Source of the DNA: Bradymonadia bacterium | Lineage (GTDB): Bacteria > Myxococcota_A > Bradymonadia > UBA7976 > UBA1532 | Assembly (NCBI GenBank): GCA_046290225.1 | Contig: JBKAGE010000080.1 | Span: 1-64,000 of the forward strand | DNA: 64,000 nucleotides | Direction: 5' to 3' | Shown here: positions 1 through 64,000 of the stretch, piece after piece | Numbering within the stretch: the stretch's first letter is position 1 | How the letters are laid out: each line of letters begins with the position of its first letter | The notes under the pieces: generated by a model | What the model saw: only the letters and a program-made list of their open reading frames with translations | What the model was told of the DNA's origin: nothing | The model's database searches: none | Translations under genes and position numbers: made by a program

Positions 1-120
1 CCATCGCCCTGAGTCCAAGACAGGCCGCGGGTCCAGGTATGTATCAACTCGTGCCCGTGCCCGTGCCCGTGCCCGTGCCCGAAAACTCTCTCGCGAGCGC
101 AGCGAGACCGAAGCGAGTAC
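1..120 (+). mobile_element. Right part of GTGCCC-arm palindromic element (copy 1, truncated by window edge)
   Basis: GGTCCAGGTATGTATCAACTC-(GTGCCC)5-GAAAACTCTCT arm; bases 1-99 are identical to 1741-1839. Confidence 0.85.
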
Positions 121-148
121 ACCCACGGCGGCGGTACACCATCCGAGA

Positions 149-1285
149 TCAGTCAAGCTGTGCCAGCAACACCCGTGCAACCTCCGCAACCGCCGATTTA
201 CGCGAGCTCGTCAACGGCTGGACTGCAACCCGGACCGCGTCGTGGTCGAAGCGGAGCAGCATCGTACGCGCCATCTCCCGAACCCTGGCCGAGCCATCCC
301 CCAGAGCACGGGCGAGCTCGGGTATGGCCGCGTCGTCATCGGTGAAGCCGAGGGCACACACCAACCCCATGCGCGTCTTCGCACTGCCCTTGCCCACCTT
401 CTCGGCCAGGGCCGGCACCGCCGCGCCGCCCAACAGCGCGAACGTCTCCGCGATTCGGTTGGTCGAACCCCCCTCGGCTGTGCTGACCAGCTCGTCCCAA
501 CTCGTGTACTGCCAGCGATCTTTGTCGATCAACTCCTCGACAACGCGCCCCGCCCGCGCCTCGTCGGGTACAAAGCCCACCGTGTCCCAGTTCACTGGGC
601 CTTCTCCTGGCATCGTCAGATGAGTCACCGTCTCCAACGACAGACACATGGCCATGTCGCGCACCCGCTCCAGAACCTCAAGGCGCCTCTCGTGGGTCTG
701 AAAACCGTTGAACGTATAGTTCGCAATGAACCCTTCGAGGATGGCTCGGACGCTGTCCGAAGGCGCACGTGACATGCGTCGGTACAGTTCCATCACGGAA
801 AAACACAGGAGCTGATACACCTCGAAGTGCTCCGAGGTGTTTCCACCTGACATGCCCAGTGTCTCTCTGTCACCCCACTCTTCTGGCAACGACTCGAGTG
901 CCCCCTCGAGGCCATCCAGCGCGGCTTCTCCAAAGCGTGCAATGGCCTCCACGATCTCCCAGCGTGGGAAGATGTTGGACTCATGATAGCAAAGCAGCAC
1001 GGTGTGCGCGTGACGCGCGCCGACCATCTCCACCAGAGCCGTCACGCGGCTCCAGTACACGATCTGAACAGGCTCGTTCGACGTCAAAACCGACACGAGA
1101 GCCGCACTCCACTCCTTCTGTGAGACGTCGACCCCTTCTGGCAACTCGACTGGGCCATATGCGTCGAGTAAACGTTCACGTGCGATCTGCTCCAATTCTT
1201 GGGCGTGAGCCACTCGATTCACCTTTCTTTGGGCTTCGACCTCTCGTGGAGCCCACATGTGCTCGTCCTGCCCCACGGGGCTCAT
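149..1285 (-). CDS. HEAT/PBS-lyase-like repeat protein
   Basis: 378-aa ORF; C-terminal HEAT-like repeats (ALGFTDDDAAIPELARALGDGSARVREMA); start may be 1258. Confidence 0.6.
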   Translation of the reverse strand: MSPVGQDEHMWAPREVEAQRKVNRVAHAQELEQIARERLLDAYGPVELPEGVDVSQKEWSAALVSVLTSNEPVQIVYWSRVTALVEMVGARHAHTVLLCYHESNIFPRWEIVEAIARFGEAALDGLEGALESLPEEWGDRETLGMSGGNTSEHFEVYQLLCFSVMELYRRMSRAPSDSVRAILEGFIANYTFNGFQTHERRLEVLERVRDMAMCLSLETVTHLTMPGEGPVNWDTVGFVPDEARAGRVVEELIDKDRWQYTSWDELVSTAEGGSTNRIAETFALLGGAAVPALAEKVGKGSAKTRMGLVCALGFTDDDAAIPELARALGDGSARVREMARTMLLRFDHDAVRVAVQPLTSSRKSAVAEVARVLLAQLD

Positions 1286-1501
1286 AGAACTCGTGTGAGC
1301 AGCATAGTTGTAGAAAGAGTGCTCCGACTCAACGGGTTTGAGTGCCCATCCAGGTCCGGTCTGTATCGGCGATGTGCCCTCGTGGCGGGTGGCTCACATG
1401 CCTTATGGTGGAGTGAAGGATTCAGGGCTTGGTCGTGAGGGGATCAAGTTCGCCATTGAGGACATGACTGAGATTCGGCTTATGGTGATGAGGCTGCGGT
1501 A

Positions 1502-1849
1502 GTTCTCGCTTCGGTCTCGCTGCGCTCGCAGATCAGTTTTCGGGCACGGGCACGGGCACGGGCACGAGTTGATACATACCTGGACCCGTGGTCCTGCATG
1601 ACTCCGCTCACGGGTCTATAGATGGTAGAGGATCTAATCGGCCCCATGCGATTCTCAGTGTAGCTTTGTTGGCTGCCACATGGCTCCGAACCCGAACTTT
1701 CAGGCCATTCCGAAACATATCGAATCAGCCTCAATGACAACCATCGCCCTGAGTCCAAGACAGGCCGCGGGTCCAGGTATGTATCAACTCGTGCCCGTGC
1801 CCGTGCCCGTGCCCGTGCCCGAAAACTCTCTCGCGAGCGAAGCGAGTAC
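1502..1849 (+). mobile_element. GTGCCC-arm palindromic element (copy 2), MITE/REPIN-like
   Basis: Left arm (GGGCAC)4-GAGTTGATACATACCTGGACCCG and inverted right arm with (GTGCCC)5; internal spacer homologous to the other copies. Confidence 0.85.
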
Positions 1850-1893
1850 GCCCAACTTGTGAGACACTGACCCCCCACGACTCGGGAGGCACA

Positions 1894-4377
1894 ATGCGCC
1901 ACCTCACCTCGCTCCTGCTCACCCTCACGCTCCTCGCCTGTGACGACGGCGGCAACAGCGAAGCCCCCACCGGCGACGCGGGTACCCAGCCCACAGCAGA
2001 CATGGCCACAGGCGGCGCAGGCGGAGAGCCGGCAGCAGATGCCATGCCGCCTGATGCTGAGGCACCATCCGACGCAGATCTCCCCGATGCCGATCTCCCC
2101 GACGCCGCCCCCAAGGTGGAGCAACCCTTCGCCGAAACCGAGCCGGTGCAGGTGAGTCAGTGGCTCTATACCAGCCTCTCTGGGCAAGATCCCGTGGGCA
2201 ACGCCCTGGAGCAGGGCACCTTCATCGCCCCCGAGCGCCTGGGCCGCGACGATTTGGGCGTGGACTGGGCGCCGCTGTTCCCTCAAGACGATGGCGCCCT
2301 CATCAACGTCGACGCCGACGTGGGCTATGCCGTGGGCTGGGTGTTCACCGCAGAGTCAACATCGATGACTCTGCTTGCAGATCGCGCCTTCACCGTGTGG
2401 TTCAACGGCCGCCAGCTGCCCGGTGATGTCTACGGCTCCGGCAAACTGCGGGCGGCGCTGCACAGCAATGCAGGCGACAACGTCTTGGTGATTCAGTTCG
2501 CCGGCCGACGGGGCGCGCCGAGGGTGCAGCTCGCATCTACGACTGATCCTGTCTCAGTGAACCCTGCCGATCTCACCGTACCCGACCTGCCCGTGGGCGA
2601 AGGGTCTACCCAGCAGCTCACGCAATACATCGGCCTGCCCTTGCTCAACCACGGCGACGAAGCCCTGCTCGATGTTCGAGCACAGGTCATCGAAGACGAC
2701 CGCTTCGAGGGCACCGGGACTCGACTGCCGGGCCTCGCCCCTGGTGCGGCGACGCAGCTCGCCTTCGAGCTCACCCCAAAGGCAGCCTTTGATGCTGCCG
2801 AGGAGACCGTGGAGGTGTCCCTCGCTATCACCGCAGACAACCTCGGCACCATCTACACCACCACAGTGAGCCTGAGCACGGTGGCCGCCGACACCACCCA
2901 TCGACGCAGTCGCCGCTCGGAGGTCGATCACTCAGTGCAGTATTATGGCGCGGTGCCGCCCGTGGGTTTCGATCCGCAGGTCACGCCTGAGTCACCATAT
3001 GGCCTCGTGCTCAGCCTGCACGGCGCCGGTGTTGAAGGCATCGGCCAGGCCCGCGCTTACAGCGCCAAGGACAACGCGTGGATCATCGCCCCCACCAACC
3101 GACGCCCATTCGGCTTCGACTGGGAGGTCTGGGGTCGCCTCGACGGGCTCGAAGCCCTCGACCACGCCACAGCGACACTGCAGACAGACCCTGCCCGCAC
3201 GTGGCTCACCGGTCACTCCATGGGCGGTCACGGGACGTGGCACCTCGGGGTCATGGACACGAGCCGGTTCGCGGTCATTGCCCCGAGCGCCGGGTGGAGC
3301 AGCTTCTACTCCTACCAGGGGCTGCAGCGCCCTATGGGCGTCTTCGGTCGGGCCCGGGCGCCGAGCGACACCCTGAATTACATCGAGAACCTCGCTCAGC
3401 GAGCGGTCTAAATCATCCACGGCACCGCGGACAACAACGTGCCCATCCGCGAAGGGCGAGACATGCGAGCCGCAGTGGAAGGCGTCGCGGCTTCGGTTGA
3501 GATGCACGAGGAGGAAGGCGCTGGTCACTGGTGGGATGGTGATCGCGCCGGCGGCGCCGACTGTGTGGACTGGCCCCCAGCCTTCGAGTTGATGGCGGCC
3601 CGAACCCTGCCCCGGCCGGAGCTGACCTTCGACTACCGCTGCCCCGGGGCGTGGTATTGCCGCGCGTACGGTCCGGTCCGCTTGGACGCCGCAGAAGACT
3701 TCGAGCGGGATCTCTACATCTCTGCGGCTCCCATGGGCGACGCCGGCTGGGCCCTCACCACCGACAACGTGCGGCGCATGACCATCGACGGTGGAGCGCT
3801 CATCGATGCAGGTATCACCACCCTGCTCGTGGACGAGCAGATGTTCGAGGTGGAAGCAGGCCCCATGGTCATCGGCCCCACCGAGGGGAAGCGCCCTGGG
3901 CAGCACGGCCCGCTGGACGAGGCGTTCTATCGGCCTTTCTGTTTTGTCTACGACACCTCGACGCCGGCCTACGCCGAGATCGCTGCGCACCTGACCACAT
4001 ACTGGTCCTTCATCGGCAACGGACAAGCCTGCGCGGTGCCCTTTGATCTGATCAACAGTGCTGACTTGGATGGCTACAACCGCATCTACCTCGGAGTGCC
4101 AGCCGAAGACCTCGACGCCACGCCTGACGGCATCACCTGGGGCGGTGATACGATCACTGTGGGTGGAGAATCACAAAGCGAGGCGGCGCTGGTGGCGGTT
4201 TTCCCTGAAAGTGAGGGGCTCTCGGCCATCTTCTGGGCTACGCCGGGCCATGAATGGCTGCTCCCCCGGGCGAACCCCTTTGGGTCACGACGTAGTCTGC
4301 CGGACTATCTGGTGTTTGGCACTGATGGCGGCCGCGCAGCAGGGTTCTTCACGCCTGATTGGCGCCTCTCACGCTGA
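1894..4377 (+). pseudogene. Lipoprotein alpha/beta-hydrolase (prolyl oligopeptidase/esterase-like) interrupted by an in-frame TAA at 3409-3411
   Basis: Lipobox LLAC and nucleophile motif GHSMGG; the same frame continues after TAA as IIHGTADNNVP...GHWW (catalytic Asp/His) to 4377. Confidence 0.8.
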
Positions 4378-4478
4378 GTGAGAAAGATGTGACTCAAGGC
4401 GCCGAGGTCATGCCCCATGAAGTGTAGCTCATCAGCATACATTGAGTGTCTCGTACGCCAAGAGATCGATGTTGCTAT

Positions 4479-6170
4479 CTATGGACAGCCAGTATCGTTG
4501 AAGAACCGCTCCGGCACACAATACGGCTGGAACAGCTGAGGTCCAGGCACCGTGCAGCACGTGCCTTCGCCGAACTCCGCGGCGCACTCATTGGCCTCGA
4601 AGCACTCTCGGATACAGAACAGCCCCTGGTACAGACGGTCCTCGTCGAAAACCCCCAAGCACTCCAGGTCGTCTCGGCAGCCTTGCGCATCGCAGGGCTC
4701 ACCGGGGCCCGGTCGCAGATCTGCGTCGGGCAATTCCATGTCCGGCACCTCGGCGTCCGGAATCTCCACGTCGGGGATCTCCACATCGGGGATCTCCACG
4801 TCGGGCACCTCGGCGTCTGGAATCTCTACATCTGGCACTTCAACATCGGGCACCGACATATCATCGACGCTGACATCGGCCATCAACATCGCATCGGGTA
4901 CATCAATGTCTGGAATCTCAACGTCGGGTACGCCTTCGTCGATCATCTCCACGTCGGGCACATCAGCGTCAAACACCTCGGCGTCGGCGATCACACCACC
5001 ATCCGAGAACACGCCCGCGTCGAAGGTCTGCTCCAGATCGATGGTGGGTGCCGGCATGCGATCCGTGGCGATGGTGCCACCGCGGCCGCGATCGAAGCGG
5101 CCGCCCACCGTCCAGATGTCTTCACCGGACCAAACCGCGTGCAGTGTCGTCGGGCCGAAGAGTGCTGTGTTCGGCGCCACCAGAGCCGACCACTCCCCTT
5201 CGAGGCTCCGGGCCAGCAGCGTACCGTTCTCACCGCTGGCCAGGGCGCGGCCCGTGGGCTCGACGAAGACCCCGTTCAGCGCCACGTCGAGGGGGGGCGG
5301 ATCAGCGGTTTGCCATGCGAAGCCGTCCCAGCTGACAGCTCTTGGACGGTTGAGACCACCCACTGCCAGCGTCTGGCCACCGGGCAGGCCGTGCACCGTG
5401 AACAAGATCTCGGGCTCACCTGCAGGATCGACACGCTGGAACATGCGACCGTTCCAGAAGAAGGCCACCCCGCCTTCACCGACAATGTGCACCGCGTCGG
5501 GGGCCGAGCCCCAGACCTTGTAGAAGCTCACCGCAGGATCAGTCTGCAAGATGACGTCGTCCACGCGACGCCACACGCCGTCGCCTTCGGAGCGGAGCAC
5601 AATGTTGCGATCCCCGTCGGCTCGGGGCGAGCCGCCCACGGCCCAGAGATCGTCGGGGCCCGAGCCCCAGAGGCCCCACAGGCGGGTCTCTTCGGTGAGG
5701 CCCGTCTCTTCTTCGACCCAGCGGCCATCCCTGCGGCGCAGGATCCGACCCTCTTCGCCACAGGCCCAGACGTGATCGTCGTCGGTGCCCCAGATCCACC
5801 AGAGCGCGGGGCCCGGCGGGGTCGCCTCTCGGGCGATCTGCTCGCCATCGAAGCGGGCCACCAGGCCACCCTCGGGGCCCAAGGCGCCCCCGGCGAACCA
5901 GACCTGACCAGAGCCTGAGCCCCACACACCAAGGATCAACGGGTCGAACTCGCCGTCGATGGGTCGGATCTCACCAGGAGGCGGCTCGGCGTCGCGGAGA
6001 TCTGCGTCGGGGATCGGGCCCATGTCGGGGATCGGCGCCATATCAGCCACTGGGGGCACGTACCCCCCCGACTCCGCGTCGGATTGATCTTCTTCACAGC
6101 CCAGCAATGTCATGGACGCCGCCAGAGACATCGCCACGTACAAGCCCCTCATACCGCTCATTCCCCTCAT
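4479..6170 (-). CDS. Lipoprotein with WGSGPDDxWAVG beta-propeller-like repeats, acidic PDVEI linker and Cys-rich C-terminus
   Basis: Lipobox TLLGC; repeated (V/L)WG(S/T)xxDxxW motifs; ATGA overlap with the upstream gene at 6167-6170. Confidence 0.75.
   Translation of the reverse strand: MRGMSGMRGLYVAMSLAASMTLLGCEEDQSDAESGGYVPPVADMAPIPDMGPIPDADLRDAEPPPGEIRPIDGEFDPLILGVWGSGSGQVWFAGGALGPEGGLVARFDGEQIAREATPPGPALWWIWGTDDDHVWACGEEGRILRRRDGRWVEEETGLTEETRLWGLWGSGPDDLWAVGGSPRADGDRNIVLRSEGDGVWRRVDDVILQTDPAVSFYKVWGSAPDAVHIVGEGGVAFFWNGRMFQRVDPAGEPEILFTVHGLPGGQTLAVGGLNRPRAVSWDGFAWQTADPPPLDVALNGVFVEPTGRALASGENGTLLARSLEGEWSALVAPNTALFGPTTLHAVWSGEDIWTVGGRFDRGRGGTIATDRMPAPTIDLEQTFDAGVFSDGGVIADAEVFDADVPDVEMIDEGVPDVEIPDIDVPDAMLMADVSVDDMSVPDVEVPDVEIPDAEVPDVEIPDVEIPDVEIPDAEVPDMELPDADLRPGPGEPCDAQGCRDDLECLGVFDEDRLYQGLFCIRECFEANECAAEFGEGTCCTVPGPQLFQPYCVPERFFNDTGCP
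4731..4985 (-). repeat. Coding 15-bp tandem repeats encoding PDVEI/PDAEV pentapeptides
   Basis: Imperfect 15-nt periodicity within the lipoprotein ORF. Confidence 0.8.
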
Positions 6171-7936
6171 TCGATGATCCCCAGTCGCGTAATCTCGCTG
6201 GGCAGGTCGTACGTCCGGGGCACGTTGGGCAGCCCCGAGAGCTGGCGGCGCAGGCACGGCAGGCCCTCGGTGAGCTCGCACGGTGGCGGGCTCACGGGGG
6301 GCGGCTCCACCACCTCGATCGTCTGGTTCGGCGCCACGTCGTCGAGTTCCACCACCCGGCCCGTGGCAGGGAACACCACCCGCACGAAGAGCCCGGCGCC
6401 GGGCATGGGCAGATCACCGAGGCCGAAGTGCTCGATGGGCTCGTCCTGGCTCAGGAAGTTCGACCCGCCCTGGCGCTCGCGCAGCTGCAGCGGGCCCTCT
6501 CGATCGCGGCCCACCCACACACGGGCGCCGATGCCGTCCCGGTTCGAATCGAGGCCCCGGACCCTCACCCGGAGCCAGGGGTTCTGGTTGCCGCCCTCGT
6601 TGCGATAGAGCACCGGGTGGCCGGTGTTGTGCACCACGAACAGGTCGAGATCACCGTCGTTGTCGTAGTCGAAGGTGAGCAGGCCCTTGCCCGAGTCGGT
6701 GGCCTCGATGCCCACGGCGTCGGAGACCTCGGTGAAGGTGCCGTCGCCGTTGTTCTGCCAGAACCGCATCGGATCTTCGTTGTAGATGTCGTCTTCGTCG
6801 TAATTGGGCACGTCGAAGCCGTTGGTCATCACCAAATCGAGATCGCCGTCATTGTCGTAATCGAAGAAGGTGGTGCCCCACCCCCAAAAGCCCTCGCGAA
6901 CACCGGCTTCGTCGGTGACGTCGGTGAAGACCCGATCGCCGTCGTTCCGGTAGAGCCGGTTGCCCGAGTAGCCCCAGAAGCAGCGGTTGCCCTCGCCATC
7001 GCAGGTCTCGTTCTCGTCGGAGATCGAGGTCACAAACCAGTCGAGATCGCCGTCGTTGTCGTAATCGCCCAGGGCGGCGCCCATGCCGTTCTCGTCGGTG
7101 CCCACCTGAGAGGCCTCGGTGGTGTCGACGAAGATGCCCTGGCCCTCGTTGAAGAACAGCCGGCTGGTGCCGAAGTCACCTGCGAGGGCCAGATCGGGCC
7201 AGCCGTCGTTGTCGAGATCGGCGATGCGGGCGGTGAAGGAGAACAGCCCGGGGATAAAGCCCAGGGTGGGGTCGATCTCCAAACCACGGGGGTTGGTCTC
7301 GTCCCTGAAGTGACCGGGGTTGAGAGCGCCGAGGTTCATCATGAGGGCGGCGCCGTTCTCCGGGATCGTGCCGGGGACCACGCCCCTGGGGCTCCAGGCG
7401 GTGGTGAAGGCGTCGAGCCAGCCATCGCGATCGACGTCGCCGAAAGTGATGCTGAAGCCCTGGTGATCGAAGGCCGAGGTCCGCTCGGCGCCTCGGGCGT
7501 TGGCCTCTTCGGTGAAGTGGCACCGGCCATCGTTGATGAAGAGGTAGTACCGGTTGTGGGTCATGACGCTGACGTACAGATCGAGATCGCCGTCGTTGTC
7601 GATGTCACCCCATGCGGCACCGTTCGTAGGCTGATCGATCACGATGCCGGCCTCGGCTGCGCCCTCGACGAAGGTGCCGTCGCCGTTGTTGACGAAGAGC
7701 ACATCGGTGTTGAACAGCCGGGTGGCGAAGAGATCGACATCTCCGTCGTTGTCACAGTCACCGGCGACGGCGCCCCCTGACTCGTACCAGGCCTCTCTGA
7801 GGCGGGGCTCCTCGGGCAGCTCGTACTGCAGGTAGTCCACCCCGGCTTCTTGTGTGGCGTCGACGAAGCCCACCTGCCCCGAAGCGAGCGCGGGCAGGCT
7901 CACGAGCAAGATGAGCAGATGAAGATGTACGCGCAC
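6167..7936 (-). CDS. CRTAC1/ASPIC-UnbV family FG-GAP repeat protein
   Basis: Signal peptide; multiple DxDNDGDLDL repeats; C-terminal NRDGIGARV...GGSNFLSQ...HFGLG (ASPIC/UnbV-like); GTG start with GGAG RBS. Confidence 0.85.
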   Translation of the reverse strand: MRVHLHLLILLVSLPALASGQVGFVDATQEAGVDYLQYELPEEPRLREAWYESGGAVAGDCDNDGDVDLFATRLFNTDVLFVNNGDGTFVEGAAEAGIVIDQPTNGAAWGDIDNDGDLDLYVSVMTHNRYYLFINDGRCHFTEEANARGAERTSAFDHQGFSITFGDVDRDGWLDAFTTAWSPRGVVPGTIPENGAALMMNLGALNPGHFRDETNPRGLEIDPTLGFIPGLFSFTARIADLDNDGWPDLALAGDFGTSRLFFNEGQGIFVDTTEASQVGTDENGMGAALGDYDNDGDLDWFVTSISDENETCDGEGNRCFWGYSGNRLYRNDGDRVFTDVTDEAGVREGFWGWGTTFFDYDNDGDLDLVMTNGFDVPNYDEDDIYNEDPMRFWQNNGDGTFTEVSDAVGIEATDSGKGLLTFDYDNDGDLDLFVVHNTGHPVLYRNEGGNQNPWLRVRVRGLDSNRDGIGARVWVGRDREGPLQLRERQGGSNFLSQDEPIEHFGLGDLPMPGAGLFVRVVFPATGRVVELDDVAPNQTIEVVEPPPVSPPPCELTEGLPCLRRQLSGLPNVPRTYDLPSEITRLGIIE

Positions 7937-8149
7937 GCGATCTCCGCATGTGGGTTCGTGGAGGTGTTTATAGCCGGCAGTGGCGGTCGAGATCATCTAC
8001 AGCATCGTACTCAAAGCAATCATCTGCTCGAGCGTCGACCCACCATTCGGTAACCCTCGCCGGCTACGCGTTACCCCACCGACACACCAAACACGCTCTC
8101 GACCAGTGCCTGGGGCAGAGACTTTCGTATTCCCGAGGGTTTCGAAAGC

Positions 8150-8165
8150 TGGCACGGCCTTTGAG
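8150..8165 (+). promoter_or_regulatory. Possible sigma54 -24/-12 promoter of the cco operon
   Basis: TGGCACGGCCTTTGA about 50 bp upstream of ccoS: exact -24 TGGCACG with correct spacing, but -12 is GA rather than GC. Confidence 0.3.
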
Positions 8166-8216
8166 AAGAGGTGCCTCCGAGGCCCGTTTGGGCTCGTCCA
8201 CGCATTCGGAGGCCCC

Positions 8217-8456
8217 ATGGGCGTCATCTACCTGCTCATCCCTTTGGCGCTCGGCATCATGATCGCCGCCGTGCTCACCTTCTGGTGGGCCGCCCGCGAC
8301 GGCCAGTTCGACGACATGGACACCCCCGCCGTCCGCGTCCTCTTCGACGACGCCCACACATCACACGCACAAAACGCCGCACCCCAAAACGCCGCGGGTG
8401 CACCCACCACCCCAGCGCATCGAGGCTTCGATCGCAGCAGGGAGGAGATGGCATGA
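8217..8456 (+). CDS. ccoS: cbb3-type oxidase maturation protein CcoS
   Basis: [12 protein letters not shown]...[21 protein letters not shown] signature; GGAGG RBS. Confidence 0.93.
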
Positions 8457-10690
8457 GCCAAAACGTCGAGACCTTCAGATACGACGACGCGATCGTACGA
8501 AAGTTCGCCGTCGCCACCGCGATATGGGGGGTGGTCGGCATGCTTGTCGGCCTCATCGCCGCATATCAGTTCGTCATGCCCGAGCTGAACCTCGGCATGC
8601 CCTACACCACCTTCAGCCGGATCAGGCCGCTGCACACCAACGCGGTCATCTTCGCCTTCGTGGGCAACGGCATGTTCGCGGGCGTTTATTACTCGTCTCA
8701 GCGGCTGCTCAAGGCCCGCATGTTCAGCGACACCCTGTCGAAGATTCACTTCTGGGGCTGGCAGCTCATCATCGTCGCCGCCGCCATCAGCTTCCCGCTG
8801 GGCATCAGCCAGTCCAAAGAGTACGCCGAGCTCGAGTGGCCCATCGATATCGCCATCGCCGTGGTGTGGGTGATCTTCGCCATCAACTTCTTCGGCACCA
8901 TCGCCAGGCGCCGCGAGCGCCACATGTACGTGGCGATCTGGTTCTACATCGCGTCGATCGTCACCGTGGCCCTGCTGCACATCGTCAACAACCTCGTGCT
9001 CCCCGTCTCGGCCCTGAAGAGCTACAGCATCTTCGCCGGCGTTCAGGACGGCCTCGTGCAGTGGTGGTACGGCCACAACGCCGTGGCCTTCTTCCTCACC
9101 ACCCCCTACCTCGGGCTGATGTACTACTTCATGCCCAAGGCCGCCGAGCGCCCCGTCTACAGCTACCGGCTGTCGATCATCCACTTCTGGTCGCTGATCT
9201 TCATCTACATCTGGGCGGGCCCCCACCACCTGCTCTACACCTCGCTGCCCGACTGGGCCCAGACCCTGGGCATGGTGTTCTCGCTGATGCTCATCGCCCC
9301 CAGCTGGGGCGGCATGATCAACGGCCTGCTCACCCTGCGCGGCGCCTGGGACAAGCTGCGGACCGATCCGATCATCAAGTTCTTCGTCGTGGCCATCACC
9401 TTCTATGGGATGTCCACCTTCGAGGGGCCCATGATGTCCATCAAGTCGGTGAACGCCCTGAGCCACTACACCAACTGGACCATCGGTCACGTGCACTCCG
9501 GGGCCCTCGGCTGGAACGGGTTCCTGACCTTCGGCATGCTCTACTGGCTGATCCCCAGGCTCTGGAAGACCAGGCTCTACAGCATGACCCTCGCCACCAC
9601 CCACTTCTGGATCGGGCTGGTGGGCATCGGCCTCTATGTGTTGTCGATGTGGGTGGCCGGTGTCTCCGAGGGCCTCATGTGGCGCGCCTTCGATGAGGAG
9701 GGCAAGCTCGTCTACAGCAGCTGGATGCAGATGGTGACCACCCTGATGCCCACCTACTGGGTCCGGGCCATCGGCGGCACGCTGTACCTCGGCGGCGCCA
9801 TCATCATGCTCTACAACCTGTTCATGACCATCCGGCAGGGCACTGCCGGCGAGGATGAAGAGGCGAGCGCCCCGGCCCTCAAGCCCGCGGTGGCCCACCC
9901 TGGCGCCCACTGGCACACCATCATCGAAGGCAAGCCCTTCAAGTTCACCGTGCTCACCGTGGTGGCCGTGGCCATCGGCGGCGCCTTCGAGATCGTGCCC
10001 ACCCTGGCCATCGACTCGAACGTGCCCACCATCGCCTCGGTGAAGCCCTACACCCCCCTCGAGCTCGAGGGCCGAGACATCTACCTCGCCGAGGGCTGTT
10101 ATGTCTGCCACTCGCAGATGGTGCGCCCCTTCCGGAGCGAGACTGAGCGCTATGGCGAGTACAGCAAGGCTGGCGAGTTCGTCTACGACCGCCCCTTCCA
10201 GTTCGGCTCGCGACGCATCGGGCCCGATCTGCACCGCCTCGGGGGCAAGTACCCGCACCTGTGGCACTACAAACACATGATGGATCCGACGAGTACGTCG
10301 GAGGGCTCGATCATGCCCCCCTACCCCTGGCTCTTCGAGGACGAGCTCGATCTCAGCCTCGTGAGCGCCAAGGTGAACGCCCACGAGATCCTCGGCGCCC
10401 CGTACACCGAGGCCCAGATCGACAACGCCGCCCAGCTCGCTCAGAGCCAGGCCGACGTCATCGCCCGTGAGCTCGCCGACGCCGGCGTAACCGGCACCGA
10501 CGAGCAGCCGATGCGCTACGAGACGCTGCGCACACGTCAGATCGTGGCCCTCATCGCCTACCTGCAGCGCCTGGGCACCGACATCAAGCTCGCCCCCAAG
10601 GCGGGTGAAGGTGGCAAGGACACGGCTGAGCAGAAAGACGGCGACCAGAATGGAGCGATGCCCGACGAGCACGCCAGCGTGAAGCCATGA
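8453..10690 (+). CDS. ccoN: Fused cbb3-type cytochrome c oxidase subunit I/II (CcoN-CcoO)
   Basis: [27 protein letters not shown] and GHVH in the CcoN part; [13 protein letters not shown] and GPDL in the CcoO part; ATGA overlap with ccoS. Confidence 0.97.
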
Positions 10691-10884
10691 TGAAGGAACT
10701 CATCAACGAGACAGATCAGCTCATCTTTCCGCTCATCTCGGCGGTGATGTTTCTGTCGATGTTCGTCGCCGCCCTCTTCTGGGTCTATCGAAAAGGCGGC
10801 CGGGAAGTCTACGCCCGTCGGAGCCAGATGGTGTTTCACGACGGCACCGTGAAGGGCACACAGAAGGAGACAGATCATGTCTGA
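10687..10884 (+). CDS. ccoQ: cbb3 oxidase small subunit CcoQ-like
   Basis: 65 aa, single TM, lies between ccoNO and ccoP with overlapping start/stop codons. Confidence 0.75.
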
Positions 10885-11455
10885 CAAATACGCCGTCACA
10901 GACGAGCTGCTCGACCACGATTACGACGGCATCCGGGAATACGACAACCCGCTGCCCCGGTGGTGGCTGTACATGTTCTACATCACCATCGCCTTCGCCA
11001 TCGCCTACGTGGGCTACTTCATCCTGGGCCCGGGGCCAGACTCGAGGACTGAGTACGAGATGGAAATGGCCGCCGCGGCGGTGATGTATCCCGACGAAGA
11101 TCCGGCTTCGAACATCGAGCTGCTCACCGCCGCTCTGGGCAACCCGAAGTTCATCGGTGAGGGCAAGGGCATCTTCGCCACCAACTGCGCCGCATGCCAC
11201 GGTCCCGACGGCGGCGGCATCGTGGGGCCCAACCTCACCGACGACTTCTGGCTGCACGGCAAGGGTGACATCGCCGGTGTGGTGCGCGTGGTGGCCGACG
11301 GGGTGCCCGAGAAGGGCATGATCGCCTGGAAGAAGCAGCTCAAGGTCAAAGAGATGGTGGCTGTCTCGGCCTACATCATGAGCCTGCGCGGGACCACCCC
11401 CGCCAATCCCAAGGCCCCACAGGGCGAAAAGATGCCGCGTCAGGCGGCGAACTGA
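10877..11455 (+). CDS. ccoP: cbb3 oxidase subunit III (short, mono-haem CcoP)
   Basis: DHDYDGIREYDNPLPRWW N-terminus; CAACHG; GPNLTDDFWLHG. Confidence 0.93.
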   Translation: MSDKYAVTDELLDHDYDGIREYDNPLPRWWLYMFYITIAFAIAYVGYFILGPGPDSRTEYEMEMAAAAVMYPDEDPASNIELLTAALGNPKFIGEGKGIFATNCAACHGPDGGGIVGPNLTDDFWLHGKGDIAGVVRVVADGVPEKGMIAWKKQLKVKEMVAVSAYIMSLRGTTPANPKAPQGEKMPRQAAN

Positions 11456-11470
11456 TCAGGCGAGGCCCCC

Positions 11471-12895
11471 ATGCCACTGCAAGGCAACGATACTGTCACC
11501 ACCATCGGCCAGTCGGGCAGCCGTGTCTGGCTCTACCCCCTGTTGGTGGCCGGCCGCTACGTGAAGGCCCGTCGTGTGGTGGGCTGGGCCCTCATCGTCT
11601 TCTTGCTCATCGCCCCCTGGGTCGACATCAACGGACACCCAGCCATGATGTTCGATCTGCCCAACCGGCGGTTCTACTTCTGGGGGCTGAGCCTCTTCGC
11701 CACCGACGCCACCTACCTGCTGTTTCTCTGCGGGCTCATCGTCTTCGGGGTGTTCCTGTTCACCGCCCTCTTCGGGCGCATCTGGTGCGGATGGTCCTGC
11801 CCGCAGACGGTGTTCATGGAGCTCGTGATACGCCCCATCGAGCAGCTGGTCGAAGGCAAGCCCAGCGCCCGGAAGAAGCTCGACAAGGCCCCGTGGGGCC
11901 CATCGAAGATCTTCAAAAAGAGCCTGAAATGGGCGGCGTTCCTGGTGGTCTCTGGGGCTCTGTCCACCACCCTGGTGGCCTACTTCCTCGGCCGCGACGG
12001 CATCGTCGAGGCCCAGCTCGACCCCTGGAGCCACCCTGTAGGCACCAGCATCTTCATCTTCTTCACCGGACTGTTCTTCTTCGACTTCGCCTGGTTCCGA
12101 GAGCAGACCTGCATCGTGGTCTGCCCTTATGGCCGGCTGCAATCGGTGCTGATGGATCAAGACTCCCTCACCATCAACTACGACGCGGGCCGAGGCGAGC
12201 CCAGAGGCAAGCCCAAGAAGAAAGCAGACGGCACCCCCCTTGGGGACTGCATCGACTGCAGAAAATGCGTACAGGTCTGCCCCACGGGGATCGACATCCG
12301 CAAAGGCGTACAGATGGAGTGCGTGAACTGCGCTGTCTGCATCGACGCCTGCGACGAGATGATGGACAAGATCGGGCGGCCCCGGGGCCTGATTCGATAC
12401 ACATCGGAGGCCCAGCTCGCCGGCAAACCCCGGCGCTTCGCCCGACCCCGGACGCTGGCGTACACCGTGGCCCTCACGGCGGTCATCGTCGCCATGAGCG
12501 TCACGCTGGTCACCCGGCAGCCCATCGAGATGATCATGACCCGGCAGGTGGGGGCCCCCTACCTGACCCTGCCCGACGGCAGGGTCCAGAACATGACCAA
12601 CCTGAACATCGCCAACAAGACCCGGGAGACCCGTCACCTCAAAGTGCGGGCTCTCACCGAGGGAGGCGAGGTCATCGTCCCCGGCAAAGCGCTGGTGCTC
12701 AAGCCCGAGGCCCTCATCAACGTGCCTGTCTTCTTGATTCAGCCTGATCCCAAGGAGCCAGACGGTGAGGGGGTGTTCTCCATCGAGATCACCGACGATC
12801 AGGGTTTCAAGCAGGTGATGACCTACCCCTTCCTCTCGAAGCCCGACGCCGCTCGGGCCTCGAAGGCAGCAACGCGCAAGGAGAAAGGCGCATGA
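11471..12895 (+). CDS. ccoG: Cytochrome c oxidase accessory 4Fe-4S protein CcoG
   Basis: GRIWCGWSCPQTVF, CPYGRLQ, CIDCRKCVQVCPTGIDIR, CVNCAVCIDAC. Confidence 0.95.
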   Translation: MPLQGNDTVTTIGQSGSRVWLYPLLVAGRYVKARRVVGWALIVFLLIAPWVDINGHPAMMFDLPNRRFYFWGLSLFATDATYLLFLCGLIVFGVFLFTALFGRIWCGWSCPQTVFMELVIRPIEQLVEGKPSARKKLDKAPWGPSKIFKKSLKWAAFLVVSGALSTTLVAYFLGRDGIVEAQLDPWSHPVGTSIFIFFTGLFFFDFAWFREQTCIVVCPYGRLQSVLMDQDSLTINYDAGRGEPRGKPKKKADGTPLGDCIDCRKCVQVCPTGIDIRKGVQMECVNCAVCIDACDEMMDKIGRPRGLIRYTSEAQLAGKPRRFARPRTLAYTVALTAVIVAMSVTLVTRQPIEMIMTRQVGAPYLTLPDGRVQNMTNLNIANKTRETRHLKVRALTEGGEVIVPGKALVLKPEALINVPVFLIQPDPKEPDGEGVFSIEITDDQGFKQVMTYPFLSKPDAARASKAATRKEKGA

Positions 12896-13434
12896 GCGGG
12901 AGCGCGATCATGAGCGACGCACCGAAGAAGCGTGCCTCCAAGGGCAAGTTCAACCCCTGGCCGTGGGGCATCGGCCTCGGCCTGACCATCGTGGTGGTGG
13001 TGAACCTCTACGTGGTCTACCTCTCCCGGCAGAACGCCCCCACCCTGACCCGGTCGGACTACTATCAGGCGGGCGTCGACTTCGAGCAGACCCTCGAAGC
13101 AAAGCGGGCTTCACAGGCGCTCGGGTGGCAGCCCGAGGTGAGCGTGTGCCCCGCGGGCTCTTCTGAGGGGATCTGCGAGGTGGCCTTCCGCCTGAAAGAC
13201 GCCGACGGGCGCGCCCTCGCAGGTCTCTCCGGCACCCTCGTCGCGCGGCGGGCCGACAGCGCCACCCACGACGCCAAAGTGGGCTTCGACGACATGGGCC
13301 ACGGGCTCTACATCGCCAAAGTGCCCATCTCCAAGACCGGCTACTGGCGCCTCGCAACGACTTTCACCGCCGAAGGCCAGACACCCTGGCTCGATGCTCG
13401 CAGAGTGCACATCGACAGCGCGGCTCACCCCTGA
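12892..13434 (+). CDS. fixH: FixH/CcoH family protein
   Basis: N-terminal W-TM segment and DYYQAG motif; position after ccoG. Confidence 0.8.
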   Translation: MSGSAIMSDAPKKRASKGKFNPWPWGIGLGLTIVVVVNLYVVYLSRQNAPTLTRSDYYQAGVDFEQTLEAKRASQALGWQPEVSVCPAGSSEGICEVAFRLKDADGRALAGLSGTLVARRADSATHDAKVGFDDMGHGLYIAKVPISKTGYWRLATTFTAEGQTPWLDARRVHIDSAAHP

Positions 13435-13469
13435 AGGGCGCCCGCAGAAGATCACACGAGGAGCACCCC

Positions 13470-14273
13470 ATGAGCATCATCGCCGTTCTCAGCGCCAGCC
13501 TGCTCGGCAGCCTGCACTGCGTGGGCATGTGCGGCGGCTTCGTCGCCCTCTACTCCGCCCCGGGCACCGGCGGCTGGCGCGCCCAGAGCGCCTACCACCT
13601 CGGGCGCCTGATCTCCTACGCCACCCTTGGCGCCCTGGCAGGCTTTGCAGGCTCCCATCTCGATCTCGCCGGGGAGACCCTGCTCGGGGTGCAGCAAGTG
13701 GCGGCGGTGGCCATGGGCGGACTGCTCATTTTCATGGGCATCAAAGCCTTGGGTCTGTTCCCCGCAGCCCAGCGCGCGGCTCAGCACGACACCCCACTCG
13801 TACACATAGAAGACCGCAAGCGCCCGGGGCTGCTCGCCCGTATGCGCCACCGGGTCTCCACGCTCTACCGCAGCAAGGGCCCTGGTCCGGCCTTCGCCGT
13901 AGGTCTGTTGTCCACAGTACTGCCCTGTGGCTGGCTCTGGGGATTCGTCGCCGTCGCTGCGGCCACGGGCTCGGCCTGGATGGGGGCAGTCTGGATGGCG
14001 GCCTTCTGGGTGGGCACGGTGCCCGCGCTGGGCTCCCTCGGCGTCGCCACCAGGTTGATGGGCAGCGCCCTACGCCCTTACGCCCCCCGCCTCACAGCGG
14101 CCGTCATGATCGGCTTCGGCGTGCTGGCCCTCGCAGGCAAAATGCCTCGCCCCGCCATGGCCCAACACCATCACCACGCCCCAGCAGCCACCACCCACGG
14201 CGAGCACACCACCCCTCACAACAAGGCCGCACAACCCGAGCTCCCCACCCCCGGCGAGCACCACTGTCACTGA
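13470..14273 (+). CDS. TauE/SafE (DsbD_2-like) cco-associated membrane protein with His-rich tail
   Basis: GSLHCVGMCGG, YHLGRLISY, LPCGWL and FWVGTVP motifs. Confidence 0.88.
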   Translation: MSIIAVLSASLLGSLHCVGMCGGFVALYSAPGTGGWRAQSAYHLGRLISYATLGALAGFAGSHLDLAGETLLGVQQVAAVAMGGLLIFMGIKALGLFPAAQRAAQHDTPLVHIEDRKRPGLLARMRHRVSTLYRSKGPGPAFAVGLLSTVLPCGWLWGFVAVAAATGSAWMGAVWMAAFWVGTVPALGSLGVATRLMGSALRPYAPRLTAAVMIGFGVLALAGKMPRPAMAQHHHHAPAATTHGEHTTPHNKAAQPELPTPGEHHCH

Positions 14274-14343
14274 TCGCGCTCCCCCTCACCATTCCGTAAC
14301 CCCCTCCCCCACAAGCGTTACCCAAACACCACACCCACAATCA

Positions 14344-14528
14344 GAATCCAGGGCAGGCCATGGGTCCAGAGTCGAACAGTGGCCAGCCCTCCGGGTGTCT
14401 TTCCGCTCCCTCCGGCCGGCTACGCCGCCCTCCACTCGCTCCAAGACATGCAGCCTCAGGCTGCACTGTCCACATCCGTAAAACTCGTGCCCGTGCCCGT
14501 GCCCGTGCCCGTGCCCGAAACTCTCTCT
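14344..14528 (+). mobile_element. Half copy (right arm only) of the GTGCCC element, split by a ~95-bp imperfect palindrome
   Basis: GAATCCAGGGCAGGCCATGGGTCCAG (14344-14369) and AACTC(GTGCCC)5GAAACTCTCT match the right arms of the other copies; intervening insert at about 14376-14469. Confidence 0.75.
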
Positions 14529-14615
14529 CCCAACCACCAGCGGCACAGAACCTGCTTCCCCCTCAAAGAAAGCCACCCCAAAGAGGCACCCCCCTTGGCA
14601 TTGAGCGAGACCCAC

Positions 14616-17099
14616 GTGCCATCCCAGGCAGCCCTCGAAGCAGTGCACTGCACCCACTGCGGGCTCCCGGTCCCCGAAGGCCTCATCGTCGGTGATCGAG
14701 AGGGCCCGCAGTTCTGCTGCAATGGCTGCCGCGCCGTGTATCAGATCATGTCCGACAACGGCCTCGGTGGGTTCTACGGACTGCGAGATCGTACAGGGGG
14801 CGCCCCCCGTGGCGTCGCCGTCGACGAAGAGTCCCTCGCCGGCGCCGACGCATACGCTCACTATGACGATCCCACCTTCATCGACGCCCACACCCGAGCC
14901 CACACCGAAGGTCAGCGCACCATCGACCTGTATGCCGACGGCGTGCACTGCGCAGCCTGCGTGTGGGTCATGGAGCGGTTGCCCCAGGTGATGCCTGGGG
15001 TCGACACAGCCAGTCTGTCCCTCGCCGATCAGCGACTGCGTTTGAGCTGGTGGCCCGAGCAGGTCTCATTGGGGCAGATCGGTGGCTTCCTGCATCGACT
15101 CGGCTACGCCACCCATCCGCTCGGAGAGGCCGCTGATGCCGCCCGCAAAGCGGCCCGACGTGGCACTCTGATCCGGCTGGCCGTGGCCTTCGCCCTCGCA
15201 GGCAACACCATGCTCCTCGCCGCAGCGCTCTATGCCGGCGAGGGCACCCTCGATCCCACCATGGCCCGGTTCTTCGAATGGCTCAGCTTCGGCCTCGCCA
15301 TCCCCGCAGTGACCTATGGCGCCTGGCCCTTTTACAGGGGCGCGCTCTCAGGTCTGCGGATGGGTCGGCCCCACATGGACCTCCCCGTGTCGCTGGGGCT
15401 GCTCGGCGGCTTCTTCGCCAGCGCCTATGCCACCATCACTCACCAGGGGCATGTCTACTTCGACTCGGTCACCGTATTGGTGTTTCTGTTATTGCTCGGC
15501 CGCTATGTGCAAAGCCGCGGACAGCAAGCTGCCATGACCGGCACCGAGCTCATGACCGCCCTCACGCCAGGGACCGCTTGGCGACGCATCGAGTTCGACG
15601 GGGCCCTCGAGTTTCGCCCCGCCTCGGTGAACACGCTGGTGGCAGGCGACGTGGTCCGGGTCCGCGCTGGGGAGACCTGCCCGGTGGATGGCAAAATCCA
15701 CATCGGTGAGACCCACGTCGACGCCAGCCTGCTCACCGGTGAGAGCCGACCAGTGCCCGTAGGGCCTGGCGCCCCTGTGTATGCCGGCACGGTGAACATC
15801 GACGACGAGGTGCTCATCGAAGTGCAGGCCTCAGGGGCCTCGACCCGACTGGGGCGCCTCGCCGCTCTCGTCGACCAGGCTGATCCACATCGCGCTCCAG
15901 TGGTGCGGCTCTCAGATCGCATCGCCGGCATCTTCGTCTCCGTGGTCATCGGTCTCGCCGTCGCCGGGGGCGTGGCGTGGAGCTTCATCGACGCCGAGCG
16001 GATCTTCGACGTGGTGGTGTCGCTGCTGGTGGTCTCGTGCCCGTGTGCTCTGGGCCTCGCCACCCCCGTGGCCCTCGCCGTGGCTCGGGGCCGCGCCGCC
16101 CGCTCGGGCATTCTGATTCGCTCCACCACCGCGTTGGAGCGGCTGGTCCGTGTGCAGCAGGTCGTGCTCGACAAGACCGGCACCCTCACCGAAGGGCAGC
16201 TCACCGTCTCAGGTGCACACTGGAGCCCTCATGTCGAGCCCGCCCACCTGTGCGCCAGCATCGAAGCCCTCGAGCGACGCTCCAGCCATCCCGTGGCCCG
16301 GGCGGTGGCGCAGTGGGCTGGCCAGCACGCAGGCCTCTCCTCAACGCTCCAGGTCACTGACGTGCAAGAGCAGCCCAGCAAGGGGATCGCCGGTCGCATA
16401 GAAGATCGCCACATCATCGTGGGTCGGCTGGGATGGGCCGAGGGCGACAAGACCCTACCCCCTGATCTACACACCGCCGCAGATCAGGCGCTCCGTGCCG
16501 GCCACAGCGTCGTGCTCGTCGTCTGTGAGGGTGAGCCCGTGGGCGTCCTGGTCATGTCCGATCAGATTCGGCAGGACACACCTGCAGCCCTGAGCCGGCT
16601 CAGGGCTCTGGGGCTCGGCCTCTCGGTCCAGAGTGGCGATCACCCGCACGTGGTGGCCGAGATCGCCCGTCGGCTCGAGATCGACCAGGCCACAGGGGCG
16701 GCCAGCCCGGAAGACAAGGCCGCCGCTGTCACCGAGAGCCCCCACGTGGCCATGATCGGCGATGGGATCAACGACGCGCCAGCCCTACGTCAGGCCGAGG
16801 TGGGCATCGCCGTCGCCGGCGGCGCCGAAGCCGCGCTGCAGGTGGCCGACGTCTACCTCACCCGGCCGGGCCTCGACACCGTGGCCGACGTCTTCGAGGG
16901 TGCCCACCGTACCTTCGCCATCATCCGCCGAAACCTCGTCTTCTCGTTGCTCTACAACGTGCTGTTCGCCTCGCTGGCCCTCGCCGGTGAGATCACCCCC
17001 CTCGCCGCGGCGGTGCTGATGCCCATCAGCAGTCTCACCGTCGTGGCTTCTTCTGTCTTCGGCCGTACCTGGCGGCCTCACCGTGAGCACCGGTCATGA
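14616..17099 (+). CDS. ccoI: Cu-transporting P1B-type ATPase CcoI/FixI
   Basis: CTHCG...FCCNGC N-terminus, HCAACVW, TGES, CPC, DKTGT, GDGIND; start GTG 14616 or TTG 14595 (the ORF-track extension runs through the repeat). Confidence 0.92.
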   Translation: MPSQAALEAVHCTHCGLPVPEGLIVGDREGPQFCCNGCRAVYQIMSDNGLGGFYGLRDRTGGAPRGVAVDEESLAGADAYAHYDDPTFIDAHTRAHTEGQRTIDLYADGVHCAACVWVMERLPQVMPGVDTASLSLADQRLRLSWWPEQVSLGQIGGFLHRLGYATHPLGEAADAARKAARRGTLIRLAVAFALAGNTMLLAAALYAGEGTLDPTMARFFEWLSFGLAIPAVTYGAWPFYRGALSGLRMGRPHMDLPVSLGLLGGFFASAYATITHQGHVYFDSVTVLVFLLLLGRYVQSRGQQAAMTGTELMTALTPGTAWRRIEFDGALEFRPASVNTLVAGDVVRVRAGETCPVDGKIHIGETHVDASLLTGESRPVPVGPGAPVYAGTVNIDDEVLIEVQASGASTRLGRLAALVDQADPHRAPVVRLSDRIAGIFVSVVIGLAVAGGVAWSFIDAERIFDVVVSLLVVSCPCALGLATPVALAVARGRAARSGILIRSTTALERLVRVQQVVLDKTGTLTEGQLTVSGAHWSPHVEPAHLCASIEALERRSSHPVARAVAQWAGQHAGLSSTLQVTDVQEQPSKGIAGRIEDRHIIVGRLGWAEGDKTLPPDLHTAADQALRAGHSVVLVVCEGEPVGVLVMSDQIRQDTPAALSRLRALGLGLSVQSGDHPHVVAEIARRLEIDQATGAASPEDKAAAVTESPHVAMIGDGINDAPALRQAEVGIAVAGGAEAALQVADVYLTRPGLDTVADVFEGAHRTFAIIRRNLVFSLLYNVLFASLALAGEITPLAAAVLMPISSLTVVASSVFGRTWRPHREHRS

Positions 17100-18508
17100 A
17101 CCACCGACTTGCCCCCCCAGAGGCCCTGCCCCGCCTCGAAGCGGACCTGATTCAGAAGATGAACGTCCGCGGACCTCGGTACACCAGCTACCCTCCGGTG
17201 CCACTCTGGACATCTGACTTCGGGGCTCCGGATCTCGAAGCGGCCCTGTCGACGGCTGCACAGGCGGGGGCCAAAGCACCACTCTCGCTCTACATTCACG
17301 TACCGTTCTGCAAATCGCTCTGCACGTATTGTGGCTGCAACGTGGTGGTGAGCCGGGATCGGGCTCGAATGGACGCCTACGTCGATCGGGTGCTCGTAGA
17401 GCTCGACCTGCTCGCGGAGCGGCTCGGTGATCGCAACACCCTCTCCCGGATTCATTGGGGCGGGGGCACCCCCACCTGGCTCGACGACGATCAGCTCAAA
17501 CGACTCTGGTATGGGATCCAGAGCAGCTTCACCCTGCAAAAGGGCGCCGAGATCGCCGTGGAGCTCCACCCGGGCATCACCGACATCGAGCGCTTGCAGC
17601 GACTTCGAGGGCTGGGCTTCAACCGGTTGTCCATGGGTGTGCAGGACTTCGACCCCGCTGTGCAGCAGGCCATCGGCCGGGTCCAGAGCATCAGCCACAC
17701 CGCTTGTCTCGTGAGCGCCGCCCGAGCGCTGGGTTTCGAGAGCATCAACTTCGACCTCGTCTACGGGCTGCCAGCCCAGACCCTGAAAACCTGGCAGCAC
17801 ACCCTCGACGTCGTCGCCGATATGGCCCCCGACCGGCTCGCCATCTATGGCTTCGCCTACCTGCCGGAGCAACGGGCCAATCAGCGTAAAATCGATGCCA
17901 GCCAGCTGCCGACCCCCGCAACCCGTGTCGAGCTGTTCACCGCAGCCTATGGCCATTTCGTCGAACACGGCATGGTGCCCATCGGCATGGATCACTTCGC
18001 CCGGCCCGACGACGAGCTCGCTGTGGCCCAACGGGCCCGGCGGCTGTGGCGCGACTTTCAGGGCTACACCGTCAAACGGGCCCACGACACCATCGCCGTG
18101 GGGGCCACGGCCATCAGCGACGTCGGCGGCGCCTATGCACAGAACGTGAGCCGGCTCGGGGTGTACGGCGAGCACGTCGATCGCGGTGAGCTGCCCGTCG
18201 CTCGGGGCATCAAGCTCACCGCTGAGGACCAGCTGCGACGACAGCTCATCACCCAGATCATGTGCAATTTCTGGGTCGATCTCGCCGACTTCTCCCCAGA
18301 GGGCCGCGATGTGGCCACGGTGCACGCCCGATATGCCCACGAGCTCGAAGCCCTCGAGCCCCTTGTCGCCGACGATCTGGTCGATTGTGAAGGCACCGAG
18401 TTGAGCCTGACACCGCGAGGTCGGCTGTTCGTCCGCAATCTGGCCATGATCTTCGATCCTCATCTGCAGACTGGAAGGCCTCAGGCCCGATACTCACGGA
18501 CCATCTGA
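17096..18508 (+). CDS. hemN: Oxygen-independent coproporphyrinogen III oxidase
   Basis: GPRYTSYP, CKSLCTYCGC radical SAM motif, GGGTP, GMDHFA, RDFQGY. Confidence 0.95.
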   Translation: MNHRLAPPEALPRLEADLIQKMNVRGPRYTSYPPVPLWTSDFGAPDLEAALSTAAQAGAKAPLSLYIHVPFCKSLCTYCGCNVVVSRDRARMDAYVDRVLVELDLLAERLGDRNTLSRIHWGGGTPTWLDDDQLKRLWYGIQSSFTLQKGAEIAVELHPGITDIERLQRLRGLGFNRLSMGVQDFDPAVQQAIGRVQSISHTACLVSAARALGFESINFDLVYGLPAQTLKTWQHTLDVVADMAPDRLAIYGFAYLPEQRANQRKIDASQLPTPATRVELFTAAYGHFVEHGMVPIGMDHFARPDDELAVAQRARRLWRDFQGYTVKRAHDTIAVGATAISDVGGAYAQNVSRLGVYGEHVDRGELPVARGIKLTAEDQLRRQLITQIMCNFWVDLADFSPEGRDVATVHARYAHELEALEPLVADDLVDCEGTELSLTPRGRLFVRNLAMIFDPHLQTGRPQARYSRTI

Positions 18509-18606
18509 CCGCAGAGCGAGGCAACCCCTCGGGCTTTTGGCCGGATTCTTAGAGCCTGGAGAGAACCGTGATATGAACTGAATCGTCAGCGTCGGAGAGT
18601 ACGTGC

Positions 18607-18984
18607 ATGTCGCTCATGGACATGTCCCCCCAGGACATTCTGGTCATAGATGACGAGGAGCTGCTCCGCGGCACCTTGAATCGGTTGCTCACTCACCTTG
18701 GCCACACAGTGACCGAGGCCCGAGATGGTATCGAAGCGCTCAACATATATGACGGAGCCACTCGGTCCCCATTGGTGATCCTCGACATCAACATGCCAGG
18801 TCTGACACCAGAAGAGATCGTAGCGGGCATCATCGAGCGCAACCCCGGCGCCCGCATCATCCTCACATCTGGCGAATACGACGCCTCCCGCATCGAACAG
18901 CTGTGCGCCCGTGGGGCCGAGCAGTTTCTCGCCAAGCCCTTCAGCCTCGAAGAGCTCACCCGGGCCCTCAAACCCTGCACATGA
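18607..18984 (+). CDS. Single-domain response regulator (CheY-like)
   Basis: ILVIDDE, ILDINMP, FLAKPF receiver motifs. Confidence 0.9.
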   Translation: MSLMDMSPQDILVIDDEELLRGTLNRLLTHLGHTVTEARDGIEALNIYDGATRSPLVILDINMPGLTPEEIVAGIIERNPGARIILTSGEYDASRIEQLCARGAEQFLAKPFSLEELTRALKPCT

Positions 18985-18988
18985 CACC

Positions 18989-19549
18989 ATGAAGCGCTCC
19001 GCCCGCGAGAGACGGTACATGCAGCGCATGGCCATGCGGGCGTGGTGGCTCTCTCGAGCCCCTGTCATCGCTCTGCTGGGCTGGCTCACCGTCGAGCTCA
19101 TCCTGGGTGCCGACTGGGTGTTCCTCGACTACGTCAACCTCGCCCTCCACGAAGGCGGGCATATGTTCTTTCGGTGGGCCGGGCAGACCATGCACTTGCT
19201 CGGCGGCACTCTCGGGCAGCTGCTCTTCCCCATCCTCTTCGCGATCTACTTCTTCAGGCGATCCGCCTGGTTTTCGGTCGTCGCCATGATCTGGTGGTGG
19301 TTTCAGAGCAGCATCAACGTCGCCCGGTATATGGCAGACGCCCTGCCTCAGCGATTGCCACTCGTCGGTGGAGAGATCCACGACTGGGCCACCCTCATGA
19401 GCCAGTGGGGGCTCCTGTTCGAAGCAGACGACATCGCTCAATGGATCAGGGTCATCGGCATGGTGGGCATGGTGCTCTCGCTGGGCATCATGACATGGTG
19501 GACCGTGTTCCCCTCACCAGAAGAGCTGGAGCACAGCGTTCGCGGCTGA
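18989..19549 (+). CDS. Membrane protein with HExxH motif (M50B-like peptidase family)
   Basis: LHEGGH, GGTLGQL, YMADA and HDW motifs in a multi-TM protein. Confidence 0.7.
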   Translation: MKRSARERRYMQRMAMRAWWLSRAPVIALLGWLTVELILGADWVFLDYVNLALHEGGHMFFRWAGQTMHLLGGTLGQLLFPILFAIYFFRRSAWFSVVAMIWWWFQSSINVARYMADALPQRLPLVGGEIHDWATLMSQWGLLFEADDIAQWIRVIGMVGMVLSLGIMTWWTVFPSPEELEHSVRG

Positions 19550-19568
19550 GCCTGCCACATGTCTCGGG

Positions 19569-19632
19569 CAGAAGCAGTGCCTGACAGAAGCAGTCCCTGA
19601 CAACATCGATTCCTGACAACATCGATTCCTGA
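19569..19632. repeat. Four 16-bp tandem units with a CCTGACA core
   Basis: CAGAAGCAGT(G/C)CCTGA x2 followed by CAACATCGATTCCTGA x2. Confidence 0.85.
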
Positions 19633-20008
19633 CAGCACGCCCTGTCCCTTCAGGACCTCGTTTCAGTGACGCCCTCAGGCCTGTTCCATGGACTTTTCAG
19701 CATGGCGGGCCACCCCCGCACACCTCTTTTTTTTATTCAACCTCTAAAATCGCCACCTCATAATTTGAGCGGCGAATCAAACAAAACACGCCCACCACGC
19801 TCTAAGCACCTATAACCATTACCAAAAGCAAAAACAGTCGTTTGGTTGCGCATATTTCTCGGGTGTCAACGCTTAATTTATTTTTTTGATACCTACACCT
19901 CGGCACACTACCTTCACAAACGTACTCGAACCGACCAGTCATCCATGTGCAGTGTATACACAGGTGAGTGTTTCATCTGTGTATCAAGACAAACTAGAGG
20001 AGTGTTAT

Positions 20009-21310
20009 ATGCAGATGCGTCTCAACCGTACCCTTGTGTCCGTTCTTGGTGCTGGCGCGCTTTCCATTGGTGCCCTGAGTGGTTGCGCCGAGGAGACCGA
20101 CCAGTCAGAAGTGCAGAGCAGCCAGGAGGCGCTCTCCTCCGCCACCATCAAGGGGCGGGTCTTCGACATGATGGACCTCCCGGTAGCCGGTGCAGAGGCG
20201 ATTGTGATGAACGGCTCTCAGCAGACTGAGTACCGCACCTTCGTGGGGGCCGACGGGAGCTACACACTCCGCGACGTGCCCGTGAACCTTCTCTTGAACA
20301 AAGAGGCGGTCATCCTCTTTGTGACCCCCAAGGTGGACCTGCCACCTCTGGGCACGGTGGAGGGTGACTACATCCACGAGATGCCCATGACCATCAACCA
20401 GTTCATCGAGCCCCTGGAGATCGGGGTCAAGGAAGAGATCATGGCCCGGCCGGCCTATGTACCTCTCCAGGCGAAGGGATACACCCTGACCCCCGAGGTG
20501 ATGGCCAACGGCGGTGACTTCACCTGGACCTACCCCGACGACGGGCTCCGCGGTGAGCTGACGGTGACGCTGCGGGTGGCCCCCGGCGCGATGAACGTGC
20601 CCGAGGACGTCGACTACCAGAACGAGCTCACCATGACCCCCGTCGACTACTTCAAGACCCCCATGCGGATCCCCAACGGCGGCGCCGGGGCCCTCTGGAC
20701 CATCCAGCCTCGGGAGATCACCTTCGATCCCCCCGCAGAGATCACCCTCGTGGGCGATCGCGGCGCCCTGCTGGGCTCCCTCTCTGCCGATTCCGAGATC
20801 GGCGACGCCATCGAGCTGTACGGGGCGACCTATGTAGAGGGGTGGTACAAGTTCGGTGACGCGCACATCGCCGATCTCACCGAGGACAAGGTCACCATCG
20901 ACTCCAACGGCGGCATCATCCCCAAGGGCGCCTGGGGCCACGTGCTCGGTGCCGAGGGCGTGAACGCCGCGGTCATCGTGCACTGCAAGGACTGCGACGC
21001 CGACGGCAACCTTGTCCCCGTGGCCTGCCAGATCGACCGTGACCTCTCCGTGGCCCCTCGCCAGCCCGACTGGACCGATGACCAGGTCATGCGCACCGAC
21101 AACGAGATCCGCGCCCGTGCCGCCGGCGTCGATCCCTTCGCCATGGCAGCCGTGGGCCTCTGGCTCACCAACGACGGCGCTCAGGCCCGCCTGCACATCA
21201 CTCAGGCCGACACTCAGGAAGCCTGGACCTTCACGGCCTACGACGTCGACGTGAACGAGCGCCGCGTGCTCGAAGCCAACTTCTGCGCCGTGGATGGCTT
21301 CTACCCCTGA
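20009..21310 (+). CDS. Lipoprotein with carboxypeptidase-regulatory-like (Ig-like) N-terminal domain
   Basis: GAGGAG RBS; lipobox LSGC; IKGRVFD...PVAGA...GADGSYTL motif. Confidence 0.75.
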   Translation: MQMRLNRTLVSVLGAGALSIGALSGCAEETDQSEVQSSQEALSSATIKGRVFDMMDLPVAGAEAIVMNGSQQTEYRTFVGADGSYTLRDVPVNLLLNKEAVILFVTPKVDLPPLGTVEGDYIHEMPMTINQFIEPLEIGVKEEIMARPAYVPLQAKGYTLTPEVMANGGDFTWTYPDDGLRGELTVTLRVAPGAMNVPEDVDYQNELTMTPVDYFKTPMRIPNGGAGALWTIQPREITFDPPAEITLVGDRGALLGSLSADSEIGDAIELYGATYVEGWYKFGDAHIADLTEDKVTIDSNGGIIPKGAWGHVLGAEGVNAAVIVHCKDCDADGNLVPVACQIDRDLSVAPRQPDWTDDQVMRTDNEIRARAAGVDPFAMAAVGLWLTNDGAQARLHITQADTQEAWTFTAYDVDVNERRVLEANFCAVDGFYP

Positions 21311-21365
21311 TCTCCTGCTCGCCCCCCTCGCCTCGATCCGTTCACCTCATCTCGGGAGTATTTAC

Positions 21366-21836
21366 ATGAGCCGTCTCATCATGATCGTGTTGTGTGTACT
21401 GTCAGGTGCCCTCTTTGGGTGCGTCGAGGCGACGGATGTGCCCGAGCCTCTCCACGGTGTGCAAATGGGGCAGGACCCCCTCGGGGTCTACAACCCCATC
21501 GCCAATGGGGAAGAGATCCCCGTCATCTACGGCTACCAGGGTGGGTTCCATCTCCCCATGGCCATCCAGGCAGCCGGCGCCGAGCACGGTGAGGTGCTGG
21601 AGATGTGGTTCACGGTCACCGACATCTCCACGGACGAGGTGGTGGCTCAAAATCGCTTCCTCCGCCAGGTCGACGACATCGACGAGAATGGGAACTTCAT
21701 CGTCGGCGGGCTCTATGTGCTCGTCGAGGGTCCCGATCTCGTCGCTGACCGCAAGCTGCGCATTACAGCGGAGATCTCCGATGGCGATGCCGTGTCGTCC
21801 GTGGAACGCTGGGTCTGGTGCGTGAACGAGCACTGA
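21366..21836 (+). CDS. Hypothetical lipoprotein (GYQGGFH motif)
   Basis: GGAG RBS; lipobox LFGC; host-like codon usage. Confidence 0.75.
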   Translation: MSRLIMIVLCVLSGALFGCVEATDVPEPLHGVQMGQDPLGVYNPIANGEEIPVIYGYQGGFHLPMAIQAAGAEHGEVLEMWFTVTDISTDEVVAQNRFLRQVDDIDENGNFIVGGLYVLVEGPDLVADRKLRITAEISDGDAVSSVERWVWCVNEH

Positions 21837-22583
21837 TCAGGCTGTGTCTTCGGCAACCTCTCCATGGCCCATGCGCCACCCCCCACCTCCCCCTCGCCTC
21901 ACTTCGAACACGCCTCCCTCCTCACGACCAGTCTCTTCCCTTCCTGTGTCTTCATCCCCCTGTTCAACCTGATCGTCCTCTACATTCGGATCGAGTGTGG
22001 GTGCAAAGGACGATGAGTCCATGACACGCTCAACACGTGGCACGACACTGTTGTGTGTTTGCGGTCATGGCGGGCTTCGATGACTCAAGAGTATCTTTCA
22101 TTTCATTGTATTCCGGCGCAAAACAGCCTCGGCACCGCGCAGCACATAACACACTGAACTGATTAAACAATCCCCCTAGCCCGAACAAAGCAAAAACAGT
22201 TCAGCACGTCAACCTGGCCTCACCGACTTGCACACACAGTCAACCACACTACAATACTCCCTCAGATTCTCACCGGCCAGCAACCCGATGACTCAAATGC
22301 ACAAGCATGATGGTGTGTGTGCATCTCATTGATGGGAGATACTCATGAAGATGTTCAACAATGACTCGATGTCCGCGAACAGCACCTCCACCCTGGTCGC
22401 CCTCCTGTGCACGAGGCCCCAGGAAAGAAAACGAACTGACACCAGACGCTCGATAGAGGTCAGGCCAAAGGCGCCTGCATGTGCGGTGAGGGCCACCTGA
22501 GCCCACTCTCTGCTCCATCGCCGACCACACTCAAGATGACCTCTTATCGTGCCCTACCCCTTTCGATACTCAGGAGTCAGTTC

Positions 22584-23093
22584 ATGCACATCAGCGCACT
22601 TCACACCCTTCAGATCTCTGTGCGAGCCCGCCTGGGCCTTCAGAACAACCACTTGAAGGCCCTCGGTCTCGTAGCGCCCGAATATTCACCGCTCTCGGCC
22701 AGCCTGGTCGTCGATCGAGCCGGGCACGCTTTGGAGCATTTGGCGCCCGACGCCCGAGTGCCCCTCGTGTATGGCTTCTGGCGGCAAGGATGCCTGCCCT
22801 TGGGGTTGATGGTGACTCACCATGGCACGTCACGGCCCATCGAGGTGTGGCTTTCCCTGACCGACGCATACACAGGGGAGACGCTGGCCCGACATCGTTT
22901 CATACGCAAGACCCGAAGTCATGAGCACCCGGAGGTGCAGATGCTCATGGGCCTCTATCTGCCTGTGGATCAGTCTTCGGAGATGATTGGGCGAAACGCT
23001 CAGCTCAGCTTTCGGGTCACCCTCGGCGATGCACAGTACGAGGACAGCCGCCGCATCGTCATCACGCAGCCGGAGCAGGGTGCCCGAGCGTGA
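22584..23093 (+). CDS. Hypothetical protein, diverged paralog of 21366..21836
   Basis: VPLVYGF...EVWLSLTDAYTGETLARHRFIR aligns by eye with IPVIYGY...EMWFTVTDISTDEVVAQNRFLR; AGGAG RBS. Confidence 0.6.
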   Translation: MHISALHTLQISVRARLGLQNNHLKALGLVAPEYSPLSASLVVDRAGHALEHLAPDARVPLVYGFWRQGCLPLGLMVTHHGTSRPIEVWLSLTDAYTGETLARHRFIRKTRSHEHPEVQMLMGLYLPVDQSSEMIGRNAQLSFRVTLGDAQYEDSRRIVITQPEQGARA

Positions 23094-23096
23094 GGC

Positions 23097-24245
23097 TCAT
23101 TGACCGTCGATGATGCTCTCTCCGAGCGGACCTGCAGGGGGCAGGCTGGAATCGGCGACGTGTTTGAGCATCGATGCGCGCGTCAACTCACCACGCGTGA
23201 CCACACCGATGATGTTGTTCATCTCGTTGATCACCACCGCTCCACTGTGACCCCCACGGACCATCTGAAGCTCCACCTGAGCCAGATCAGCGTCTGAATC
23301 CACGATGAGGGGCTTCGAGGGCAACATGTCACCCACCTTGCGGTTGCCTCCGGTACCGGATTGCAGGTCCTGAGGCAGCAACACTCCACGAATGCCCTCG
23401 AGATCACGGACCAGGGCCACCGTGGCCCCTTGCAGCAACATGTGACGGGCCACGGCGGTGGCGGCCCGATGAGGCTCGACGGTGGCCACTCGGGTGAGCA
23501 ACGCCTGATCGGCCCTCAAGCCCGTGAGGCGGCTCTGACGTACGGCGGCGGCCTCTTCGGCCGTGGCGCCGAGGAAGACGAAGCCGGCGATGAGCAGCAA
23601 GCTGGGATCGAAAGGCGGGAACACGGCGAAGACAGCACCGATGACGGCGAGGGCCCTGCCGACGGTTGCGGCGGCGCGGGTAGCCTCCACCGGGCCCAGG
23701 CGCGTCTCCAAGAGGGCCTTCAAGATGCGCCCACCGTCCATGGGGAACGCCGGCAGCAAGTTGAAGAGGGCCAGCGCGCCGTTGGCGACGAAGACCAGGA
23801 GAGCAGCCATCTGCAATGCGGGCAACCCGAAGGTGACCCGAAGCCCGAGTAATCCCAAGGCCCCCAGCAGGATGCTCACCAAAGGGCCGGCGAAGGCCAC
23901 CTTGGCCTGCTGCATCGGCGTGGCATTGTCGTGTTCGAGCTGTGTGATCCCGCCAAGGAGCATCAGGGTGATGTGGCGCACCTTGCCGCCGAGGGCCAAA
24001 GCTGCGAGGGCATGACCCAACTCATGCAGGAGCACGGAGAAGAACACCACCAGTGGCAACAGCAGCCCCCACACCGGGCGTGGCAGCACGAGATCGGCCA
24101 CCTCAAGACCGAGGATGTGGGCGGCGTAGCTCACCCCCTGCGTGGCGAAAGCCACGGCCATGAGCGGCACGATGAGGAGCAGCGAGGCATGCAGTCGGAG
24201 AGGGATGCCTTTGAGGTGACCGATGGTCCAGCTGGCTTTGAACAT
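23097..24245 (-). CDS. Site-2 protease (M50) with CBS domains
   Basis: LLHELGH, AGPLV, FNLLPAFPMDGGR; C-terminal CBS-like pair; GAGGAGG RBS. Confidence 0.9.
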   Translation of the reverse strand: MFKASWTIGHLKGIPLRLHASLLLIVPLMAVAFATQGVSYAAHILGLEVADLVLPRPVWGLLLPLVVFFSVLLHELGHALAALALGGKVRHITLMLLGGITQLEHDNATPMQQAKVAFAGPLVSILLGALGLLGLRVTFGLPALQMAALLVFVANGALALFNLLPAFPMDGGRILKALLETRLGPVEATRAAATVGRALAVIGAVFAVFPPFDPSLLLIAGFVFLGATAEEAAAVRQSRLTGLRADQALLTRVATVEPHRAATAVARHMLLQGATVALVRDLEGIRGVLLPQDLQSGTGGNRKVGDMLPSKPLIVDSDADLAQVELQMVRGGHSGAVVINEMNNIIGVVTRGELTRASMLKHVADSSLPPAGPLGESIIDGQ

Positions 24246-24438
24246 CTCAACCTCCTCGCGATGACACCGTCTATAAACACGAGACGGACTTCTCTTAGTC
24301 CGATGCAAACACCCACTGAACGTTTCGGTGGGGCAAGGGATCTCGAAGACCCTGATTTGAAGCATCGGCGTCCGCGAGAGGCGGGTTGAGCCCTCGGGCG
24401 TGGTGCGAGGATTCGAGAGAGGCAGGCGTGGGGCGGGA

Positions 24439-25995
24439 TCAGAGCGGGGCGTTGAGCAGCTTTTCGACCTCGGCCACAGCGCCTTCGATGCTGATGCGGC
24501 GCTGCTCCATGGTGTCTCGATCGCGGATGGTGATGGTGTCATCCTGCATGGTCTGGCCATCGATGGTCAGACAGAAGGGCGTGCCGATCTCGTCGTGACG
24601 ACGGTAGCGGCGGCCGATGGCGTGCTGCTCGTCGTACTTGGCGTTGATGCCCTTCTCGAAGAAGGCCTGCATCACCTGACGGGCCTTCTCGGGCATGCCG
24701 TCTTTCTTCACGAGGGGCAGCACCGCCACCTTCACCGGGGCGAGCCGGGGGTGCAGCTTGAGCACCACGCGGGTCTCGGGACCCTTCGAGCCCTGGACCT
24801 CTTCCTCGGTGTAGGCGTCGATGAGGTACACCAGCACACCACGGGTGGCGCCGGCAGCAGGCTCGATGACGTAGGGGGTGTACTTCTTCTTCTCGACAGG
24901 ATCGAAGTACTCGAGCTTCTGGCCGCTGTGCTTGGCGTGCTTGTTGAGATCGTAGTCGGTGCGGTTGGCCACACCCTCGAGCTCACCCCAGCCCCAGGGG
25001 TACTCGTACTCGATGTCGTAGCAACCCTTGGCGTAGTGGGCGAGCTCGTCGTCCTCGTGGGCCCGGAACACGAACTTCTCGGGGTGGTTGGCGTACTGCT
25101 TCCACCACCGCATGCGCTCCTCTTTCCAGTAGTCCCCCCACTCCTCGTCGGTGCCGGGCTCGCAGAAGAACTCCATCTCCATCTGCTCGAACTCGCAGCT
25201 GCGGAAGATGAAGTGCTCGACGGTGATCTCGTTGCGGAACGACTTGCCCATCTGGGCGATGCCGAAGGGGATCTTCATCGCCATGGACTGCTGGATGTTC
25301 GAGAACTGCACGAACATGGCCTGGGCGGTCTCGGGGCGCAGGTACACGGCGCTCTGGTTGGCGATGGCCTCGACGGCGGTGCGCAGCTCGTCGCCGCTCT
25401 TGCCCTCGAATTCCCCCCGCTGGATCGCCGCGGTGAGATCACCGAGGGGATCAGTGGCCCCGATGCTGGACTTGAACATCAGGTTGAACTGACGCTCGTC
25501 GCTGAGGAAAGGCGAGCCGCAGTTGGGGCACACATAGCCCTGCTCACCAGCCACAGCGCCGTGCAACTCCTTGCCGCGGCGGGTGACCTCGACGCCGAGC
25601 TGCTCTTTGACGAGGGTCTCGGCCACCTTGGCCTTGCCCTTGTCGGGGAAGGTCATCACCGCGGCTTCACCGGCGGCCACGGCGGGGGCCTTGTCGGACC
25701 GGAAGCGCTCCTTGCACACCTTGCAGTCCACCATGGGATCGGAGAACCCGGCGAGGTGGCCGGAGGCGTGCCAGACCTTGGGGTGCATGATGATCGAGGC
25801 GTCGAGGCCCACGACGTTCTCCCGGCCGTGGACCATGTCGCGCCACCACTCGTTCATGAGGTTGCGCTTGAGCTCAACACCGAGCGGCCCGTAGTCATAT
25901 GCGCTCTTCAGGCCACCGTAGATCTCGGAGGACTGAAAGACGAAGCCGCGGCGCTTGCACAGCGAGACGATTTTCTGCATCAGGTCGGAAGACAT
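24439..25995 (-). CDS. glyQS: Glycine--tRNA ligase (alpha2 type)
   Basis: CKRRGFVFQSSEIYGG, LRPETAQ, FRNEIT, FEQMEME, IGRRYRRHDEIGTP. Confidence 0.97.
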   Translation of the reverse strand: MSSDLMQKIVSLCKRRGFVFQSSEIYGGLKSAYDYGPLGVELKRNLMNEWWRDMVHGRENVVGLDASIIMHPKVWHASGHLAGFSDPMVDCKVCKERFRSDKAPAVAAGEAAVMTFPDKGKAKVAETLVKEQLGVEVTRRGKELHGAVAGEQGYVCPNCGSPFLSDERQFNLMFKSSIGATDPLGDLTAAIQRGEFEGKSGDELRTAVEAIANQSAVYLRPETAQAMFVQFSNIQQSMAMKIPFGIAQMGKSFRNEITVEHFIFRSCEFEQMEMEFFCEPGTDEEWGDYWKEERMRWWKQYANHPEKFVFRAHEDDELAHYAKGCYDIEYEYPWGWGELEGVANRTDYDLNKHAKHSGQKLEYFDPVEKKKYTPYVIEPAAGATRGVLVYLIDAYTEEEVQGSKGPETRVVLKLHPRLAPVKVAVLPLVKKDGMPEKARQVMQAFFEKGINAKYDEQHAIGRRYRRHDEIGTPFCLTIDGQTMQDDTITIRDRDTMEQRRISIEGAVAEVEKLLNAPL

Positions 25996-26122
25996 GGACC
26001 TCTCCGGTCAGGTACGTGAACGCCCCATGCTCGGGGGCGAGACCGCGGGATGGTAGCGATCCACCGAGAGAGAGACAACATCGAGCGATGGATGGCTGCT
26101 CCGCCTGCCCTGCCCTACAGCA

Positions 26123-26983
26123 TCAAACGCGGGCTTGATGTGTCAGCGTGAGCAGCGCCTCGGCGTATCCACGGGGGTTGTCGAGGGGCAGAAAGTGGCC
26201 GCCGGGGATGATGATCGACTCGCACGTCTGTGGGAGCAACGACTCGAGCCGACGCCCCACGGTGAGCCACGGCTGGTAGTGATCACCATCGGCCCAGAGC
26301 AGCCCCGTGGGCACCTTAAGAGACTTCAGCGCCGGTGCTGCTTCCACGGTCTGTCGAGGGTCGAGGGCCTTCAAGTGACGGGCAAAGGCTCTGCGACCCA
26401 CAGGTGCGCTCACCTTGGGACCCCAGAACACCTCTGAGGCCTCTTCGGGCTTCACGGGTCTGCTCATCCCCTTCGCCAACGCCCGACGGGCATAGAAGTT
26501 GGGCATCAGGCCCAGAGCACACAGCGCCGGATAGAGCCCTGCCCACGCCACCCACCGAAACAGCTTCACGGGCAGGACCGGCCAGCTGTCTTCGGCGACG
26601 GTGTCACCGAGGGTGAGGCCGCTGATCAGATGGGGTGTACGGGCTGCGACGATCTGCGCCACACCGCCACCGAGATCGTGGCCCACCAACCAGGGCGGCC
26701 GACCACCTACATCGACCATCTGCCCCAGCCACGTGCTCACGAGGGCAGCAGCACCCCCGAGGCTGTGATCAGCATCCGCAGAGATTCGGCTCTGGCCATA
26801 TCCAGGCAGATCGGGGGCCCACACGCGCCATCCGGCCTGGGCGAGGATGGGCATCACGCCACACCACAGCCCGCTGTTCGCCGGAATCCCGTGCAGCAAG
26901 ACCATGGGCAGCCCCTGCTCGGGCCCCGCCACCCTCGCGGAGAGCACGGCATCGGCCACGGGGATTTCGATGCGTTCGATCAT
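26123..26983 (-). CDS. Alpha/beta fold hydrolase
   Basis: LLHGIP, PDLPGYG, GHDLGG, GGHFLP. Confidence 0.88.
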   Translation of the reverse strand: MIERIEIPVADAVLSARVAGPEQGLPMVLLHGIPANSGLWCGVMPILAQAGWRVWAPDLPGYGQSRISADADHSLGGAAALVSTWLGQMVDVGGRPPWLVGHDLGGGVAQIVAARTPHLISGLTLGDTVAEDSWPVLPVKLFRWVAWAGLYPALCALGLMPNFYARRALAKGMSRPVKPEEASEVFWGPKVSAPVGRRAFARHLKALDPRQTVEAAPALKSLKVPTGLLWADGDHYQPWLTVGRRLESLLPQTCESIIIPGGHFLPLDNPRGYAEALLTLTHQARV

Positions 26984-27211
26984 CACTTCGCCTTTTGGAC
27001 CCGCACGGAGGTGTTGGGGCCTGTGGACATCACCTGGGTCATGTCGACCCCTGCAATTCTGGGACACCCTGGTCTCAGTTCTCTTCTCGAAGGCCCTCAA
27101 GCACAAGGGCCGCGACCCGGCACACTGGTTGCTAAAAGCATACGTTCAGTGCCCAATAGACACGGGCCACATGGCCCTCAGAGCCGTGTTCGAGACAAGG
27201 GGTCGACCCAC

Positions 27212-29359
27212 ATGAAGCACTTTAACTTTACCCTGCACAGCCTGTTGCTCCTCGCAGCAGCGCAGCTCACAGGCTGCGCTCAGGGCACCGAAGAGGCACC
27301 CCTCGACGTGAGCGATGGCGTGCCTCTCACCCGGGAGATCGAGGTCAGCAAGGATCGCCTGGTCGAGGCACCGGTGAACCTCGAAGTGCAGCTCATCGAC
27401 TTGCTGCCTGGTGAGAGCCCGGAGGCGGCGATCCGCCGCGTATACGGCAACCTGCAGATCGTCAGCGACACCTCGATCCTCATCGAGGCGCAGCTCGAGG
27501 AGCAGGGCCTGCTCAACCCTCAAGGACAGACCGAGAACGATCCCGCCGCACAGGACGAGCAGCTCGATCTGGAGTCTGGCCCTCAAGGTGGGCCGCGCCT
27601 CGGGCAGCCATGTTTTGCCGAGAGCCAGTGGGGCACATGCGCTACGGGGCAGTCCTGCGCAGGCACCCCTGTGGGCAACATCTGTCAGGGTGATGGCGTG
27701 AGTTGCTGTATCGAGGCCTCGAACCCGCCCGAGCAAATGCCGCCCGAAGAGATGCCCCCAGAGCAAATGCCTCCAGAGCAGATGCCGCCTGAAGAGATGC
27801 CCCCAGAGCAAATGCCACCTGTGGGGGATGACATGGTGTGCAACAACAGCTGCTTCACCGCCAATGACGAGGTGTGTGACGACGGCGGCGAGGGCAGCAA
27901 CTTCGATGTCTGCCCCATGGGCACCGACTGCGCCGACTGTGGTCCTCGCCAACGAGGTGAGGCCCCGCGTCAGGGGCCGCCGCAGCCAGATCCGCCTCAG
28001 CAAGATCCGCCGCAGCAAGATCCACCGCAGCAAGATCCACCGCAGCAGGATCCCCCACGGCAGGACCCCCCGCAGCAAGATCCACAACAGCCTCCTCAAC
28101 AGCAGGCCCCTCAGGACAATGATCCTCTCGGCACGCGCTGCACCGCTCAGGGCGTCGCCGGCACCTGTCAGAACGTCGACCGCTGCCGGGACGGCGCCGG
28201 GCTGGAGCCCATCCCTGGCCATTGCCCGGGCGATCACACGGTGCAGTGCTGCATTCCACAAGCACAGCCTCAGAACAACACCAACAACCATGACGGCCAG
28301 CGGCCTTATGGCGCCGGTGAGGCATGCACCGCGTATGGTCAGCGGGGCGTGTGTGGCACCCCCAACGACTGCATGGGTGGCCGACGAGAGGCGGGGTTCT
28401 GTCCTGGCGACGACGACATCCAGTGCTGTCTCGAAGACAACGCGTCACAGCCTGCCCCTGGGCAGCTGCCGCAGCTTGGTCAGGCCTGTGTCGCCAACGG
28501 TGAGGCCGGCGTCTGTTCCCGTGTTCAGAGCTGCGCAGGCACCCCTACCCCGGGGTACTGCGCTGGAGACAACAGCATCCAGTGCTGCATCGAGGGTGAA
28601 GAGAAGCTTGCCTGGTTTGCCGTGCCACTGGTCATTGAAGGGGCCAGCCTGGCCATCGCCCTCTATCGCGGCTACCGCGCGGCCCGTCTCGTCGGCACCG
28701 TGATCACCACCACTCGAAATGCCCAGGCGGTGCGGGTGGGCATCTACACAGGTGCTCAGTCCATCGATCGCGCCCGCCGGCTCGGTTACGCAGGTGGACG
28801 CACACTGGAGAGCCGCATCGGCAATGTGGTGGACAACTTCTACAGAGCTGCTGCTCTCGCCGCCGCAGCGGAGCGGCTCAGCGACATGGGAGGCATGTGC
28901 CGCCCCGATGATCTCAACGCCTACAGTGATGGACGCCGGGACAGTGGCAGCTGCAGCCCGGAGGATCACTGCCAGCTCGCGAACATCAAAACGCAGAAGT
29001 GCGACCAGCAACCCCACAGCTGCAATGGCATCGGCGACAACCAGGTCAACAGCATCACCAGCCGGCTGCGGAACAACCCGAGCCTTGTCCTGCCCCCTAC
29101 GGAGCGCGAGCTCGTGAGGGCATGGTGTGAGCTCGCTCAGAGCAGAATCGACAACGGCGCCGAGTGCCTGGGCTGGCGGCAACGGATCAGCGAGGAGTGC
29201 TTCAGCGGTCGCCCAGATCCCCGCGATCACGCCAGCGCCGAGCAGCAGGTCCTCGACGCGGGGAACAGGTGTCGCCGCAGCATGGAGCGAAACCTGTGCG
29301 ACAACTTCCTCTCCAACGCACTCATGCGACTCGACATCGGTCCTGTCGATCTGGACTGA
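27212..29359 (+). CDS. Lipoprotein with Cys-rich repeats and an Ntox16-like C-terminal domain (putative polymorphic toxin)
   Basis: Lipobox LTGC; four C..G.C....C...G.CPG...QCC repeats; CDDGG...GTDCADCGPR module; C-terminal C..C..C/R..I..CF.G....H pattern. Confidence 0.7.
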   Translation: MKHFNFTLHSLLLLAAAQLTGCAQGTEEAPLDVSDGVPLTREIEVSKDRLVEAPVNLEVQLIDLLPGESPEAAIRRVYGNLQIVSDTSILIEAQLEEQGLLNPQGQTENDPAAQDEQLDLESGPQGGPRLGQPCFAESQWGTCATGQSCAGTPVGNICQGDGVSCCIEASNPPEQMPPEEMPPEQMPPEQMPPEEMPPEQMPPVGDDMVCNNSCFTANDEVCDDGGEGSNFDVCPMGTDCADCGPRQRGEAPRQGPPQPDPPQQDPPQQDPPQQDPPQQDPPRQDPPQQDPQQPPQQQAPQDNDPLGTRCTAQGVAGTCQNVDRCRDGAGLEPIPGHCPGDHTVQCCIPQAQPQNNTNNHDGQRPYGAGEACTAYGQRGVCGTPNDCMGGRREAGFCPGDDDIQCCLEDNASQPAPGQLPQLGQACVANGEAGVCSRVQSCAGTPTPGYCAGDNSIQCCIEGEEKLAWFAVPLVIEGASLAIALYRGYRAARLVGTVITTTRNAQAVRVGIYTGAQSIDRARRLGYAGGRTLESRIGNVVDNFYRAAALAAAAERLSDMGGMCRPDDLNAYSDGRRDSGSCSPEDHCQLANIKTQKCDQQPHSCNGIGDNQVNSITSRLRNNPSLVLPPTERELVRAWCELAQSRIDNGAECLGWRQRISEECFSGRPDPRDHASAEQQVLDAGNRCRRSMERNLCDNFLSNALMRLDIGPVDLD
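27725..28081 (+). repeat. Coding 15-bp tandem repeats (PPEQM x6 and PPQQD x~7)
   Basis: Direct 15-nt periodicity at 27725-27814 and about 27977-28081. Confidence 0.85.
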
Positions 29360-29390
29360 TTTTCCAAGACCCAGCATCTCGCTGAGCAGC

Positions 29391-30278
29391 TCACTTGTGA
29401 CAGATCGGCCCCTTGGCCCGCACCATCACCCCGTCGGCCTCGAGCGACTGCACCACCCCCACTCCGCTTGCCGCAGGTGTGAGGCACACATCGACCTCGA
29501 GCAACCGGGTCAGCTTGAGCAGGGGCTCCACCGATGCCACCGCGGTCATCCGTGCTCTCAAGCGCTCGAGCGCTGGCGTCTCGGCGAGGGGCTCGAGATC
29601 GACCAGTCGGGGGTTGAACGACACATCGAGCTCGGTGAGCGCCTTCTTACCTGCGAGGGGGCTCAGATCTTTCAAGCGGTTGCCGGCGAGGTTGAGCTGA
29701 GTGAGCTGCGAGAGCCCCGCGAGGGGTTTGATCTCCCTGATCCCCGCGCCATCGAGCGACAACACCTTCAAAGCAGTGCAGCCCTGCAGCCCCTCGAGGT
29801 TCTGCACATCACTGTTGTCGATCACCAGATGCGTGAGCAGCTTCAGGGCTGCGAGAGGCTTCAGCGTGCGGGGCTTCGCACTGACCAGCGTCAATGACTC
29901 CAGCGACTTCAATGCGCTCAAGGGGGTCAGATCTTCAATGTGCGTGCGCTCGTCGATGCTCGTGGCCCAGGGCGGCGGGCCGATGGAGAGCGCGCTCAAC
30001 TTCGGCAACGCCGAGAGTGGGCTCAAATCGCCACCTGGCACATCGTAGAGGCTGAGAGAGGTGAGCGACTCGAGCTTCTCGATGCCTGCGAGGTTGCGCA
30101 CAGGCTCGACGAACCTCAGGGCAGTGACCTCGGAGAGATCACGACAGCTCTTCTCCACGGGCAGAGCGCGTCGAATCGCCGCCCGCACGTGCACCGAGGG
30201 CACCTGGTCCGCGATCTCGGGGCAAGGTTCGATGGGGTCTCCCGGTTGGAGCAGCGCGATCAGAATCATCGGGATCAT
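29391..30278 (-). CDS. Internalin-like leucine-rich repeat protein
   Basis: Repeated L..L..L.L..N.I.DL.PL units; short hydrophobic N-terminus. Confidence 0.85.
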
Positions 30279-30357
30279 GCGCCTACTTTCCCAGAATCGA
30301 TCGCCTCCCTACAATGCTCTGTCTTTACATCGCGTTTACATGCTCCAGGAGCACCCC

Positions 30358-33300
30358 ATGAGCCCCCCCGATCCGAGCCCCACAATCGACCCTGGCTCGA
30401 CCACCCAGCCTGCACTCGAGGGGCCGAGCCGCTCGGTCCGCTTCGTCACCGCCGCCAGCCTCTTCGACGGCCATGACGCCTCGATCAACATCATGCGGCG
30501 CATTCTGCAGGCCAAGGGTGCCGAGGTGATCCACCTGGGTCACGATCGGGCGGTGCAGGATCTCGTGGAGGCCGCCATCGAAGAGGACGCCGACGGCGTC
30601 GCGGTGTCGTCCTACCAGGGCGGCCACATGGAGTACTTCACCTACCTCGTCGACCAGCTCGCCGCCCGGGGGCGGCCCGACATCAAGGTCTTCGGCGGTG
30701 GCGGTGGCACCATCACCGACAAGGAGATCGCCGAGCTGCACCGCCGCGGGGTCACCCGCATCTATTCCGTGGAAGACGGCCGCCGCTTGGGCCTCGAGGG
30801 CATGATCCAGGACATGATCGATCAGGCCCGGGCCACCGCCACCACCCCGCTGAGTGTGGTCCCGCTGCCCAGCGGCCTCGTCGAGGGTGATCCGGCCACG
30901 GTGGCCCGCACCCTCACCGCCCTCGAAGATCTGCACGCCGCCGAGGACACCACGACGCTGAGCCGCTTCCGAGAAGCGGTGAACGCACACCTTGGCGACA
31001 CGCGCCCCCTCGTTCTGGGCATCACCGGGGTCGGCGGCGCCGGCAAGTCGTCCCTCACCGACGAGCTGGTGCGCCGCATCAAGGGCGCCTTTCCCGATCG
31101 CTCTGTGGCGGTGCTCTCTGTCGATCCGTCTCGGCGTCGTACGGGTGGCGCTCTGCTCGGTGATCGCATCCGCATGAACACGGCGACGGGCGCTCGGGTC
31201 TTCATGCGCTCGATGGCCACCCGGCAGGCCAACGCCGCGGTGCCGGTCACCGTGGCCAGTGCCCTGCTGGCCCTGAAGGCCGCCCGCTTCGACTTGGTGA
31301 TCCTCGAGACCGCGGGCATCGGCCAGAGCGGCAGCGAGGTCACTGATCTCAGCGATGTGTCGCTCTATGTGATGACCCCGGAGTTCGGCGCCCCCACCCA
31401 GCTCGAGAAGATCGACATGCTCGATTACGCCGACGTGGTGGCGGTGAACAAAGCCGACAAGCGCGGGGCCACGGACGCGGTGAAGTACGTGGCCAAGCAG
31501 GTTCAGCGCAACCGCGGCGACTTCAGCACCCTACCGTCGCAGATGCCGGTCTTCGGCTGCATCGCCAGCCGCTTCGGCGACGCCGGCGTCGACGCCCTCT
31601 TCGGTCATCTGATGAGCATCCTGAACACCCGCAGCGCCCAATGGTCGGTTCCCCCCGCAGGGGAGCGGGCCCCGGACATGCCCGTGGTGGTGCCCCCGGC
31701 GCGCGTGCGCTACCTGTCCGAGATCGCCGGCGCGGTCCGTGGTCATCACGCCTGGACCTCGACACAGGCCCAGCGGGCGGCCACCGCCGACGGTCTGCGG
31801 CGCACCCTCGCCGATCTCGGCGACGTGGTGCCCGAGGTGGGCCAGCTCTACGCTGACGATCTGCTTGAGACTGGGGCAAGCCCCGAGGTGCTGATGCTGC
31901 GCAAGCGCTACAACGAGCGCCTGGGCCAGCTCGACGCTGACTGCCGCAAGATGCTGGCGGAGATCCCCGACCTCAAGGCCCGCTACCGCGCTCCGCAGAA
32001 CCACTACAGCGTGCGCGGGCGTACCTTCGAGGTGGAGAACTACACCGAGAGCCTCAGCGGGAACGACATCGCCAAGGTGGCCCTGCCCCAGACCGAGGAC
32101 TGGGGCGATCTGATGCGCTGGGTGCTCACAGAGAACGTACCTGGGGCCTGGCCGTACACCGCGGGGGTGTTCCCCTACAAGCGCACCGGCGAAGATCCCA
32201 CGCGCATGTTCGCCGGCGAGGGCACCCCGGAGCGGACCAATCGCCGGTTCCACTATCTGTCCCGAGGCAGCGCCGCAGCCCGGCTGTCGACGGCCTTCGA
32301 CTCGGTGACGCTCTACGGTCGTGATCCTGCTCTGCGCCCCGACATTTACGGCAAGGTGGGCAACTCCGGGGTGAGCGTGGCCACCCTGGACGACGCCAAG
32401 CGTCTGTACTCGGGCTTCGATCTCACCGCCCCCACCACCAGCGTGTCGATGACCATCAACGGCCCAGCGCCGATCATCCTGGCGATGTTCTTCAACACCG
32501 CCATCGATCAGGCGGTGGAGCGCCGGCTCAAAGAGACGGGTCGCTGGGCTGAGGCTCAAGAGAAGATCAAAGCCCTCACACCTCACGATCCGGCTTACCG
32601 CACTGACCTGCCCGAGGGGCACAACGGCGAAGGGCTGGGCCTGCTCGGCGTGAGCGGTGATCAGCTGCTGAGCGCGGAAGAGTACGCCGAGGTGCGCGCC
32701 GCCACCCTCACCCAGGTGCGGGGCACGGTGCAGGCCGACATTTTGAAAGAGGATCAGGCTCAGAACACCTGCATCTTCAGCACCGACTTCGCCCTGAAGA
32801 TGATGGGCGACATTCAAGCGTGGTTCATCGACCACGGGGTGCGCAACTTCTACTCGGTGTCGATCAGCGGCTATCACATCGCCGAGGCAGGGGCGAACCC
32901 CATCAGCCAGCTGGCCTTCACCCTGGCCAACGGCTTCACCTTCGTGGAGTACTATCGGGCCCGAGGCATGCAGGTGGACGACTTCGCCCGCAACCTCAGC
33001 TTCTTCTTCAGCAACGGCGTCGACCCGGAGTACGCGGTCATCGGTCGAGTGGCCCGCCGCATCTGGGCGGTGGCCATGAAGAAGCTCTATGGCGCCGGCC
33101 CCCGCAGCCAGCAGCTGAAGTATCACATCCAGACGTCGGGCCGCTCGCTCCACGCTCAGGAGATCGACTTCAACGACATCCGCACCACGCTGCAGGCCCT
33201 CTACGCCCTGGCAGACAACTGCAACAGCTTGCACACCAACGCCTACGATGAGGCCATCACCACGCCCACGGAGGCCTCGGTCCGGCGGGCCCTGGCGATC

Positions 33301-33819
33301 CAGCTCATCATCAACCGCGAGCTGGGCATGATGAAGAACGAGAACCCCTTCCAGGGCAGCTACTTCATCGAGCAGCTCACCGATCTCGTAGAAGAGGCGG
33401 TGCTCAAAGAGTTCGACCGCATCACGGATCGCGGTGGGGTGCTCGGCGCCATGGAGGTGATGTACCAGCGGGGCAAGATCCAAGAGGAGAGCCTGCTCTA
33501 CGAGAGCCGTAAGCACAGCGGTGAGATGCCCATCATCGGGGTGAACACCTTCCTGGATCCCAATCCCTCGGAGGGCGTCGTGGAGGTGGATCTGATCCGA
33601 TCCACTGAAGCAGAGAAGCAGGCGCAGATCGACGGGGTGCAAACGTTCCAACAACGCGATGCTGATCGCTCTGCCAAGGCCCTCGAGCGCCTGAAGCGCG
33701 TGGCCTGGTCAGGTGGCAATGTCTTCGCCGAGCTGATGGAGACGGTGAAGTGGTGCTCTCTGGGGCAAATCTCCGAGGCCCTCTTCGAGGTGGGCGGTCA
33801 GTACCGCCGGAACATGTGA
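30358..33819 (+). CDS. icmF: Fused isobutyryl-CoA mutase/MeaB GTPase IcmF
   Basis: B12-binding [17 protein letters not shown]-loop GVGGAGKSS, mutase motifs [22 protein letters not shown] and [16 protein letters not shown]. Confidence 0.95.
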
Positions 33820-33866
33820 GACTGACGATGTATCCGCAATCAGGTGGCCCCACTGAGCCCCCGATC

Positions 33867-34127
33867 ATGCTGCGCAGCTTGCGCTATGCGCTCATCAGCT
33901 TCTTCGTCTGCGCCATCGTGGTGGCGGGGCTGGTGACGCCCTTTCGGGATCTGGTCATCGGCAACCGCACGCTGTCGATGCTGATGATGATGGCCCCCCT
34001 CATCATCAGCTTCCCCTTTGCCTTTGCTGTGGGGTTGATGGCCCGGAAGCACAATCTGACGTTGTTCCCGGCCATGGGGGCGGTGTTTCGGGTGATTACG
34101 TTTCGTAAGGCGGTGAAGGGGGGCTGA
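33867..34127 (+). CDS. Small two-TM hypothetical membrane protein
   Basis: Two hydrophobic segments; start 33867 or 33828. Confidence 0.55.
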   Translation: MLRSLRYALISFFVCAIVVAGLVTPFRDLVIGNRTLSMLMMMAPLIISFPFAFAVGLMARKHNLTLFPAMGAVFRVITFRKAVKGG

Positions 34128-34129
34128 GG

Positions 34130-34468
34130 GGGCGCTCCGCGGGTAAGAGAGTTTGTCGGGCACGGGCACGGGCACGGGCACGGGCACGAGTTGATACATA
34201 CCTGGACCGGTGGCCCTTCCTGGATTCAGGGCGCAGGTTGTCATTGAGGCTGAGATGGTGCGCTTCAGAACAGCCTGAGAATTCAGGTCTTGGGGTGTAT
34301 GGAGGTCAAAAGCCTCCATTGAGAAGTAGGTGGGGCCAAGCAGAGCCTCCACCATCCCAAACCTACGAGCAGAGTCATACAGGGCCACCGGTCCAGGTAT
34401 GTATCAACTCGTGCCCGTGCCCGTGCCCGTGCCCGTGCCCGAAAAACTCTCTTACCCGCGGAGCGCCC
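34130..34468 (-). mobile_element. GTGCCC-arm palindromic element (copy 4, internal spacer reversed)
   Basis: 88-bp inverted arms at 34130-34217 and 34381-34468 with one mismatch; spacer is a reverse-complement homolog of the other copies. Confidence 0.9.
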
Positions 34469-34537
34469 TCCACAACACCAAACCACCCACCCCCCTCACG
34501 AAATTGACGCCAAGAGCAGATCACCCACACTGCCCCC

Positions 34538-35731
34538 ATGGCACCTTCCCACCCGTTCAAACGTTGGACCGCCGGCTTCGCTGCCAGCGTCGCCATGGTG
34601 GTGGCCACCTTCGTGCCCTGGGCCCCTGGAGACGGCAGCTTCGGGATGCACGAGGGCATCGCCGGGGCCCCAGGCGTGCGATTTCTCGCTGGGCAGATCG
34701 CCCTCGGCACCGGCGTACTCTCACTGGCCCTGTGGTTGCTCAGTCGCGCCCGCCTCGGGGGGCTGATGGCCCTCGCTGGTGGCGCCACGGCGATGTGTGG
34801 GCTGGGCTTCGTGCCCACGCTGAGCCTCGGTGGCGAGCCGCTCTGGGGATTCTGGCTCTATGTCGTCACCGCGGGCCTGGCGACGGTGCTCTCCGTCAGC
34901 CAGCCGCTGCGCAGCAAAGCCGACGTGCGGGCCCTCAAAGACACCATCGACCATCGGCTCAACCCCCAGACGGGTGACAGCCGCTTCGTCGACACCCTCA
35001 TCATCACCCTCATCGCCATCAACATCGTGCTGGTGATGTTGGAGACAGAGCCGGAGATTGCCCACCAGTACGGCCCGAGCTTTCTCGTGGCGGAGACGAT
35101 CTCCACCTGGGTATTCGCCGTAGAGTATCTGCTGCGGGTGTGGGTGGTGGACGTCACTGACGATCGCCGCATGCCCCGGCTGCGCTATATGTTCAGCGTG
35201 ATGGCCATCATCGACCTGGTGGCCATCGCCCCGTTCTTCTTGCAGTTCATGCAGATGGACCTCCGCATCGCCCGGGCGATCCGCCTGATGCGTCTGCTCC
35301 GCATCTTGAAGATGGGCCGCTACGCCCGGGCGGTCCGCACCCTGGCCAACGTGGTGGTGAGCAAGCGCGAGGAGCTGGCGATCTCCACCTTCGTGAGCTC
35401 GATGGTGCTGATCTTGTCGGCGAGCGCGATGTACTTCGCGGAGCACGAGGCCCAGCCGGAGGCGTTCCGCAGCATCCCCTCGACGATGTGGTGGGCGGTG
35501 GTGACGCTGACGAGCGTGGGCTACGGAGATGTGTCGCCGGTGACGGGGGTCGGGCAGCTCATCGGGGCGGTGGTCTGCTTGTCGGGGGTGCTGCTGGTGG
35601 CCCTGCCCACGGGCATTCTGGCCTCGGGCTTTCTGGAAGAGATGCGCCGTCAGCGCATGGGCAACGAGAGCGAAGTGTTCGGGTTCTGCCCTCACTGCGG
35701 GAAGAGGCTGCTGCCTCATGAGGAGGATTGA
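34538..35731 (+). CDS. Voltage-gated potassium channel (ion transporter) with extra N-terminal TMs
   Basis: S4 RIARAIRLMRLLRILK; pore WWAVVTLTSVGYGD; C-terminal CPHCG. Confidence 0.9.
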   Translation: MAPSHPFKRWTAGFAASVAMVVATFVPWAPGDGSFGMHEGIAGAPGVRFLAGQIALGTGVLSLALWLLSRARLGGLMALAGGATAMCGLGFVPTLSLGGEPLWGFWLYVVTAGLATVLSVSQPLRSKADVRALKDTIDHRLNPQTGDSRFVDTLIITLIAINIVLVMLETEPEIAHQYGPSFLVAETISTWVFAVEYLLRVWVVDVTDDRRMPRLRYMFSVMAIIDLVAIAPFFLQFMQMDLRIARAIRLMRLLRILKMGRYARAVRTLANVVVSKREELAISTFVSSMVLILSASAMYFAEHEAQPEAFRSIPSTMWWAVVTLTSVGYGDVSPVTGVGQLIGAVVCLSGVLLVALPTGILASGFLEEMRRQRMGNESEVFGFCPHCGKRLLPHEED

Positions 35732-35798
35732 GGGCCTTTCCCGATCGGTCCTATGAGGCTCTTGAGTTGGATGACTGGCTTTCCCTCAGAAGTTTACC

Positions 35799-35827
35799 GT
35801 ACACTTGTCAGTACGCTTGAACGTACT
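35799..35827. promoter_or_regulatory. Putative TA autoregulatory operator
   Basis: GTAC at 35799, 35811 and 35823 (12-bp period), including the AGTACG-N6-CGTACT palindrome, just upstream of the antitoxin. Confidence 0.6.
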
Positions 35828-35843
35828 CTTAAGGGCACTCAGG

Positions 35844-36128
35844 ATGTCGAGAATCCCTGCCATCATCCCAGTCACTGATCTCAGGCAAGACTCTGCTGCA
35901 GTGCTTGAGAAGCTCAAACACTCTGACGAACCTGTCGTCATCACCCAACGCGGCCGCGCAGCGGCTGTTTTGCTCGATGTCGATGCATACGAGCGCCTGG
36001 CCAACGAGCGCGATCTACTTCTGGCCCTCGCCGAGGGTGAGCGGGCAATTCGTAGGGGTGAGGTTTCAACGGCCAAAGAGGTATTCGACGACTTGGATAC
36101 GTTGTTTGATGAGGACGCACCCGAGTGA
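35844..36128 (+). CDS. Phd/YefM family antitoxin
   Basis: IIPVTDLRQ...EPVVITQRGRAAAVLLDVDAYE. Confidence 0.9.
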   Translation: MSRIPAIIPVTDLRQDSAAVLEKLKHSDEPVVITQRGRAAAVLLDVDAYERLANERDLLLALAEGERAIRRGEVSTAKEVFDDLDTLFDEDAPE

Positions 36129-36412
36129 AGAAAGTTGTCTTCGCTGACCCAGCTCGCAAAGCGCTCATTGCACAGCTCAAGTACATACGTCAGCGCAATC
36201 CCAACGCAGCTCGCCGGATCAAGGACGAGGTCAAACAGGCCACCCTACGGCTATCAGAGTCTCCACACTCGGGACGCCCACTCTCAGAGTTTCCGCACGC
36301 CCAATATCGCGAAGTCATTGTAAGGCCGCTGAGGTTGTTCTATCGGCTAGAGGATGATGTTGTACTCATTGTAGCCGTTTGGCATACGTCACAATCCGCT
36401 GATGAACCGTGA
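36125..36412 (+). CDS. ParE/RelE family toxin
   Basis: GTGA overlap with the antitoxin; YIRQRNPNAA...PHSGR...REVIVRPLRLFYR...VAVWH. Confidence 0.88.
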   Translation: MKKVVFADPARKALIAQLKYIRQRNPNAARRIKDEVKQATLRLSESPHSGRPLSEFPHAQYREVIVRPLRLFYRLEDDVVLIVAVWHTSQSADEP

Positions 36413-36432
36413 GACGACTATCCAGACAACAG

Positions 36433-37125
36433 TCAACCAACATCAGAGCCCTCCTCAAAGGCCATAGAATTCAGAGTGCGATGAAGCATACTCCAATCAA
36501 GTTCAAGCCGGCCGTCTCTACATACATAGTAGTCACCCCCCAAAGACTCATAGGCGGAATGACGGTTTGAGGACAGAGGGTTCCAGAGACCAGCGAATCC
36601 AGGCCAAACGATTTCAGCTTCTCCAGACTTCATGAGAGTTCCCAAGCGCTCACGCCTTGCAGGCGTTGACTCTTGAGAGAGTGCGGTATGAGGCAAAAGC
36701 TGCATCTCATACAAGCAATAACTTACGAGAAAAGACGAAAGGCTCTCAGACAAAATAACACGTTTTGACGCCCTTCTTTCTTCAGAATCTACGCATCCTG
36801 ACTCGTAGCCACTGCAGTCACTCACCCATACCGGTGGGTCTTCTCCATAGGGAAGAGTGCCACATGACCAAACACACTGGTTCTCGAGGGCAAATATCAG
36901 TTCACCGCTTGAGCTGGGTTGCCAGAGAACAAATTCATTCTGCATGCCCAGTACCGATTCAGCAGCGGGGTGAATGCTCTGAGGCGGCGACCACCGAAGC
37001 GCATACCCATACAACCGCCTCAATGGCATCGGTAGTTGATACTTGTCCAACTCTTCAGACGGTACGCCATACTCGGGCTTCCACGGCCCGAGCCACCACG
37101 CCATGAACGCGCACAGCGCGTCCAT
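36433..37125 (-). CDS. SMI1/KNR4 (SUKH)-like hypothetical protein
   Basis: LPMPLRRLY...QN...IFALENQCVW...DPPVW...SLSSFL pattern; visibly AT-richer than neighbours. Confidence 0.55.
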   Translation of the reverse strand: MDALCAFMAWWLGPWKPEYGVPSEELDKYQLPMPLRRLYGYALRWSPPQSIHPAAESVLGMQNEFVLWQPSSSGELIFALENQCVWSCGTLPYGEDPPVWVSDCSGYESGCVDSEERRASKRVILSESLSSFLVSYCLYEMQLLPHTALSQESTPARRERLGTLMKSGEAEIVWPGFAGLWNPLSSNRHSAYESLGGDYYVCRDGRLELDWSMLHRTLNSMAFEEGSDVG

Positions 37126-37193
37126 CCTCTCTGCGGCTGTCCTTGCCCCCCATCAAATCCGGGCGCTCGCCCATGCCCCACCTCCCGGTCAGC

Positions 37194-38219
37194 TCACCAG
37201 CGGCCCTGAATGTTGCCCATGAAGTTGTAGGGATACCCAGGCTCCACGGCGCTCGCGTCGTCGAGGGCCTTCATCTGCGCCTCCGTCAGCTTCAGATCAC
37301 CCGCAGGCAGGTTGTCTTCCAGCTGAGCCACTGAGCGAGCGCCGAAGATCACCGAGGTCACCGCAGGCTTGTGCAGGAGCCACGCCAGCGACACCTGGGC
37401 CGGCGTCGACTCTGTCTCTGCGGCCACAGCGTCCACCGCGGCGAGGATCTTCCAGTTCCGCTCCGAATCCATGCGGGCGTAGCGATCCTTCCAGTGCTCC
37501 AGGCGGGCGCCCGCAGGAGGCTCTTGCCCCTTGCGGTATTTCCCTGTGAGGAACCCGCTCGCCAGCGGAGACCAGGGGATGATGCCCAGGCCCCACTGCT
37601 CGCTCAGAGGCACATGCTCTCTCTCGAGGCCTCGCTCCAACAGGCTGTATTGCATCTGCAGGGCCACGTAGCGGTTCATGCGCTGATCGCGGCTCGTCCA
37701 GAGGCTGTCCACGAGACGATAGGCGGCGTAGTTACTCGCCCCGGTGTAGAGCACCTTGCCCTGGCGCACAAGATCGTCCAGGGCCCGGAGCGTCTCCTCC
37801 TCGGGCGTGTCCACGTCCTGCATGTGTATCTGATACAGGTCGATGTAGTCCGTCTTCAGGCGGCGCAGGCTGTCTTCACACGCCTTGATGATGCGACGAC
37901 GGCTCGCCCCAGTGCCCAGAGGGCCCGGGGCCATGCGGAACCGGCACTTGGTGGCCAGGACCACCTCGTCCCGACGGCCTGTGGCCTCGAACCAGTCGCC
38001 GATGACCCGCTCCGAGAGCCCCGCCTGGCCGTACACGTCGGCGGTGTCGAAGAAGTTCACCCCAGCGTCGAGGGCCCGGCTCATGATTTCGTGGCTGGTG
38101 GCGGCGGTGCTGCCCACCTTATGCATGAACGACGTCTCGTCGGCCTCGCCAAAGGTCATGGTCCCCAGGCACAGGGTCGACACCTTCAGGCCGCTGTGGC
38201 CCAGTCGTCGGTACTCCAT
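37194..38219 (-). CDS. Aldo/keto reductase
   Basis: LCLGTMTFG, DTADVY, LATK, IDLYQIH, PWSPLASGFLTGKY. Confidence 0.93.
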   Translation of the reverse strand: MEYRRLGHSGLKVSTLCLGTMTFGEADETSFMHKVGSTAATSHEIMSRALDAGVNFFDTADVYGQAGLSERVIGDWFEATGRRDEVVLATKCRFRMAPGPLGTGASRRRIIKACEDSLRRLKTDYIDLYQIHMQDVDTPEEETLRALDDLVRQGKVLYTGASNYAAYRLVDSLWTSRDQRMNRYVALQMQYSLLERGLEREHVPLSEQWGLGIIPWSPLASGFLTGKYRKGQEPPAGARLEHWKDRYARMDSERNWKILAAVDAVAAETESTPAQVSLAWLLHKPAVTSVIFGARSVAQLEDNLPAGDLKLTEAQMKALDDASAVEPGYPYNFMGNIQGRW

Positions 38220-38303
38220 CTCGCGCTCCTCAATGGTTCGCGGTGAACCATAGCGAGCCAGGGTTTCATTTGCGATGAAGCTGACAGTGTGGGTTGTCGG
38301 AGC

Positions 38304-38912
38304 TTACTTGAAGTCTTTGCGGGCCTTGTGTCGGCCATCGCACCAGGGCTTGTTCGCCGAGCGGCCGCAGCGGCAGAGAGTGCCGCGGTTCTCGGGCTGA
38401 CGCTCGTGCAACTCGGCGTTGATGGTGAAGGCCTCGAGGAGCCTGATCTCGCCACCCTCCATGATGTCGATGCTCACGCTCGGCACCTTGGCTTCGGGCT
38501 CTATGGCGTCGGGGGTCTTCACCTCGTAGCTCAGGGCGCCGGAGGGGCACTCCCCCACCACCTTCATGATCTCCGTCGCCGCGATGGCGTCGCCGGCCAG
38601 CTCGCGCTCTCGCAGCTCTTTGAGGGGCTTGCAGTAGAACACGTGCATGCAGGTGTTGGCGTTGAAGAAGGTGCGCAGGGTCTGGCCTTCCCACACCCGG
38701 ATCTCTTTCTGGGCCGGTGGCTCGCTGGTGCCCTTGAAGCCCACCTTGCTGTGTGATCCGTCACAGAACGGGGCGTTCTGACTCTCGCCACAACGACACA
38801 GATAGATGTCACCGTCGACTGGCACGGCGTTGCCGCAAAAATTCACAGTCTCAGCGTTGCTGACTTTGATGGGCCCATCAGGAATGACGAAGACATCGAT
38901 CTGCTCGGACAT
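38304..38912 (-). CDS. CDGSH iron-sulfur domain protein (two CDGSH motifs around a divergent ferredoxin-like domain)
   Basis: LCRCGESQNAPFCDGSH; CMHVFYC...CPSGAL; LCRCGRSANKPWCDGRH. Confidence 0.9.
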   Translation of the reverse strand: MSEQIDVFVIPDGPIKVSNAETVNFCGNAVPVDGDIYLCRCGESQNAPFCDGSHSKVGFKGTSEPPAQKEIRVWEGQTLRTFFNANTCMHVFYCKPLKELRERELAGDAIAATEIMKVVGECPSGALSYEVKTPDAIEPEAKVPSVSIDIMEGGEIRLLEAFTINAELHERQPENRGTLCRCGRSANKPWCDGRHKARKDFK

Positions 38913-39042
38913 GGTGACTCCCGTAAATGTCGCGCTGTGCCCGCCCTGGTCTTCAAGGGGGCAGAGGTAGGAGGCACCACGATCTGGAAAGTTGCAAGAA
39001 GAGACGCTGCGCTCACAGCAGGTGCTATGACAGGCAGATCTC

Positions 39043-40275
39043 TCAGTACGGATACAGCTTCGCCAGACGCGGATCAGCCTTCGTCACCTCCATGAGGCCA
39101 TCTTCCGTCTCGGTGCCCAACCACCAGAACCACTTCAGCTTCGGCAGAGCGCCGTCGGCGATCTGCTTCAGATGAGCCTTGCCAAAACCATTGCCGAACC
39201 GGATCCGCTCCAGCTTCTGCATGGATGGCGCCTGCAGCAGGGTCGTCACCCCCGCCTCAGTGAGCTGCGTGCCGACAATGTCGAGACCTGTCAGCTCGAT
39301 GCCCGTGTCGACAAGCGCTTGAGCATGGGCGTCGGTGAAGGGCGTGTTGTCGACCTTCACTGACTTGATGGTCTCCGGCAGCTTCGAAATGAGCGTGCTC
39401 AAACCGGCCTCGTTGAACCCTGTCTGCTCGATGTCGAGCAGCTCGAGGTTGGGCAGCTCACCAAGCCAGCTCTCGGGTGCCCGCCCGAGGGGGTTGTTGG
39501 GCATGTGCAACTCACGCATCTGCGACAGCGCCCCATCGGCCGCGAGGCAGGTGAAGGCCTCGTCGCTCAGCTCGTTGTATTCGAGGTTGATCCGCTCGAG
39601 AGACCTCAGCCACGACGCCCCAGCGAGGTGCTGTGCGCCTTCGAGGCCGATCCCGTTGAGGCCGAGATGCAGCGCCTTGAGGCCTTCGAGCCCAGGGGCC
39701 TTGGCCAGAGCTTTGGCGCCATCGGCGCGGATCCAGTTCTGGGTGAGCACGAGGCTCTCGAGGGCGGCCCAGTCGATCTTGGCGACGAGCTTGAGCTGTG
39801 TGGGCTTGAGCTCGCAGTACCACAGTCGGAACACCTTCCAGTGCTGCCACGGACCATCACCCTTGAAGAGCTTCAGGAACGTGCCTGGGGGCTTCACCTG
39901 ATCGAAGCCCACCTGTGCCACATTGCGCAACTCGGCGTCGGGGCTGATCACTTGGGGGAGCTTCTGATCCCGTAGAGGTCGCCGCGGGCTCTCCAGAATG
40001 CGGATCAACCGATGCTTGGGCTGATGGTTCCCGGTGTAGACCTCTTTGACCCAGTGCAATGGGGCACGGCGCATCTCGTAGTCAGGGCTGCCGTTGATGC
40101 CGGACCAGCCATCGACCCGGCTGGGCCAATGCTCGGATGCCTTCTCGAAGGCAATGACCGCACCAGCCTGCTTGCTCGCAGGCATCCGGTCGAAGATCTC
40201 GACGACCTTCTTCCACTTGTTGTTCTCGTACGTCGGCATGCCCTGGGCGAGCTGCTCAAGCTTCGTGATCGACAT
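39043..40275 (-). CDS. Leucine-rich repeat protein (RNI-like)
   Basis: L..L.L..N.I...GA..LA repeats. Confidence 0.8.
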   Translation of the reverse strand: MSITKLEQLAQGMPTYENNKWKKVVEIFDRMPASKQAGAVIAFEKASEHWPSRVDGWSGINGSPDYEMRRAPLHWVKEVYTGNHQPKHRLIRILESPRRPLRDQKLPQVISPDAELRNVAQVGFDQVKPPGTFLKLFKGDGPWQHWKVFRLWYCELKPTQLKLVAKIDWAALESLVLTQNWIRADGAKALAKAPGLEGLKALHLGLNGIGLEGAQHLAGASWLRSLERINLEYNELSDEAFTCLAADGALSQMRELHMPNNPLGRAPESWLGELPNLELLDIEQTGFNEAGLSTLISKLPETIKSVKVDNTPFTDAHAQALVDTGIELTGLDIVGTQLTEAGVTTLLQAPSMQKLERIRFGNGFGKAHLKQIADGALPKLKWFWWLGTETEDGLMEVTKADPRLAKLYPY

Positions 40276-40340
40276 GTATCAACCTCTGTTCGGGTAAAGG
40301 GCACCGCGATGAGATGAGGGGTAGAATCTCGCGTTGGTGA

Positions 40341-41009
40341 TCAGCTGGGCATGACGTTGGGGCCGCCTTTGGCCTCGGCCTCCTGGTAGCCAGCGCGGGC
40401 CTGTACTCGCTCCAGCCAGCCCTTCAGCTTTGGGGTCTTGGTGCCTCCGCGATGCAAGAGCGCCTGAACCGGGTAGGACATCTGCACATCGGCGGCGCTG
40501 AAAGCAGCGCCGGCAAACCACGCGTGCTCCGTGAGGTGGGCTTCCATGAACTCGGTGTGCAGTGCCAGCTCGGGATCGGTGTAGGCCTCGTCCACCTTGG
40601 TCACGAGGGTCTTGGCGATGGGCTTGATGAAGAAGGGCAGTGGGGCCTTCTTGATGCGGTCGAAGATGAGCCGCACCAGCAGCGGCGGCATCAGCGAGCC
40701 TTCGGCGTAGTGCATCCAGTAGCGGTAGTGAGCCAGCGACTGGGCATCCGTGGGCTTGAGCTTGCCCCCACCAGGACCATCGACGAGGGCCTCGATGACC
40801 GCCCCGGACTCCGCCATCACTACACCGTCGATGACGACGATGGGCGCCTTGCCCAGCGCGTGCACCTCTCTGAGCGCCGGATCAGCCCGCATGGTCTCCG
40901 GGTGGCGCTCGTAGGTCTTGAGCGTGTACTCGAGGCCCAGCTCGGCGAGCAGCCACAAGATGCGGTGAGATCTGGACTTCTCGAGGTGATGAACGACGAT
41001 CTCGGCCAT
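40341..41009 (-). CDS. Glutathione S-transferase family protein
   Basis: SRSHRILWLL, HALGKAP, AESGAV, YAEGSLMP, FSAADVQM. Confidence 0.92.
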   Translation of the reverse strand: MAEIVVHHLEKSRSHRILWLLAELGLEYTLKTYERHPETMRADPALREVHALGKAPIVVIDGVVMAESGAVIEALVDGPGGGKLKPTDAQSLAHYRYWMHYAEGSLMPPLLVRLIFDRIKKAPLPFFIKPIAKTLVTKVDEAYTDPELALHTEFMEAHLTEHAWFAGAAFSAADVQMSYPVQALLHRGGTKTPKLKGWLERVQARAGYQEAEAKGGPNVMPS

Positions 41010-41099
41010 GGCCCGGCCTCTCCTTCGGTGTGTGATGTGCGGCGACGTTCACACGGGCTGTAGAGAGATCGCAAGGCCCCTTGCCTGTGGTGCGCGCTG

Positions 41100-43109
41100 A
41101 TGGAGAATCAACCCATGGATCCCCTCGCCCATCGCCGACTCGTGGTCTGTCGTGGCGCGCCCGAAGAGACCCTTCACCACGCCCACAGGCTGGTGGCCGA
41201 CCTCGACCCTGCCCGCGTGCTGTGGATCAGCCCTGTAGATCCAGCACCGGCGGTGGACTTCCAGTCGCTGCGTCATCATCTGGGTGGTACCTTCGACGCG
41301 GTGGTCTTCGACGCCCACCACGGGGTGCTCCCCGATGCCCTGGGCCAGGCCCATGGCCTGATCCGCGGCGGCGGTGCCCTGCTCTTGAGGCGCCCCGAGG
41401 GCCCACTCTCCACAGGACCTGCTCTGCGAGAGCAACTCACTGTTCAGCCCTGGCCCGCAGATGCAGTCGGCAATCGATATCAACGCTTCTTCGAGTCAGT
41501 CGTCGACTCGCCCTGCAGTGATGCGCTGGTGAAGCCACCTATGGCCCCGATTGTGGGCACCTCGGAACAGCGAGCGCTCTCTGAACGCCTCGCTCATATC
41601 TTTGCTGGCAACGAGCCGAGCCTCACAGTGCTCACCGCCGATCGTGGCCGGGGCAAATCCAGCGCCCTCGGCCTCGCCCTCGCGCGGACCCACCGACGGT
41701 GTGCCATCACCGCCCTCAACGCCCGGGCCGCAGCAGAGGTGATCCGCTTCGCGGGCCCCCAGCACAGCTTTGTACCGCTCCATGGGCTGCTCCACGCCAC
41801 CGAGACGCCACCTGAGGTCATCGTCATCGACGAGGCCGCTCAAATCGGCGTGCCCCTGCTTCAACGCATCGTACGCGCCCACCCGAGAGCCCACATCGCC
41901 TTCGCCACGACGACCACGGGCTACGAGGGCACAGGCCGGGGCTTCGTGCTCAAGTTCGTGGCGTGGCTGCGTGCGCTTTCGACAGAGACCTGCCCACTGC
42001 ACATGCTCACGTTGAAGACGCCGATTCGCTGGGCATCGGGTGATCCGCTCGAAGCCTGCGTCCGTCGAGCGCTCCTCCTCGAAGCCGTACCGCCGCCACC
42101 CACCGCGCTCTCAGGCCCCATTGAGCACATCATCCTCGATCGCGACGTGCTCCTAGAGCAGCCCACACAGCTGCAAGACTTCTTCGGGATCCTCGTACAC
42201 GCCCACTATCGCACCACGCCGAGCGATCTCCTGCGCATGCTCGATGCCCCCAATGTGGAGCTGCACGCCCTGCAGATGGGGCAGCGCATCGTCGGCGCCA
42301 GCCTCGTGGCTCGAGAAGGCAACCTCGGAGCTGAGCGCTCGCGCGCCGTGCTCGAAGGTCGGCTGAGCCTCAGGGGCCACGCCCTGCCCGAGATGCTCAT
42401 CGGCCATGGTGGCTGGCTCGAAGCAGGCGACATGCAAATGGTGCGCAGCGTGCGCATCGCCGTGCACCCCGCCTTGAGGCGCCGCGGTCTCGGGGCCCGA
42501 CTCGCTGAGGGCGTGCATCACAGCACCCGACCCGACCTCTTCGGCACCCTCTTCGGCGCCACGCCCGAGCTGATCGCCTTCAGGCGCAGCCTGGGCTACC
42601 ACCTCGTACAGCTCGGGGTCTCTGCAGGCCAGAGCACAGGTGTGCCCAGCGCCGTCATGGTCAAGCCAGCCTCTTCACGGGCCTTCAAGCTCGTAGAACG
42701 CATGGGCAGCGCCCTCGCCCGGGACCTTCCGCTGCAGTTGGCGCTGATGCAAGCCGGTGATCACGTGGTGCTCGACCCTGAGCTGTGCACCACAGCGCTC
42801 TCTGCTTGCCCCGAACCTTCGCCTCTCAGCGAGGCCGAGCGCGACGCCATCACCTGCTCTGTCACCCACGGCCGGAGGCCTTTCGAGTCGGGTGCGGTGG
42901 CCGTCCGGGCCTTTGTCTCAGCCCATTATGAGGCACTCGAGACCCTGGCACCTGTAGAGCAACAATTGATCACCTGGCGGGTCATTCAAGGTCGCAGCTG
43001 GTCGGAGATGACTCACATTGCCGGACACCCGTCTATTCGAGGGGCAATGAGGGGCCTCCGCAGGGCCTTGAAACGGTTGGTGGAGCACACATTGGGGCCT
43101 CCGTGGTGA
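41100..43109 (+). CDS. tmcA: tRNA(Met) cytidine acetyltransferase
   Basis: TADRGRGKSS, IDEAA, TTTGYEGTGRGF, AHYRTTPSDL, GNAT motif RIAVHPALRRRGLG. Confidence 0.9.
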   Translation: MENQPMDPLAHRRLVVCRGAPEETLHHAHRLVADLDPARVLWISPVDPAPAVDFQSLRHHLGGTFDAVVFDAHHGVLPDALGQAHGLIRGGGALLLRRPEGPLSTGPALREQLTVQPWPADAVGNRYQRFFESVVDSPCSDALVKPPMAPIVGTSEQRALSERLAHIFAGNEPSLTVLTADRGRGKSSALGLALARTHRRCAITALNARAAAEVIRFAGPQHSFVPLHGLLHATETPPEVIVIDEAAQIGVPLLQRIVRAHPRAHIAFATTTTGYEGTGRGFVLKFVAWLRALSTETCPLHMLTLKTPIRWASGDPLEACVRRALLLEAVPPPPTALSGPIEHIILDRDVLLEQPTQLQDFFGILVHAHYRTTPSDLLRMLDAPNVELHALQMGQRIVGASLVAREGNLGAERSRAVLEGRLSLRGHALPEMLIGHGGWLEAGDMQMVRSVRIAVHPALRRRGLGARLAEGVHHSTRPDLFGTLFGATPELIAFRRSLGYHLVQLGVSAGQSTGVPSAVMVKPASSRAFKLVERMGSALARDLPLQLALMQAGDHVVLDPELCTTALSACPEPSPLSEAERDAITCSVTHGRRPFESGAVAVRAFVSAHYEALETLAPVEQQLITWRVIQGRSWSEMTHIAGHPSIRGAMRGLRRALKRLVEHTLGPPW

Positions 43110-43387
43110 CACAGTTGTGTGACAATGCGATGAAAAGGGCTGAAAAGTGCAGTAAGAGTTGACTCTCGACCTCGAAAACCTTGTAGACTGGCGCGCAGAA
43201 AGATCATCTCAGCAATTTCGAGTTGAGTGATCAGTCTTCGAGCGCCGACACAAAGCCCCGTCGGAGTTCGAATTGTGAAGGCCCTCGCATGGTGCGCAAT
43301 CCCGCCACAAGACCGAGAGCCCCGAGTCGCTTCTCGTAATTGCGAGAGGCATAGGACGCCAGTGTGCGTCAGGAGAGAGTGAAAGAG

Positions 43388-43741
43388 ATGGGTAACAAAC
43401 TTTTCGTAGGCGGGTTGGCCTGGGCCACTTCTGATGAGAGCCTCCGCGAAGCCTTCGAGCAGTTCGGTGAGGTCGCCGACGCCAAGGTGATCACCGATCG
43501 CGAGACCGGCCGCAGCCGCGGCTTCGGTTTCGTCACCTTCGCCGAGGGTGGCATCGCTGCAACGGCCAAGGAGGCCATGGACGGTGCTGAGCTCGATGGT
43601 CGTCGCATCCGTGTCGACGAGGCTGAGGATCGCCGTGGTGGTGGTGGCGGCGGCGGCGGTCGTGGCGGTCGTGGCGGCGGTGGCGGCGGCGGTGGCTACC
43701 GCGGTGGTCACGGCGGCGGTGGCGGCGGTGGCCGCTGGTAA
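43388..43741 (+). CDS. RRM RNA-binding protein with Gly/Arg-rich tail
   Basis: RNP2 LFVGGL; RNP1 RGFGFVTF. Confidence 0.95.
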   Translation: MGNKLFVGGLAWATSDESLREAFEQFGEVADAKVITDRETGRSRGFGFVTFAEGGIAATAKEAMDGAELDGRRIRVDEAEDRRGGGGGGGGRGGRGGGGGGGGYRGGHGGGGGGGRW

Positions 43742-43758
43742 GTCGACCTGACTCTACG

Positions 43759-43784
43759 AGGCTCGCTTAGGCGGGCCTTTTTTT
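43759..43784 (+). terminator. Rho-independent terminator
   Basis: AGGCTCGC-TTAG-GCGGGCCT stem followed by a T run, right after the RRM gene. Confidence 0.85.
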
Positions 43785-43812
43785 ATGCCCGCAAGCCAAC
43801 CTCCTGATCTGC

Positions 43813-45006
43813 TCACCCCTTGCGCTCGACCCGACCGTCAGCGTGCAGAGCGAACCTGCCCTCTTCTCGCTGATGCACCGGATCAGGCCTCGGCCAGGGC
43901 CACCCCCCGAAACGTGTGCGTTGATAATCGACGAAGGCCTGCCTGATCTCATTGGGGGTGTTCATGACGAATGGTCCCCGACGAGCGATGGGCTCTTTGA
44001 TGGGCCTGCCTTGCAACAAGAGCATCTGTACCGGCGCCGCGCCCGCCTCGATCGGTACCGGCAAGCCCCCCGCCAGCACCACCCGATGGCCACGCTTCAC
44101 CTCTCGGCCGGCGATCTTCACCGTGTCGCCGAGGAATACGTACAGCGAGCGCTCAACGTCGTCTTCGACCTCGGGCATCACCCACCTTGTCCCTGGATCG
44201 AGCTTCATCGTCCAGATGGCCACTTTGGCCTCTGGCCGTGAGGCCCAGGAGCTCGGGGGCGGGCTCTGAGGCACCTGACCATCGAGGGCCCCAGCGACGG
44301 TGGTGATCTCGATGGCTCGCCCAGCGTCGTCCGTCAACGCATGGGTGGGGATCCCCTCTCGCCAGAGCATCGTGAAGTGAGGCTCCACCATTTTGTTGGC
44401 CTTGGGCAGGTTGAGCCAGATCTGGAACAGCTCGCAGGGGTTGTCCTCTGCTTGGGAGCGCAGCGGGAACATCTCGGCGTGCACGATGCCTCGACCGGCG
44501 GTCATCCATTGAGCGTCGCCTGTTCCAAAGCGTGCGGTAGCCCCCATGGAGTCGCTGTGATCGATGAAGCCCTTCCGGGCGAGGGTGACGGTTTCGAAGC
44601 CCCGGTGTGGATGCTGTGGAAACCCGGGGACCTCTTCGCCGTGGTACATCGACCAGCCATCCTTGCCGCCGAAGTCCATGCCGATGCGCCGGCCGGCGAG
44701 CGACACCGCAGGACCCATCTTCTCGTTGCCCTTGGGGTAGGCGTCATCGTGATGGGCGCAGAACAAGAACGGATCGGAGGTCTGCCATGGAAACGTCAAT
44801 GGCTCCACGGCCTGAATGAGCTGATCTGCGTTCACCTGAACCTCCTGGGTATTGGATGAAGTCTTGTCTGGCTGAGGATCTGGAGCGGCACTCGCCTCTG
44901 GCGCAGTGGTACTGCACCCCACAGCACTCACAGTGGCGCTGGTGGCGGCGACGGCTTTCATGAAGTCTCGGCGGCTGACGTCCTCTGTCTGGCTGGGCTT
45001 TGACAT
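43813..45006 (-). CDS. Pirin family protein with Tat-like signal
   Basis: GFPQHPHRGFETVT, WMTAGRGIVHAE, FQIWLNLP, GPFVMN; N-terminal SRRDFMK...AVGC. Confidence 0.88.
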   Translation of the reverse strand: MSKPSQTEDVSRRDFMKAVAATSATVSAVGCSTTAPEASAAPDPQPDKTSSNTQEVQVNADQLIQAVEPLTFPWQTSDPFLFCAHHDDAYPKGNEKMGPAVSLAGRRIGMDFGGKDGWSMYHGEEVPGFPQHPHRGFETVTLARKGFIDHSDSMGATARFGTGDAQWMTAGRGIVHAEMFPLRSQAEDNPCELFQIWLNLPKANKMVEPHFTMLWREGIPTHALTDDAGRAIEITTVAGALDGQVPQSPPPSSWASRPEAKVAIWTMKLDPGTRWVMPEVEDDVERSLYVFLGDTVKIAGREVKRGHRVVLAGGLPVPIEAGAAPVQMLLLQGRPIKEPIARRGPFVMNTPNEIRQAFVDYQRTRFGGWPWPRPDPVHQREEGRFALHADGRVERKG

Positions 45007-45151
45007 GGGGCACTCCTGGCGAATCTCTGACATGTGTTGATGCTCTGACACTATGGGCCGCCGCAGCGCCTTGGAAAGGGCGCCACAGGAAACACACCGT
45101 TCCTGTCGTCTCGAGTCGGCCTCTGTCGCCCATATCGATGTTGATCACTTC

Positions 45152-48100
45152 ATGAGGCATCGATCCATGCATCAGACCCACGCAGCCCCTCTCCGCCTCG
45201 AGCCCACCACCACCCACGGCGCCCCTCAGACCGATGCGGCAGCAGGCGCTGTCGGGGCTCAGCTACAGGCCATGGAGCTTTTGGGGCACATGGGTCCACA
45301 ACACATGGAGATGTCACCGGTGGCGCAGAGCGCCGCACTGCAGCCCATGGCCCAGCCCACGGGTCCGGCTCGAGCGCCCACGGCGAAGCCCATACCAACA
45401 CGCCACGGATCATCCTCTCGAGGGCTCGAAGAAGAGCTCGCGCTCGATGAAGACGAGTTGCCGCCTGAGGCCCCTCCAGAGGATGGCGATGTGGCAACCG
45501 CCGAGACTCAGTCAGACCCTGATGAAGCTGAGGCTCAGGAGGAGACGCCTGTAGAGGCTGAAGCCATAGAGGAGGATGCACCGCCTCCGGAAGAAGAGGT
45601 GATCTCCGATGCCCCGAACGCCCACGATGGAGAGGCACACACCAGCGAAGAAGAGGGCGACGAGGAGGCATCACCCAACCACCCACCTCAGGCTGAGGGC
45701 CCCACACACACGGACGCTGAGCACGCGAACACTGAGCACACGGACGCTGGCCTGGCAGACACAGAGCATACAAGTGCCGAGCAAAACCCACATCCACCCG
45801 AGGCGGGTGAGCACACAGACGATGTTGGTCCCAAGGATGCTCAAAGCAACGACCCTCAGAGCAAAGACGACACGCAAACGCTCGACGCCCCACCTGAGCT
45901 GAGCGCAGCTCTACAACACCCAGAAACCACTGGCGCGCCCTCTCCGCTGGAGCAGCACGGGCACGCACCAGCGTTGACACCTGGGGCAGAGCACATGCTC
46001 ACGCCAGAGCAGAACATGGCAGTGGATCCACAGCTCAACCTGCCTGCCTCTGCGCCGACACTTGTTGCCCCCGCTGTGATGTCTCCTGCCGTCGGGCAGA
46101 AGATGGCGGGGCCCCTCGCTGGGGTCTCCATCCCCGACAACGTCGTCTCTGAGCAGGTCATGCGTTTCATCGCCCCTGATCTGGCCACCACCCTCGACGA
46201 GGCCTCTGACCGTGGCGCTCAGGGGCTCTCGGAGCAGTTGGACCTCGTCGCGCAGGGAGCGACCTCGGCCGCCCACCCCATCGAGGCGCCCGCCGCTGCG
46301 ACCACGCCAGACCTCATCTCAGAGGGCGCAGCCTTGCTGCCAACATCCGATGCCGCAACAACGCTCTCCCCCATTGTCAAGCAAGCGCAAGGCCTTCAAG
46401 AGAGCGCCCTCGATGTCTTCGATGGCCAGGCCAGCGTCGACGCCCTGGTGCAGCGACCCGCTGATGACAGCGCGCCAGAGGGCACCCCACTCGTGGGGGC
46501 GCTGGCTGCTCTCAGCGAGCAGCTGAAGCCGCTCACCGAAGCTGCCGACTCGGCCTTTGCGGAGATCAAGACCAGCGTCACAGGCCATGGCCAGGCGGCG
46601 CAGAGCGCCCGCGACGAGGTACAGAGCTCCATCGCACAGGCTGATACAGAGATGCTGCATACGCCTGAGATAAAGCGACCTGCGCTGGCAGCCTCTCAGC
46701 TGGCAACGCCCACTCAACCACCCCGCAAGGTTGCGCTGCCCTCTGCGCCCAAGATCAAGTCGCCCGGCCACGCTCGAACAGCATCCGCAGATACACACAC
46801 AGAAGCCACGCGCTCGACGGGCGCAGAGCAGACAGCCACTCCGCCTGTAGCCGCGCCTCAGCCCGTCACCATGGCAGCCCCGACGCCCAAAGCCATGCAG
46901 CTCACCCCGCCCCTCCCTCGCGTCGCGGCGCAGCCGGCGAAGGCGGCAGCGCCAGTGATGGTTGCCCCAGCTGCCGAGGTCTCTGCGGGCGAAACCCCTG
47001 CGGCCCTCGACCACAATGCCGTGGACCTCGCCGTCGAGCCCATGGCGCCCGCGCAGCTCGACGACAAAACAGCGCCTTCTCCAGAGAGCGCGCCACAGTG
47101 CGAAGGGTGTGATGCCCCTGCTGAAGCCCCCGATCGGGGTCACACGCTCACCGAACAAGTGCCGCAGTTCAGCCACACACCCCAACCCATGAGCCCGCTG
47201 GCACCACTTGAGGGTGGGGTTGCGCCTGTAGTGGCGCCGCCTGAAGCCCTGATGGGTATCCCTGTCATTGGAGAAGCCTTCCAGCAACTCGGCGGTGACC
47301 TGCACAGTCAGCTCACCGAAGGCATGTCACACGTGAGCGAGGGCGTACATACACAGCTCGAGGGCACCCGTGGCGATCTCGACGCACAGCTGGGTGAAGC
47401 AGCAGAAGGTGCACGTACAACCTTCGGCGCTCAAGCAGAGCAGCTCGACGACGCGCTCCATGGACGCCAGGTGGCCCTCACCACAGCCCTGGGAGAGGCC
47501 GAGTGCGCTGTGGGGTGTGGTGCCAACACGCAGCGGGCCAGGGTCGGCCAGCAGGCTGGGGGTCGAACGGCTCAAGCCGAGGCGGCCACAGAGAGTCAGG
47601 TCGGCGAGGCCCACGCTCAGGGCGAAGCAGAGCTGGCGCGCATCACCGAGGAGGGGAAGTCCGGTGTCGCCGGGGCGCGTCGTCACGGCAAGACGGTCGT
47701 CACAGGCGTAGACGCCAAAGCCAAGACGTGCAGCGCTGAGACCAAAGCCCGCCTCGGCGCGCTCGCCACCGAGCTCACCGAGCACGAGGCCGCAGAGCTG
47801 ACGCGTCTCGACGAGACCAGGGCGCAGGCCATCAAGGATCTCGACGCGAAGATGGAGAGCGAGCGCCAGCGCATGGTGGACGAGGCCAAAGCCCAGGAGG
47901 CCGCCCTCGACGCCGAGATCGCCCGACGGGACAGCGAGATCCAAGGTGAGATCACCGAGCGAAAGACGCGACTCGATGAGCACGTGAAGATCGAGCACGG
48001 ATTCCTCGAGCAATCGGCGAAGACCGAAAAAGAGGATCTCAACAAGCAGCTCGCCAAGCAAATCGCCGCCATCGACAAAGAAACCACCGCTCAAGACAAG

Positions 48101-50380
48101 GCCCTCGAAGCTGAAGGCATCAAGCAAGCCAAAGCCGTCACCACCGAGGCACAGACACAGGGCAAGAAGGCCATCGCCATGGGCGAGAAGAAGGCCAAGG
48201 AGGCCATCGCCGCCGCCAACGCCCGGGCCAGCGGCCTCAGCGACGCCACCGAGGCGAGCAAGGTCCGCAGCCTGGGCTTCGATCGCGCCTCCACCGCCCG
48301 CAACCGAGCCAGGTCACGGGTCAGATCACTGGAGCGTCGGGCCAAGGTGCAATCGTCGGTGATCGCCTTCCAGACCAAGATGAACCGCGCGGGGCTCGTC
48401 GTGAGCGCCAAGCAGAAAAAGACCACTCTACAAGAGACCCACAAGGCCTCGGTCAAGGCCATCGACCAGCAGCTTGCCCACGGCAAGAAAGCTGTGCAGA
48501 AGCAAGCAGACGACGGCCTCAAGGCCATCGAGGCCGATCGCAAGCAGATGCTCGCGGCTCTCGCGCAGCACAAGCAGGACACCCTCGCCAAGATCAACCA
48601 GACCATCCAAGATGGGGAGGCCGAGATCTCCAAGGTGCGTGATGCCGCGCTCCAGAAAATCGAGACCGCCCACCAGAAGGCCGCAGAGCAGATCAAGAAG
48701 AAGACCGCCGATGCTCTGGCGAAGCTCGAGGCTGGATGCGATCGGGATCTCACTCGTCTGGAGCGGATGGCAGAGCGCACCAAGAAGCAGGTCACCGCAC
48801 AGATCACCACCGCCGAAGCCAAGATGAAGGGGCATATTCAGGTGGCGGCGCGCCGGGCGAAGCAGAAGATCAACCTGAAGGTGAACGCCATCAAGGCTCA
48901 GGGGCGGAAGGCTGTGAAAGCCGTGAAGACCTTCTCCGACGCAGCCCTGAAAGCCATCGACGCCTCCGCCACCGCGGCTCACATGGCCATCGGCAAGACC
49001 GGTACAGAAGAAGAGACCAAGATCCTGCAGGCCGGCAACATGCTGGAGCAGTCGCTCAAGCTGCTCGGCGACACCTACATGATCAACCTCAAGTCTGATC
49101 ACAAAGCTCGACTCAAGGGGCTCAAAGACAGCGGGAAGGCCGCGCGGAAGGGGCTCATCAAACACCGCCAGGCGCTGCGCAAGGACATCGACCAGGAGTG
49201 GGCCGACGACGCCCGGCGCGCAGCAGAGAAGCTGCTCGACGACAACGGTGTCGCCAACGTGGTCACCGACGGCGAGGCCACCGAGGCAGCCCTGATCATG
49301 ACCAGCCTGCCGGCGAAGGCCAAGAAGACCGCCTTCAAGGAGATGGACGACGATCGTTTCCAAAACCTGCTCGACGAGTTGCCGAGTGATCGCAAGATGG
49401 ATCTCTACGCCCACATGAGCGGCACCGAGGTCTCGGGCCACATCGCCCACAACTTCGCCAAATGGGCCGGTGAAGATGGCTACCTGAGCGCCAAGGAGAT
49501 CTCGGCTCTGATGGCTGACCCAAACATCACAGGCGAAGATGCAGCGGCTCTGGCCACCCTGCGCTCCAAGCTACAGGGCGCGAGCAAGCTCAACAATGAC
49601 GAGTGGGGAGACGAGACCACGGGCATGACCCTCGACGACTTCGCCCACGTGGCCAAGACGAAGGATCTCGACTACGGCTACACCTCGGGACTCGACTCGA
49701 TCAAAGAGAAGAAGAGCCAGGGACTGTTCACCGACCCGAAGCGGCAGGTGGACTGGCAGAAGATGAAGCAGAAGAAGATCGGGGATTGTTACTGGCTCGC
49801 CGCCCTCAACACACAGATCAAGCGAGACCCCGACTTCCCCAACAAGGCCATTCAGGAGAACAAAGACGGCAGCTACACCGTAACCCTGCCCAACCGGGGC
49901 ACCGTCACCGTCGAGCCCCTGACCGAGGCGGAGATGGCCACCACGGGCAACGCCGACGGCAACTGGCTCGCGGTGATGGAGAAGGCCTACGCCAAGAGCC
50001 GATCCAGCGAGCATGACGACGAGTACCAGGCCATCCATGGGGATCCCATCGAGCTGGGCATCAAAGACGCCACGGGCAATGAAGCCAACGTGGACAAGAT
50101 GAAGGATGTGAAGCCCACAGACACGGCGAAGAAGATGGAGGACGCCTTCAAGAACGGCAAGGTGGTCACTGCCTCGATCAGCAAGAGCAACAAGTACAAC
50201 CTGCCCGACGGCCACGCCTACACGGTGATGGGCTACGATCCGGTGAAGAAGACCGTCCAGCTGCGCAACCCCTGGGGCCACGGCGAGGGCAGCACCGGCG
50301 ACGGCAAGAACGATGGGGTGTTCACGCTCACGCTGGAGGAGTATCACGACATCGTAAGCCGTACGGCGTACGAAGACTGA
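45152..50380 (+). CDS. Giant low-complexity/coiled-coil protein with C-terminal EF-hand-like motif and calpain-like (C2) cysteine protease
   Basis: QKKIGDCYWLAAL, WLAVMEKAYAK, GHAYTV, LRNPWG; DGYLSAKEI EF-hand-like loop; start uncertain (45053-45167). Confidence 0.8.
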   Translation: MRHRSMHQTHAAPLRLEPTTTHGAPQTDAAAGAVGAQLQAMELLGHMGPQHMEMSPVAQSAALQPMAQPTGPARAPTAKPIPTRHGSSSRGLEEELALDEDELPPEAPPEDGDVATAETQSDPDEAEAQEETPVEAEAIEEDAPPPEEEVISDAPNAHDGEAHTSEEEGDEEASPNHPPQAEGPTHTDAEHANTEHTDAGLADTEHTSAEQNPHPPEAGEHTDDVGPKDAQSNDPQSKDDTQTLDAPPELSAALQHPETTGAPSPLEQHGHAPALTPGAEHMLTPEQNMAVDPQLNLPASAPTLVAPAVMSPAVGQKMAGPLAGVSIPDNVVSEQVMRFIAPDLATTLDEASDRGAQGLSEQLDLVAQGATSAAHPIEAPAAATTPDLISEGAALLPTSDAATTLSPIVKQAQGLQESALDVFDGQASVDALVQRPADDSAPEGTPLVGALAALSEQLKPLTEAADSAFAEIKTSVTGHGQAAQSARDEVQSSIAQADTEMLHTPEIKRPALAASQLATPTQPPRKVALPSAPKIKSPGHARTASADTHTEATRSTGAEQTATPPVAAPQPVTMAAPTPKAMQLTPPLPRVAAQPAKAAAPVMVAPAAEVSAGETPAALDHNAVDLAVEPMAPAQLDDKTAPSPESAPQCEGCDAPAEAPDRGHTLTEQVPQFSHTPQPMSPLAPLEGGVAPVVAPPEALMGIPVIGEAFQQLGGDLHSQLTEGMSHVSEGVHTQLEGTRGDLDAQLGEAAEGARTTFGAQAEQLDDALHGRQVALTTALGEAECAVGCGANTQRARVGQQAGGRTAQAEAATESQVGEAHAQGEAELARITEEGKSGVAGARRHGKTVVTGVDAKAKTCSAETKARLGALATELTEHEAAELTRLDETRAQAIKDLDAKMESERQRMVDEAKAQEAALDAEIARRDSEIQGEITERKTRLDEHVKIEHGFLEQSAKTEKEDLNKQLAKQIAAIDKETTAQDKALEAEGIKQAKAVTTEAQTQGKKAIAMGEKKAKEAIAAANARASGLSDATEASKVRSLGFDRASTARNRARSRVRSLERRAKVQSSVIAFQTKMNRAGLVVSAKQKKTTLQETHKASVKAIDQQLAHGKKAVQKQADDGLKAIEADRKQMLAALAQHKQDTLAKINQTIQDGEAEISKVRDAALQKIETAHQKAAEQIKKKTADALAKLEAGCDRDLTRLERMAERTKKQVTAQITTAEAKMKGHIQVAARRAKQKINLKVNAIKAQGRKAVKAVKTFSDAALKAIDASATAAHMAIGKTGTEEETKILQAGNMLEQSLKLLGDTYMINLKSDHKARLKGLKDSGKAARKGLIKHRQALRKDIDQEWADDARRAAEKLLDDNGVANVVTDGEATEAALIMTSLPAKAKKTAFKEMDDDRFQNLLDELPSDRKMDLYAHMSGTEVSGHIAHNFAKWAGEDGYLSAKEISALMADPNITGEDAAALATLRSKLQGASKLNNDEWGDETTGMTLDDFAHVAKTKDLDYGYTSGLDSIKEKKSQGLFTDPKRQVDWQKMKQKKIGDCYWLAALNTQIKRDPDFPNKAIQENKDGSYTVTLPNRGTVTVEPLTEAEMATTGNADGNWLAVMEKAYAKSRSSEHDDEYQAIHGDPIELGIKDATGNEANVDKMKDVKPTDTAKKMEDAFKNGKVVTASISKSNKYNLPDGHAYTVMGYDPVKKTVQLRNPWGHGEGSTGDGKNDGVFTLTLEEYHDIVSRTAYED

Positions 50381-50392
50381 CGAAGGCGACGC

Positions 50393-51172
50393 ATGATCAC
50401 CAGCAGCACCAACCCCCGGGTCAAATCAGTGGTCCGGCTCCAGCAAAAAGCCGCGGAGCGCCGGACCACGGGCACCTTCTGCGTGGAGACCCCCCGCACC
50501 CTCGAGCGGGCCCTCACCGCGGGGCTTACCGTGGACACGATCTACTTCGATCCCGACGACGCCCCCCCCATGCACCTGATGGAGCGCGCCCTGGCCTCTG
50601 GTGCCAGGGCCATGGAGGTGAAACGCTCGGTCCTCGAGAAGATGGCGTATCGCAATCACCCCGAGGGCTTCGTGGCGGTGATCCGTGGGCGGTCGACCAC
50701 GCTGGAGGATCTCGGCGAGGTGGGCTGGTGCGTGGTGTGCAGCAACGTAGAGAAGCCCGGCAACCTCGGGGCGATCCTCCGTACGGCCGACGGCGCTGGC
50801 GCCTCGGCGGTCCTCGTCGATCAACCTGGCTTCGACCTCTACAACCCCAACTGCATCCGGGCGAGCACGGGGGCGGTCTTCTCGATGCCGGTGATCTGCG
50901 ACACCGCAGCGCATCTACGCACGTGGCTCTCGGATCGAAAAATGCGCTGCGTCGCCGCAACCCCCGAGGCAGATCAGCTCTACACCGAGGCTGATCTCGG
51001 CGGCCCTGTGGCGCTGGTCCTCGGCGCCGAGGCAGAGGGTCTCGATGCGGACTGGAAAGCAGTGGCAGCTCCTGTCCGCCTGCCCATGCACGGCCTCGCG
51101 GACTCTCTCAATGTCTCGGTGACCGCGGGCATTCTGATGTACGAGACGCTGCGCCAGCGATCAGTCCGCTGA
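50393..51172 (+). CDS. TrmH/SpoU family RNA methyltransferase
   Basis: ITSSTNP, EKPGNLGAILRT, RASTG, GAEAEGL, SLNVS. Confidence 0.93.
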   Translation: MITSSTNPRVKSVVRLQQKAAERRTTGTFCVETPRTLERALTAGLTVDTIYFDPDDAPPMHLMERALASGARAMEVKRSVLEKMAYRNHPEGFVAVIRGRSTTLEDLGEVGWCVVCSNVEKPGNLGAILRTADGAGASAVLVDQPGFDLYNPNCIRASTGAVFSMPVICDTAAHLRTWLSDRKMRCVAATPEADQLYTEADLGGPVALVLGAEAEGLDADWKAVAAPVRLPMHGLADSLNVSVTAGILMYETLRQRSVR

Positions 51173-51433
51173 GGTCTTGAGATCTCTCACCGCCTCGACG
51201 GCGGCATCGATGCTGCTCAACACCCGCCGCGCATGCCGTAAAAAGACCTCCCCCTCCGGCAAAAGCGTGACCCCTTTCGAGGTGCGCTCGAACAGCGGGG
51301 TGCCCAGCTCATCTTCCAGGGCCCGCAGGTGTCGAGTGAGAGGCGGTTGAGATACATGCAATCGCTCTGCGGCTCCACGGAGGCTGCCCTCTTCGGCGAT
51401 GGCGACGAAGTATTCGATTTGGTGCAGGCTCAT
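51161..51433 (-). CDS. LysR-family regulator, HTH-only (90 aa)
   Basis: YFVAIAEEGSLRGAAERLHVSQPPLTRHLRALEDELGTPLFERT; ends after the linker helix; GGAGG RBS. Confidence 0.85.
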   Translation of the reverse strand: MSLHQIEYFVAIAEEGSLRGAAERLHVSQPPLTRHLRALEDELGTPLFERTSKGVTLLPEGEVFLRHARRVLSSIDAAVEAVRDLKTSAD

Positions 51434-51449
51434 GGGCCCTCCTTCATGA

Positions 51450-51790
51450 AGAGAGAGTTTCGGGCACGGGCACGGGCACGGGCACGGGCACGAGTTGATT
51501 CGGGTGTGGACCCGTGGCCCTGCATGACTCCGCGCGTGGGTTTGTGGTGGTGGAGGCTCTACTCGGCCCCAGCAACTTATCAGTGGAGGTTTTTGCGCTC
51601 AATGCGCCCCATGTGCAAACGGGAACATGGTTTACAGATCTGGCGAGAGCTGAACTCTCATGGCCTTCTGAAGCGTATCAACTCAGCCTCAATGACAACC
51701 ATCGCCCTGAGCTCAGGATGGGCTGCGGGTCAACATATGTATCAACTCGTGCCCGTGCCCGTGCCCGTGCCCGTGCCCGAAACTCTCTCT
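51450..51790 (+). mobile_element. GTGCCC-arm palindromic element (copy 5)
   Basis: AGAGAGAGTTTC(GGGCAC)5GAGTTGAT...ATCAACTC(GTGCCC)5GAAACTCTCTCT; homologous spacer. Confidence 0.88.
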
Positions 51791-51794
51791 ACCG

Positions 51795-51809
51795 ATACCC
51801 AATCGGTAT
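51795..51809. promoter_or_regulatory. LysR recognition box ATAC-N7-GTAT
   Basis: ATACCCAATCGGTAT matches the BenM/CatM-type T-N11-A consensus and lies between the divergent lysR and map. Confidence 0.6.
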
Positions 51810-51845
51810 TGGACACCCACCCACCTTCCCGTCACCCTGTGCCGC

Positions 51846-52613
51846 ATGAACGCCATCCAGAAACCAGACGCCGACGCCATGCGCCGTGCTGGGGCCGTGG
51901 CCGCCGCTACTCTGGCCACCGTGGGCCGCGCCCTTGAGCCTGGCATGAGCACTGCTGACATCGACGCCCTCGTGCGGGCTGACACCGCCCGTCGCGGCGG
52001 GCGGCCCAGCCAGCTGGGATATCACGGTTTTCCCGCGGCGGTGTGCACCAGTCGTAATCATGTGGTCTGCCATGGGATCCCCAACCCCCAGGAGGTGCTC
52101 GAAGATGGTGATATCATCAACGTAGACATCACCACCTGCGTCGGCGGACATCACGGCGACACCTCGAAGACCTTCTTCATTGGCGAGCCCAGCGCCGAAG
52201 CGCGCCATGTGGTCGAGAGCGCCCGCCGCGCCCGTGACGCTGGCATCTCCGTGGTGCGTCACGGCGCCCGCATCGGCGACATCGGCGCGGCGATTCAAGA
52301 GGTGGCCCGAGCGGCGGGGTGCAGCGTCGTACGGGAGCTGGGCGGCCATGGCATCGGCCAGCGCATGCACCAGCCTCCACATGTGCATCATGTAGGGCGA
52401 CGAGGGACCGGCTTCAAGTTGAGAGAGGGCATGTGCATCACCGTGGAGCCCATGTTGAACCTGGGCACCGCAGATGTCGCCGAGCTCGCGGACGGGTGGA
52501 CCATCGTCACTACCGATGGGCGGTTGTCGGCGCAGTTCGAGCACACAGTTCTGGTCACCCGGACCGGGTGCGAGATCCTTACGTTGCCCCCTGAGGATCA
52601 GGGGACGGGCTGA
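51846..52613 (+). CDS. map: Type I methionine aminopeptidase
   Basis: VVCHGIP, DIINVDIT, HGDTS, GHGIG, VEPM, SAQFEHT. Confidence 0.95.
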   Translation: MNAIQKPDADAMRRAGAVAAATLATVGRALEPGMSTADIDALVRADTARRGGRPSQLGYHGFPAAVCTSRNHVVCHGIPNPQEVLEDGDIINVDITTCVGGHHGDTSKTFFIGEPSAEARHVVESARRARDAGISVVRHGARIGDIGAAIQEVARAAGCSVVRELGGHGIGQRMHQPPHVHHVGRRGTGFKLREGMCITVEPMLNLGTADVAELADGWTIVTTDGRLSAQFEHTVLVTRTGCEILTLPPEDQGTG

Positions 52614-54156
52614 CGACGCTCACCGCAGCGGGTCGCTCGGCGAGCACCTTCCGGGCGGCGGCGATGCCTGACATCAGACAGGGCGCCACGCCACCCCCGT
52701 ACACGCCGGCGCCGGCGAGATAGAGGCCTTCGACCGGGGCCTTGGTTCGGAAGCGTCTGCGACCATACTGGTCGAGGGTGGCCGCGGGGCCATACGCGGC
52801 CCCTTCGACCGCGCCGGCGTAATGAGTGTTGGTCAGGGGTGAGGCCACCTCTTCCACCACCACATCGCCCACGAGACCTGGCCAACGATCTTCCACCGCC
52901 CCCATGAGCTGGGCCGCCACCTCATCCTTGAGCTGGTTGTAATCATCTCCGCGTTTGAACGACTTGCTGTCGGCCCACTGCGCAAAGGGCGCATGAGGAC
53001 ACAGCGTCACCACCTCGAGGGTGCTCCCCCCAGCAGGGGCCATGGAGTTGCTGTCGTCCTTGAGAGAGTTCGGCGACAAAAAGAAGAACCACTCCTCGGG
53101 GATCTTGCCCTCAAAGGCCGGCGCATAGAGCCGCTCGAGATCGAAGTGGGGGTAGTCCCAGACGTTGAAGGCTCCGAGGCCGTGTTTGCTGAGATCACGC
53201 TGCATGCCCAGGAACACGCACACGCTGCCCACCGAGGATTCGGTGTTGTCGACCTTGGTCTGCAGCCGCTCGCTCAGCGTGCCCTCGGGGAGCAGCTTGC
53301 CCAGGGTGAGGGTGGGATCGATGGCCGAAACGACGATGTCAGCGTCGATGCGCTCTCCCGTGGTGAGGGTGACCCCTGAGACCCGGCCATTGTCGAGCTC
53401 GATGGAGGCCACGGCCGCCCGGCGGCGATAGCTCGCCCCGAGGCTGCGACCACGCTCCACGAGGGCGTCTCGAAAGACCCCACTGCCCCCACGGGGGAAC
53501 CACGCGCCGCTGGCGTAGTGCATCATGAGCCCCATGCCCAGCACCGCCGGGGTGCGGCTCGGCGGCAGCGCATAGTCACCACACTGACCGGCGAGCACTG
53601 AGCGCAGCTCCGGGTTCTTGATGTACTCCGCGAGCAGCTCGGCGAAGCTGCGCTCAAGCCACTTCGCTGCAAACGAGAGCCCCGTGACGGCACCGAGATC
53701 ACCGATACGCCGCGAGGCCCCGATGGTCTTGCGGGAGATGAAGTTCGACACTCGATCAAAACGCTTGAGCACCTTGAAGAGCTTGTCGATGTCGCCCTTG
53801 TCTTCGGGGAACTGCGATCGCAGCCGCTGGCGATAATTGTCGATGCCCTTGGGCACCCTCACCTCGAGGCCCGGGAATCGGATCATGTCGAGGCAATCGT
53901 CGTCCATGGGGCAGAAGAGCTGCTGGGCGTCGAGGCCGAGCTTCTCCAGGGTGAGGGTCATGCTCTGCCCCGGGCCAAGCTGTCCGATGTAGTGCACGCC
54001 CGGGTCGAAGTGGTAGTGCCGGCGAGCGAAGGGGTTGAGGAATCCTCCGAGCTGTTTGGCGGCCTCGAGGGCGACGACATCGTGCCCCTGCTCGGCGAGG
54101 CCGATGGCCGCGGCGAGCCCCCCGGCCCCGGTTCCGATGACGACAGCTTTCGACAT
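52579..54156 (-). CDS. Phytoene desaturase/retinol saturase-like FAD oxidoreductase
   Basis: VVIGTGAGG, FDPGVHYIG, FPRGGS, SPLTN..Y....GAAYG, GLYLAG. Confidence 0.88.
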   Translation of the reverse strand: MSKAVVIGTGAGGLAAAIGLAEQGHDVVALEAAKQLGGFLNPFARRHYHFDPGVHYIGQLGPGQSMTLTLEKLGLDAQQLFCPMDDDCLDMIRFPGLEVRVPKGIDNYRQRLRSQFPEDKGDIDKLFKVLKRFDRVSNFISRKTIGASRRIGDLGAVTGLSFAAKWLERSFAELLAEYIKNPELRSVLAGQCGDYALPPSRTPAVLGMGLMMHYASGAWFPRGGSGVFRDALVERGRSLGASYRRRAAVASIELDNGRVSGVTLTTGERIDADIVVSAIDPTLTLGKLLPEGTLSERLQTKVDNTESSVGSVCVFLGMQRDLSKHGLGAFNVWDYPHFDLERLYAPAFEGKIPEEWFFFLSPNSLKDDSNSMAPAGGSTLEVVTLCPHAPFAQWADSKSFKRGDDYNQLKDEVAAQLMGAVEDRWPGLVGDVVVEEVASPLTNTHYAGAVEGAAYGPAATLDQYGRRRFRTKAPVEGLYLAGAGVYGGGVAPCLMSGIAAARKVLAERPAAVSVVSPSPDPQGAT

Positions 54157-54229
54157 GGTGCAACTCCTCGACCAGACCCTCTGAGGTACCGTGCGCGCAA
54201 CCTCGCACGTCATGCATGCTCCATCAGGT

Positions 54230-54997
54230 ATGCGCTCAGCACAATACGACCACCTGCAAAATGTCTGTATCCAGGGTGCCAGCCGGGGCATCGGCCTCGC
54301 CCTCGTCGGCCGCATGCTTCAACGGCCTTCCGTAGGCCATGTCATCGCCACAGCGCGTCGGCCCGAGGCCTCGGAGGGGCTCTTCGCCCTCACCCAGCGC
54401 CATCCGGACCGCCTCATCACCCTCACTGTAGATGTCACCGACGAAGGCTCGATGGCTGAAGCTGCCCGGATCTCCACAGCGCGGGTGGGGCGTTTGCACC
54501 TGCTGATGAACGTCGCGGGTCTGCTCCACGCCCCCGACGGTATGGCGCCCGAGAAACGCATCGAGGCCCTCGATCCCGGTTTTCTGGCGCGCGCGTTCGC
54601 CGTGAACGCAACGGGGCCAGCGTTAATGGTTAAACACATGCTCCCGCTACTCCGGCACGACGAGCGGGCAGTCATCGCCAACCTCTCGGCACGGGTGGGC
54701 AGCATCGAGGACAACGGCCTCGGGGGCTGGTATGGCTACAGGGCGTCGAAGGCTGCGCAGAACCAGCTCACCCGCACCCTGGCCATCGAGCTGCGGCGTC
54801 GGGCAAAGCACGTGATCTGCGTGGCATTGCATCCCGGCACGGTGGACACAGCGCTCTCACGACCTTTTCGAGGCGGGGCGAAGCGCCGCTTCACCCCCGA
54901 CGAGGCCGCAGGCCATCTGCTCGACGTGATCGATGGCCTGGGCCCGGAAGACACTGGGGCGTTCTTCGCTTGGGACGGTTCACGGATCCCCTGGTGA
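54230..54997 (+). CDS. Short-chain dehydrogenase (CsgA/C-factor-like subfamily)
   Basis: GASRGIG, SARVGSI.DN.LGGWYGYRASKAAQN, LHPGTVDT. Confidence 0.9.
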   Translation: MRSAQYDHLQNVCIQGASRGIGLALVGRMLQRPSVGHVIATARRPEASEGLFALTQRHPDRLITLTVDVTDEGSMAEAARISTARVGRLHLLMNVAGLLHAPDGMAPEKRIEALDPGFLARAFAVNATGPALMVKHMLPLLRHDERAVIANLSARVGSIEDNGLGGWYGYRASKAAQNQLTRTLAIELRRRAKHVICVALHPGTVDTALSRPFRGGAKRRFTPDEAAGHLLDVIDGLGPEDTGAFFAWDGSRIPW

Positions 54998-55199
54998 GAA
55001 ATCCTGGCATAACCGTTCTTGTCGCCAAATATGCATCGCTGTTGAGGTCAACCAAACGAAGGTGCCCGATGGGCAACTCTTCTTCGCTCTGCTGTTTTGT
55101 CAACAGCCTCCAAATCAGAGGAATACAGGCTCTTCTTATGGTGTATCTGATACGAGAGCCTCCGAGAGGCGAGGGCTCTTGTGGATTGGGGAGATACAC

Positions 55200-56219
55200 A
55201 TGGCAGACGATCAGGCACTGACCGGCCCAGACATTGAGCGGCTGGTCAAACGCTACCATCTTGAGCGTGCACGATACGAGCAGGCTGCAGTACAAGTCGG
55301 CACCCGTATCAGTGCTGCGCTGAGGCGCGAGGCCCGCCTGAGATTCATGATCTCGACCCGGGCCAAACATCCTCAGGACCTCAAAGGTAAGCTCCATCGC
55401 AAGCGCGAAAATCCGAAATATACATTCGCGGCGCTTGACGAAAACCTCAACGCCATCGTCAACGACCTGGCTGGATGCCGTGTCGTAGTTTACTCCGCTG
55501 AAGATCTACAGCAGGTGACTCGGATCATCGATGGCCTGTTCGACATCCCAGATCTGCCAGATACACACCTCGACAAGAGCCAGGAAAAAGAAGGGTACCG
55601 TGCTACCCATCGGCTCGTAGCCCTCCCGAATGATGAGAACTCGTCAACATCAGGGGCGATCTGTGAAGTGCAAATCTGTACCGTCGCAGCTCACCTGTTC
55701 AACGAGCTTGAGCATGACATCACGTATAAAACACATGGGGTGAAACCAACCCCGGAAGCCTGTTCGTTGCTCGATGATCTGCGATGGCTCTCTCTGGTGT
55801 CTGATCACACAGCAAGTCGCCTGATTCAGGCACAACAAGTCGCACGCGCCAACATGGAAGAGCTGACCTCACCGGATACGCTCAGATTTGCCCTTGAAGG
55901 CGCTCTCGGACGCCCCATGAGTGGTGACTTCACACGCCTACTGTCACTGCTTGGCTCCATATTGGAGACCGTGAATCTCAGCATCCTGCACTCTTTGGGA
56001 GGCGTCCACCAGCTTCTGAAATGCGGACGAGCGCTTTCACACACATTATCTCTCGAACACACCGATGATGTGATCTACATCACGCTGGGACTCACCGAGC
56101 AATTCGGCGAGGAGCTCGTCGAGCTCTCCTCGATGTGGTCAAAGCCCGAGCTGCCTCTGAGAGCAGCACTGCTCACATGGGCATCTGCTAGGTCAACTGT
56201 GCACGAGAGCGCTGAATGA
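55200..56219 (+). CDS. RelA/SpoT-domain small alarmone synthetase-like protein with C-terminal extension
   Basis: RAKHPQDLKGKLHRK, DLAGCRVV, GYRATH, EVQICT..HLFNELEHDITYK; GGGGAG RBS before ATG 55200. Confidence 0.85.
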   Translation: MADDQALTGPDIERLVKRYHLERARYEQAAVQVGTRISAALRREARLRFMISTRAKHPQDLKGKLHRKRENPKYTFAALDENLNAIVNDLAGCRVVVYSAEDLQQVTRIIDGLFDIPDLPDTHLDKSQEKEGYRATHRLVALPNDENSSTSGAICEVQICTVAAHLFNELEHDITYKTHGVKPTPEACSLLDDLRWLSLVSDHTASRLIQAQQVARANMEELTSPDTLRFALEGALGRPMSGDFTRLLSLLGSILETVNLSILHSLGGVHQLLKCGRALSHTLSLEHTDDVIYITLGLTEQFGEELVELSSMWSKPELPLRAALLTWASARSTVHESAE

Positions 56220-56257
56220 GGCACACTGCCTGTGTCGATGCAAACAAGGAGATCCAC

Positions 56258-56773
56258 ATGGCCCCTCGCTTGACCATCACCAACGCCATCGAAGCACTGG
56301 AGAAATTCAACCAGCGCTATGACACACTGGATGTGTTCGCGGACGACCTTTACGAACTCCAACAATTCAGACGGGATGGCTCACCTCCACCAGGGCTGCA
56401 GGTCAGTGGAAGCCATACACTCACGGTTGTCGACACCCCCTATGAAATTGAACTCCTTCCTGAGAATGGGGTCGCGCGCATTCAACGGGTTCGTTCATCT
56501 GTCAGCCCTCACAAAATCATCGCAGGGGCAGCGATCGGGGGCATCATCGGCGCGACCCTCGAAACGGCTGTGACAGAAAAGGAGGGTGTCGGTGCCCTCG
56601 GCCTACTCCTCGGCCTGCTCGTTGGAGGTACTCTTGCTTCACATCAGAGCACAGCCCCGAGCGTTCGACGGGTCTTCACCCTCAACTTCGACTCAGAAGA
56701 GCAAAAGTGGAGGGCCTATGATGGTGGCCTCGTAGATTGGATGAAGATGAAACTGTTGCCCGCTGCCTCATGA
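56258..56773 (+). CDS. Hypothetical protein with two glycine-zipper TM helices
   Basis: AAGGAG RBS (alternative ATGA-coupled start at 56216); GAAIGGIIGA and GALGLLLGLLVGG. Confidence 0.75.
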   Translation: MAPRLTITNAIEALEKFNQRYDTLDVFADDLYELQQFRRDGSPPPGLQVSGSHTLTVVDTPYEIELLPENGVARIQRVRSSVSPHKIIAGAAIGGIIGATLETAVTEKEGVGALGLLLGLLVGGTLASHQSTAPSVRRVFTLNFDSEEQKWRAYDGGLVDWMKMKLLPAAS

Positions 56774-58878
56774 GCACCCTGGAAGCACAGCAAGCGGCAA
56801 CCACCATAGACATGGATCTCGACGATCTGCTCGAGCTATACATCGACGACGCCCTCAAGGCCCTCGATCGAGAGACCGCCGAGCGCAAACAGCTCCGGGC
56901 CGCCTTCGAATCGGGCACTCCGCTCACCGCCAAGGTGCAGCTCGATCTCTACGATCCGATCGACGGTGAGATCGTCACCGTCCCTGCCGGCGCAGTGGTG
57001 CACGTGGCCGAGCACCAAGGCGACATTTTGATCGGCAAGCTCTCCGACAACACCCACAGCCTCGCCGTCGTCTACGAGCCCCCGGGTCGTTGGATCCCCC
57101 GAAAGCACTTTCTGCCCCTGAGCACACTCGTCGATCGCACCCGCATCACTCAAGGCGAGTCACCGAGCGTGAAGAGCGCGGGCCCCGGTGGCTTCAAAGG
57201 CGCCGGCCTCAAGGGCCTCGACGATGGCACCGCCCTGGCGATCCAGAGCATCGACGCCCTGAACGCCCGAGACGCCTTCGCTGTGCTGCCTCGGGGCACC
57301 CGGATTTTGATCGACGCCGCTCAATTGCAGCTCGAAGAGGGCGCCCCGACCCCAAGCGGTGAGATTTGGGTAGAGGTCACCGCCGCCGTGGGCGACGTGC
57401 GTGACAAAGCGGGCGTCACCGAGATGCCCGAGATCCCGATCCGCATCACTGGGGGTCCTTCGGGCACCCTGCCCTTCGAGGCGCTGCAGCCGCTGAGCTT
57501 CAAGACCCACGTGCTCACCCCCGTGGCCTACGCCCAATATCTGGTGGAGCAGCGGGGCCGTCGGCGGTTCTTGCGGCGGATGACCGGCGCGGGCCTCGCC
57601 GCAGCCTTCCTGGCCATGGACGGCATCTGGTGGACCACTTCGAAGGCGGAGTGGCCCCCCAACGCACCTCCTGCAGATCGGGTGCTCTCGGCGATGATCC
57701 CTCAGCTCGGCGCCTTGCTGGGCTACCTGCGGGCCGGCGGCAAGTACTGGTTCGAGCTCGACGGCCCGCTGATGTCGCTCAGAGAAGCCCGCCGCGGCCC
57801 CGCTGTACGTGCGCTCTCCGACGCCCTCGATCAAATCGCAGCCATCTCGGATCACACATGGGATCTCTGGCGTGGCGCGTTCTATCGCCGAGTGCACGTG
57901 GGCTGGAACGAGCACAAACACTATCGCACTGACAAAGACGGCAAACGGACTTACACCCACTCCACCTGGACCAAGAGCTACCGCAAGATCTGGTGCGAGC
58001 CCCCCGGACTCTCGGGCACCTGGTCCGTGCTCCAAGACTGGGACACAGCGGATGACTGGCGTCGCTCCAAGGGGCATCGCATGCTCAACGTGCCCATCTT
58101 TCAGCTGCTCGAATGCACCCCAGAAGAAGCAGAGTCCCAGTTTCGCACCATGCGGATGGACGTCTCCTTCGCTCGGGAGGCCACGATCTCCGCGGTGACG
58201 GCAGCCCTGTGCAGCGCCCCGGCGGCCTTCTACAGCGACATCCTCGGGGCCTTCAACGGCGTTTCTCAGATGCCCCACCCTGCCCAGAGCCGCTTCCCCG
58301 CTCAAAAGCCAGCCTTGCTGGCTATGGGGGCCATCGCTGGGGCCTTCATCGCTCAGAGCAGTCATCGAAAGCAGGCTGCGGAGCTGGGTCAGAACAAGAA
58401 GGCCCTCGGCGCGCTGCTCGAAACGCAGCTGCGTACGGTGCCGGAGATGGACTTCGAGCAGGCCTGGAATGCTTTCTTTGGGATCCCGAGCTCACAGGCG
58501 GTGGTGCAGACCACTGCCGAGCGCGGCCCGGAGACCCACGATCTGGGCCGCCGCGCTCAGAGTTTCACGTATGTGCACAGCGGAGGGTTCGACCGAGGGC
58601 GGCCGCTGGACTCGATCTACGTGGATGCTGGGCCGGTGAAGACCTACTTCCCGGAGATCGCCCAACGATGGGGACAGGCGTCACAGGCGCTCGCTGACGC
58701 GTTGCGCGAAGCGGAGGTGTTGTTGCCTGTGCTTCAGAACGTGGTGGGTACTGATATTCTCAATGCCCGGATCCGGGAAGATGCCTCTGAGGCCAGCAGC
58801 GGTGGATGGAAGCAATCGCTGTGGTTCGCGGCGCCGATTTGGGGTGCTGCGTTGCTTGATGGATTGCTCAAACGCTGA
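56770..58878 (+). CDS. Hypothetical 702-aa membrane-associated protein with internal RRRFL motif
   Basis: ATGA overlap with the upstream gene; host-like codon usage; GRRRFLRRMTGAGLAAAFLA near residue 262; further hydrophobic segments. Confidence 0.7.
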   Translation: MSTLEAQQAATTIDMDLDDLLELYIDDALKALDRETAERKQLRAAFESGTPLTAKVQLDLYDPIDGEIVTVPAGAVVHVAEHQGDILIGKLSDNTHSLAVVYEPPGRWIPRKHFLPLSTLVDRTRITQGESPSVKSAGPGGFKGAGLKGLDDGTALAIQSIDALNARDAFAVLPRGTRILIDAAQLQLEEGAPTPSGEIWVEVTAAVGDVRDKAGVTEMPEIPIRITGGPSGTLPFEALQPLSFKTHVLTPVAYAQYLVEQRGRRRFLRRMTGAGLAAAFLAMDGIWWTTSKAEWPPNAPPADRVLSAMIPQLGALLGYLRAGGKYWFELDGPLMSLREARRGPAVRALSDALDQIAAISDHTWDLWRGAFYRRVHVGWNEHKHYRTDKDGKRTYTHSTWTKSYRKIWCEPPGLSGTWSVLQDWDTADDWRRSKGHRMLNVPIFQLLECTPEEAESQFRTMRMDVSFAREATISAVTAALCSAPAAFYSDILGAFNGVSQMPHPAQSRFPAQKPALLAMGAIAGAFIAQSSHRKQAAELGQNKKALGALLETQLRTVPEMDFEQAWNAFFGIPSSQAVVQTTAERGPETHDLGRRAQSFTYVHSGGFDRGRPLDSIYVDAGPVKTYFPEIAQRWGQASQALADALREAEVLLPVLQNVVGTDILNARIREDASEASSGGWKQSLWFAAPIWGAALLDGLLKR

Positions 58879-58948
58879 GTGCAGGTCTCAATGCCCGTAG
58901 AGTGGTCAGATGGATGTACATTGATGACTGATGCTCTCCTTGCCTCTC

Positions 58949-59300
58949 GATGTGGGGCTCGCTCCGCGGGCAAGAGAGTTTTTCGGGCACGGGCACGGGC
59001 ACGGGCACGGGCACGAGTTGATACATACCTGGACCCGTGGTCCTGCATGGCGCCGCTCCTAGGCTCTTGGTGGTGGAGGTTCTACTCGGCCCCATATATC
59101 TCTCATTGGAGGTTTTGGCCTCCATACACCCCAAGAACTGAACGAACTGAGAGTTCAGGCATACATCATCTCAGCTCAATGACTGCCTTCGTCCTGAGTT
59201 TAGGATGGGTCACGGGTCCAGGTATGTATCAACTCGTGCCCGTGCCCGTGCCCGTGCCCGTGCCCGAAAACTCTCTTGCCAGCGGAGCGCTCCCCATATC
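58949..59300 (+). mobile_element. GTGCCC-arm palindromic element (copy 6)
   Basis: Inverted arms extending to GATGTGGGG/CCCCATATC; (GGGCAC)5/(GTGCCC)5; homologous spacer. Confidence 0.9.
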
Positions 59301-59394
59301 AGCCAATACACACCAACTCAGCAACCACAGTCACCCCACAGCCCAACACTCACATCGAGCATCAACAGTATGACTCACCTAATAAACGCTCGAC

Positions 59395-61002
59395 TCACTG
59401 ACCACAGAGTAGCCCGTCAGGCATACATTGATGCCCGATGATCGCCTTCGCATTCGACACAGCAATGGGGAAGCATGTGAAGCCCGAAGGGCAACCTGAG
59501 TCATCGAGACAGGCCATCGTGCAGTAAGGCACCGGACCAACATGGACGCAGAGGTTCTCCTCCCCGGGGCAGGCGTCGCTGGTCTCACAGGGCGAGCACA
59601 GCGTGCTCTCGTCAGCCCATGGGGAGCGTCGGGGGTTGTCGCTCAGCCCGTGCACGCCGTACATCACCTGAGCGCTGATCCCCGTGTTGAGATCATTCAG
59701 GATCTGATCGTAGCTCTTCGGCACATGGACCCCGTTCTCCACCTGTGTCAAGTGCCGGAGCACGCCCGTCGACACCCGGGGCAGCTCGACGAGATAGCCG
59801 AAGTCGATGGTGCTGATGACGTCGAGGTTGGTGTTGTCCTTGTTCGGGTGGGCATAAAGCGCGTCGGCGTAGCCTGCGTAGCTCTTGCAGCCATTGAACA
59901 TGAACAGCTGGCTCTTCTCCGGCAGGTCGATGTCGGTGAGCTCAGGAATCGGCAGGGTCACAGTGGGGCTGTACGACACCGTGATCCCGGAGATGCCGTC
60001 GTTGTAACCCGCATGGCCATCGTAGATGACCACGTCGCGTTTGGCGGCGTTGGCCCGGTAGATGTCGAGCAGCTTCTCGTAGCCTGCTTCGTCCTGGGCC
60101 ATGTCGGGGTAATAGAGATACACCTCGATCTTCACCGTCTGCCCACCGGCGACGATCTCGCCAGTGAATGGCCCGCTGTCGAAGGTCAGCTCTTCCATGG
60201 TGGCTACAGGGGGGGTGAGCCCGAGGTGGTACTGCAGTAGCGCGAAGACGTTGAACGCATTGCGTCGATCCCAACGATCCTCGTTGTAGTCACCACCGAC
60301 GTGAATCGACACGTCGAAGACCCCATCTTCAAAGAGCTTGCGGTAGTCGGGGAACGCATCAGGAGTCTTGGGCGAGGGGCTCACATGTAGATCGATGGAG
60401 TCGAGCCACTCATCTTCAAACTGACGTGGATCAAAGCCCGTGAACATGCCGCCGTTGAAGTGCTCAAGCACCTCTGGATCCACCTTCATCATCGCGAGGG
60501 AGAACCACCCATTGGCATCGAGAGGTAACTGAGACATCAAGTTGTCAGGTCCGGCGATGTCGGCCTCGAAGTCGAAGGTCCAGGTGAGGGCTTCGCCTTC
60601 GACAGGCGTGATGTGCATCGCTTCGAAGGACTGCTCCCGAACAGTGCTTCGGAACCCGCCATAGCCATGGTTGGGTTTGTCCGAAAGCTTGCGGGTCAGA
60701 TATGCGAAAAGGAACCCGCTGGTGAGCTGGAACCGCTTCTGCACCAGAAACTGCACCCGGGCCTCGAGGGCCTCGCCGGTGAGCTCGGCATCGCTCTCCG
60801 GGAGCACGAGACGGTGCGTGCCCTTGACCCGAAACTCGCTGGCGATGGGGCTGCGGTAGTCGTCGGCCTTCTCTGGAGGCACTGCCGTGTAGACTGGCGC
60901 CTCGGTGCTGGTCCGCTCTTCCGTGGAGGCGGCGTCATCTCCGGTGTCACACCCGGTGAGGGCAGTGAGAAGCAGCGCAACAGTGACGAGATGTCGAGTC
61001 AT
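59395..61002 (-). CDS. Hypothetical lipoprotein with Cys-rich C-terminus
   Basis: Lipobox LTGC; EKADDY motif; YDGHAG...MFNGCKSY; Cys-rich tail; GGAGG RBS. Confidence 0.75.
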   Translation of the reverse strand: MTRHLVTVALLLTALTGCDTGDDAASTEERTSTEAPVYTAVPPEKADDYRSPIASEFRVKGTHRLVLPESDAELTGEALEARVQFLVQKRFQLTSGFLFAYLTRKLSDKPNHGYGGFRSTVREQSFEAMHITPVEGEALTWTFDFEADIAGPDNLMSQLPLDANGWFSLAMMKVDPEVLEHFNGGMFTGFDPRQFEDEWLDSIDLHVSPSPKTPDAFPDYRKLFEDGVFDVSIHVGGDYNEDRWDRRNAFNVFALLQYHLGLTPPVATMEELTFDSGPFTGEIVAGGQTVKIEVYLYYPDMAQDEAGYEKLLDIYRANAAKRDVVIYDGHAGYNDGISGITVSYSPTVTLPIPELTDIDLPEKSQLFMFNGCKSYAGYADALYAHPNKDNTNLDVISTIDFGYLVELPRVSTGVLRHLTQVENGVHVPKSYDQILNDLNTGISAQVMYGVHGLSDNPRRSPWADESTLCSPCETSDACPGEENLCVHVGPVPYCTMACLDDSGCPSGFTCFPIAVSNAKAIIGHQCMPDGLLCGQ

Positions 61003-61073
61003 GGCGTACCTCCTCCGCAGCGTTGGGGGTTGGGTGGTTTACCGCGTTGTCACCTGGTTTTCAACTCGTCGCC

Positions 61074-63305
61074 TCACCGTGTGGCCACGACCCAGGCCAC
61101 CTCAGTGTGCCAGCTCAGGCTCTGGTTTGCCCAGCGACCTCGGGCCCAACGGGCCAGAGTGTCGAGGGCGCCTGCCGCGAGCAGGTCAGGGTCGAAGTGG
61201 GCTGCGAGGCGCTGCCGGTAGCCTCCGGGGCTGTCAGCCCACCAGCGCGACACGAGGCCCGACGTGCCTTGCAGCGTCATCACCGTGGTGGCGGGGATGA
61301 CCGACGCCTCGAAGCCTGCCTCTGTGAGGATGTGTTGTAGACCTGCTGTACCCCAACGCAGCCTCGGCGTGTCTTCGGCATACACCGCCTCCTCTGCTGA
61401 GGCCCACGCTTCGGCGAGCGCCGGATCGAGGCCGATGAGCGGGGCGAGGGCATGCAGACGCTGGGTCTTCTGGGGGATCATCTCCGCGAGCACCAGCCGA
61501 CCACCCGGCGACATCACGTCGGCCAGGGCCTGCGCAGCCTCTGCTGTGGGCCCTTCAGTGAAGACATCGCGACCGATGACGCGCTCGAAGCGTACGCCAG
61601 CCTCCTGATCAGCCATGACCTTGGGCAACACCTCTATGGCTGACGTGATCAAGGTCGGTCGATGCAGGGGCGGCAGCCCGGCGATCTGGGCCTCTAACGC
61701 CGCCCTCAGCCGCATCGCCTCTCCAGGCTCGGCTTCGCTCACGCAGGCGTACACGCCGCCCTCCGGGGCCTTGCGCAGGGCCTCCCAGGTGAGCAGCCCG
61801 CTGCGCACTCGCACGTCGAGCACCAGATGATGCCGGGCGATCTCCGCCCGCTCGAAGATGCCCGCTCGAAGTGAAGCGAGGCGCTCCCCAGCACCTGAGG
61901 CCGCCCGATGCACCCATCGGTCGAGGCCAGCGTTCACAGGGCCAGTGGTCAAGCCCTCGGGGGCAGCCTCGAACTCCCGTACCGCTGCCACCTGGGCCTC
62001 GCGGCGCCGGGCCACCTGATCTCCGATCTGCGCCTCGTAGCCCTGATCGGATGGCTTGTAGAAGCTCTGCCCCACTAGGCCACTCGGCAGGTATTGCTGG
62101 GCCACCCAATGATCTCGGTAGGCATGGGGGTAGAGATAGCCCGCACCATGGCCGAAGCCCTCTTTGTCGCGGTTCGGATCTTTGAGGTGGTTGGGCACCT
62201 CGCCGTCCCGCTCCTCGCTCACCGTCTTGAGGGCCTCGAAGAAGCCCATGGTGCTGTTGGACTTCGGCGCCGTGGACAGGACCAGGACCGCCTGGGAGAG
62301 GTGATAACGCCCCTCGGGCAAGCCCACTCGGTCGAAGGCGGCGGCGCAGGCCTCCACCCGTACCAGGGCGTCGGGATCAGCGAGACCGATGTCTTCGCTG
62401 GCGAGGATGATCATCCGGCGGAACAGATACCGGGGATCTTCACCGGCATAGATCATCCGGGCCATCCAATAGAGGGCGGCGTCGGGATCGGACCCTCGAA
62501 CGCTCTTGATGAAGGCGCTGATGGCGTCGAAGTGGATGTCGCCTTCTTTGTCGTAGAGCACCGCCCGCTGCTGGATCGACTCCTCGGCCACCTGCAGCGT
62601 GATGACGATGGCGCCGTCATCGCTAGGCTCGGTGGTCGTCACTGCGAGCTCGAGGGCGTTGAGCAGCGCCCGGGCGTCGCCATTGCTGACATCGACGAGG
62701 TGATCGAGGGCGTCGGTCTCGATGGTCACCGGCAGCTCACCGAAGCCACGCTCCGGGGTGGTCAGGGCCCGCGACACCACTGAGCGCAAATCGTCGTTCG
62801 TCAGGGACTGAAGCTGAAACAGGCGAGAGCGGCTCACCAACGCCTTGTTCACCTCGAAGTACGGATTCTCCGTGGTGGCGCCGATGAAGATCACCGTGCC
62901 GTTCTCCACGTGGGGCAGCAGGGCGTCTTGCTGTGACTTGTTGAAGCGGTGCACCTCGTCGACGAACAAGATCGTACGTCGATCGTGCTCGGCTCTGATC
63001 TGGTGCGCGCGCTTGATCGACTCCCGGATGTCCTTCACCCCGGAGAGTACGGCGTTGAGGGCGATGAACTCGGCGGCGGTATGGTTGGCGATGATGCGGG
63101 CCAGCGTGGTCTTGCCCGTGCCTGGGGGGCCATAGAAGATCAGCGACGAGAGCTGATCCGCCTGGATCGCCCGACGCAGCAACCGCCCGGGGCCCACGAT
63201 GCCCCCCTGCCCCACGAACTCATCCAGGGTGCGCGGCCGCATCCGGGCCGCGAGGGGCGCCTCTGCCTCAACCCGGCGCTGACGCCGGTGTTCGAAGAGG
63301 TTCAC
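61074..63305 (-). CDS. rarA: Replication-associated recombination protein A (RarA/MgsA) with C-terminal methyltransferase-like extension
   Basis: PLAARMRP, GPPGTGKTT, VDEVHRFNKSQQDALLP, ATTENP, SAFIKSVRGSDPDAA, EDIGLADP. Confidence 0.92.
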   Translation of the reverse strand: MNLFEHRRQRRVEAEAPLAARMRPRTLDEFVGQGGIVGPGRLLRRAIQADQLSSLIFYGPPGTGKTTLARIIANHTAAEFIALNAVLSGVKDIRESIKRAHQIRAEHDRRTILFVDEVHRFNKSQQDALLPHVENGTVIFIGATTENPYFEVNKALVSRSRLFQLQSLTNDDLRSVVSRALTTPERGFGELPVTIETDALDHLVDVSNGDARALLNALELAVTTTEPSDDGAIVITLQVAEESIQQRAVLYDKEGDIHFDAISAFIKSVRGSDPDAALYWMARMIYAGEDPRYLFRRMIILASEDIGLADPDALVRVEACAAAFDRVGLPEGRYHLSQAVLVLSTAPKSNSTMGFFEALKTVSEERDGEVPNHLKDPNRDKEGFGHGAGYLYPHAYRDHWVAQQYLPSGLVGQSFYKPSDQGYEAQIGDQVARRREAQVAAVREFEAAPEGLTTGPVNAGLDRWVHRAASGAGERLASLRAGIFERAEIARHHLVLDVRVRSGLLTWEALRKAPEGGVYACVSEAEPGEAMRLRAALEAQIAGLPPLHRPTLITSAIEVLPKVMADQEAGVRFERVIGRDVFTEGPTAEAAQALADVMSPGGRLVLAEMIPQKTQRLHALAPLIGLDPALAEAWASAEEAVYAEDTPRLRWGTAGLQHILTEAGFEASVIPATTVMTLQGTSGLVSRWWADSPGGYRQRLAAHFDPDLLAAGALDTLARWARGRWANQSLSWHTEVAWVVATR

Positions 63306-63312
63306 GGCACGA

Positions 63313-63894
63313 TCAACCTTCCAAGGCCTCGAGGCCGCCGAGGATCAACTCGCACATGGCCTCTGCCCGGGCCTGGAGCGTCAGCGGATCATGTTCGATC
63401 CGCCCATCGGCGGCGAGGGTGGCCAGGCCATGGATCGCCGCCCAGGCAAGCTCGTCGGCCTCGGGGCCAAGGGCTTCTTCGGGGTCGACGCCACGCTCGG
63501 CGTAGACCGCATCGAGGGCGTGGGTGATGCCGAGTGGCGGTGCATCTGTGGCGGGACCATGGGGGCCGTATACCAAACGAAAGAGGTGGGTACGATGCAC
63601 AGCGAACTCGACATAGGCGGTGATCAGCTGCAGCAGACGCTCTTCACCTGTGCCTTCTGCCGCCGCGTCCACGGTCATCTGCACCAACGCCTCGTGGTGC
63701 GTGGCCGCCACGACGCCGAGGATCGCGCTCTTGTCCTTGAAGTGCCGGTAAGCCGCTGCCGGATCCACCTGCAGCGTGCGTGCGCACGCCCTCAAGCTGA
63801 GCTGCTCGGCACCGTCAGCTTCGACGCGTTGGGTGGCCTCTTCCAAGAGAGCACGGCGTAAGTCACCGTGATGATATCGATCTCGCTTGCCCAT
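63313..63894 (-). CDS. TetR family regulator
   Basis: YHHGDLRRALL...LSLRACAR...AAYRHF..K; WAAIHG. Confidence 0.9.
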   Translation of the reverse strand: MGKRDRYHHGDLRRALLEEATQRVEADGAEQLSLRACARTLQVDPAAAYRHFKDKSAILGVVAATHHEALVQMTVDAAAEGTGEERLLQLITAYVEFAVHRTHLFRLVYGPHGPATDAPPLGITHALDAVYAERGVDPEEALGPEADELAWAAIHGLATLAADGRIEHDPLTLQARAEAMCELILGGLEALEG

Positions 63895-63896
63895 AC

Positions 63897-64000
63897 TTAC
63901 CCCGTCAGTCGATTTACAGCGTCGTGGAACTCCCGCACCACCTCTTCGACGATCTGCCCGATGGGCTTCACGTCGTGGATCGTGCTCACCCCCTGGCCCG
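63897..64000 (-). CDS. C-terminal fragment of a probable nitronate monooxygenase/FabK-like flavoprotein (partial)
   Basis: Reads GQGVSTIHDVKPIGQIVEEVVREF...TG-stop, a typical C-terminus of this family; truncated by window edge. Confidence 0.55.
   Translation of the reverse strand, partial: GQGVSTIHDVKPIGQIVEEVVREFHDAVNRLTG

Follow-up and report, generated by a model that had tools for sequence, protein, structure and literature searches.

Bacterial MITEs are short, non-coding elements with inverted ends that are present in many copies. The ORF-bearing intervening sequences (IVS) of 23S rRNA from Coxiella and Leptospira, as presented in the abstract and Introduction of PMC4990558, harbor an S23p/PF05635 gene and stem-forming ends. 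Quadruplex repeats of GGGAATC in Xanthomonas are described in passages of PMC4692102 as intergenic, located close behind stop codons, with a modal number of 4-5 copies and a frequent arrangement in inverted pairs, of which Xcc has 70. Among the repeats that Rehm et al. list (PMC4692102), one (GGGAATC)4 extends over the start of XCC0516, the four-helix-bundle gene that encodes the 2GSC protein. GRINS, in the part of PMC8256042 considered here, are duplicated stretches within genes, having skews of both signs and tied to gene conversion. No description of gene-less hairpin cassettes of the kind presented below was found in the literature.

The window (the whole stretch of 64,000 nucleotides analysed here, which is the start of contig C80) harbors six related loci, all of them lying where the earlier note had placed them. 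Copy 1 (1..118, no strand assigned) is truncated by the contig start and consists of a right arm and a spacer tail with (GTGCCC)5 at 51-80; bases 1-106 coincide with bases 1741-1846 of the window, in copy 2, at 105 of 106 positions. The two-armed copy 2 (1500..1849, plus strand) has arrays at 1542-1565 and 1791-1820, a 217-nt interior and CTCGCT-type hairpins at its outer ends, and is flanked by divergent genes. Copy 3 (14344..14528, no strand assigned) is a single arm with an array at 14487-14516. It is indeed a half copy, as supposed earlier, but instead of the usual spacer it holds a separate 101-bp module (about 14371-14471) together with an inner stub. Copy 4 (34130..34468, minus strand) is two-armed, with arrays at 34158-34187 and 34411-34440; its 215-nt interior is reversed, which bears out the occurrence of both orientations, and the private variant CCGGTGG is common to both arms (88 nt, 99% complementary). 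Two-armed copy 5 (51450..51790, plus strand; arrays at 51462-51491 and 51749-51778) has a 34-nt insertion in its 249-nt interior and is devoid of the outer hairpin. Its left core was mistaken for a degenerate one in the earlier note: it is TGATTCGGGTGT, the most frequent core allele (21 of 96 arms), and the allele given there as the core is found in 9 of 96 arms. Copy 6 (58949..59300, plus strand) is two-armed, with arrays at 58985-59014 and 59236-59265, a 213-nt interior and 60-nt arms of 100% complementarity; the z-score of its predicted fold is -19.9 (against 100 shuffles). The gene contexts are as varied as was claimed, copies 4 and 5 being located between co-directional and copy 6 between convergent genes. 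With 10 arrays where 0.95 would be expected, the window is ~10 times as dense in arrays as the genome on average.

In the whole genome (assembly 99.4% complete, 83 contigs) there are 127 arrays of at least three GGGCAC/GTGCCC units, 110 of them with at least four, against 7 arrays of the next hexamer class. They form at most 98 clusters (47 two-armed, 29 one-armed within contigs, 8 one-armed at contig ends and 14 stubs truncated by an insertion), or ~85 once split copies are merged, which is short of the hundreds of copies anticipated earlier. None of 48 two-armed copies falls inside a called gene. The non-coding interior has a fixed length of 214 nt and can be extended by 101-bp modules; the predicted folding of its central part is weak, with a mean z of -1.3 on one strand and -1.1 on the other, and an Rfam scan of the window gave no match. 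A decayed gene was considered as the source of the spacer and rejected, since there is no codon periodicity (0.15, 0.18, 0.16) and the consensus frames are broken or unremarkable. Beyond 35 nt from the array no flank similarity between copies was detected. Of 48 copies, 18 have the same 12-nt core in their two arms against 3.5 expected (maximum of 11 in 20,000 permutations), the outer 30 nt are also matched between the arms of one copy (p = 5e-5), and linkage among variants drops to background in 10-20 nt. The arms within a copy are homogenised, while the copies are mosaics of one another. Copies of the same contig are no more similar in the spacer than others (13 vs 452 pairs).

A longer copy enclosing a gene of a four-helix-bundle protein, for which the earlier note advised to look, is found at G000:C72:82299-83329. 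It shares the outer end, arrays and core with the family, has two 101-bp modules in each arm, and its arm type is that of copy 3. The gene is an intact ORF of 117 aa with GGAGG ahead of the start. Its product matches PF05635 with 76.8 bits (cut-off 33.8), TIGR02436 with 71 (cut-off 24) and PDB entry 2GSC with E of 9e-11. Such an S23p ORF within the stem is present in one of 48 two-armed copies and in none of the window copies. Judging from the shared sequence, the six window loci are gene-less relatives of this four-helix-bundle cassette. Both PF05635 matches of the genome sit within arms of high-copy palindrome families. The second one is located inside family B, which has ~36 gene-less copies; this gene is frameshifted, yet the copies are younger (mean identity 85%), and the third family, C, has no gene-bearing copy at all. 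Thus, a family can do without an intact gene of its own, which is counted against the explanation preferred below. The spacers of B and C match each other in nhmmer searches, which revealed no spacer homology of the GGGCAC family to either.

The association of PF05635 with such arms extends beyond this genome. Homologues from several phyla have inverted flanking arms at 48 of 79 scored loci vs 0 of 142 shifted controls (48 of 59 loci after removal of 20 extra copies of one assembly and one truncated locus), and 46 of the 48 consist of GGGCAN/GGGAAC-type units, mostly as GGGCAC-like hexamer arrays. Dense (GGGCAM)4 arrays occur in three of 28 genomes of the taxonomic family, all three with a PF05635 gene inside such arms and gene-less pairs adjoining. 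The arm hexamer of G005 is confined to one of the 28 genomes and is found there at the PF05635 gene and also at a single shorter pair with a separation of 195 bp. Flanking arms are missing from five PF05635 genes of G006 and G008, which likewise weighs against that explanation. G019 and G110 represent one genus and possibly belong to the homologous-locus set as well, hence the sets are not independent. The protein tree (58 rows, quick method) is mostly unresolved, and neither donor nor order of events is claimed from it. Scans of metagenomes with two arm patterns gave 0 matches each; among viral contigs there were 43 array matches, all of them unpaired and lacking a four-helix gene.

As for mobility, the family is dispersed and non-coding, as proposed in the earlier note, and lineage-specific: the spacer is present in none of 27 relatives of the taxonomic family, and the orthologous gltX-pccB junction in G007 is empty. 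Present-day mobility is not upheld, as even the best pair among 34 interiors has at most 91% identity. The absence of target-site duplication was confirmed (shared flank words are no longer within than between 47 copies). Together with the lack of a Y1/RAYT gene in the assembly it speaks against membership in MITEs or REPINs. No IS110 transposase was found in the assembly either. What the longest two-armed copies enclose is either the four-helix gene or an intruding IS4-like element that has ends of its own.

The host genes beside the elements are C-poor on the strand read toward the element over ~300 bases. This halo is positive at 92% of 98 arms, with a mean of +0.26 vs +0.02 for 2,210 control gap sides. 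In genes ending <100 nt from an arm the four-fold sites contain 16-21% C (control 45%) and 48-57% G (32%), and the skew returns to background at 500-1000 nt; genes starting at an arm exhibit the mirror image (C 64%, G 12-21%). Of 60 genes that end at an arm, 50 have more G than C, vs 26% of 5,862 genes. In the window, the halo is seen beside copy 1 (119..392, minus strand, 3' end of a HEAT-repeat-like gene; G-C residual +0.29, 52 four-fold sites), copy 2 (1850..2132, minus strand, 5' end of the gene 1894-3411; +0.32 on the strand toward the element, 53 sites), copy 4 (33846..34129, plus strand, gene ending at 34127; +0.44, 49 sites) and on both sides of copy 6 (58673..58948, plus strand, gene ending at 58878, +0.38, 38 sites; 59301..59577, minus strand, gene ending at 59395, +0.24, 31 sites). 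Residues with C-rich codons are also reduced at C-termini (Pro 0.70, Gln 0.79 and Thr 0.80 of background, 2,040 residues).

The halo is indifferent to gene direction and replication strand (p = 0.32), and an origin on the lagging strand only was rejected, as the leading/lagging difference is absent. At 24 arms in G019/G110 the same polarity toward the element is kept although that of the array is reversed, so the G-quadruplex strand was rejected as the sole cause for paired copies. Families B and C carry the halo too; therefore, it is not specific to the GGGCAC family. Compared with orthologues, the end of pccB is the most C-depleted of 18 and aldehyde dehydrogenase the most of 8, while for gltX 4 of 17 orthologues are more C-depleted at the 3' end than the gene of the window genome; the relatives are too distant for exact empty sites. 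It could be that the halo partly reflects site preference. Raw GC skew revealed no halo outside 38 reversed-polarity cassettes of other phyla, and the strength of the halo does not track divergence from the consensus (n = 30). Around solo arrays, unlike paired copies, the GGG strand is rich in G to either side, a pattern that the mirror model does not explain.

The explanation to which we give somewhat better than even chances is that the loci are gene-less members of a PF05635-bearing palindrome family, likely kept and spread by host hairpin repair. On this reading, they derive from an IVS-like cassette and are devoid of its gene, and repair set off by the hairpins has reworked and probably also dispersed them. 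The arms would extrude as a hairpin or cruciform; when the hairpin is cut or DNA synthesis stalls, the 3'-ended strand on each side would become single-stranded for some hundred bases, and cytosines may be lost from this flank. The halo is likely the scar of repeated hairpin opening and repair. Repair templated by the partner arm or another copy would homogenise the arms and shuffle the alleles, and on rare occasions the same repair may place a copy or one arm elsewhere in the genome, for the most part directly after a stop codon. By analogy with RAYT for REPINs, the four-helix-bundle protein would be the resident factor of the cassette; it is possible that the C72 protein is a mere passenger. 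No clear polarity is seen among substitutions in the 31 interiors of standard type, which is counted against this explanation, as are the possible site preference, the cassettes of other phyla, the solo arrays and the lack of a relation of the halo to divergence, replication strand or one family. A more far-reaching version is a mobile system free of transposase: one resident four-helix gene would service dozens of gene-less hairpins, in the way of RAYT and REPINs, and every round of processing would expose single-stranded flanks, so that the neighbouring host genes are steadily recoded, even in their C-terminal amino acids. It is put forward only tentatively, as less likely than not.

A REPIN-like element moved by a lost or unassembled HUH (RAYT/TIRYT) transposase, with the four-helix gene captured between its arms, seems unlikely. 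Inverted arms with a spacer and no target duplication agree with it, as does the location of 17 of 37 copies at convergent gene ends (17% in the background). In the sister families B and C the hairpin arms are tagged with GTAG, end motifs are shared with the GGGCAC family, and many repeats remain unassembled at contig ends. However, PF01797 and NF047646 give no match in an assembly that is nearly complete, and the arms, 60-330 nt long, vary at their outer ends and are not marked by a constant GTAG. The occurrence of the same hexamer arms with the same protein clade across phyla would not be expected from chance capture.

Quite unlikely is a domesticated element with a structural role, be it as a stabiliser of mRNA 3' ends, an RNase III site or a G-quadruplex, the skew being due to selection or site choice and not to mutation. 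The arrays have a modal length of five units (89 of 127) and 486 of 492 units are perfect, with GGG tracts enough for a quadruplex as in the passages on Xanthomonas (PMC4692102). Although identity is 76%, 31 of 48 copies keep an interior of 212-217 nt, and many arms lie directly next to a stop codon (12 at a distance of up to 4 nt). Nevertheless, the skew tracks the arm and not the transcript, with the mirror image where genes start at the arm, and is accompanied by a depletion of Pro, Gln and Thr; its polarity survives array reversal, the G005 arms contain no GGG tract, and the spacer is oriented independently of transcription (11 to 6).

Very improbable is RNA-based spread, for which an Avd-like protein would have to enlist a reverse transcriptase of the host and the flanks would be replaced by error-prone cDNA. 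PF05635 is presumably related to the DGR accessory protein Avd, the genome has two reverse transcriptase genes, and the distance-decaying gradient might resemble cDNA integration; but variation is not adenine-specific (A>G 0.10, T>C 0.12, G>A 0.10, C>T 0.08 per cell), both genes lie on an array-free contig, and the halo is symmetric regardless of transcription direction. A MITE of a DDE insertion sequence has terminal inverted repeats and dispersed copies in both orientations as here, but is already largely refuted and hardly credible in view of the missing target duplication, ragged ends, 0 of 561 interior pairs above 95% identity, and insertion sequences that entered the copies later (one with its own 9-bp duplication).

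The family joins the common protein family PF05635, paired G-rich microsatellites and local strand-biased recoding, all unexplained, in one testable object, and the ~100 arms of one genome provide a natural dose-distance curve for localised mutation. If true, the transposase-free reading would give PF05635 a function and would explain paired G-rich microsatellites, e.g. GGGAATC of Xanthomonas. In contrast to bacterial MITEs, there are no target duplications, fixed ends or an autonomous IS sharing ends, and in contrast to a diversity-generating retroelement neither adenine-specific variation nor a linked reverse transcriptase. Like GRINS (PMC8256042, as cited in part above), the family shows a recoding of protein-coding DNA that is skewed by strand and goes along with gene conversion, but here the skew has a single direction, lies in unique host DNA and forms a gradient around an extragenic palindrome. 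With the GGGAATC repeats it has in common tandem GGG units, the modal number of 4-5, stop-codon proximity and inverted pairing; it differs by a hexamer instead of a heptamer, a conserved spacer and modular arms, and the passages of PMC4692102 hold no link to a gene cassette, mobility or flanking skew. REPINs with RAYT/TIRYT, in the parts of PMC3116915 and PMC3733652 considered, are likewise dispersed extragenic inverted-arm hairpins with a spacer and one gene-bearing locus between such repeats; the main text of PMC3733652 contains neither 'S23' nor 'helix bundle'. In the present family this locus encodes a four-helix bundle and not an HUH transposase, of which none was found in the assembly, and the arms are longer, microsatellite-bearing and without a fixed GTAG or CGTC tag. 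As in the 23S rRNA IVS, complementary ends form a long stem (here by predicted folding), which in one of 48 two-armed copies, that of C72, encloses a PF05635 gene; flanking skew is not described for the IVS in the abstract and Introduction of PMC4990558. Unlike the IVS, the GGGCAC family is located between protein genes and not in an rRNA gene, its arms are built of hexamer arrays and 101-bp modules, and its gene-bearing copy is accompanied by dozens of gene-less ones.

All six palindrome loci that the earlier note had claimed for the window are present as described. The window covers the opening 64 kb of contig C80 in the G000 assembly (8.58 Mb, 64.4% GC, 83 contigs, 99.4% complete), which contains 127 GGGCAC arrays of at least three units, most commonly of five (89 arrays); the next hexamer class has 7. 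The census gives 98 array clusters in total: 47 two-armed, 29 one-armed and contig-internal, 8 one-armed at contig ends and 14 stubs cut by insertion. Because 10 clusters hold the other junction of the same array-targeting insertion, merging leaves ~85 palindrome loci. The hundreds of copies proposed earlier are thus not borne out: the window is about tenfold enriched in the family compared with the genome, and the extrapolation was therefore misled. Genes were called with a hexamer-scored ORF finder (5,863 genes, 85% coding; individual gene boundaries may be inexact). Where it placed a gene on each side of a copy (37 copies), the neighbours are convergent in 17 cases, co-directional in 17 and divergent in 3 (background 17%, 64% and 19%). 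Window positions 1-106 (copy 1) and 1741-1846 (copy 2) are identical at 105 of 106 bases, far above other copies, and bracket a HEAT-repeat-like gene (149-1285); this near-identity may stem from a recent conversion event or from assembly at the contig end. The 15-bp and 9-bp tandem repeats in window coding regions 4711-4985, 27725-28114 and 43619-43732 are ordinary low-complexity protein segments.

From outside to inside, the arm is formed by an optional small hairpin (CTCGCT.. type, in 63 of 99 arms scored), AGAGAGTTTTC or AGATCAGTTTTC, (GGGCAC)5, GAGT, a variable 12-nt core and GACCCGTGGCCC. The interior measures 212-217 nt in 31 of 48 two-armed copies; in eight further ones its length (313-316, 417-418 or 515 nt) equals the standard one with one, two or three 101-bp modules added. 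Mean identity among the 34 interiors measuring 200-220 nt is 75.6%, with none of their 561 pairs above 95%. Neither codon periodicity nor an adenine bias in the variation is seen in the interiors, and folding of the central spacer is weak. Two copies, copy 5 (window 51597-51630) and G000:C12:5877-6230, have their spacer interrupted by related 34-nt inserts. Target duplication is undetectable across 47 copies, which upholds its reported absence.

The longer copy with a four-helix-bundle gene between its arms, suggested earlier as something to look for, was found at G000:C72:82299-83329. Its ends, arrays and core match those of gene-less copies, each arm carries two 101-bp modules, and it encloses an ORF of 117 aa preceded by a ribosome-binding motif; the product scores above the cut-offs of PF05635 and TIGR02436 and has a match in PDB 2GSC. 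The window half copy (14344-14528) is an arm of this type. The second and last PF05635 match in the genome is frameshifted and lies inside arms of another palindrome family, B, in which 36 of 39 arm pairs enclose a 117-128-nt non-coding spacer. Family B comprises G000:C77:107011-107853 (L101) and 38 other pairs, its arms (~185 nt, GTAG-tagged) flanking a 124-nt spacer. Family C (22 pairs) differs in its arms and has a spacer homologous to that of B; one copy of each carries the same extra ~170-nt spacer insert (G000:C34:360670-361333, C78:372536-373096), and both families have end motifs in common with the window's family.

Among the best 80 homologous PF05635 loci (Chlamydiota, Planctomycetota, Myxococcota, Acidobacteriota, Legionellales and others), inverted flanks are found at 48 of 79 scorable loci versus 0 of 142 controls. 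One assembly supplies 21 loci, most of them apparently carried on an IS; with 20 of these and one truncated locus dropped, the fraction is 48/59. The C-rich array is upstream in 38 of the 48, 8 have G000-like polarity and 2 lack such units. A Chlamydiae assembly (CAWCVY01, L014-L062) has at least 21 copies of a four-helix-bundle gene with its downstream arm, and two inspected copies come after an apparent IS5-type transposase end. In the host family, PF05635 is present in 5 of 27 relatives (12 loci), with arms at 7 loci (G019, G110, G005) and none at 5 (G006, G008). Dense (GGGCAM)4 arrays are confined to G000, G019 and G110 among 28 genomes, three more having 1-2 matches; the spacer was found in none of the 27 relatives searched, several of which are <90% complete. 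The genes gltX and pccB flank a copy in G000 and are separated by only 16 bp in G007, another relative. Inverted array pairs, apparently in frame, lie inside a recB-like gene (named from motifs) in two relatives (L256, G019:C50; L259, G110:C117), and the content at this same site differs.

In 18 of 48 copies, versus 3.5 expected, the two arms share an identical 12-nt core, rare alleles included. Outer arm ends resemble each other within a copy as well (p = 5e-5), flanks >35 nt out do not (p = 0.64), and linkage between copies decays within 10-20 nt. Selection for pairing may alternatively account for the arm homogenisation. Copying between arms and between loci fits both the homogenisation and the mosaicism.

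In host DNA outside each arm, the strand read toward the element has a high G+T content. At four-fold degenerate sites this cytosine deficit, or halo, tracks the arm rather than the gene and declines over a distance of 300-500 nt. It is seen in 50 of 60 genes ending at an arm (p = 4e-21), across a set of 25 genes reading away from one (p = 3e-6) and in 92% of 98 arms (controls +0.02); in the window 8 of 9 matched arms are positive, one slightly, and the single negative arm has 6 sites. Replication strand has no effect. Families B (+0.20) and C (+0.11) exhibit the halo, a further family, D, hardly any. In G019 and G110, with reversed arrays, it is still polarised toward the element, and the G000 gene end is the most C-depleted in 2 of 3 orthologue sets, gltX being the exception. 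Against generality count 38 cassettes from other phyla, around which raw skew reveals no halo, the lack of clear polarity inside the spacer and the G-rich flanks on both sides of solo arrays.

Cytosine is lost in single-stranded DNA, and SbcCD cleaves palindromes. The halo polarity would correspond to exposure, on both sides, of the strand whose 3' end lies at the element, as resection after a cut at the hairpin would produce; a gap behind a stalled polymerase could be another source. Repair templated by the partner arm or by a different copy would produce homogenisation and mosaics; new insertions might use the same route, and the four-helix-bundle protein might have a role. The G000 assembly (99.4% complete, 83 contigs) contains no RAYT gene. 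Two convergent reverse transcriptase genes, retron-like by eye, lie at G000:C79:178718-180977 (L093) on a contig without arrays.

Palindromes are themselves interrupted. GGGCAC arrays are the specific site of a multi-copy insertion that is not assembled, with 14 left junctions (C6, C7, C8, C13, C17, C22, C40, C55, C57, C59, C72, C77, C78, C82) and 10 right ones (C4, C5, C29, C35, C37, C41, C47 twice, C51, C67) at G000 contig ends. With an apparent GG core, a short subterminal repeat and no terminal repeats it resembles an IS1111/IS110-type element (cf. PMC11187229); no IS110 transposase is assembled in G000. At G000:C50:55564-57122 the spacer is invaded by an IS4-like transposase gene with a 9-bp duplication, and copies at C10, C39 and C46 are interrupted by other IS ends.

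The palindrome cassette family is real, and no description of it or of the halo was found in the openly accessible literature. Xanthomonas quadruplex repeats parallel the GGGCAC arrays, a four-unit repeat at the XCC0516 start being listed there without an inverted partner (PMC4692102), and the recoding of flanking genes is reminiscent of GRINS (PMC8256042). The organisation is like that of REPINs, from which the family differs in being without RAYT (PMC3116915, PMC3733652), and the build is like that of ORF-bearing IVS, from which it differs in not residing in rRNA (PMC4990558).

Follow-up and report, generated by a model that had tools for sequence, protein, structure and literature searches.

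CBASS and Pycsar systems pair an enzyme that makes a nucleotide signal, a CD-NTase or a pyrimidine cyclase, with an effector that has two transmembrane segments. In toxSAS toxin-antitoxin pairs the toxic component is a small alarmone synthetase (SAS), and the antitoxins characterised so far block either its donor site (pZFD, YXXY) or its acceptor site (Tis1) (PMC11782079). A further arrangement has been reported for type I PANGU, which consists of the nucleoid protein Pag1A and the GRel SAS Pag1B; Pag1A docks on the C-terminal domain of GRel and turns on the synthesis of pppGpp, each gene being non-toxic by itself (10.64898/2026.04.06.716658). The FunRel subfamily of SAS has bacterial and fungal members (Jimmy et al. 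2020, PMC7229694) and is paraphyletic (10.1101/575399).

The two-gene cassette studied here lies in a window of 64,000 nucleotides, the whole stretch of Bradymonadia DNA that was analysed, and resembles each of these systems in part. With the type II toxSAS pairs FaRel2-ATfaRel2, PhRel, PhRel2, CapRel and FaRel (PMC7229694, PMC11782079) it shares a stand-alone SAS, a conserved overlapping bicistron and a small partner, as well as an intact G-loop tyrosine and a predicted direct binding with beta-sheet extension. It differs from them in that its SAS comes from another, FunRel-like subfamily, none of the profile libraries searched gave a match for its partner, and the partner is predicted to sit on a dedicated C-terminal domain instead of the ATP-donor or acceptor site. 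Like PANGU, the cassette is a bicistron whose enzyme carries a synthetase (SYNTH) domain, a helical linker and a partner-binding C-terminal domain (the latter known for the cassette from a model), and (pp)pGpp is the likely product; however, the cassette partner is a 170-aa glycine-zipper protein and not a YejK-like nucleoid-associated protein, its gene follows that of the SAS, and the decay of the cassettes leans to inhibition and not to activation. With CBASS and Pycsar the cassette shares the order of a nucleotide-making enzyme and then a small gene with, in the window copy, two hydrophobic segments, but the enzyme is an RSH pyrophosphokinase and not a cyclase, the transmembrane segments are not conserved, and direct binding is predicted. 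Taken together, the models suggest that the cassette functions in the manner of toxSAS and PANGU modules, with a SAS effector under direct control of its partner; the tests run place it in neither group.

The initial annotation had singled out an AT-richer block of two tightly linked reading frames behind a short-chain dehydrogenase (SDR) gene, and the composition bears this out. The GC content of the block is 0.557 (55.7%) against 64.4% for the genome, which ranks it among the lowest 0.8% when 5,408 genome windows are compared, and its GC3 is 0.60, compared to 0.76-0.81 in three flanking genes. This composition is foreign, and the cassette is regarded as horizontally acquired. The host genome holds one copy of it and also encodes a long Rel as well as other HD-domain proteins. 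The same 15-nt ribosome-site context precedes both 55200 and 56258, the latter being one of the two possible starts of gene 2; the other overlaps the gene 1 stop. The leader contains neither a sigma-70-like promoter consensus on the + strand nor an operator-like repeat. The gene that follows the cassette occurs in 6 of 15 genomes of the same family, and in the five loci checked (5/5) the cassette and the SDR are absent within 1.5 kb of it. The remaining flanks in the window are ordinary genes according to Pfam; the PADLOC scan there comprised three window proteins. The features of the locus are compiled in the table below.

Table. Position and basis of the features of the cassette and its borders in the window.
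Feature	Position	Strand	Basis and remarks
Gene 1 (P0001), FunRel-like SAS, 339 aa	55200..56219	+	ORF, Pfam and fold model
SYNTH core PF04607, residues 53-179	55356..55736	+	Pfam; R54, K56, K64, D89, R94, Y133 (G-loop), H137, E156, Q158, H165, E169 and H172 intact
Helical C-terminal domain of gene 1, approximately residues 220-338, preceded by a long linker helix	55857..56213	+	Model; predicted partner-binding surface 249-266 + 301-312
Gene 2 (P0002), partner, 171 aa	56258..56773	+	ORF; alternative start 56216 via ATGA overlap
Gene 2 segment with the glycine zipper, residues 87-127	56516..56638	+	Modelled helix 93-111 and strand 117-125; many homologues have it eroded
C-terminal strand of gene 2 with the W-x-x-Y-D-G-G motif, conserved, residues 136-167	56663..56758	+	Predicted SAS-binding face (model, conservation)
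Low-GC leader from the SDR stop to gene 1; ribosome site 55190-55199	54998..55199	+	Probably carries the promoter
Flanking short-chain dehydrogenase (SDR), host-like GC3; outside the cassette	54191..54997	+	Pfam, GC3
Flanking 702-aa gene, overlaps the gene 2 stop; outside the cassette	56770..58878	+	Distribution in related genomes

The pairing of the two genes is conserved well beyond this locus. Scans led by the SAS yielded 53 loci, 10 from genomes and 43 from metagenomes, of which 29 contain a whole SAS with DNA continuing downstream, the remaining 24 being broken or ended by the contig. Gene 2 lies directly downstream in 29 of these 29 loci (25 distinct), and the stop of one gene overlaps the start of the other in 28 of them, by exactly four bases (-4) in 20. 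In the reverse direction, SAS sequence was found immediately upstream in 16 of the 17 regions around strong gene 2 matches, the exception being a frameshifted remnant; six weak zipper-only genome matches (L066-L071), which have no SAS, were dropped from the counts. This gene-neighbourhood check, which had been proposed together with the first description of the locus, therefore confirms the pairing from both sides. Gene 1 has 61 matches among 8,000 scored candidates, with 37-50% identity (itself excluded), and the gene 2 family, clustered at 50% identity, comprises 232 clusters or more. Strong matches to the cassette occur in 4 of 401 genomes of the phylum, its own included, in 14 of 401 genomes of the class of a Polyangiales record, and in 2 of 401 Planctomycetota; in Myxococcota and Planctomycetota the cassette is sporadic and rare. 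The phylum search for the window and a search centred on the Polyangiales record returned identical sets of genomes, which suggests that the host is a myxobacterium in the wide sense.

The flanking genes vary from locus to locus, and no third conserved gene was found in the neighbourhoods of the cassette loci. In unsaturated pairs dN/dS ranges from 0.09 to 0.40, which indicates purifying selection on both genes, and their distances are similar (Mantel rho 0.29), a value that reflects co-inheritance only. Eight viral SAS loci, at 26-28%, are not accompanied by the partner gene. Long open frames ahead of the SAS in three loci (L008, L020, L048), considered as possible fusions, look like non-coding read-through. 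A similar long frame in L051 may be either a fusion or read-through. The literature searched, which excludes most subscription papers, holds no description of the SAS/partner pair, in agreement with the earlier suggestion of a possibly undescribed system, and we conclude that the pair is a real, apparently undescribed two-gene cassette.

Gene 1 encodes a stand-alone RelA/SpoT synthetase without an HD hydrolase, as had been read from its sequence: the PF04607 match has an E-value of 9e-15, above the cut-off, and the Pfam search gave no other domain, neither HD nor the regulatory domains of long RSH proteins. The residues listed in the table for the SYNTH core are invariant in our alignment of 41 SAS sequences and match donor-site, Mg-binding and G-loop residues of FaRel2 (PMC11782079). 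The full catalytic set, with Arg accepted at position 64, is found in 38 of the 41 whole SAS copies. The non-canonical residues to which the initial annotation drew attention are present as quoted, but they are not peculiar to the window copy, being clade traits common to the FunRel rows (Dataset S5). The phosphate-binding Ser is replaced by Asp60 in most SAS copies and kept in 4 of the 41 whole ones, and the Cys of EVQICT is not conserved across the SAS family. PADLOC matches gene 1 weakly to PDC-S33 (E 1.4e-10); the match lies in the SYNTH core, at residues 32-166, and takes in 128 of the 349 positions of this profile, which, going by its name, we take to be a single-gene candidate; at 1e-20, two other members of the SAS family gave no PADLOC match. 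PADLOC did not match gene 1 to any CBASS- or Pycsar-type enzyme, and both Pfam and the fold place it in the RSH family.

The model of the SAS (pLDDT 92) shows the SYNTH domain, a long helix at residues 185-219 and a helical domain at 225-338. The nearest folds are those of RelQ (Z 18.5, rmsd 2.5 over 182 aligned positions) and RelP (Z 18.2, 3.3, 191), followed by CapRel (Z 11.8, 4.0, 179), Tas1 (10.0, 4.3, 160) and FaRel2 (7.4, 4.3, 140). Because RelQ and RelP make (p)ppGpp, this closeness favours guanosine acceptors, with the reservation that a fold does not fix specificity. We consider (pp)pGpp the most likely product, with a chance slightly better than even; tRNA pyrophosphorylation is considered fairly doubtful, and (pp)pApp unlikely. 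The SAS may also bind RNA, a basic first helix being conserved in the family (R36, R38, R39, R42). The window copy lacks several basic residues that are conserved in the family, some of them in this helix, namely R21, K28, R38, R39, R66, R112, R119, R314 and R322, and may be weakened for this reason.

By eye, the motif pattern of the SAS resembles the FunRel rows in Dataset S5 of PMC7229694. A Rhizobium plasmid protein whose core is near-identical to a FunRel row aligns to the SAS with 33% identity over 210 columns (probability 99.8); the C-terminal domains of the two proteins did not align, and the Rhizobium plasmid FunRel homologues have a different downstream gene, the partner being absent. 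The SAS tree does not settle its deep forks, the placement of FunRel included, and one outgroup row of that tree (G000_C73) is in the wrong frame. FunRel thus appears to share its diagnostic motif pattern with our SAS and is itself without a described function or partner in the accessible parts of PMC7229694, where the word FunRel does not occur in neighbourhood datasets S3 and S4.

The product of gene 2 has no significant family match in Pfam, NCBIfam, PADLOC or PHROG, and no match by sequence in the PDB. Its AlphaFold model, built on 130 sequences (pLDDT 88.6, pTM 0.85), is one alpha/beta domain in which the first zipper forms a helix at residues 93-111 and the second a buried strand at 117-125 (pLDDT about 90). 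Two features that had been ascribed to this protein have to be revised in the light of this model. The separate N-domain, zipper and C-domain are not supported, as the N- and C-terminal parts are modelled as a single folding unit. Of the two glycine-zipper helices, the hydrophobic character holds for the window copy, with 19-residue hydropathy peaks of 1.83 and 1.74, but the second is modelled as a beta-strand and the membrane character is not conserved: by hydropathy, which is a rough test, two windows of at least 1.6 occur in 19 of 130 homologues and in 5 of 29 distinct cassettes, and the maximum stays below 1.3 in 8 of the 29 distinct cassettes, of which six have a SAS whose catalytic set is complete. 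One partner without a membrane-like segment is fused to the cytosolic Mokosh kinase-helicase MkoA (residues 168-1321, E 3e-225). Membrane attachment is therefore probably wrong for the partner family as a whole.

The best conserved positions of gene 2 are L14, F27, D30, G71, G119, L121, G123, W151, Y154, G156, W161 and K163. The top couplings (14-121, 29-104, 29-108, 74-119) tie the zipper to the core, in an analysis that is underpowered (an effective 179 sequences for 168 columns) and, sharing the AlphaFold alignment, non-independent of the model. A coupling between 91 and 127 is also listed and would suit a hairpin. Fold searches returned a best E of 0.059 with Foldseek against the PDB, a best Z of 3.2 in VIA and a best E of 0.08 among viral folds, which does not by itself show the fold to be new. 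All Atlas matches are below 0.8, and 'PH_gly_zipper', at 0.75 with 21% of members, serves as no more than a lead. Among the 130 members, three Pfam glycine-zipper models are matched by 16, 15 and 14 sequences; these glycine-zipper-type models are the only ones matched, and none is of a nucleoid protein. In two homologues the protein is joined to a domain by which phages handle nucleotides, a Tad2-like domain in one (P0177, PF11195) and a dATP/dGTP diphosphohydrolase in the other (P0079, PF18909). The idea of a phage-borne copy or antitoxin mimic, prompted by these fusions, is unsupported, because zipper-eroded partners adjoin SAS genes in bacterial genomes; moreover, the partner was not found in IMG/VR (59 motif matches, no HMM match), in GenBank phages or in plasmids.

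A 1:1 complex of the two proteins was folded and scored 0.70, compared to 0.01 for the best of three controls; the score mark, which 116 of 157 solved pairs and 2 of 215 mismatched ones attain, is a rough guide here, our own alignments having been used. The runs share at least 89% of their contacts, and the partner has a pLDDT of 81. In the model, the strand 136-141 and the motif 152-167 of the partner lie against residues 249-266 and 301-312 of the SAS. The confident interface is confined to the C-terminal domain of the SAS, away from the active site, other residues being uncertain. Interface columns are conserved above average in the partner (0.55 vs 0.46) and less conserved than the rest of the C-terminal domain in the SAS (0.44 vs 0.53). 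Recall of a similar complex by the model is unlikely because the partner has no solved relative by sequence. The prediction supports binding of the partner to the C-terminal domain of the SAS.

The state of the broken cassettes bears on the direction of this control. In seven loci the SAS is broken and the partner whole, four of them found through the SAS (L038, L045, L052, L055) and three through the partner (L157, L160, L165); in L046/47 and L061 the SAS is likewise broken and the partner is whole as far as the contig end. Both genes are broken in L026, L027, L033, L050/56 and L169, and in L009, L057 and L060 the SAS is broken and the partner was not found. A whole SAS with a broken or missing partner does not occur among the loci examined, L168 being counted as whole for its divergent full ORF of 340 aa. 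Two loci that are at least 95% identical illustrate the pattern: the SAS is whole in L019 and deleted in L055, which has kept the partner. This pattern is suggestive of toxin-first loss, with the qualification that the asymmetry is not significant under a length-based null of two-thirds (7:0, p 0.06; 4:0 in the unbiased SAS-found set, p 0.20) and that some SAS breaks are single frameshifts and possibly assembly errors. A different fate is seen in one clade (L158, L159, L161), whose SAS lost K64, G92, Y133, H137 and H172 before the members split. Both genes of this enzyme-dead clade are under purifying selection (0.15-0.27 for the SAS, 0.32-0.40 for the partner), which is not what a plain toxin-antitoxin pair predicts and points to a second, non-catalytic role of the complex.

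Enrichment in defence islands, which had been anticipated for this locus, was found at 8 of 32 loci and at 0 of 20 control stretches (one-sided Fisher p about 0.014, calculated by hand; a count of 7/32 gave 0.025). The counts are near-full-length PADLOC matches within about three genes on each side, from scans of 113 neighbours and of 30 proteins picked by hand, partly guided by Pfam; the control set is small, comes mostly from cassette-carrying genomes and gave partial-domain matches only, and the loci are partly related. Matches to kinases, RecQ-like proteins and sigma-54 were left uncounted in loci and controls alike. The neighbours are Wadjet (L001), Mokosh (L005), BREX (L008, L167), type I RM (L157, L170, L171) and Septu with RM (L164), and in L167 the cassette is inserted between pglZ and brxD of BREX. 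No clear defence neighbour was seen at the other 24 of the 32 loci, nor at the window itself.

The explanation we favour, to which we give about an even chance, is that of a mobile defence or toxin-antitoxin cassette in which a SAS effector is held inactive by a partner bound to its C-terminal domain. Gene 1 would supply the growth-arresting effector, a FunRel-like SAS with its catalytic residues intact, and gene 2 would be a co-translated, mainly soluble partner that, according to the model, binds the C-terminal domain by addition of a beta-strand and through the W-x-x-Y-D-G-G motif. The partner would restrain the enzyme allosterically, leaving the active site unplugged, and its loss or displacement, for example during phage infection, would free the SAS and arrest the cell; the glycine zipper would be an optional membrane tether or packing element and not the essential output. 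Of the earlier proposal that a membrane antitoxin or sensor controls a toxic SAS, control by the partner is thus retained, on the evidence of the complex (0.70 vs 0.01) and the decay pattern, while 'membrane' is probably wrong family-wide. We count against our explanation that binding to the C-terminal domain is the mode of the PANGU activator, that a Rhizobium FunRel homologue has no partner, that the SAS interface is conserved below average, that 24 of the 32 loci have no defence neighbour and that the window copy may be weakened.

A PANGU-like activator is a rather unlikely reading in our judgement. Here the SAS would rest as an oligomer without activity, and gene 2 would be a sensor kept away from it, perhaps by anchoring in the membrane with the zipper; infection would free the sensor to bind the C-terminal domain and switch the enzyme on, and neither gene would be toxic alone. 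The cassette would follow the logic of type I PANGU in its SYNTH domain, helical linker and partner-bound C-terminal domain, the RelQ-like long helix could support oligomers, and many copies retain the periodicity of the zipper, with a mean column identity of 27%; yet under this reading either gene could be lost first, whereas the 7:0 observed against the SAS speaks, weakly, for one direction, partners without a zipper adjoin intact enzymes, and gene 2 matched no nucleoid protein, whether by family or by fold. The two hydrophobic segments of the window copy and the matches to glycine-zipper models would also suit a fold-switch pore, where a soluble gene 2 of a new fold, docked on the C-terminal domain of the SAS, would on infection have its tucked zipper freed by the enzyme or its product to form a membrane hairpin and depolarise the cell. 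The conserved D29, D30, E33, R74, K108 and K163 could form a ligand site, and the zipper is also eroded in the dead-SAS clade, which a joint loss of the two outputs would explain. If true, (pp)pGpp or (pp)pApp would be an immune second messenger, and the zipper-less and enzyme-dead clades derived decoy or sensor forms. We regard a pore as improbable, however, given how few homologues and distinct cassettes have two segments of at least 1.6, the six cassettes with a full catalytic set and a maximum below 1.3, one such partner being the MkoA fusion, and the burial of 117-125 as a strand. The same membrane-less partners beside full catalytic sets, together with the predicted direct protein-protein contact, weaken the CBASS/Pycsar-like branch of the initial annotation, in which an alarmone gates a two-transmembrane effector.

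Still less probable is a gene 2 that neutralises the product, as a new alarmone hydrolase or nucleotide sponge resembling a type IV antitoxin. Its conserved acidic cluster D-x-F-x-D-D-x-x-E with basic residues and the two fusions to phage nucleotide-handling domains fit such a role, but neither HD nor any other enzyme was matched by family or by fold, the acidic residues are only 69-92% conserved, the fusions are just two among the 150 matches listed, and the model predicts a direct SAS interface. It is equally hard to see the cassette as an ordinary accessory stress SAS that makes modest amounts of (p)ppGpp with an auxiliary subunit and has no defence role: its fold is closest to the non-toxic RelQ and RelP, most loci have no defence neighbours, and the long Rel and further HD-domain genes of the host could buffer (p)ppGpp, but the patchy distribution (14/401, 4/401, 2/401), the low GC content, the frequent decay and the insertion into defence operons argue against it.

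The pair provides the first conserved partner, and a testable role, for the FunRel-like branch of SAS. RelA/SpoT domains are reported as a minor effector class of fungal NLR proteins (PMC10197012), and a later survey found no well-covered RelA/SpoT cluster (10.1101/2022.03.16.484565); these fungal domains may be linked to FunRel. In the modelled complex the partner appears to control the SAS via its separate C-terminal domain, in contrast to the known antitoxins, which block the active site, and with it a candidate defence cassette is added for myxobacteria and planctomycetes.

The partner, the glycine-zipper protein encoded downstream of the small alarmone synthetase (SAS), recurs in other genomes within larger proteins (coordinates in the table). 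At L005, where it is joined to the Mokosh protein MkoA, an intact SAS lies directly upstream of the fusion and MkoB follows it. Two homologues retrieved by protein search are fused to a Tad2-like anti-defence domain (P0177, PF11195) and to a dATP/dGTP diphosphohydrolase (P0079, PF18909); these two could possibly serve in phage counter-defence. The frame shared by SAS and partner at L165, in which the C-terminal domain of the SAS is mostly lost ahead of the join, may be either a natural fusion or a product of decay.

Three cassettes (L158, L159 and L161) form a clade and occupy a common chromosomal site; their SAS, catalytically dead, lacks five active-site residues and has a shortened G-loop. 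The zipper is eroded in their partners, and purifying selection persists on SAS and partner alike. The genes between cassette and type I restriction-modification (RM) genes at L157 and L171 had no matches in Pfam or PADLOC and are candidate defence genes.

Coordinates of features in the window and in loci from other genomes, viral contigs or plasmids (L-numbers)
Feature	Location	Match or basis
1775-aa protein, calpain-family cysteine protease domain	window 45053-50380	PF00648, E 1.8e-17
Short repeat, several intergenic copies (approximate)	window ~51480-51512, 51860 region, 58990-59040, 59160-59210	ORF translations
SDR	window 54191-54997	Pfam: adh_short only
702-aa gene	window 56770-58878	no Pfam match
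Unannotated genes, type I RM genes on one side, cassette on other	L157:7805-8887, L171:11613-12794	
Partner domain and full MkoA kinase-helicase, one reading frame	L005:11029-15039	
SAS synthetase part and partner, single frame	L165:9744-10958	
Dead-SAS clade	L158:2864-3892, L159:10269-11372, L161:8703-9824	
Rhizobium plasmid FunRel-type SAS loci	L140:3980-8645, L141:3980-8627	

Within the window, the cysteine protease domain is C-terminal, after a long, acidic, low-complexity N-terminus with coiled-coil; the SDR presumably resembles the CsgA/C-factor type. Homologues of the 702-aa gene (40-46% identical) occur in six of 15 same-family genomes. The short repeat translates as RARARA or PVPVPV within ORFs, and the similar flanks of its copies suggest a REP-like element. 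Elsewhere, the host genome has two additional weak RelA_SpoT matches (C73:53233-53487 and C81:91722-92090) and two stand-alone HD_4 genes, on contigs C47 and C82.

SAS genes also occur apart from the partner, which is absent beside the closely related genes (360-400 aa, 27-28% to the window SAS) of five viral contigs (L011-L015). Both Rhizobium plasmids share one arrangement, in which genes for a 748-aa sigma70-r4 protein and then a DEAD-box helicase lie downstream of the FunRel-type SAS; this is a candidate second FunRel system.
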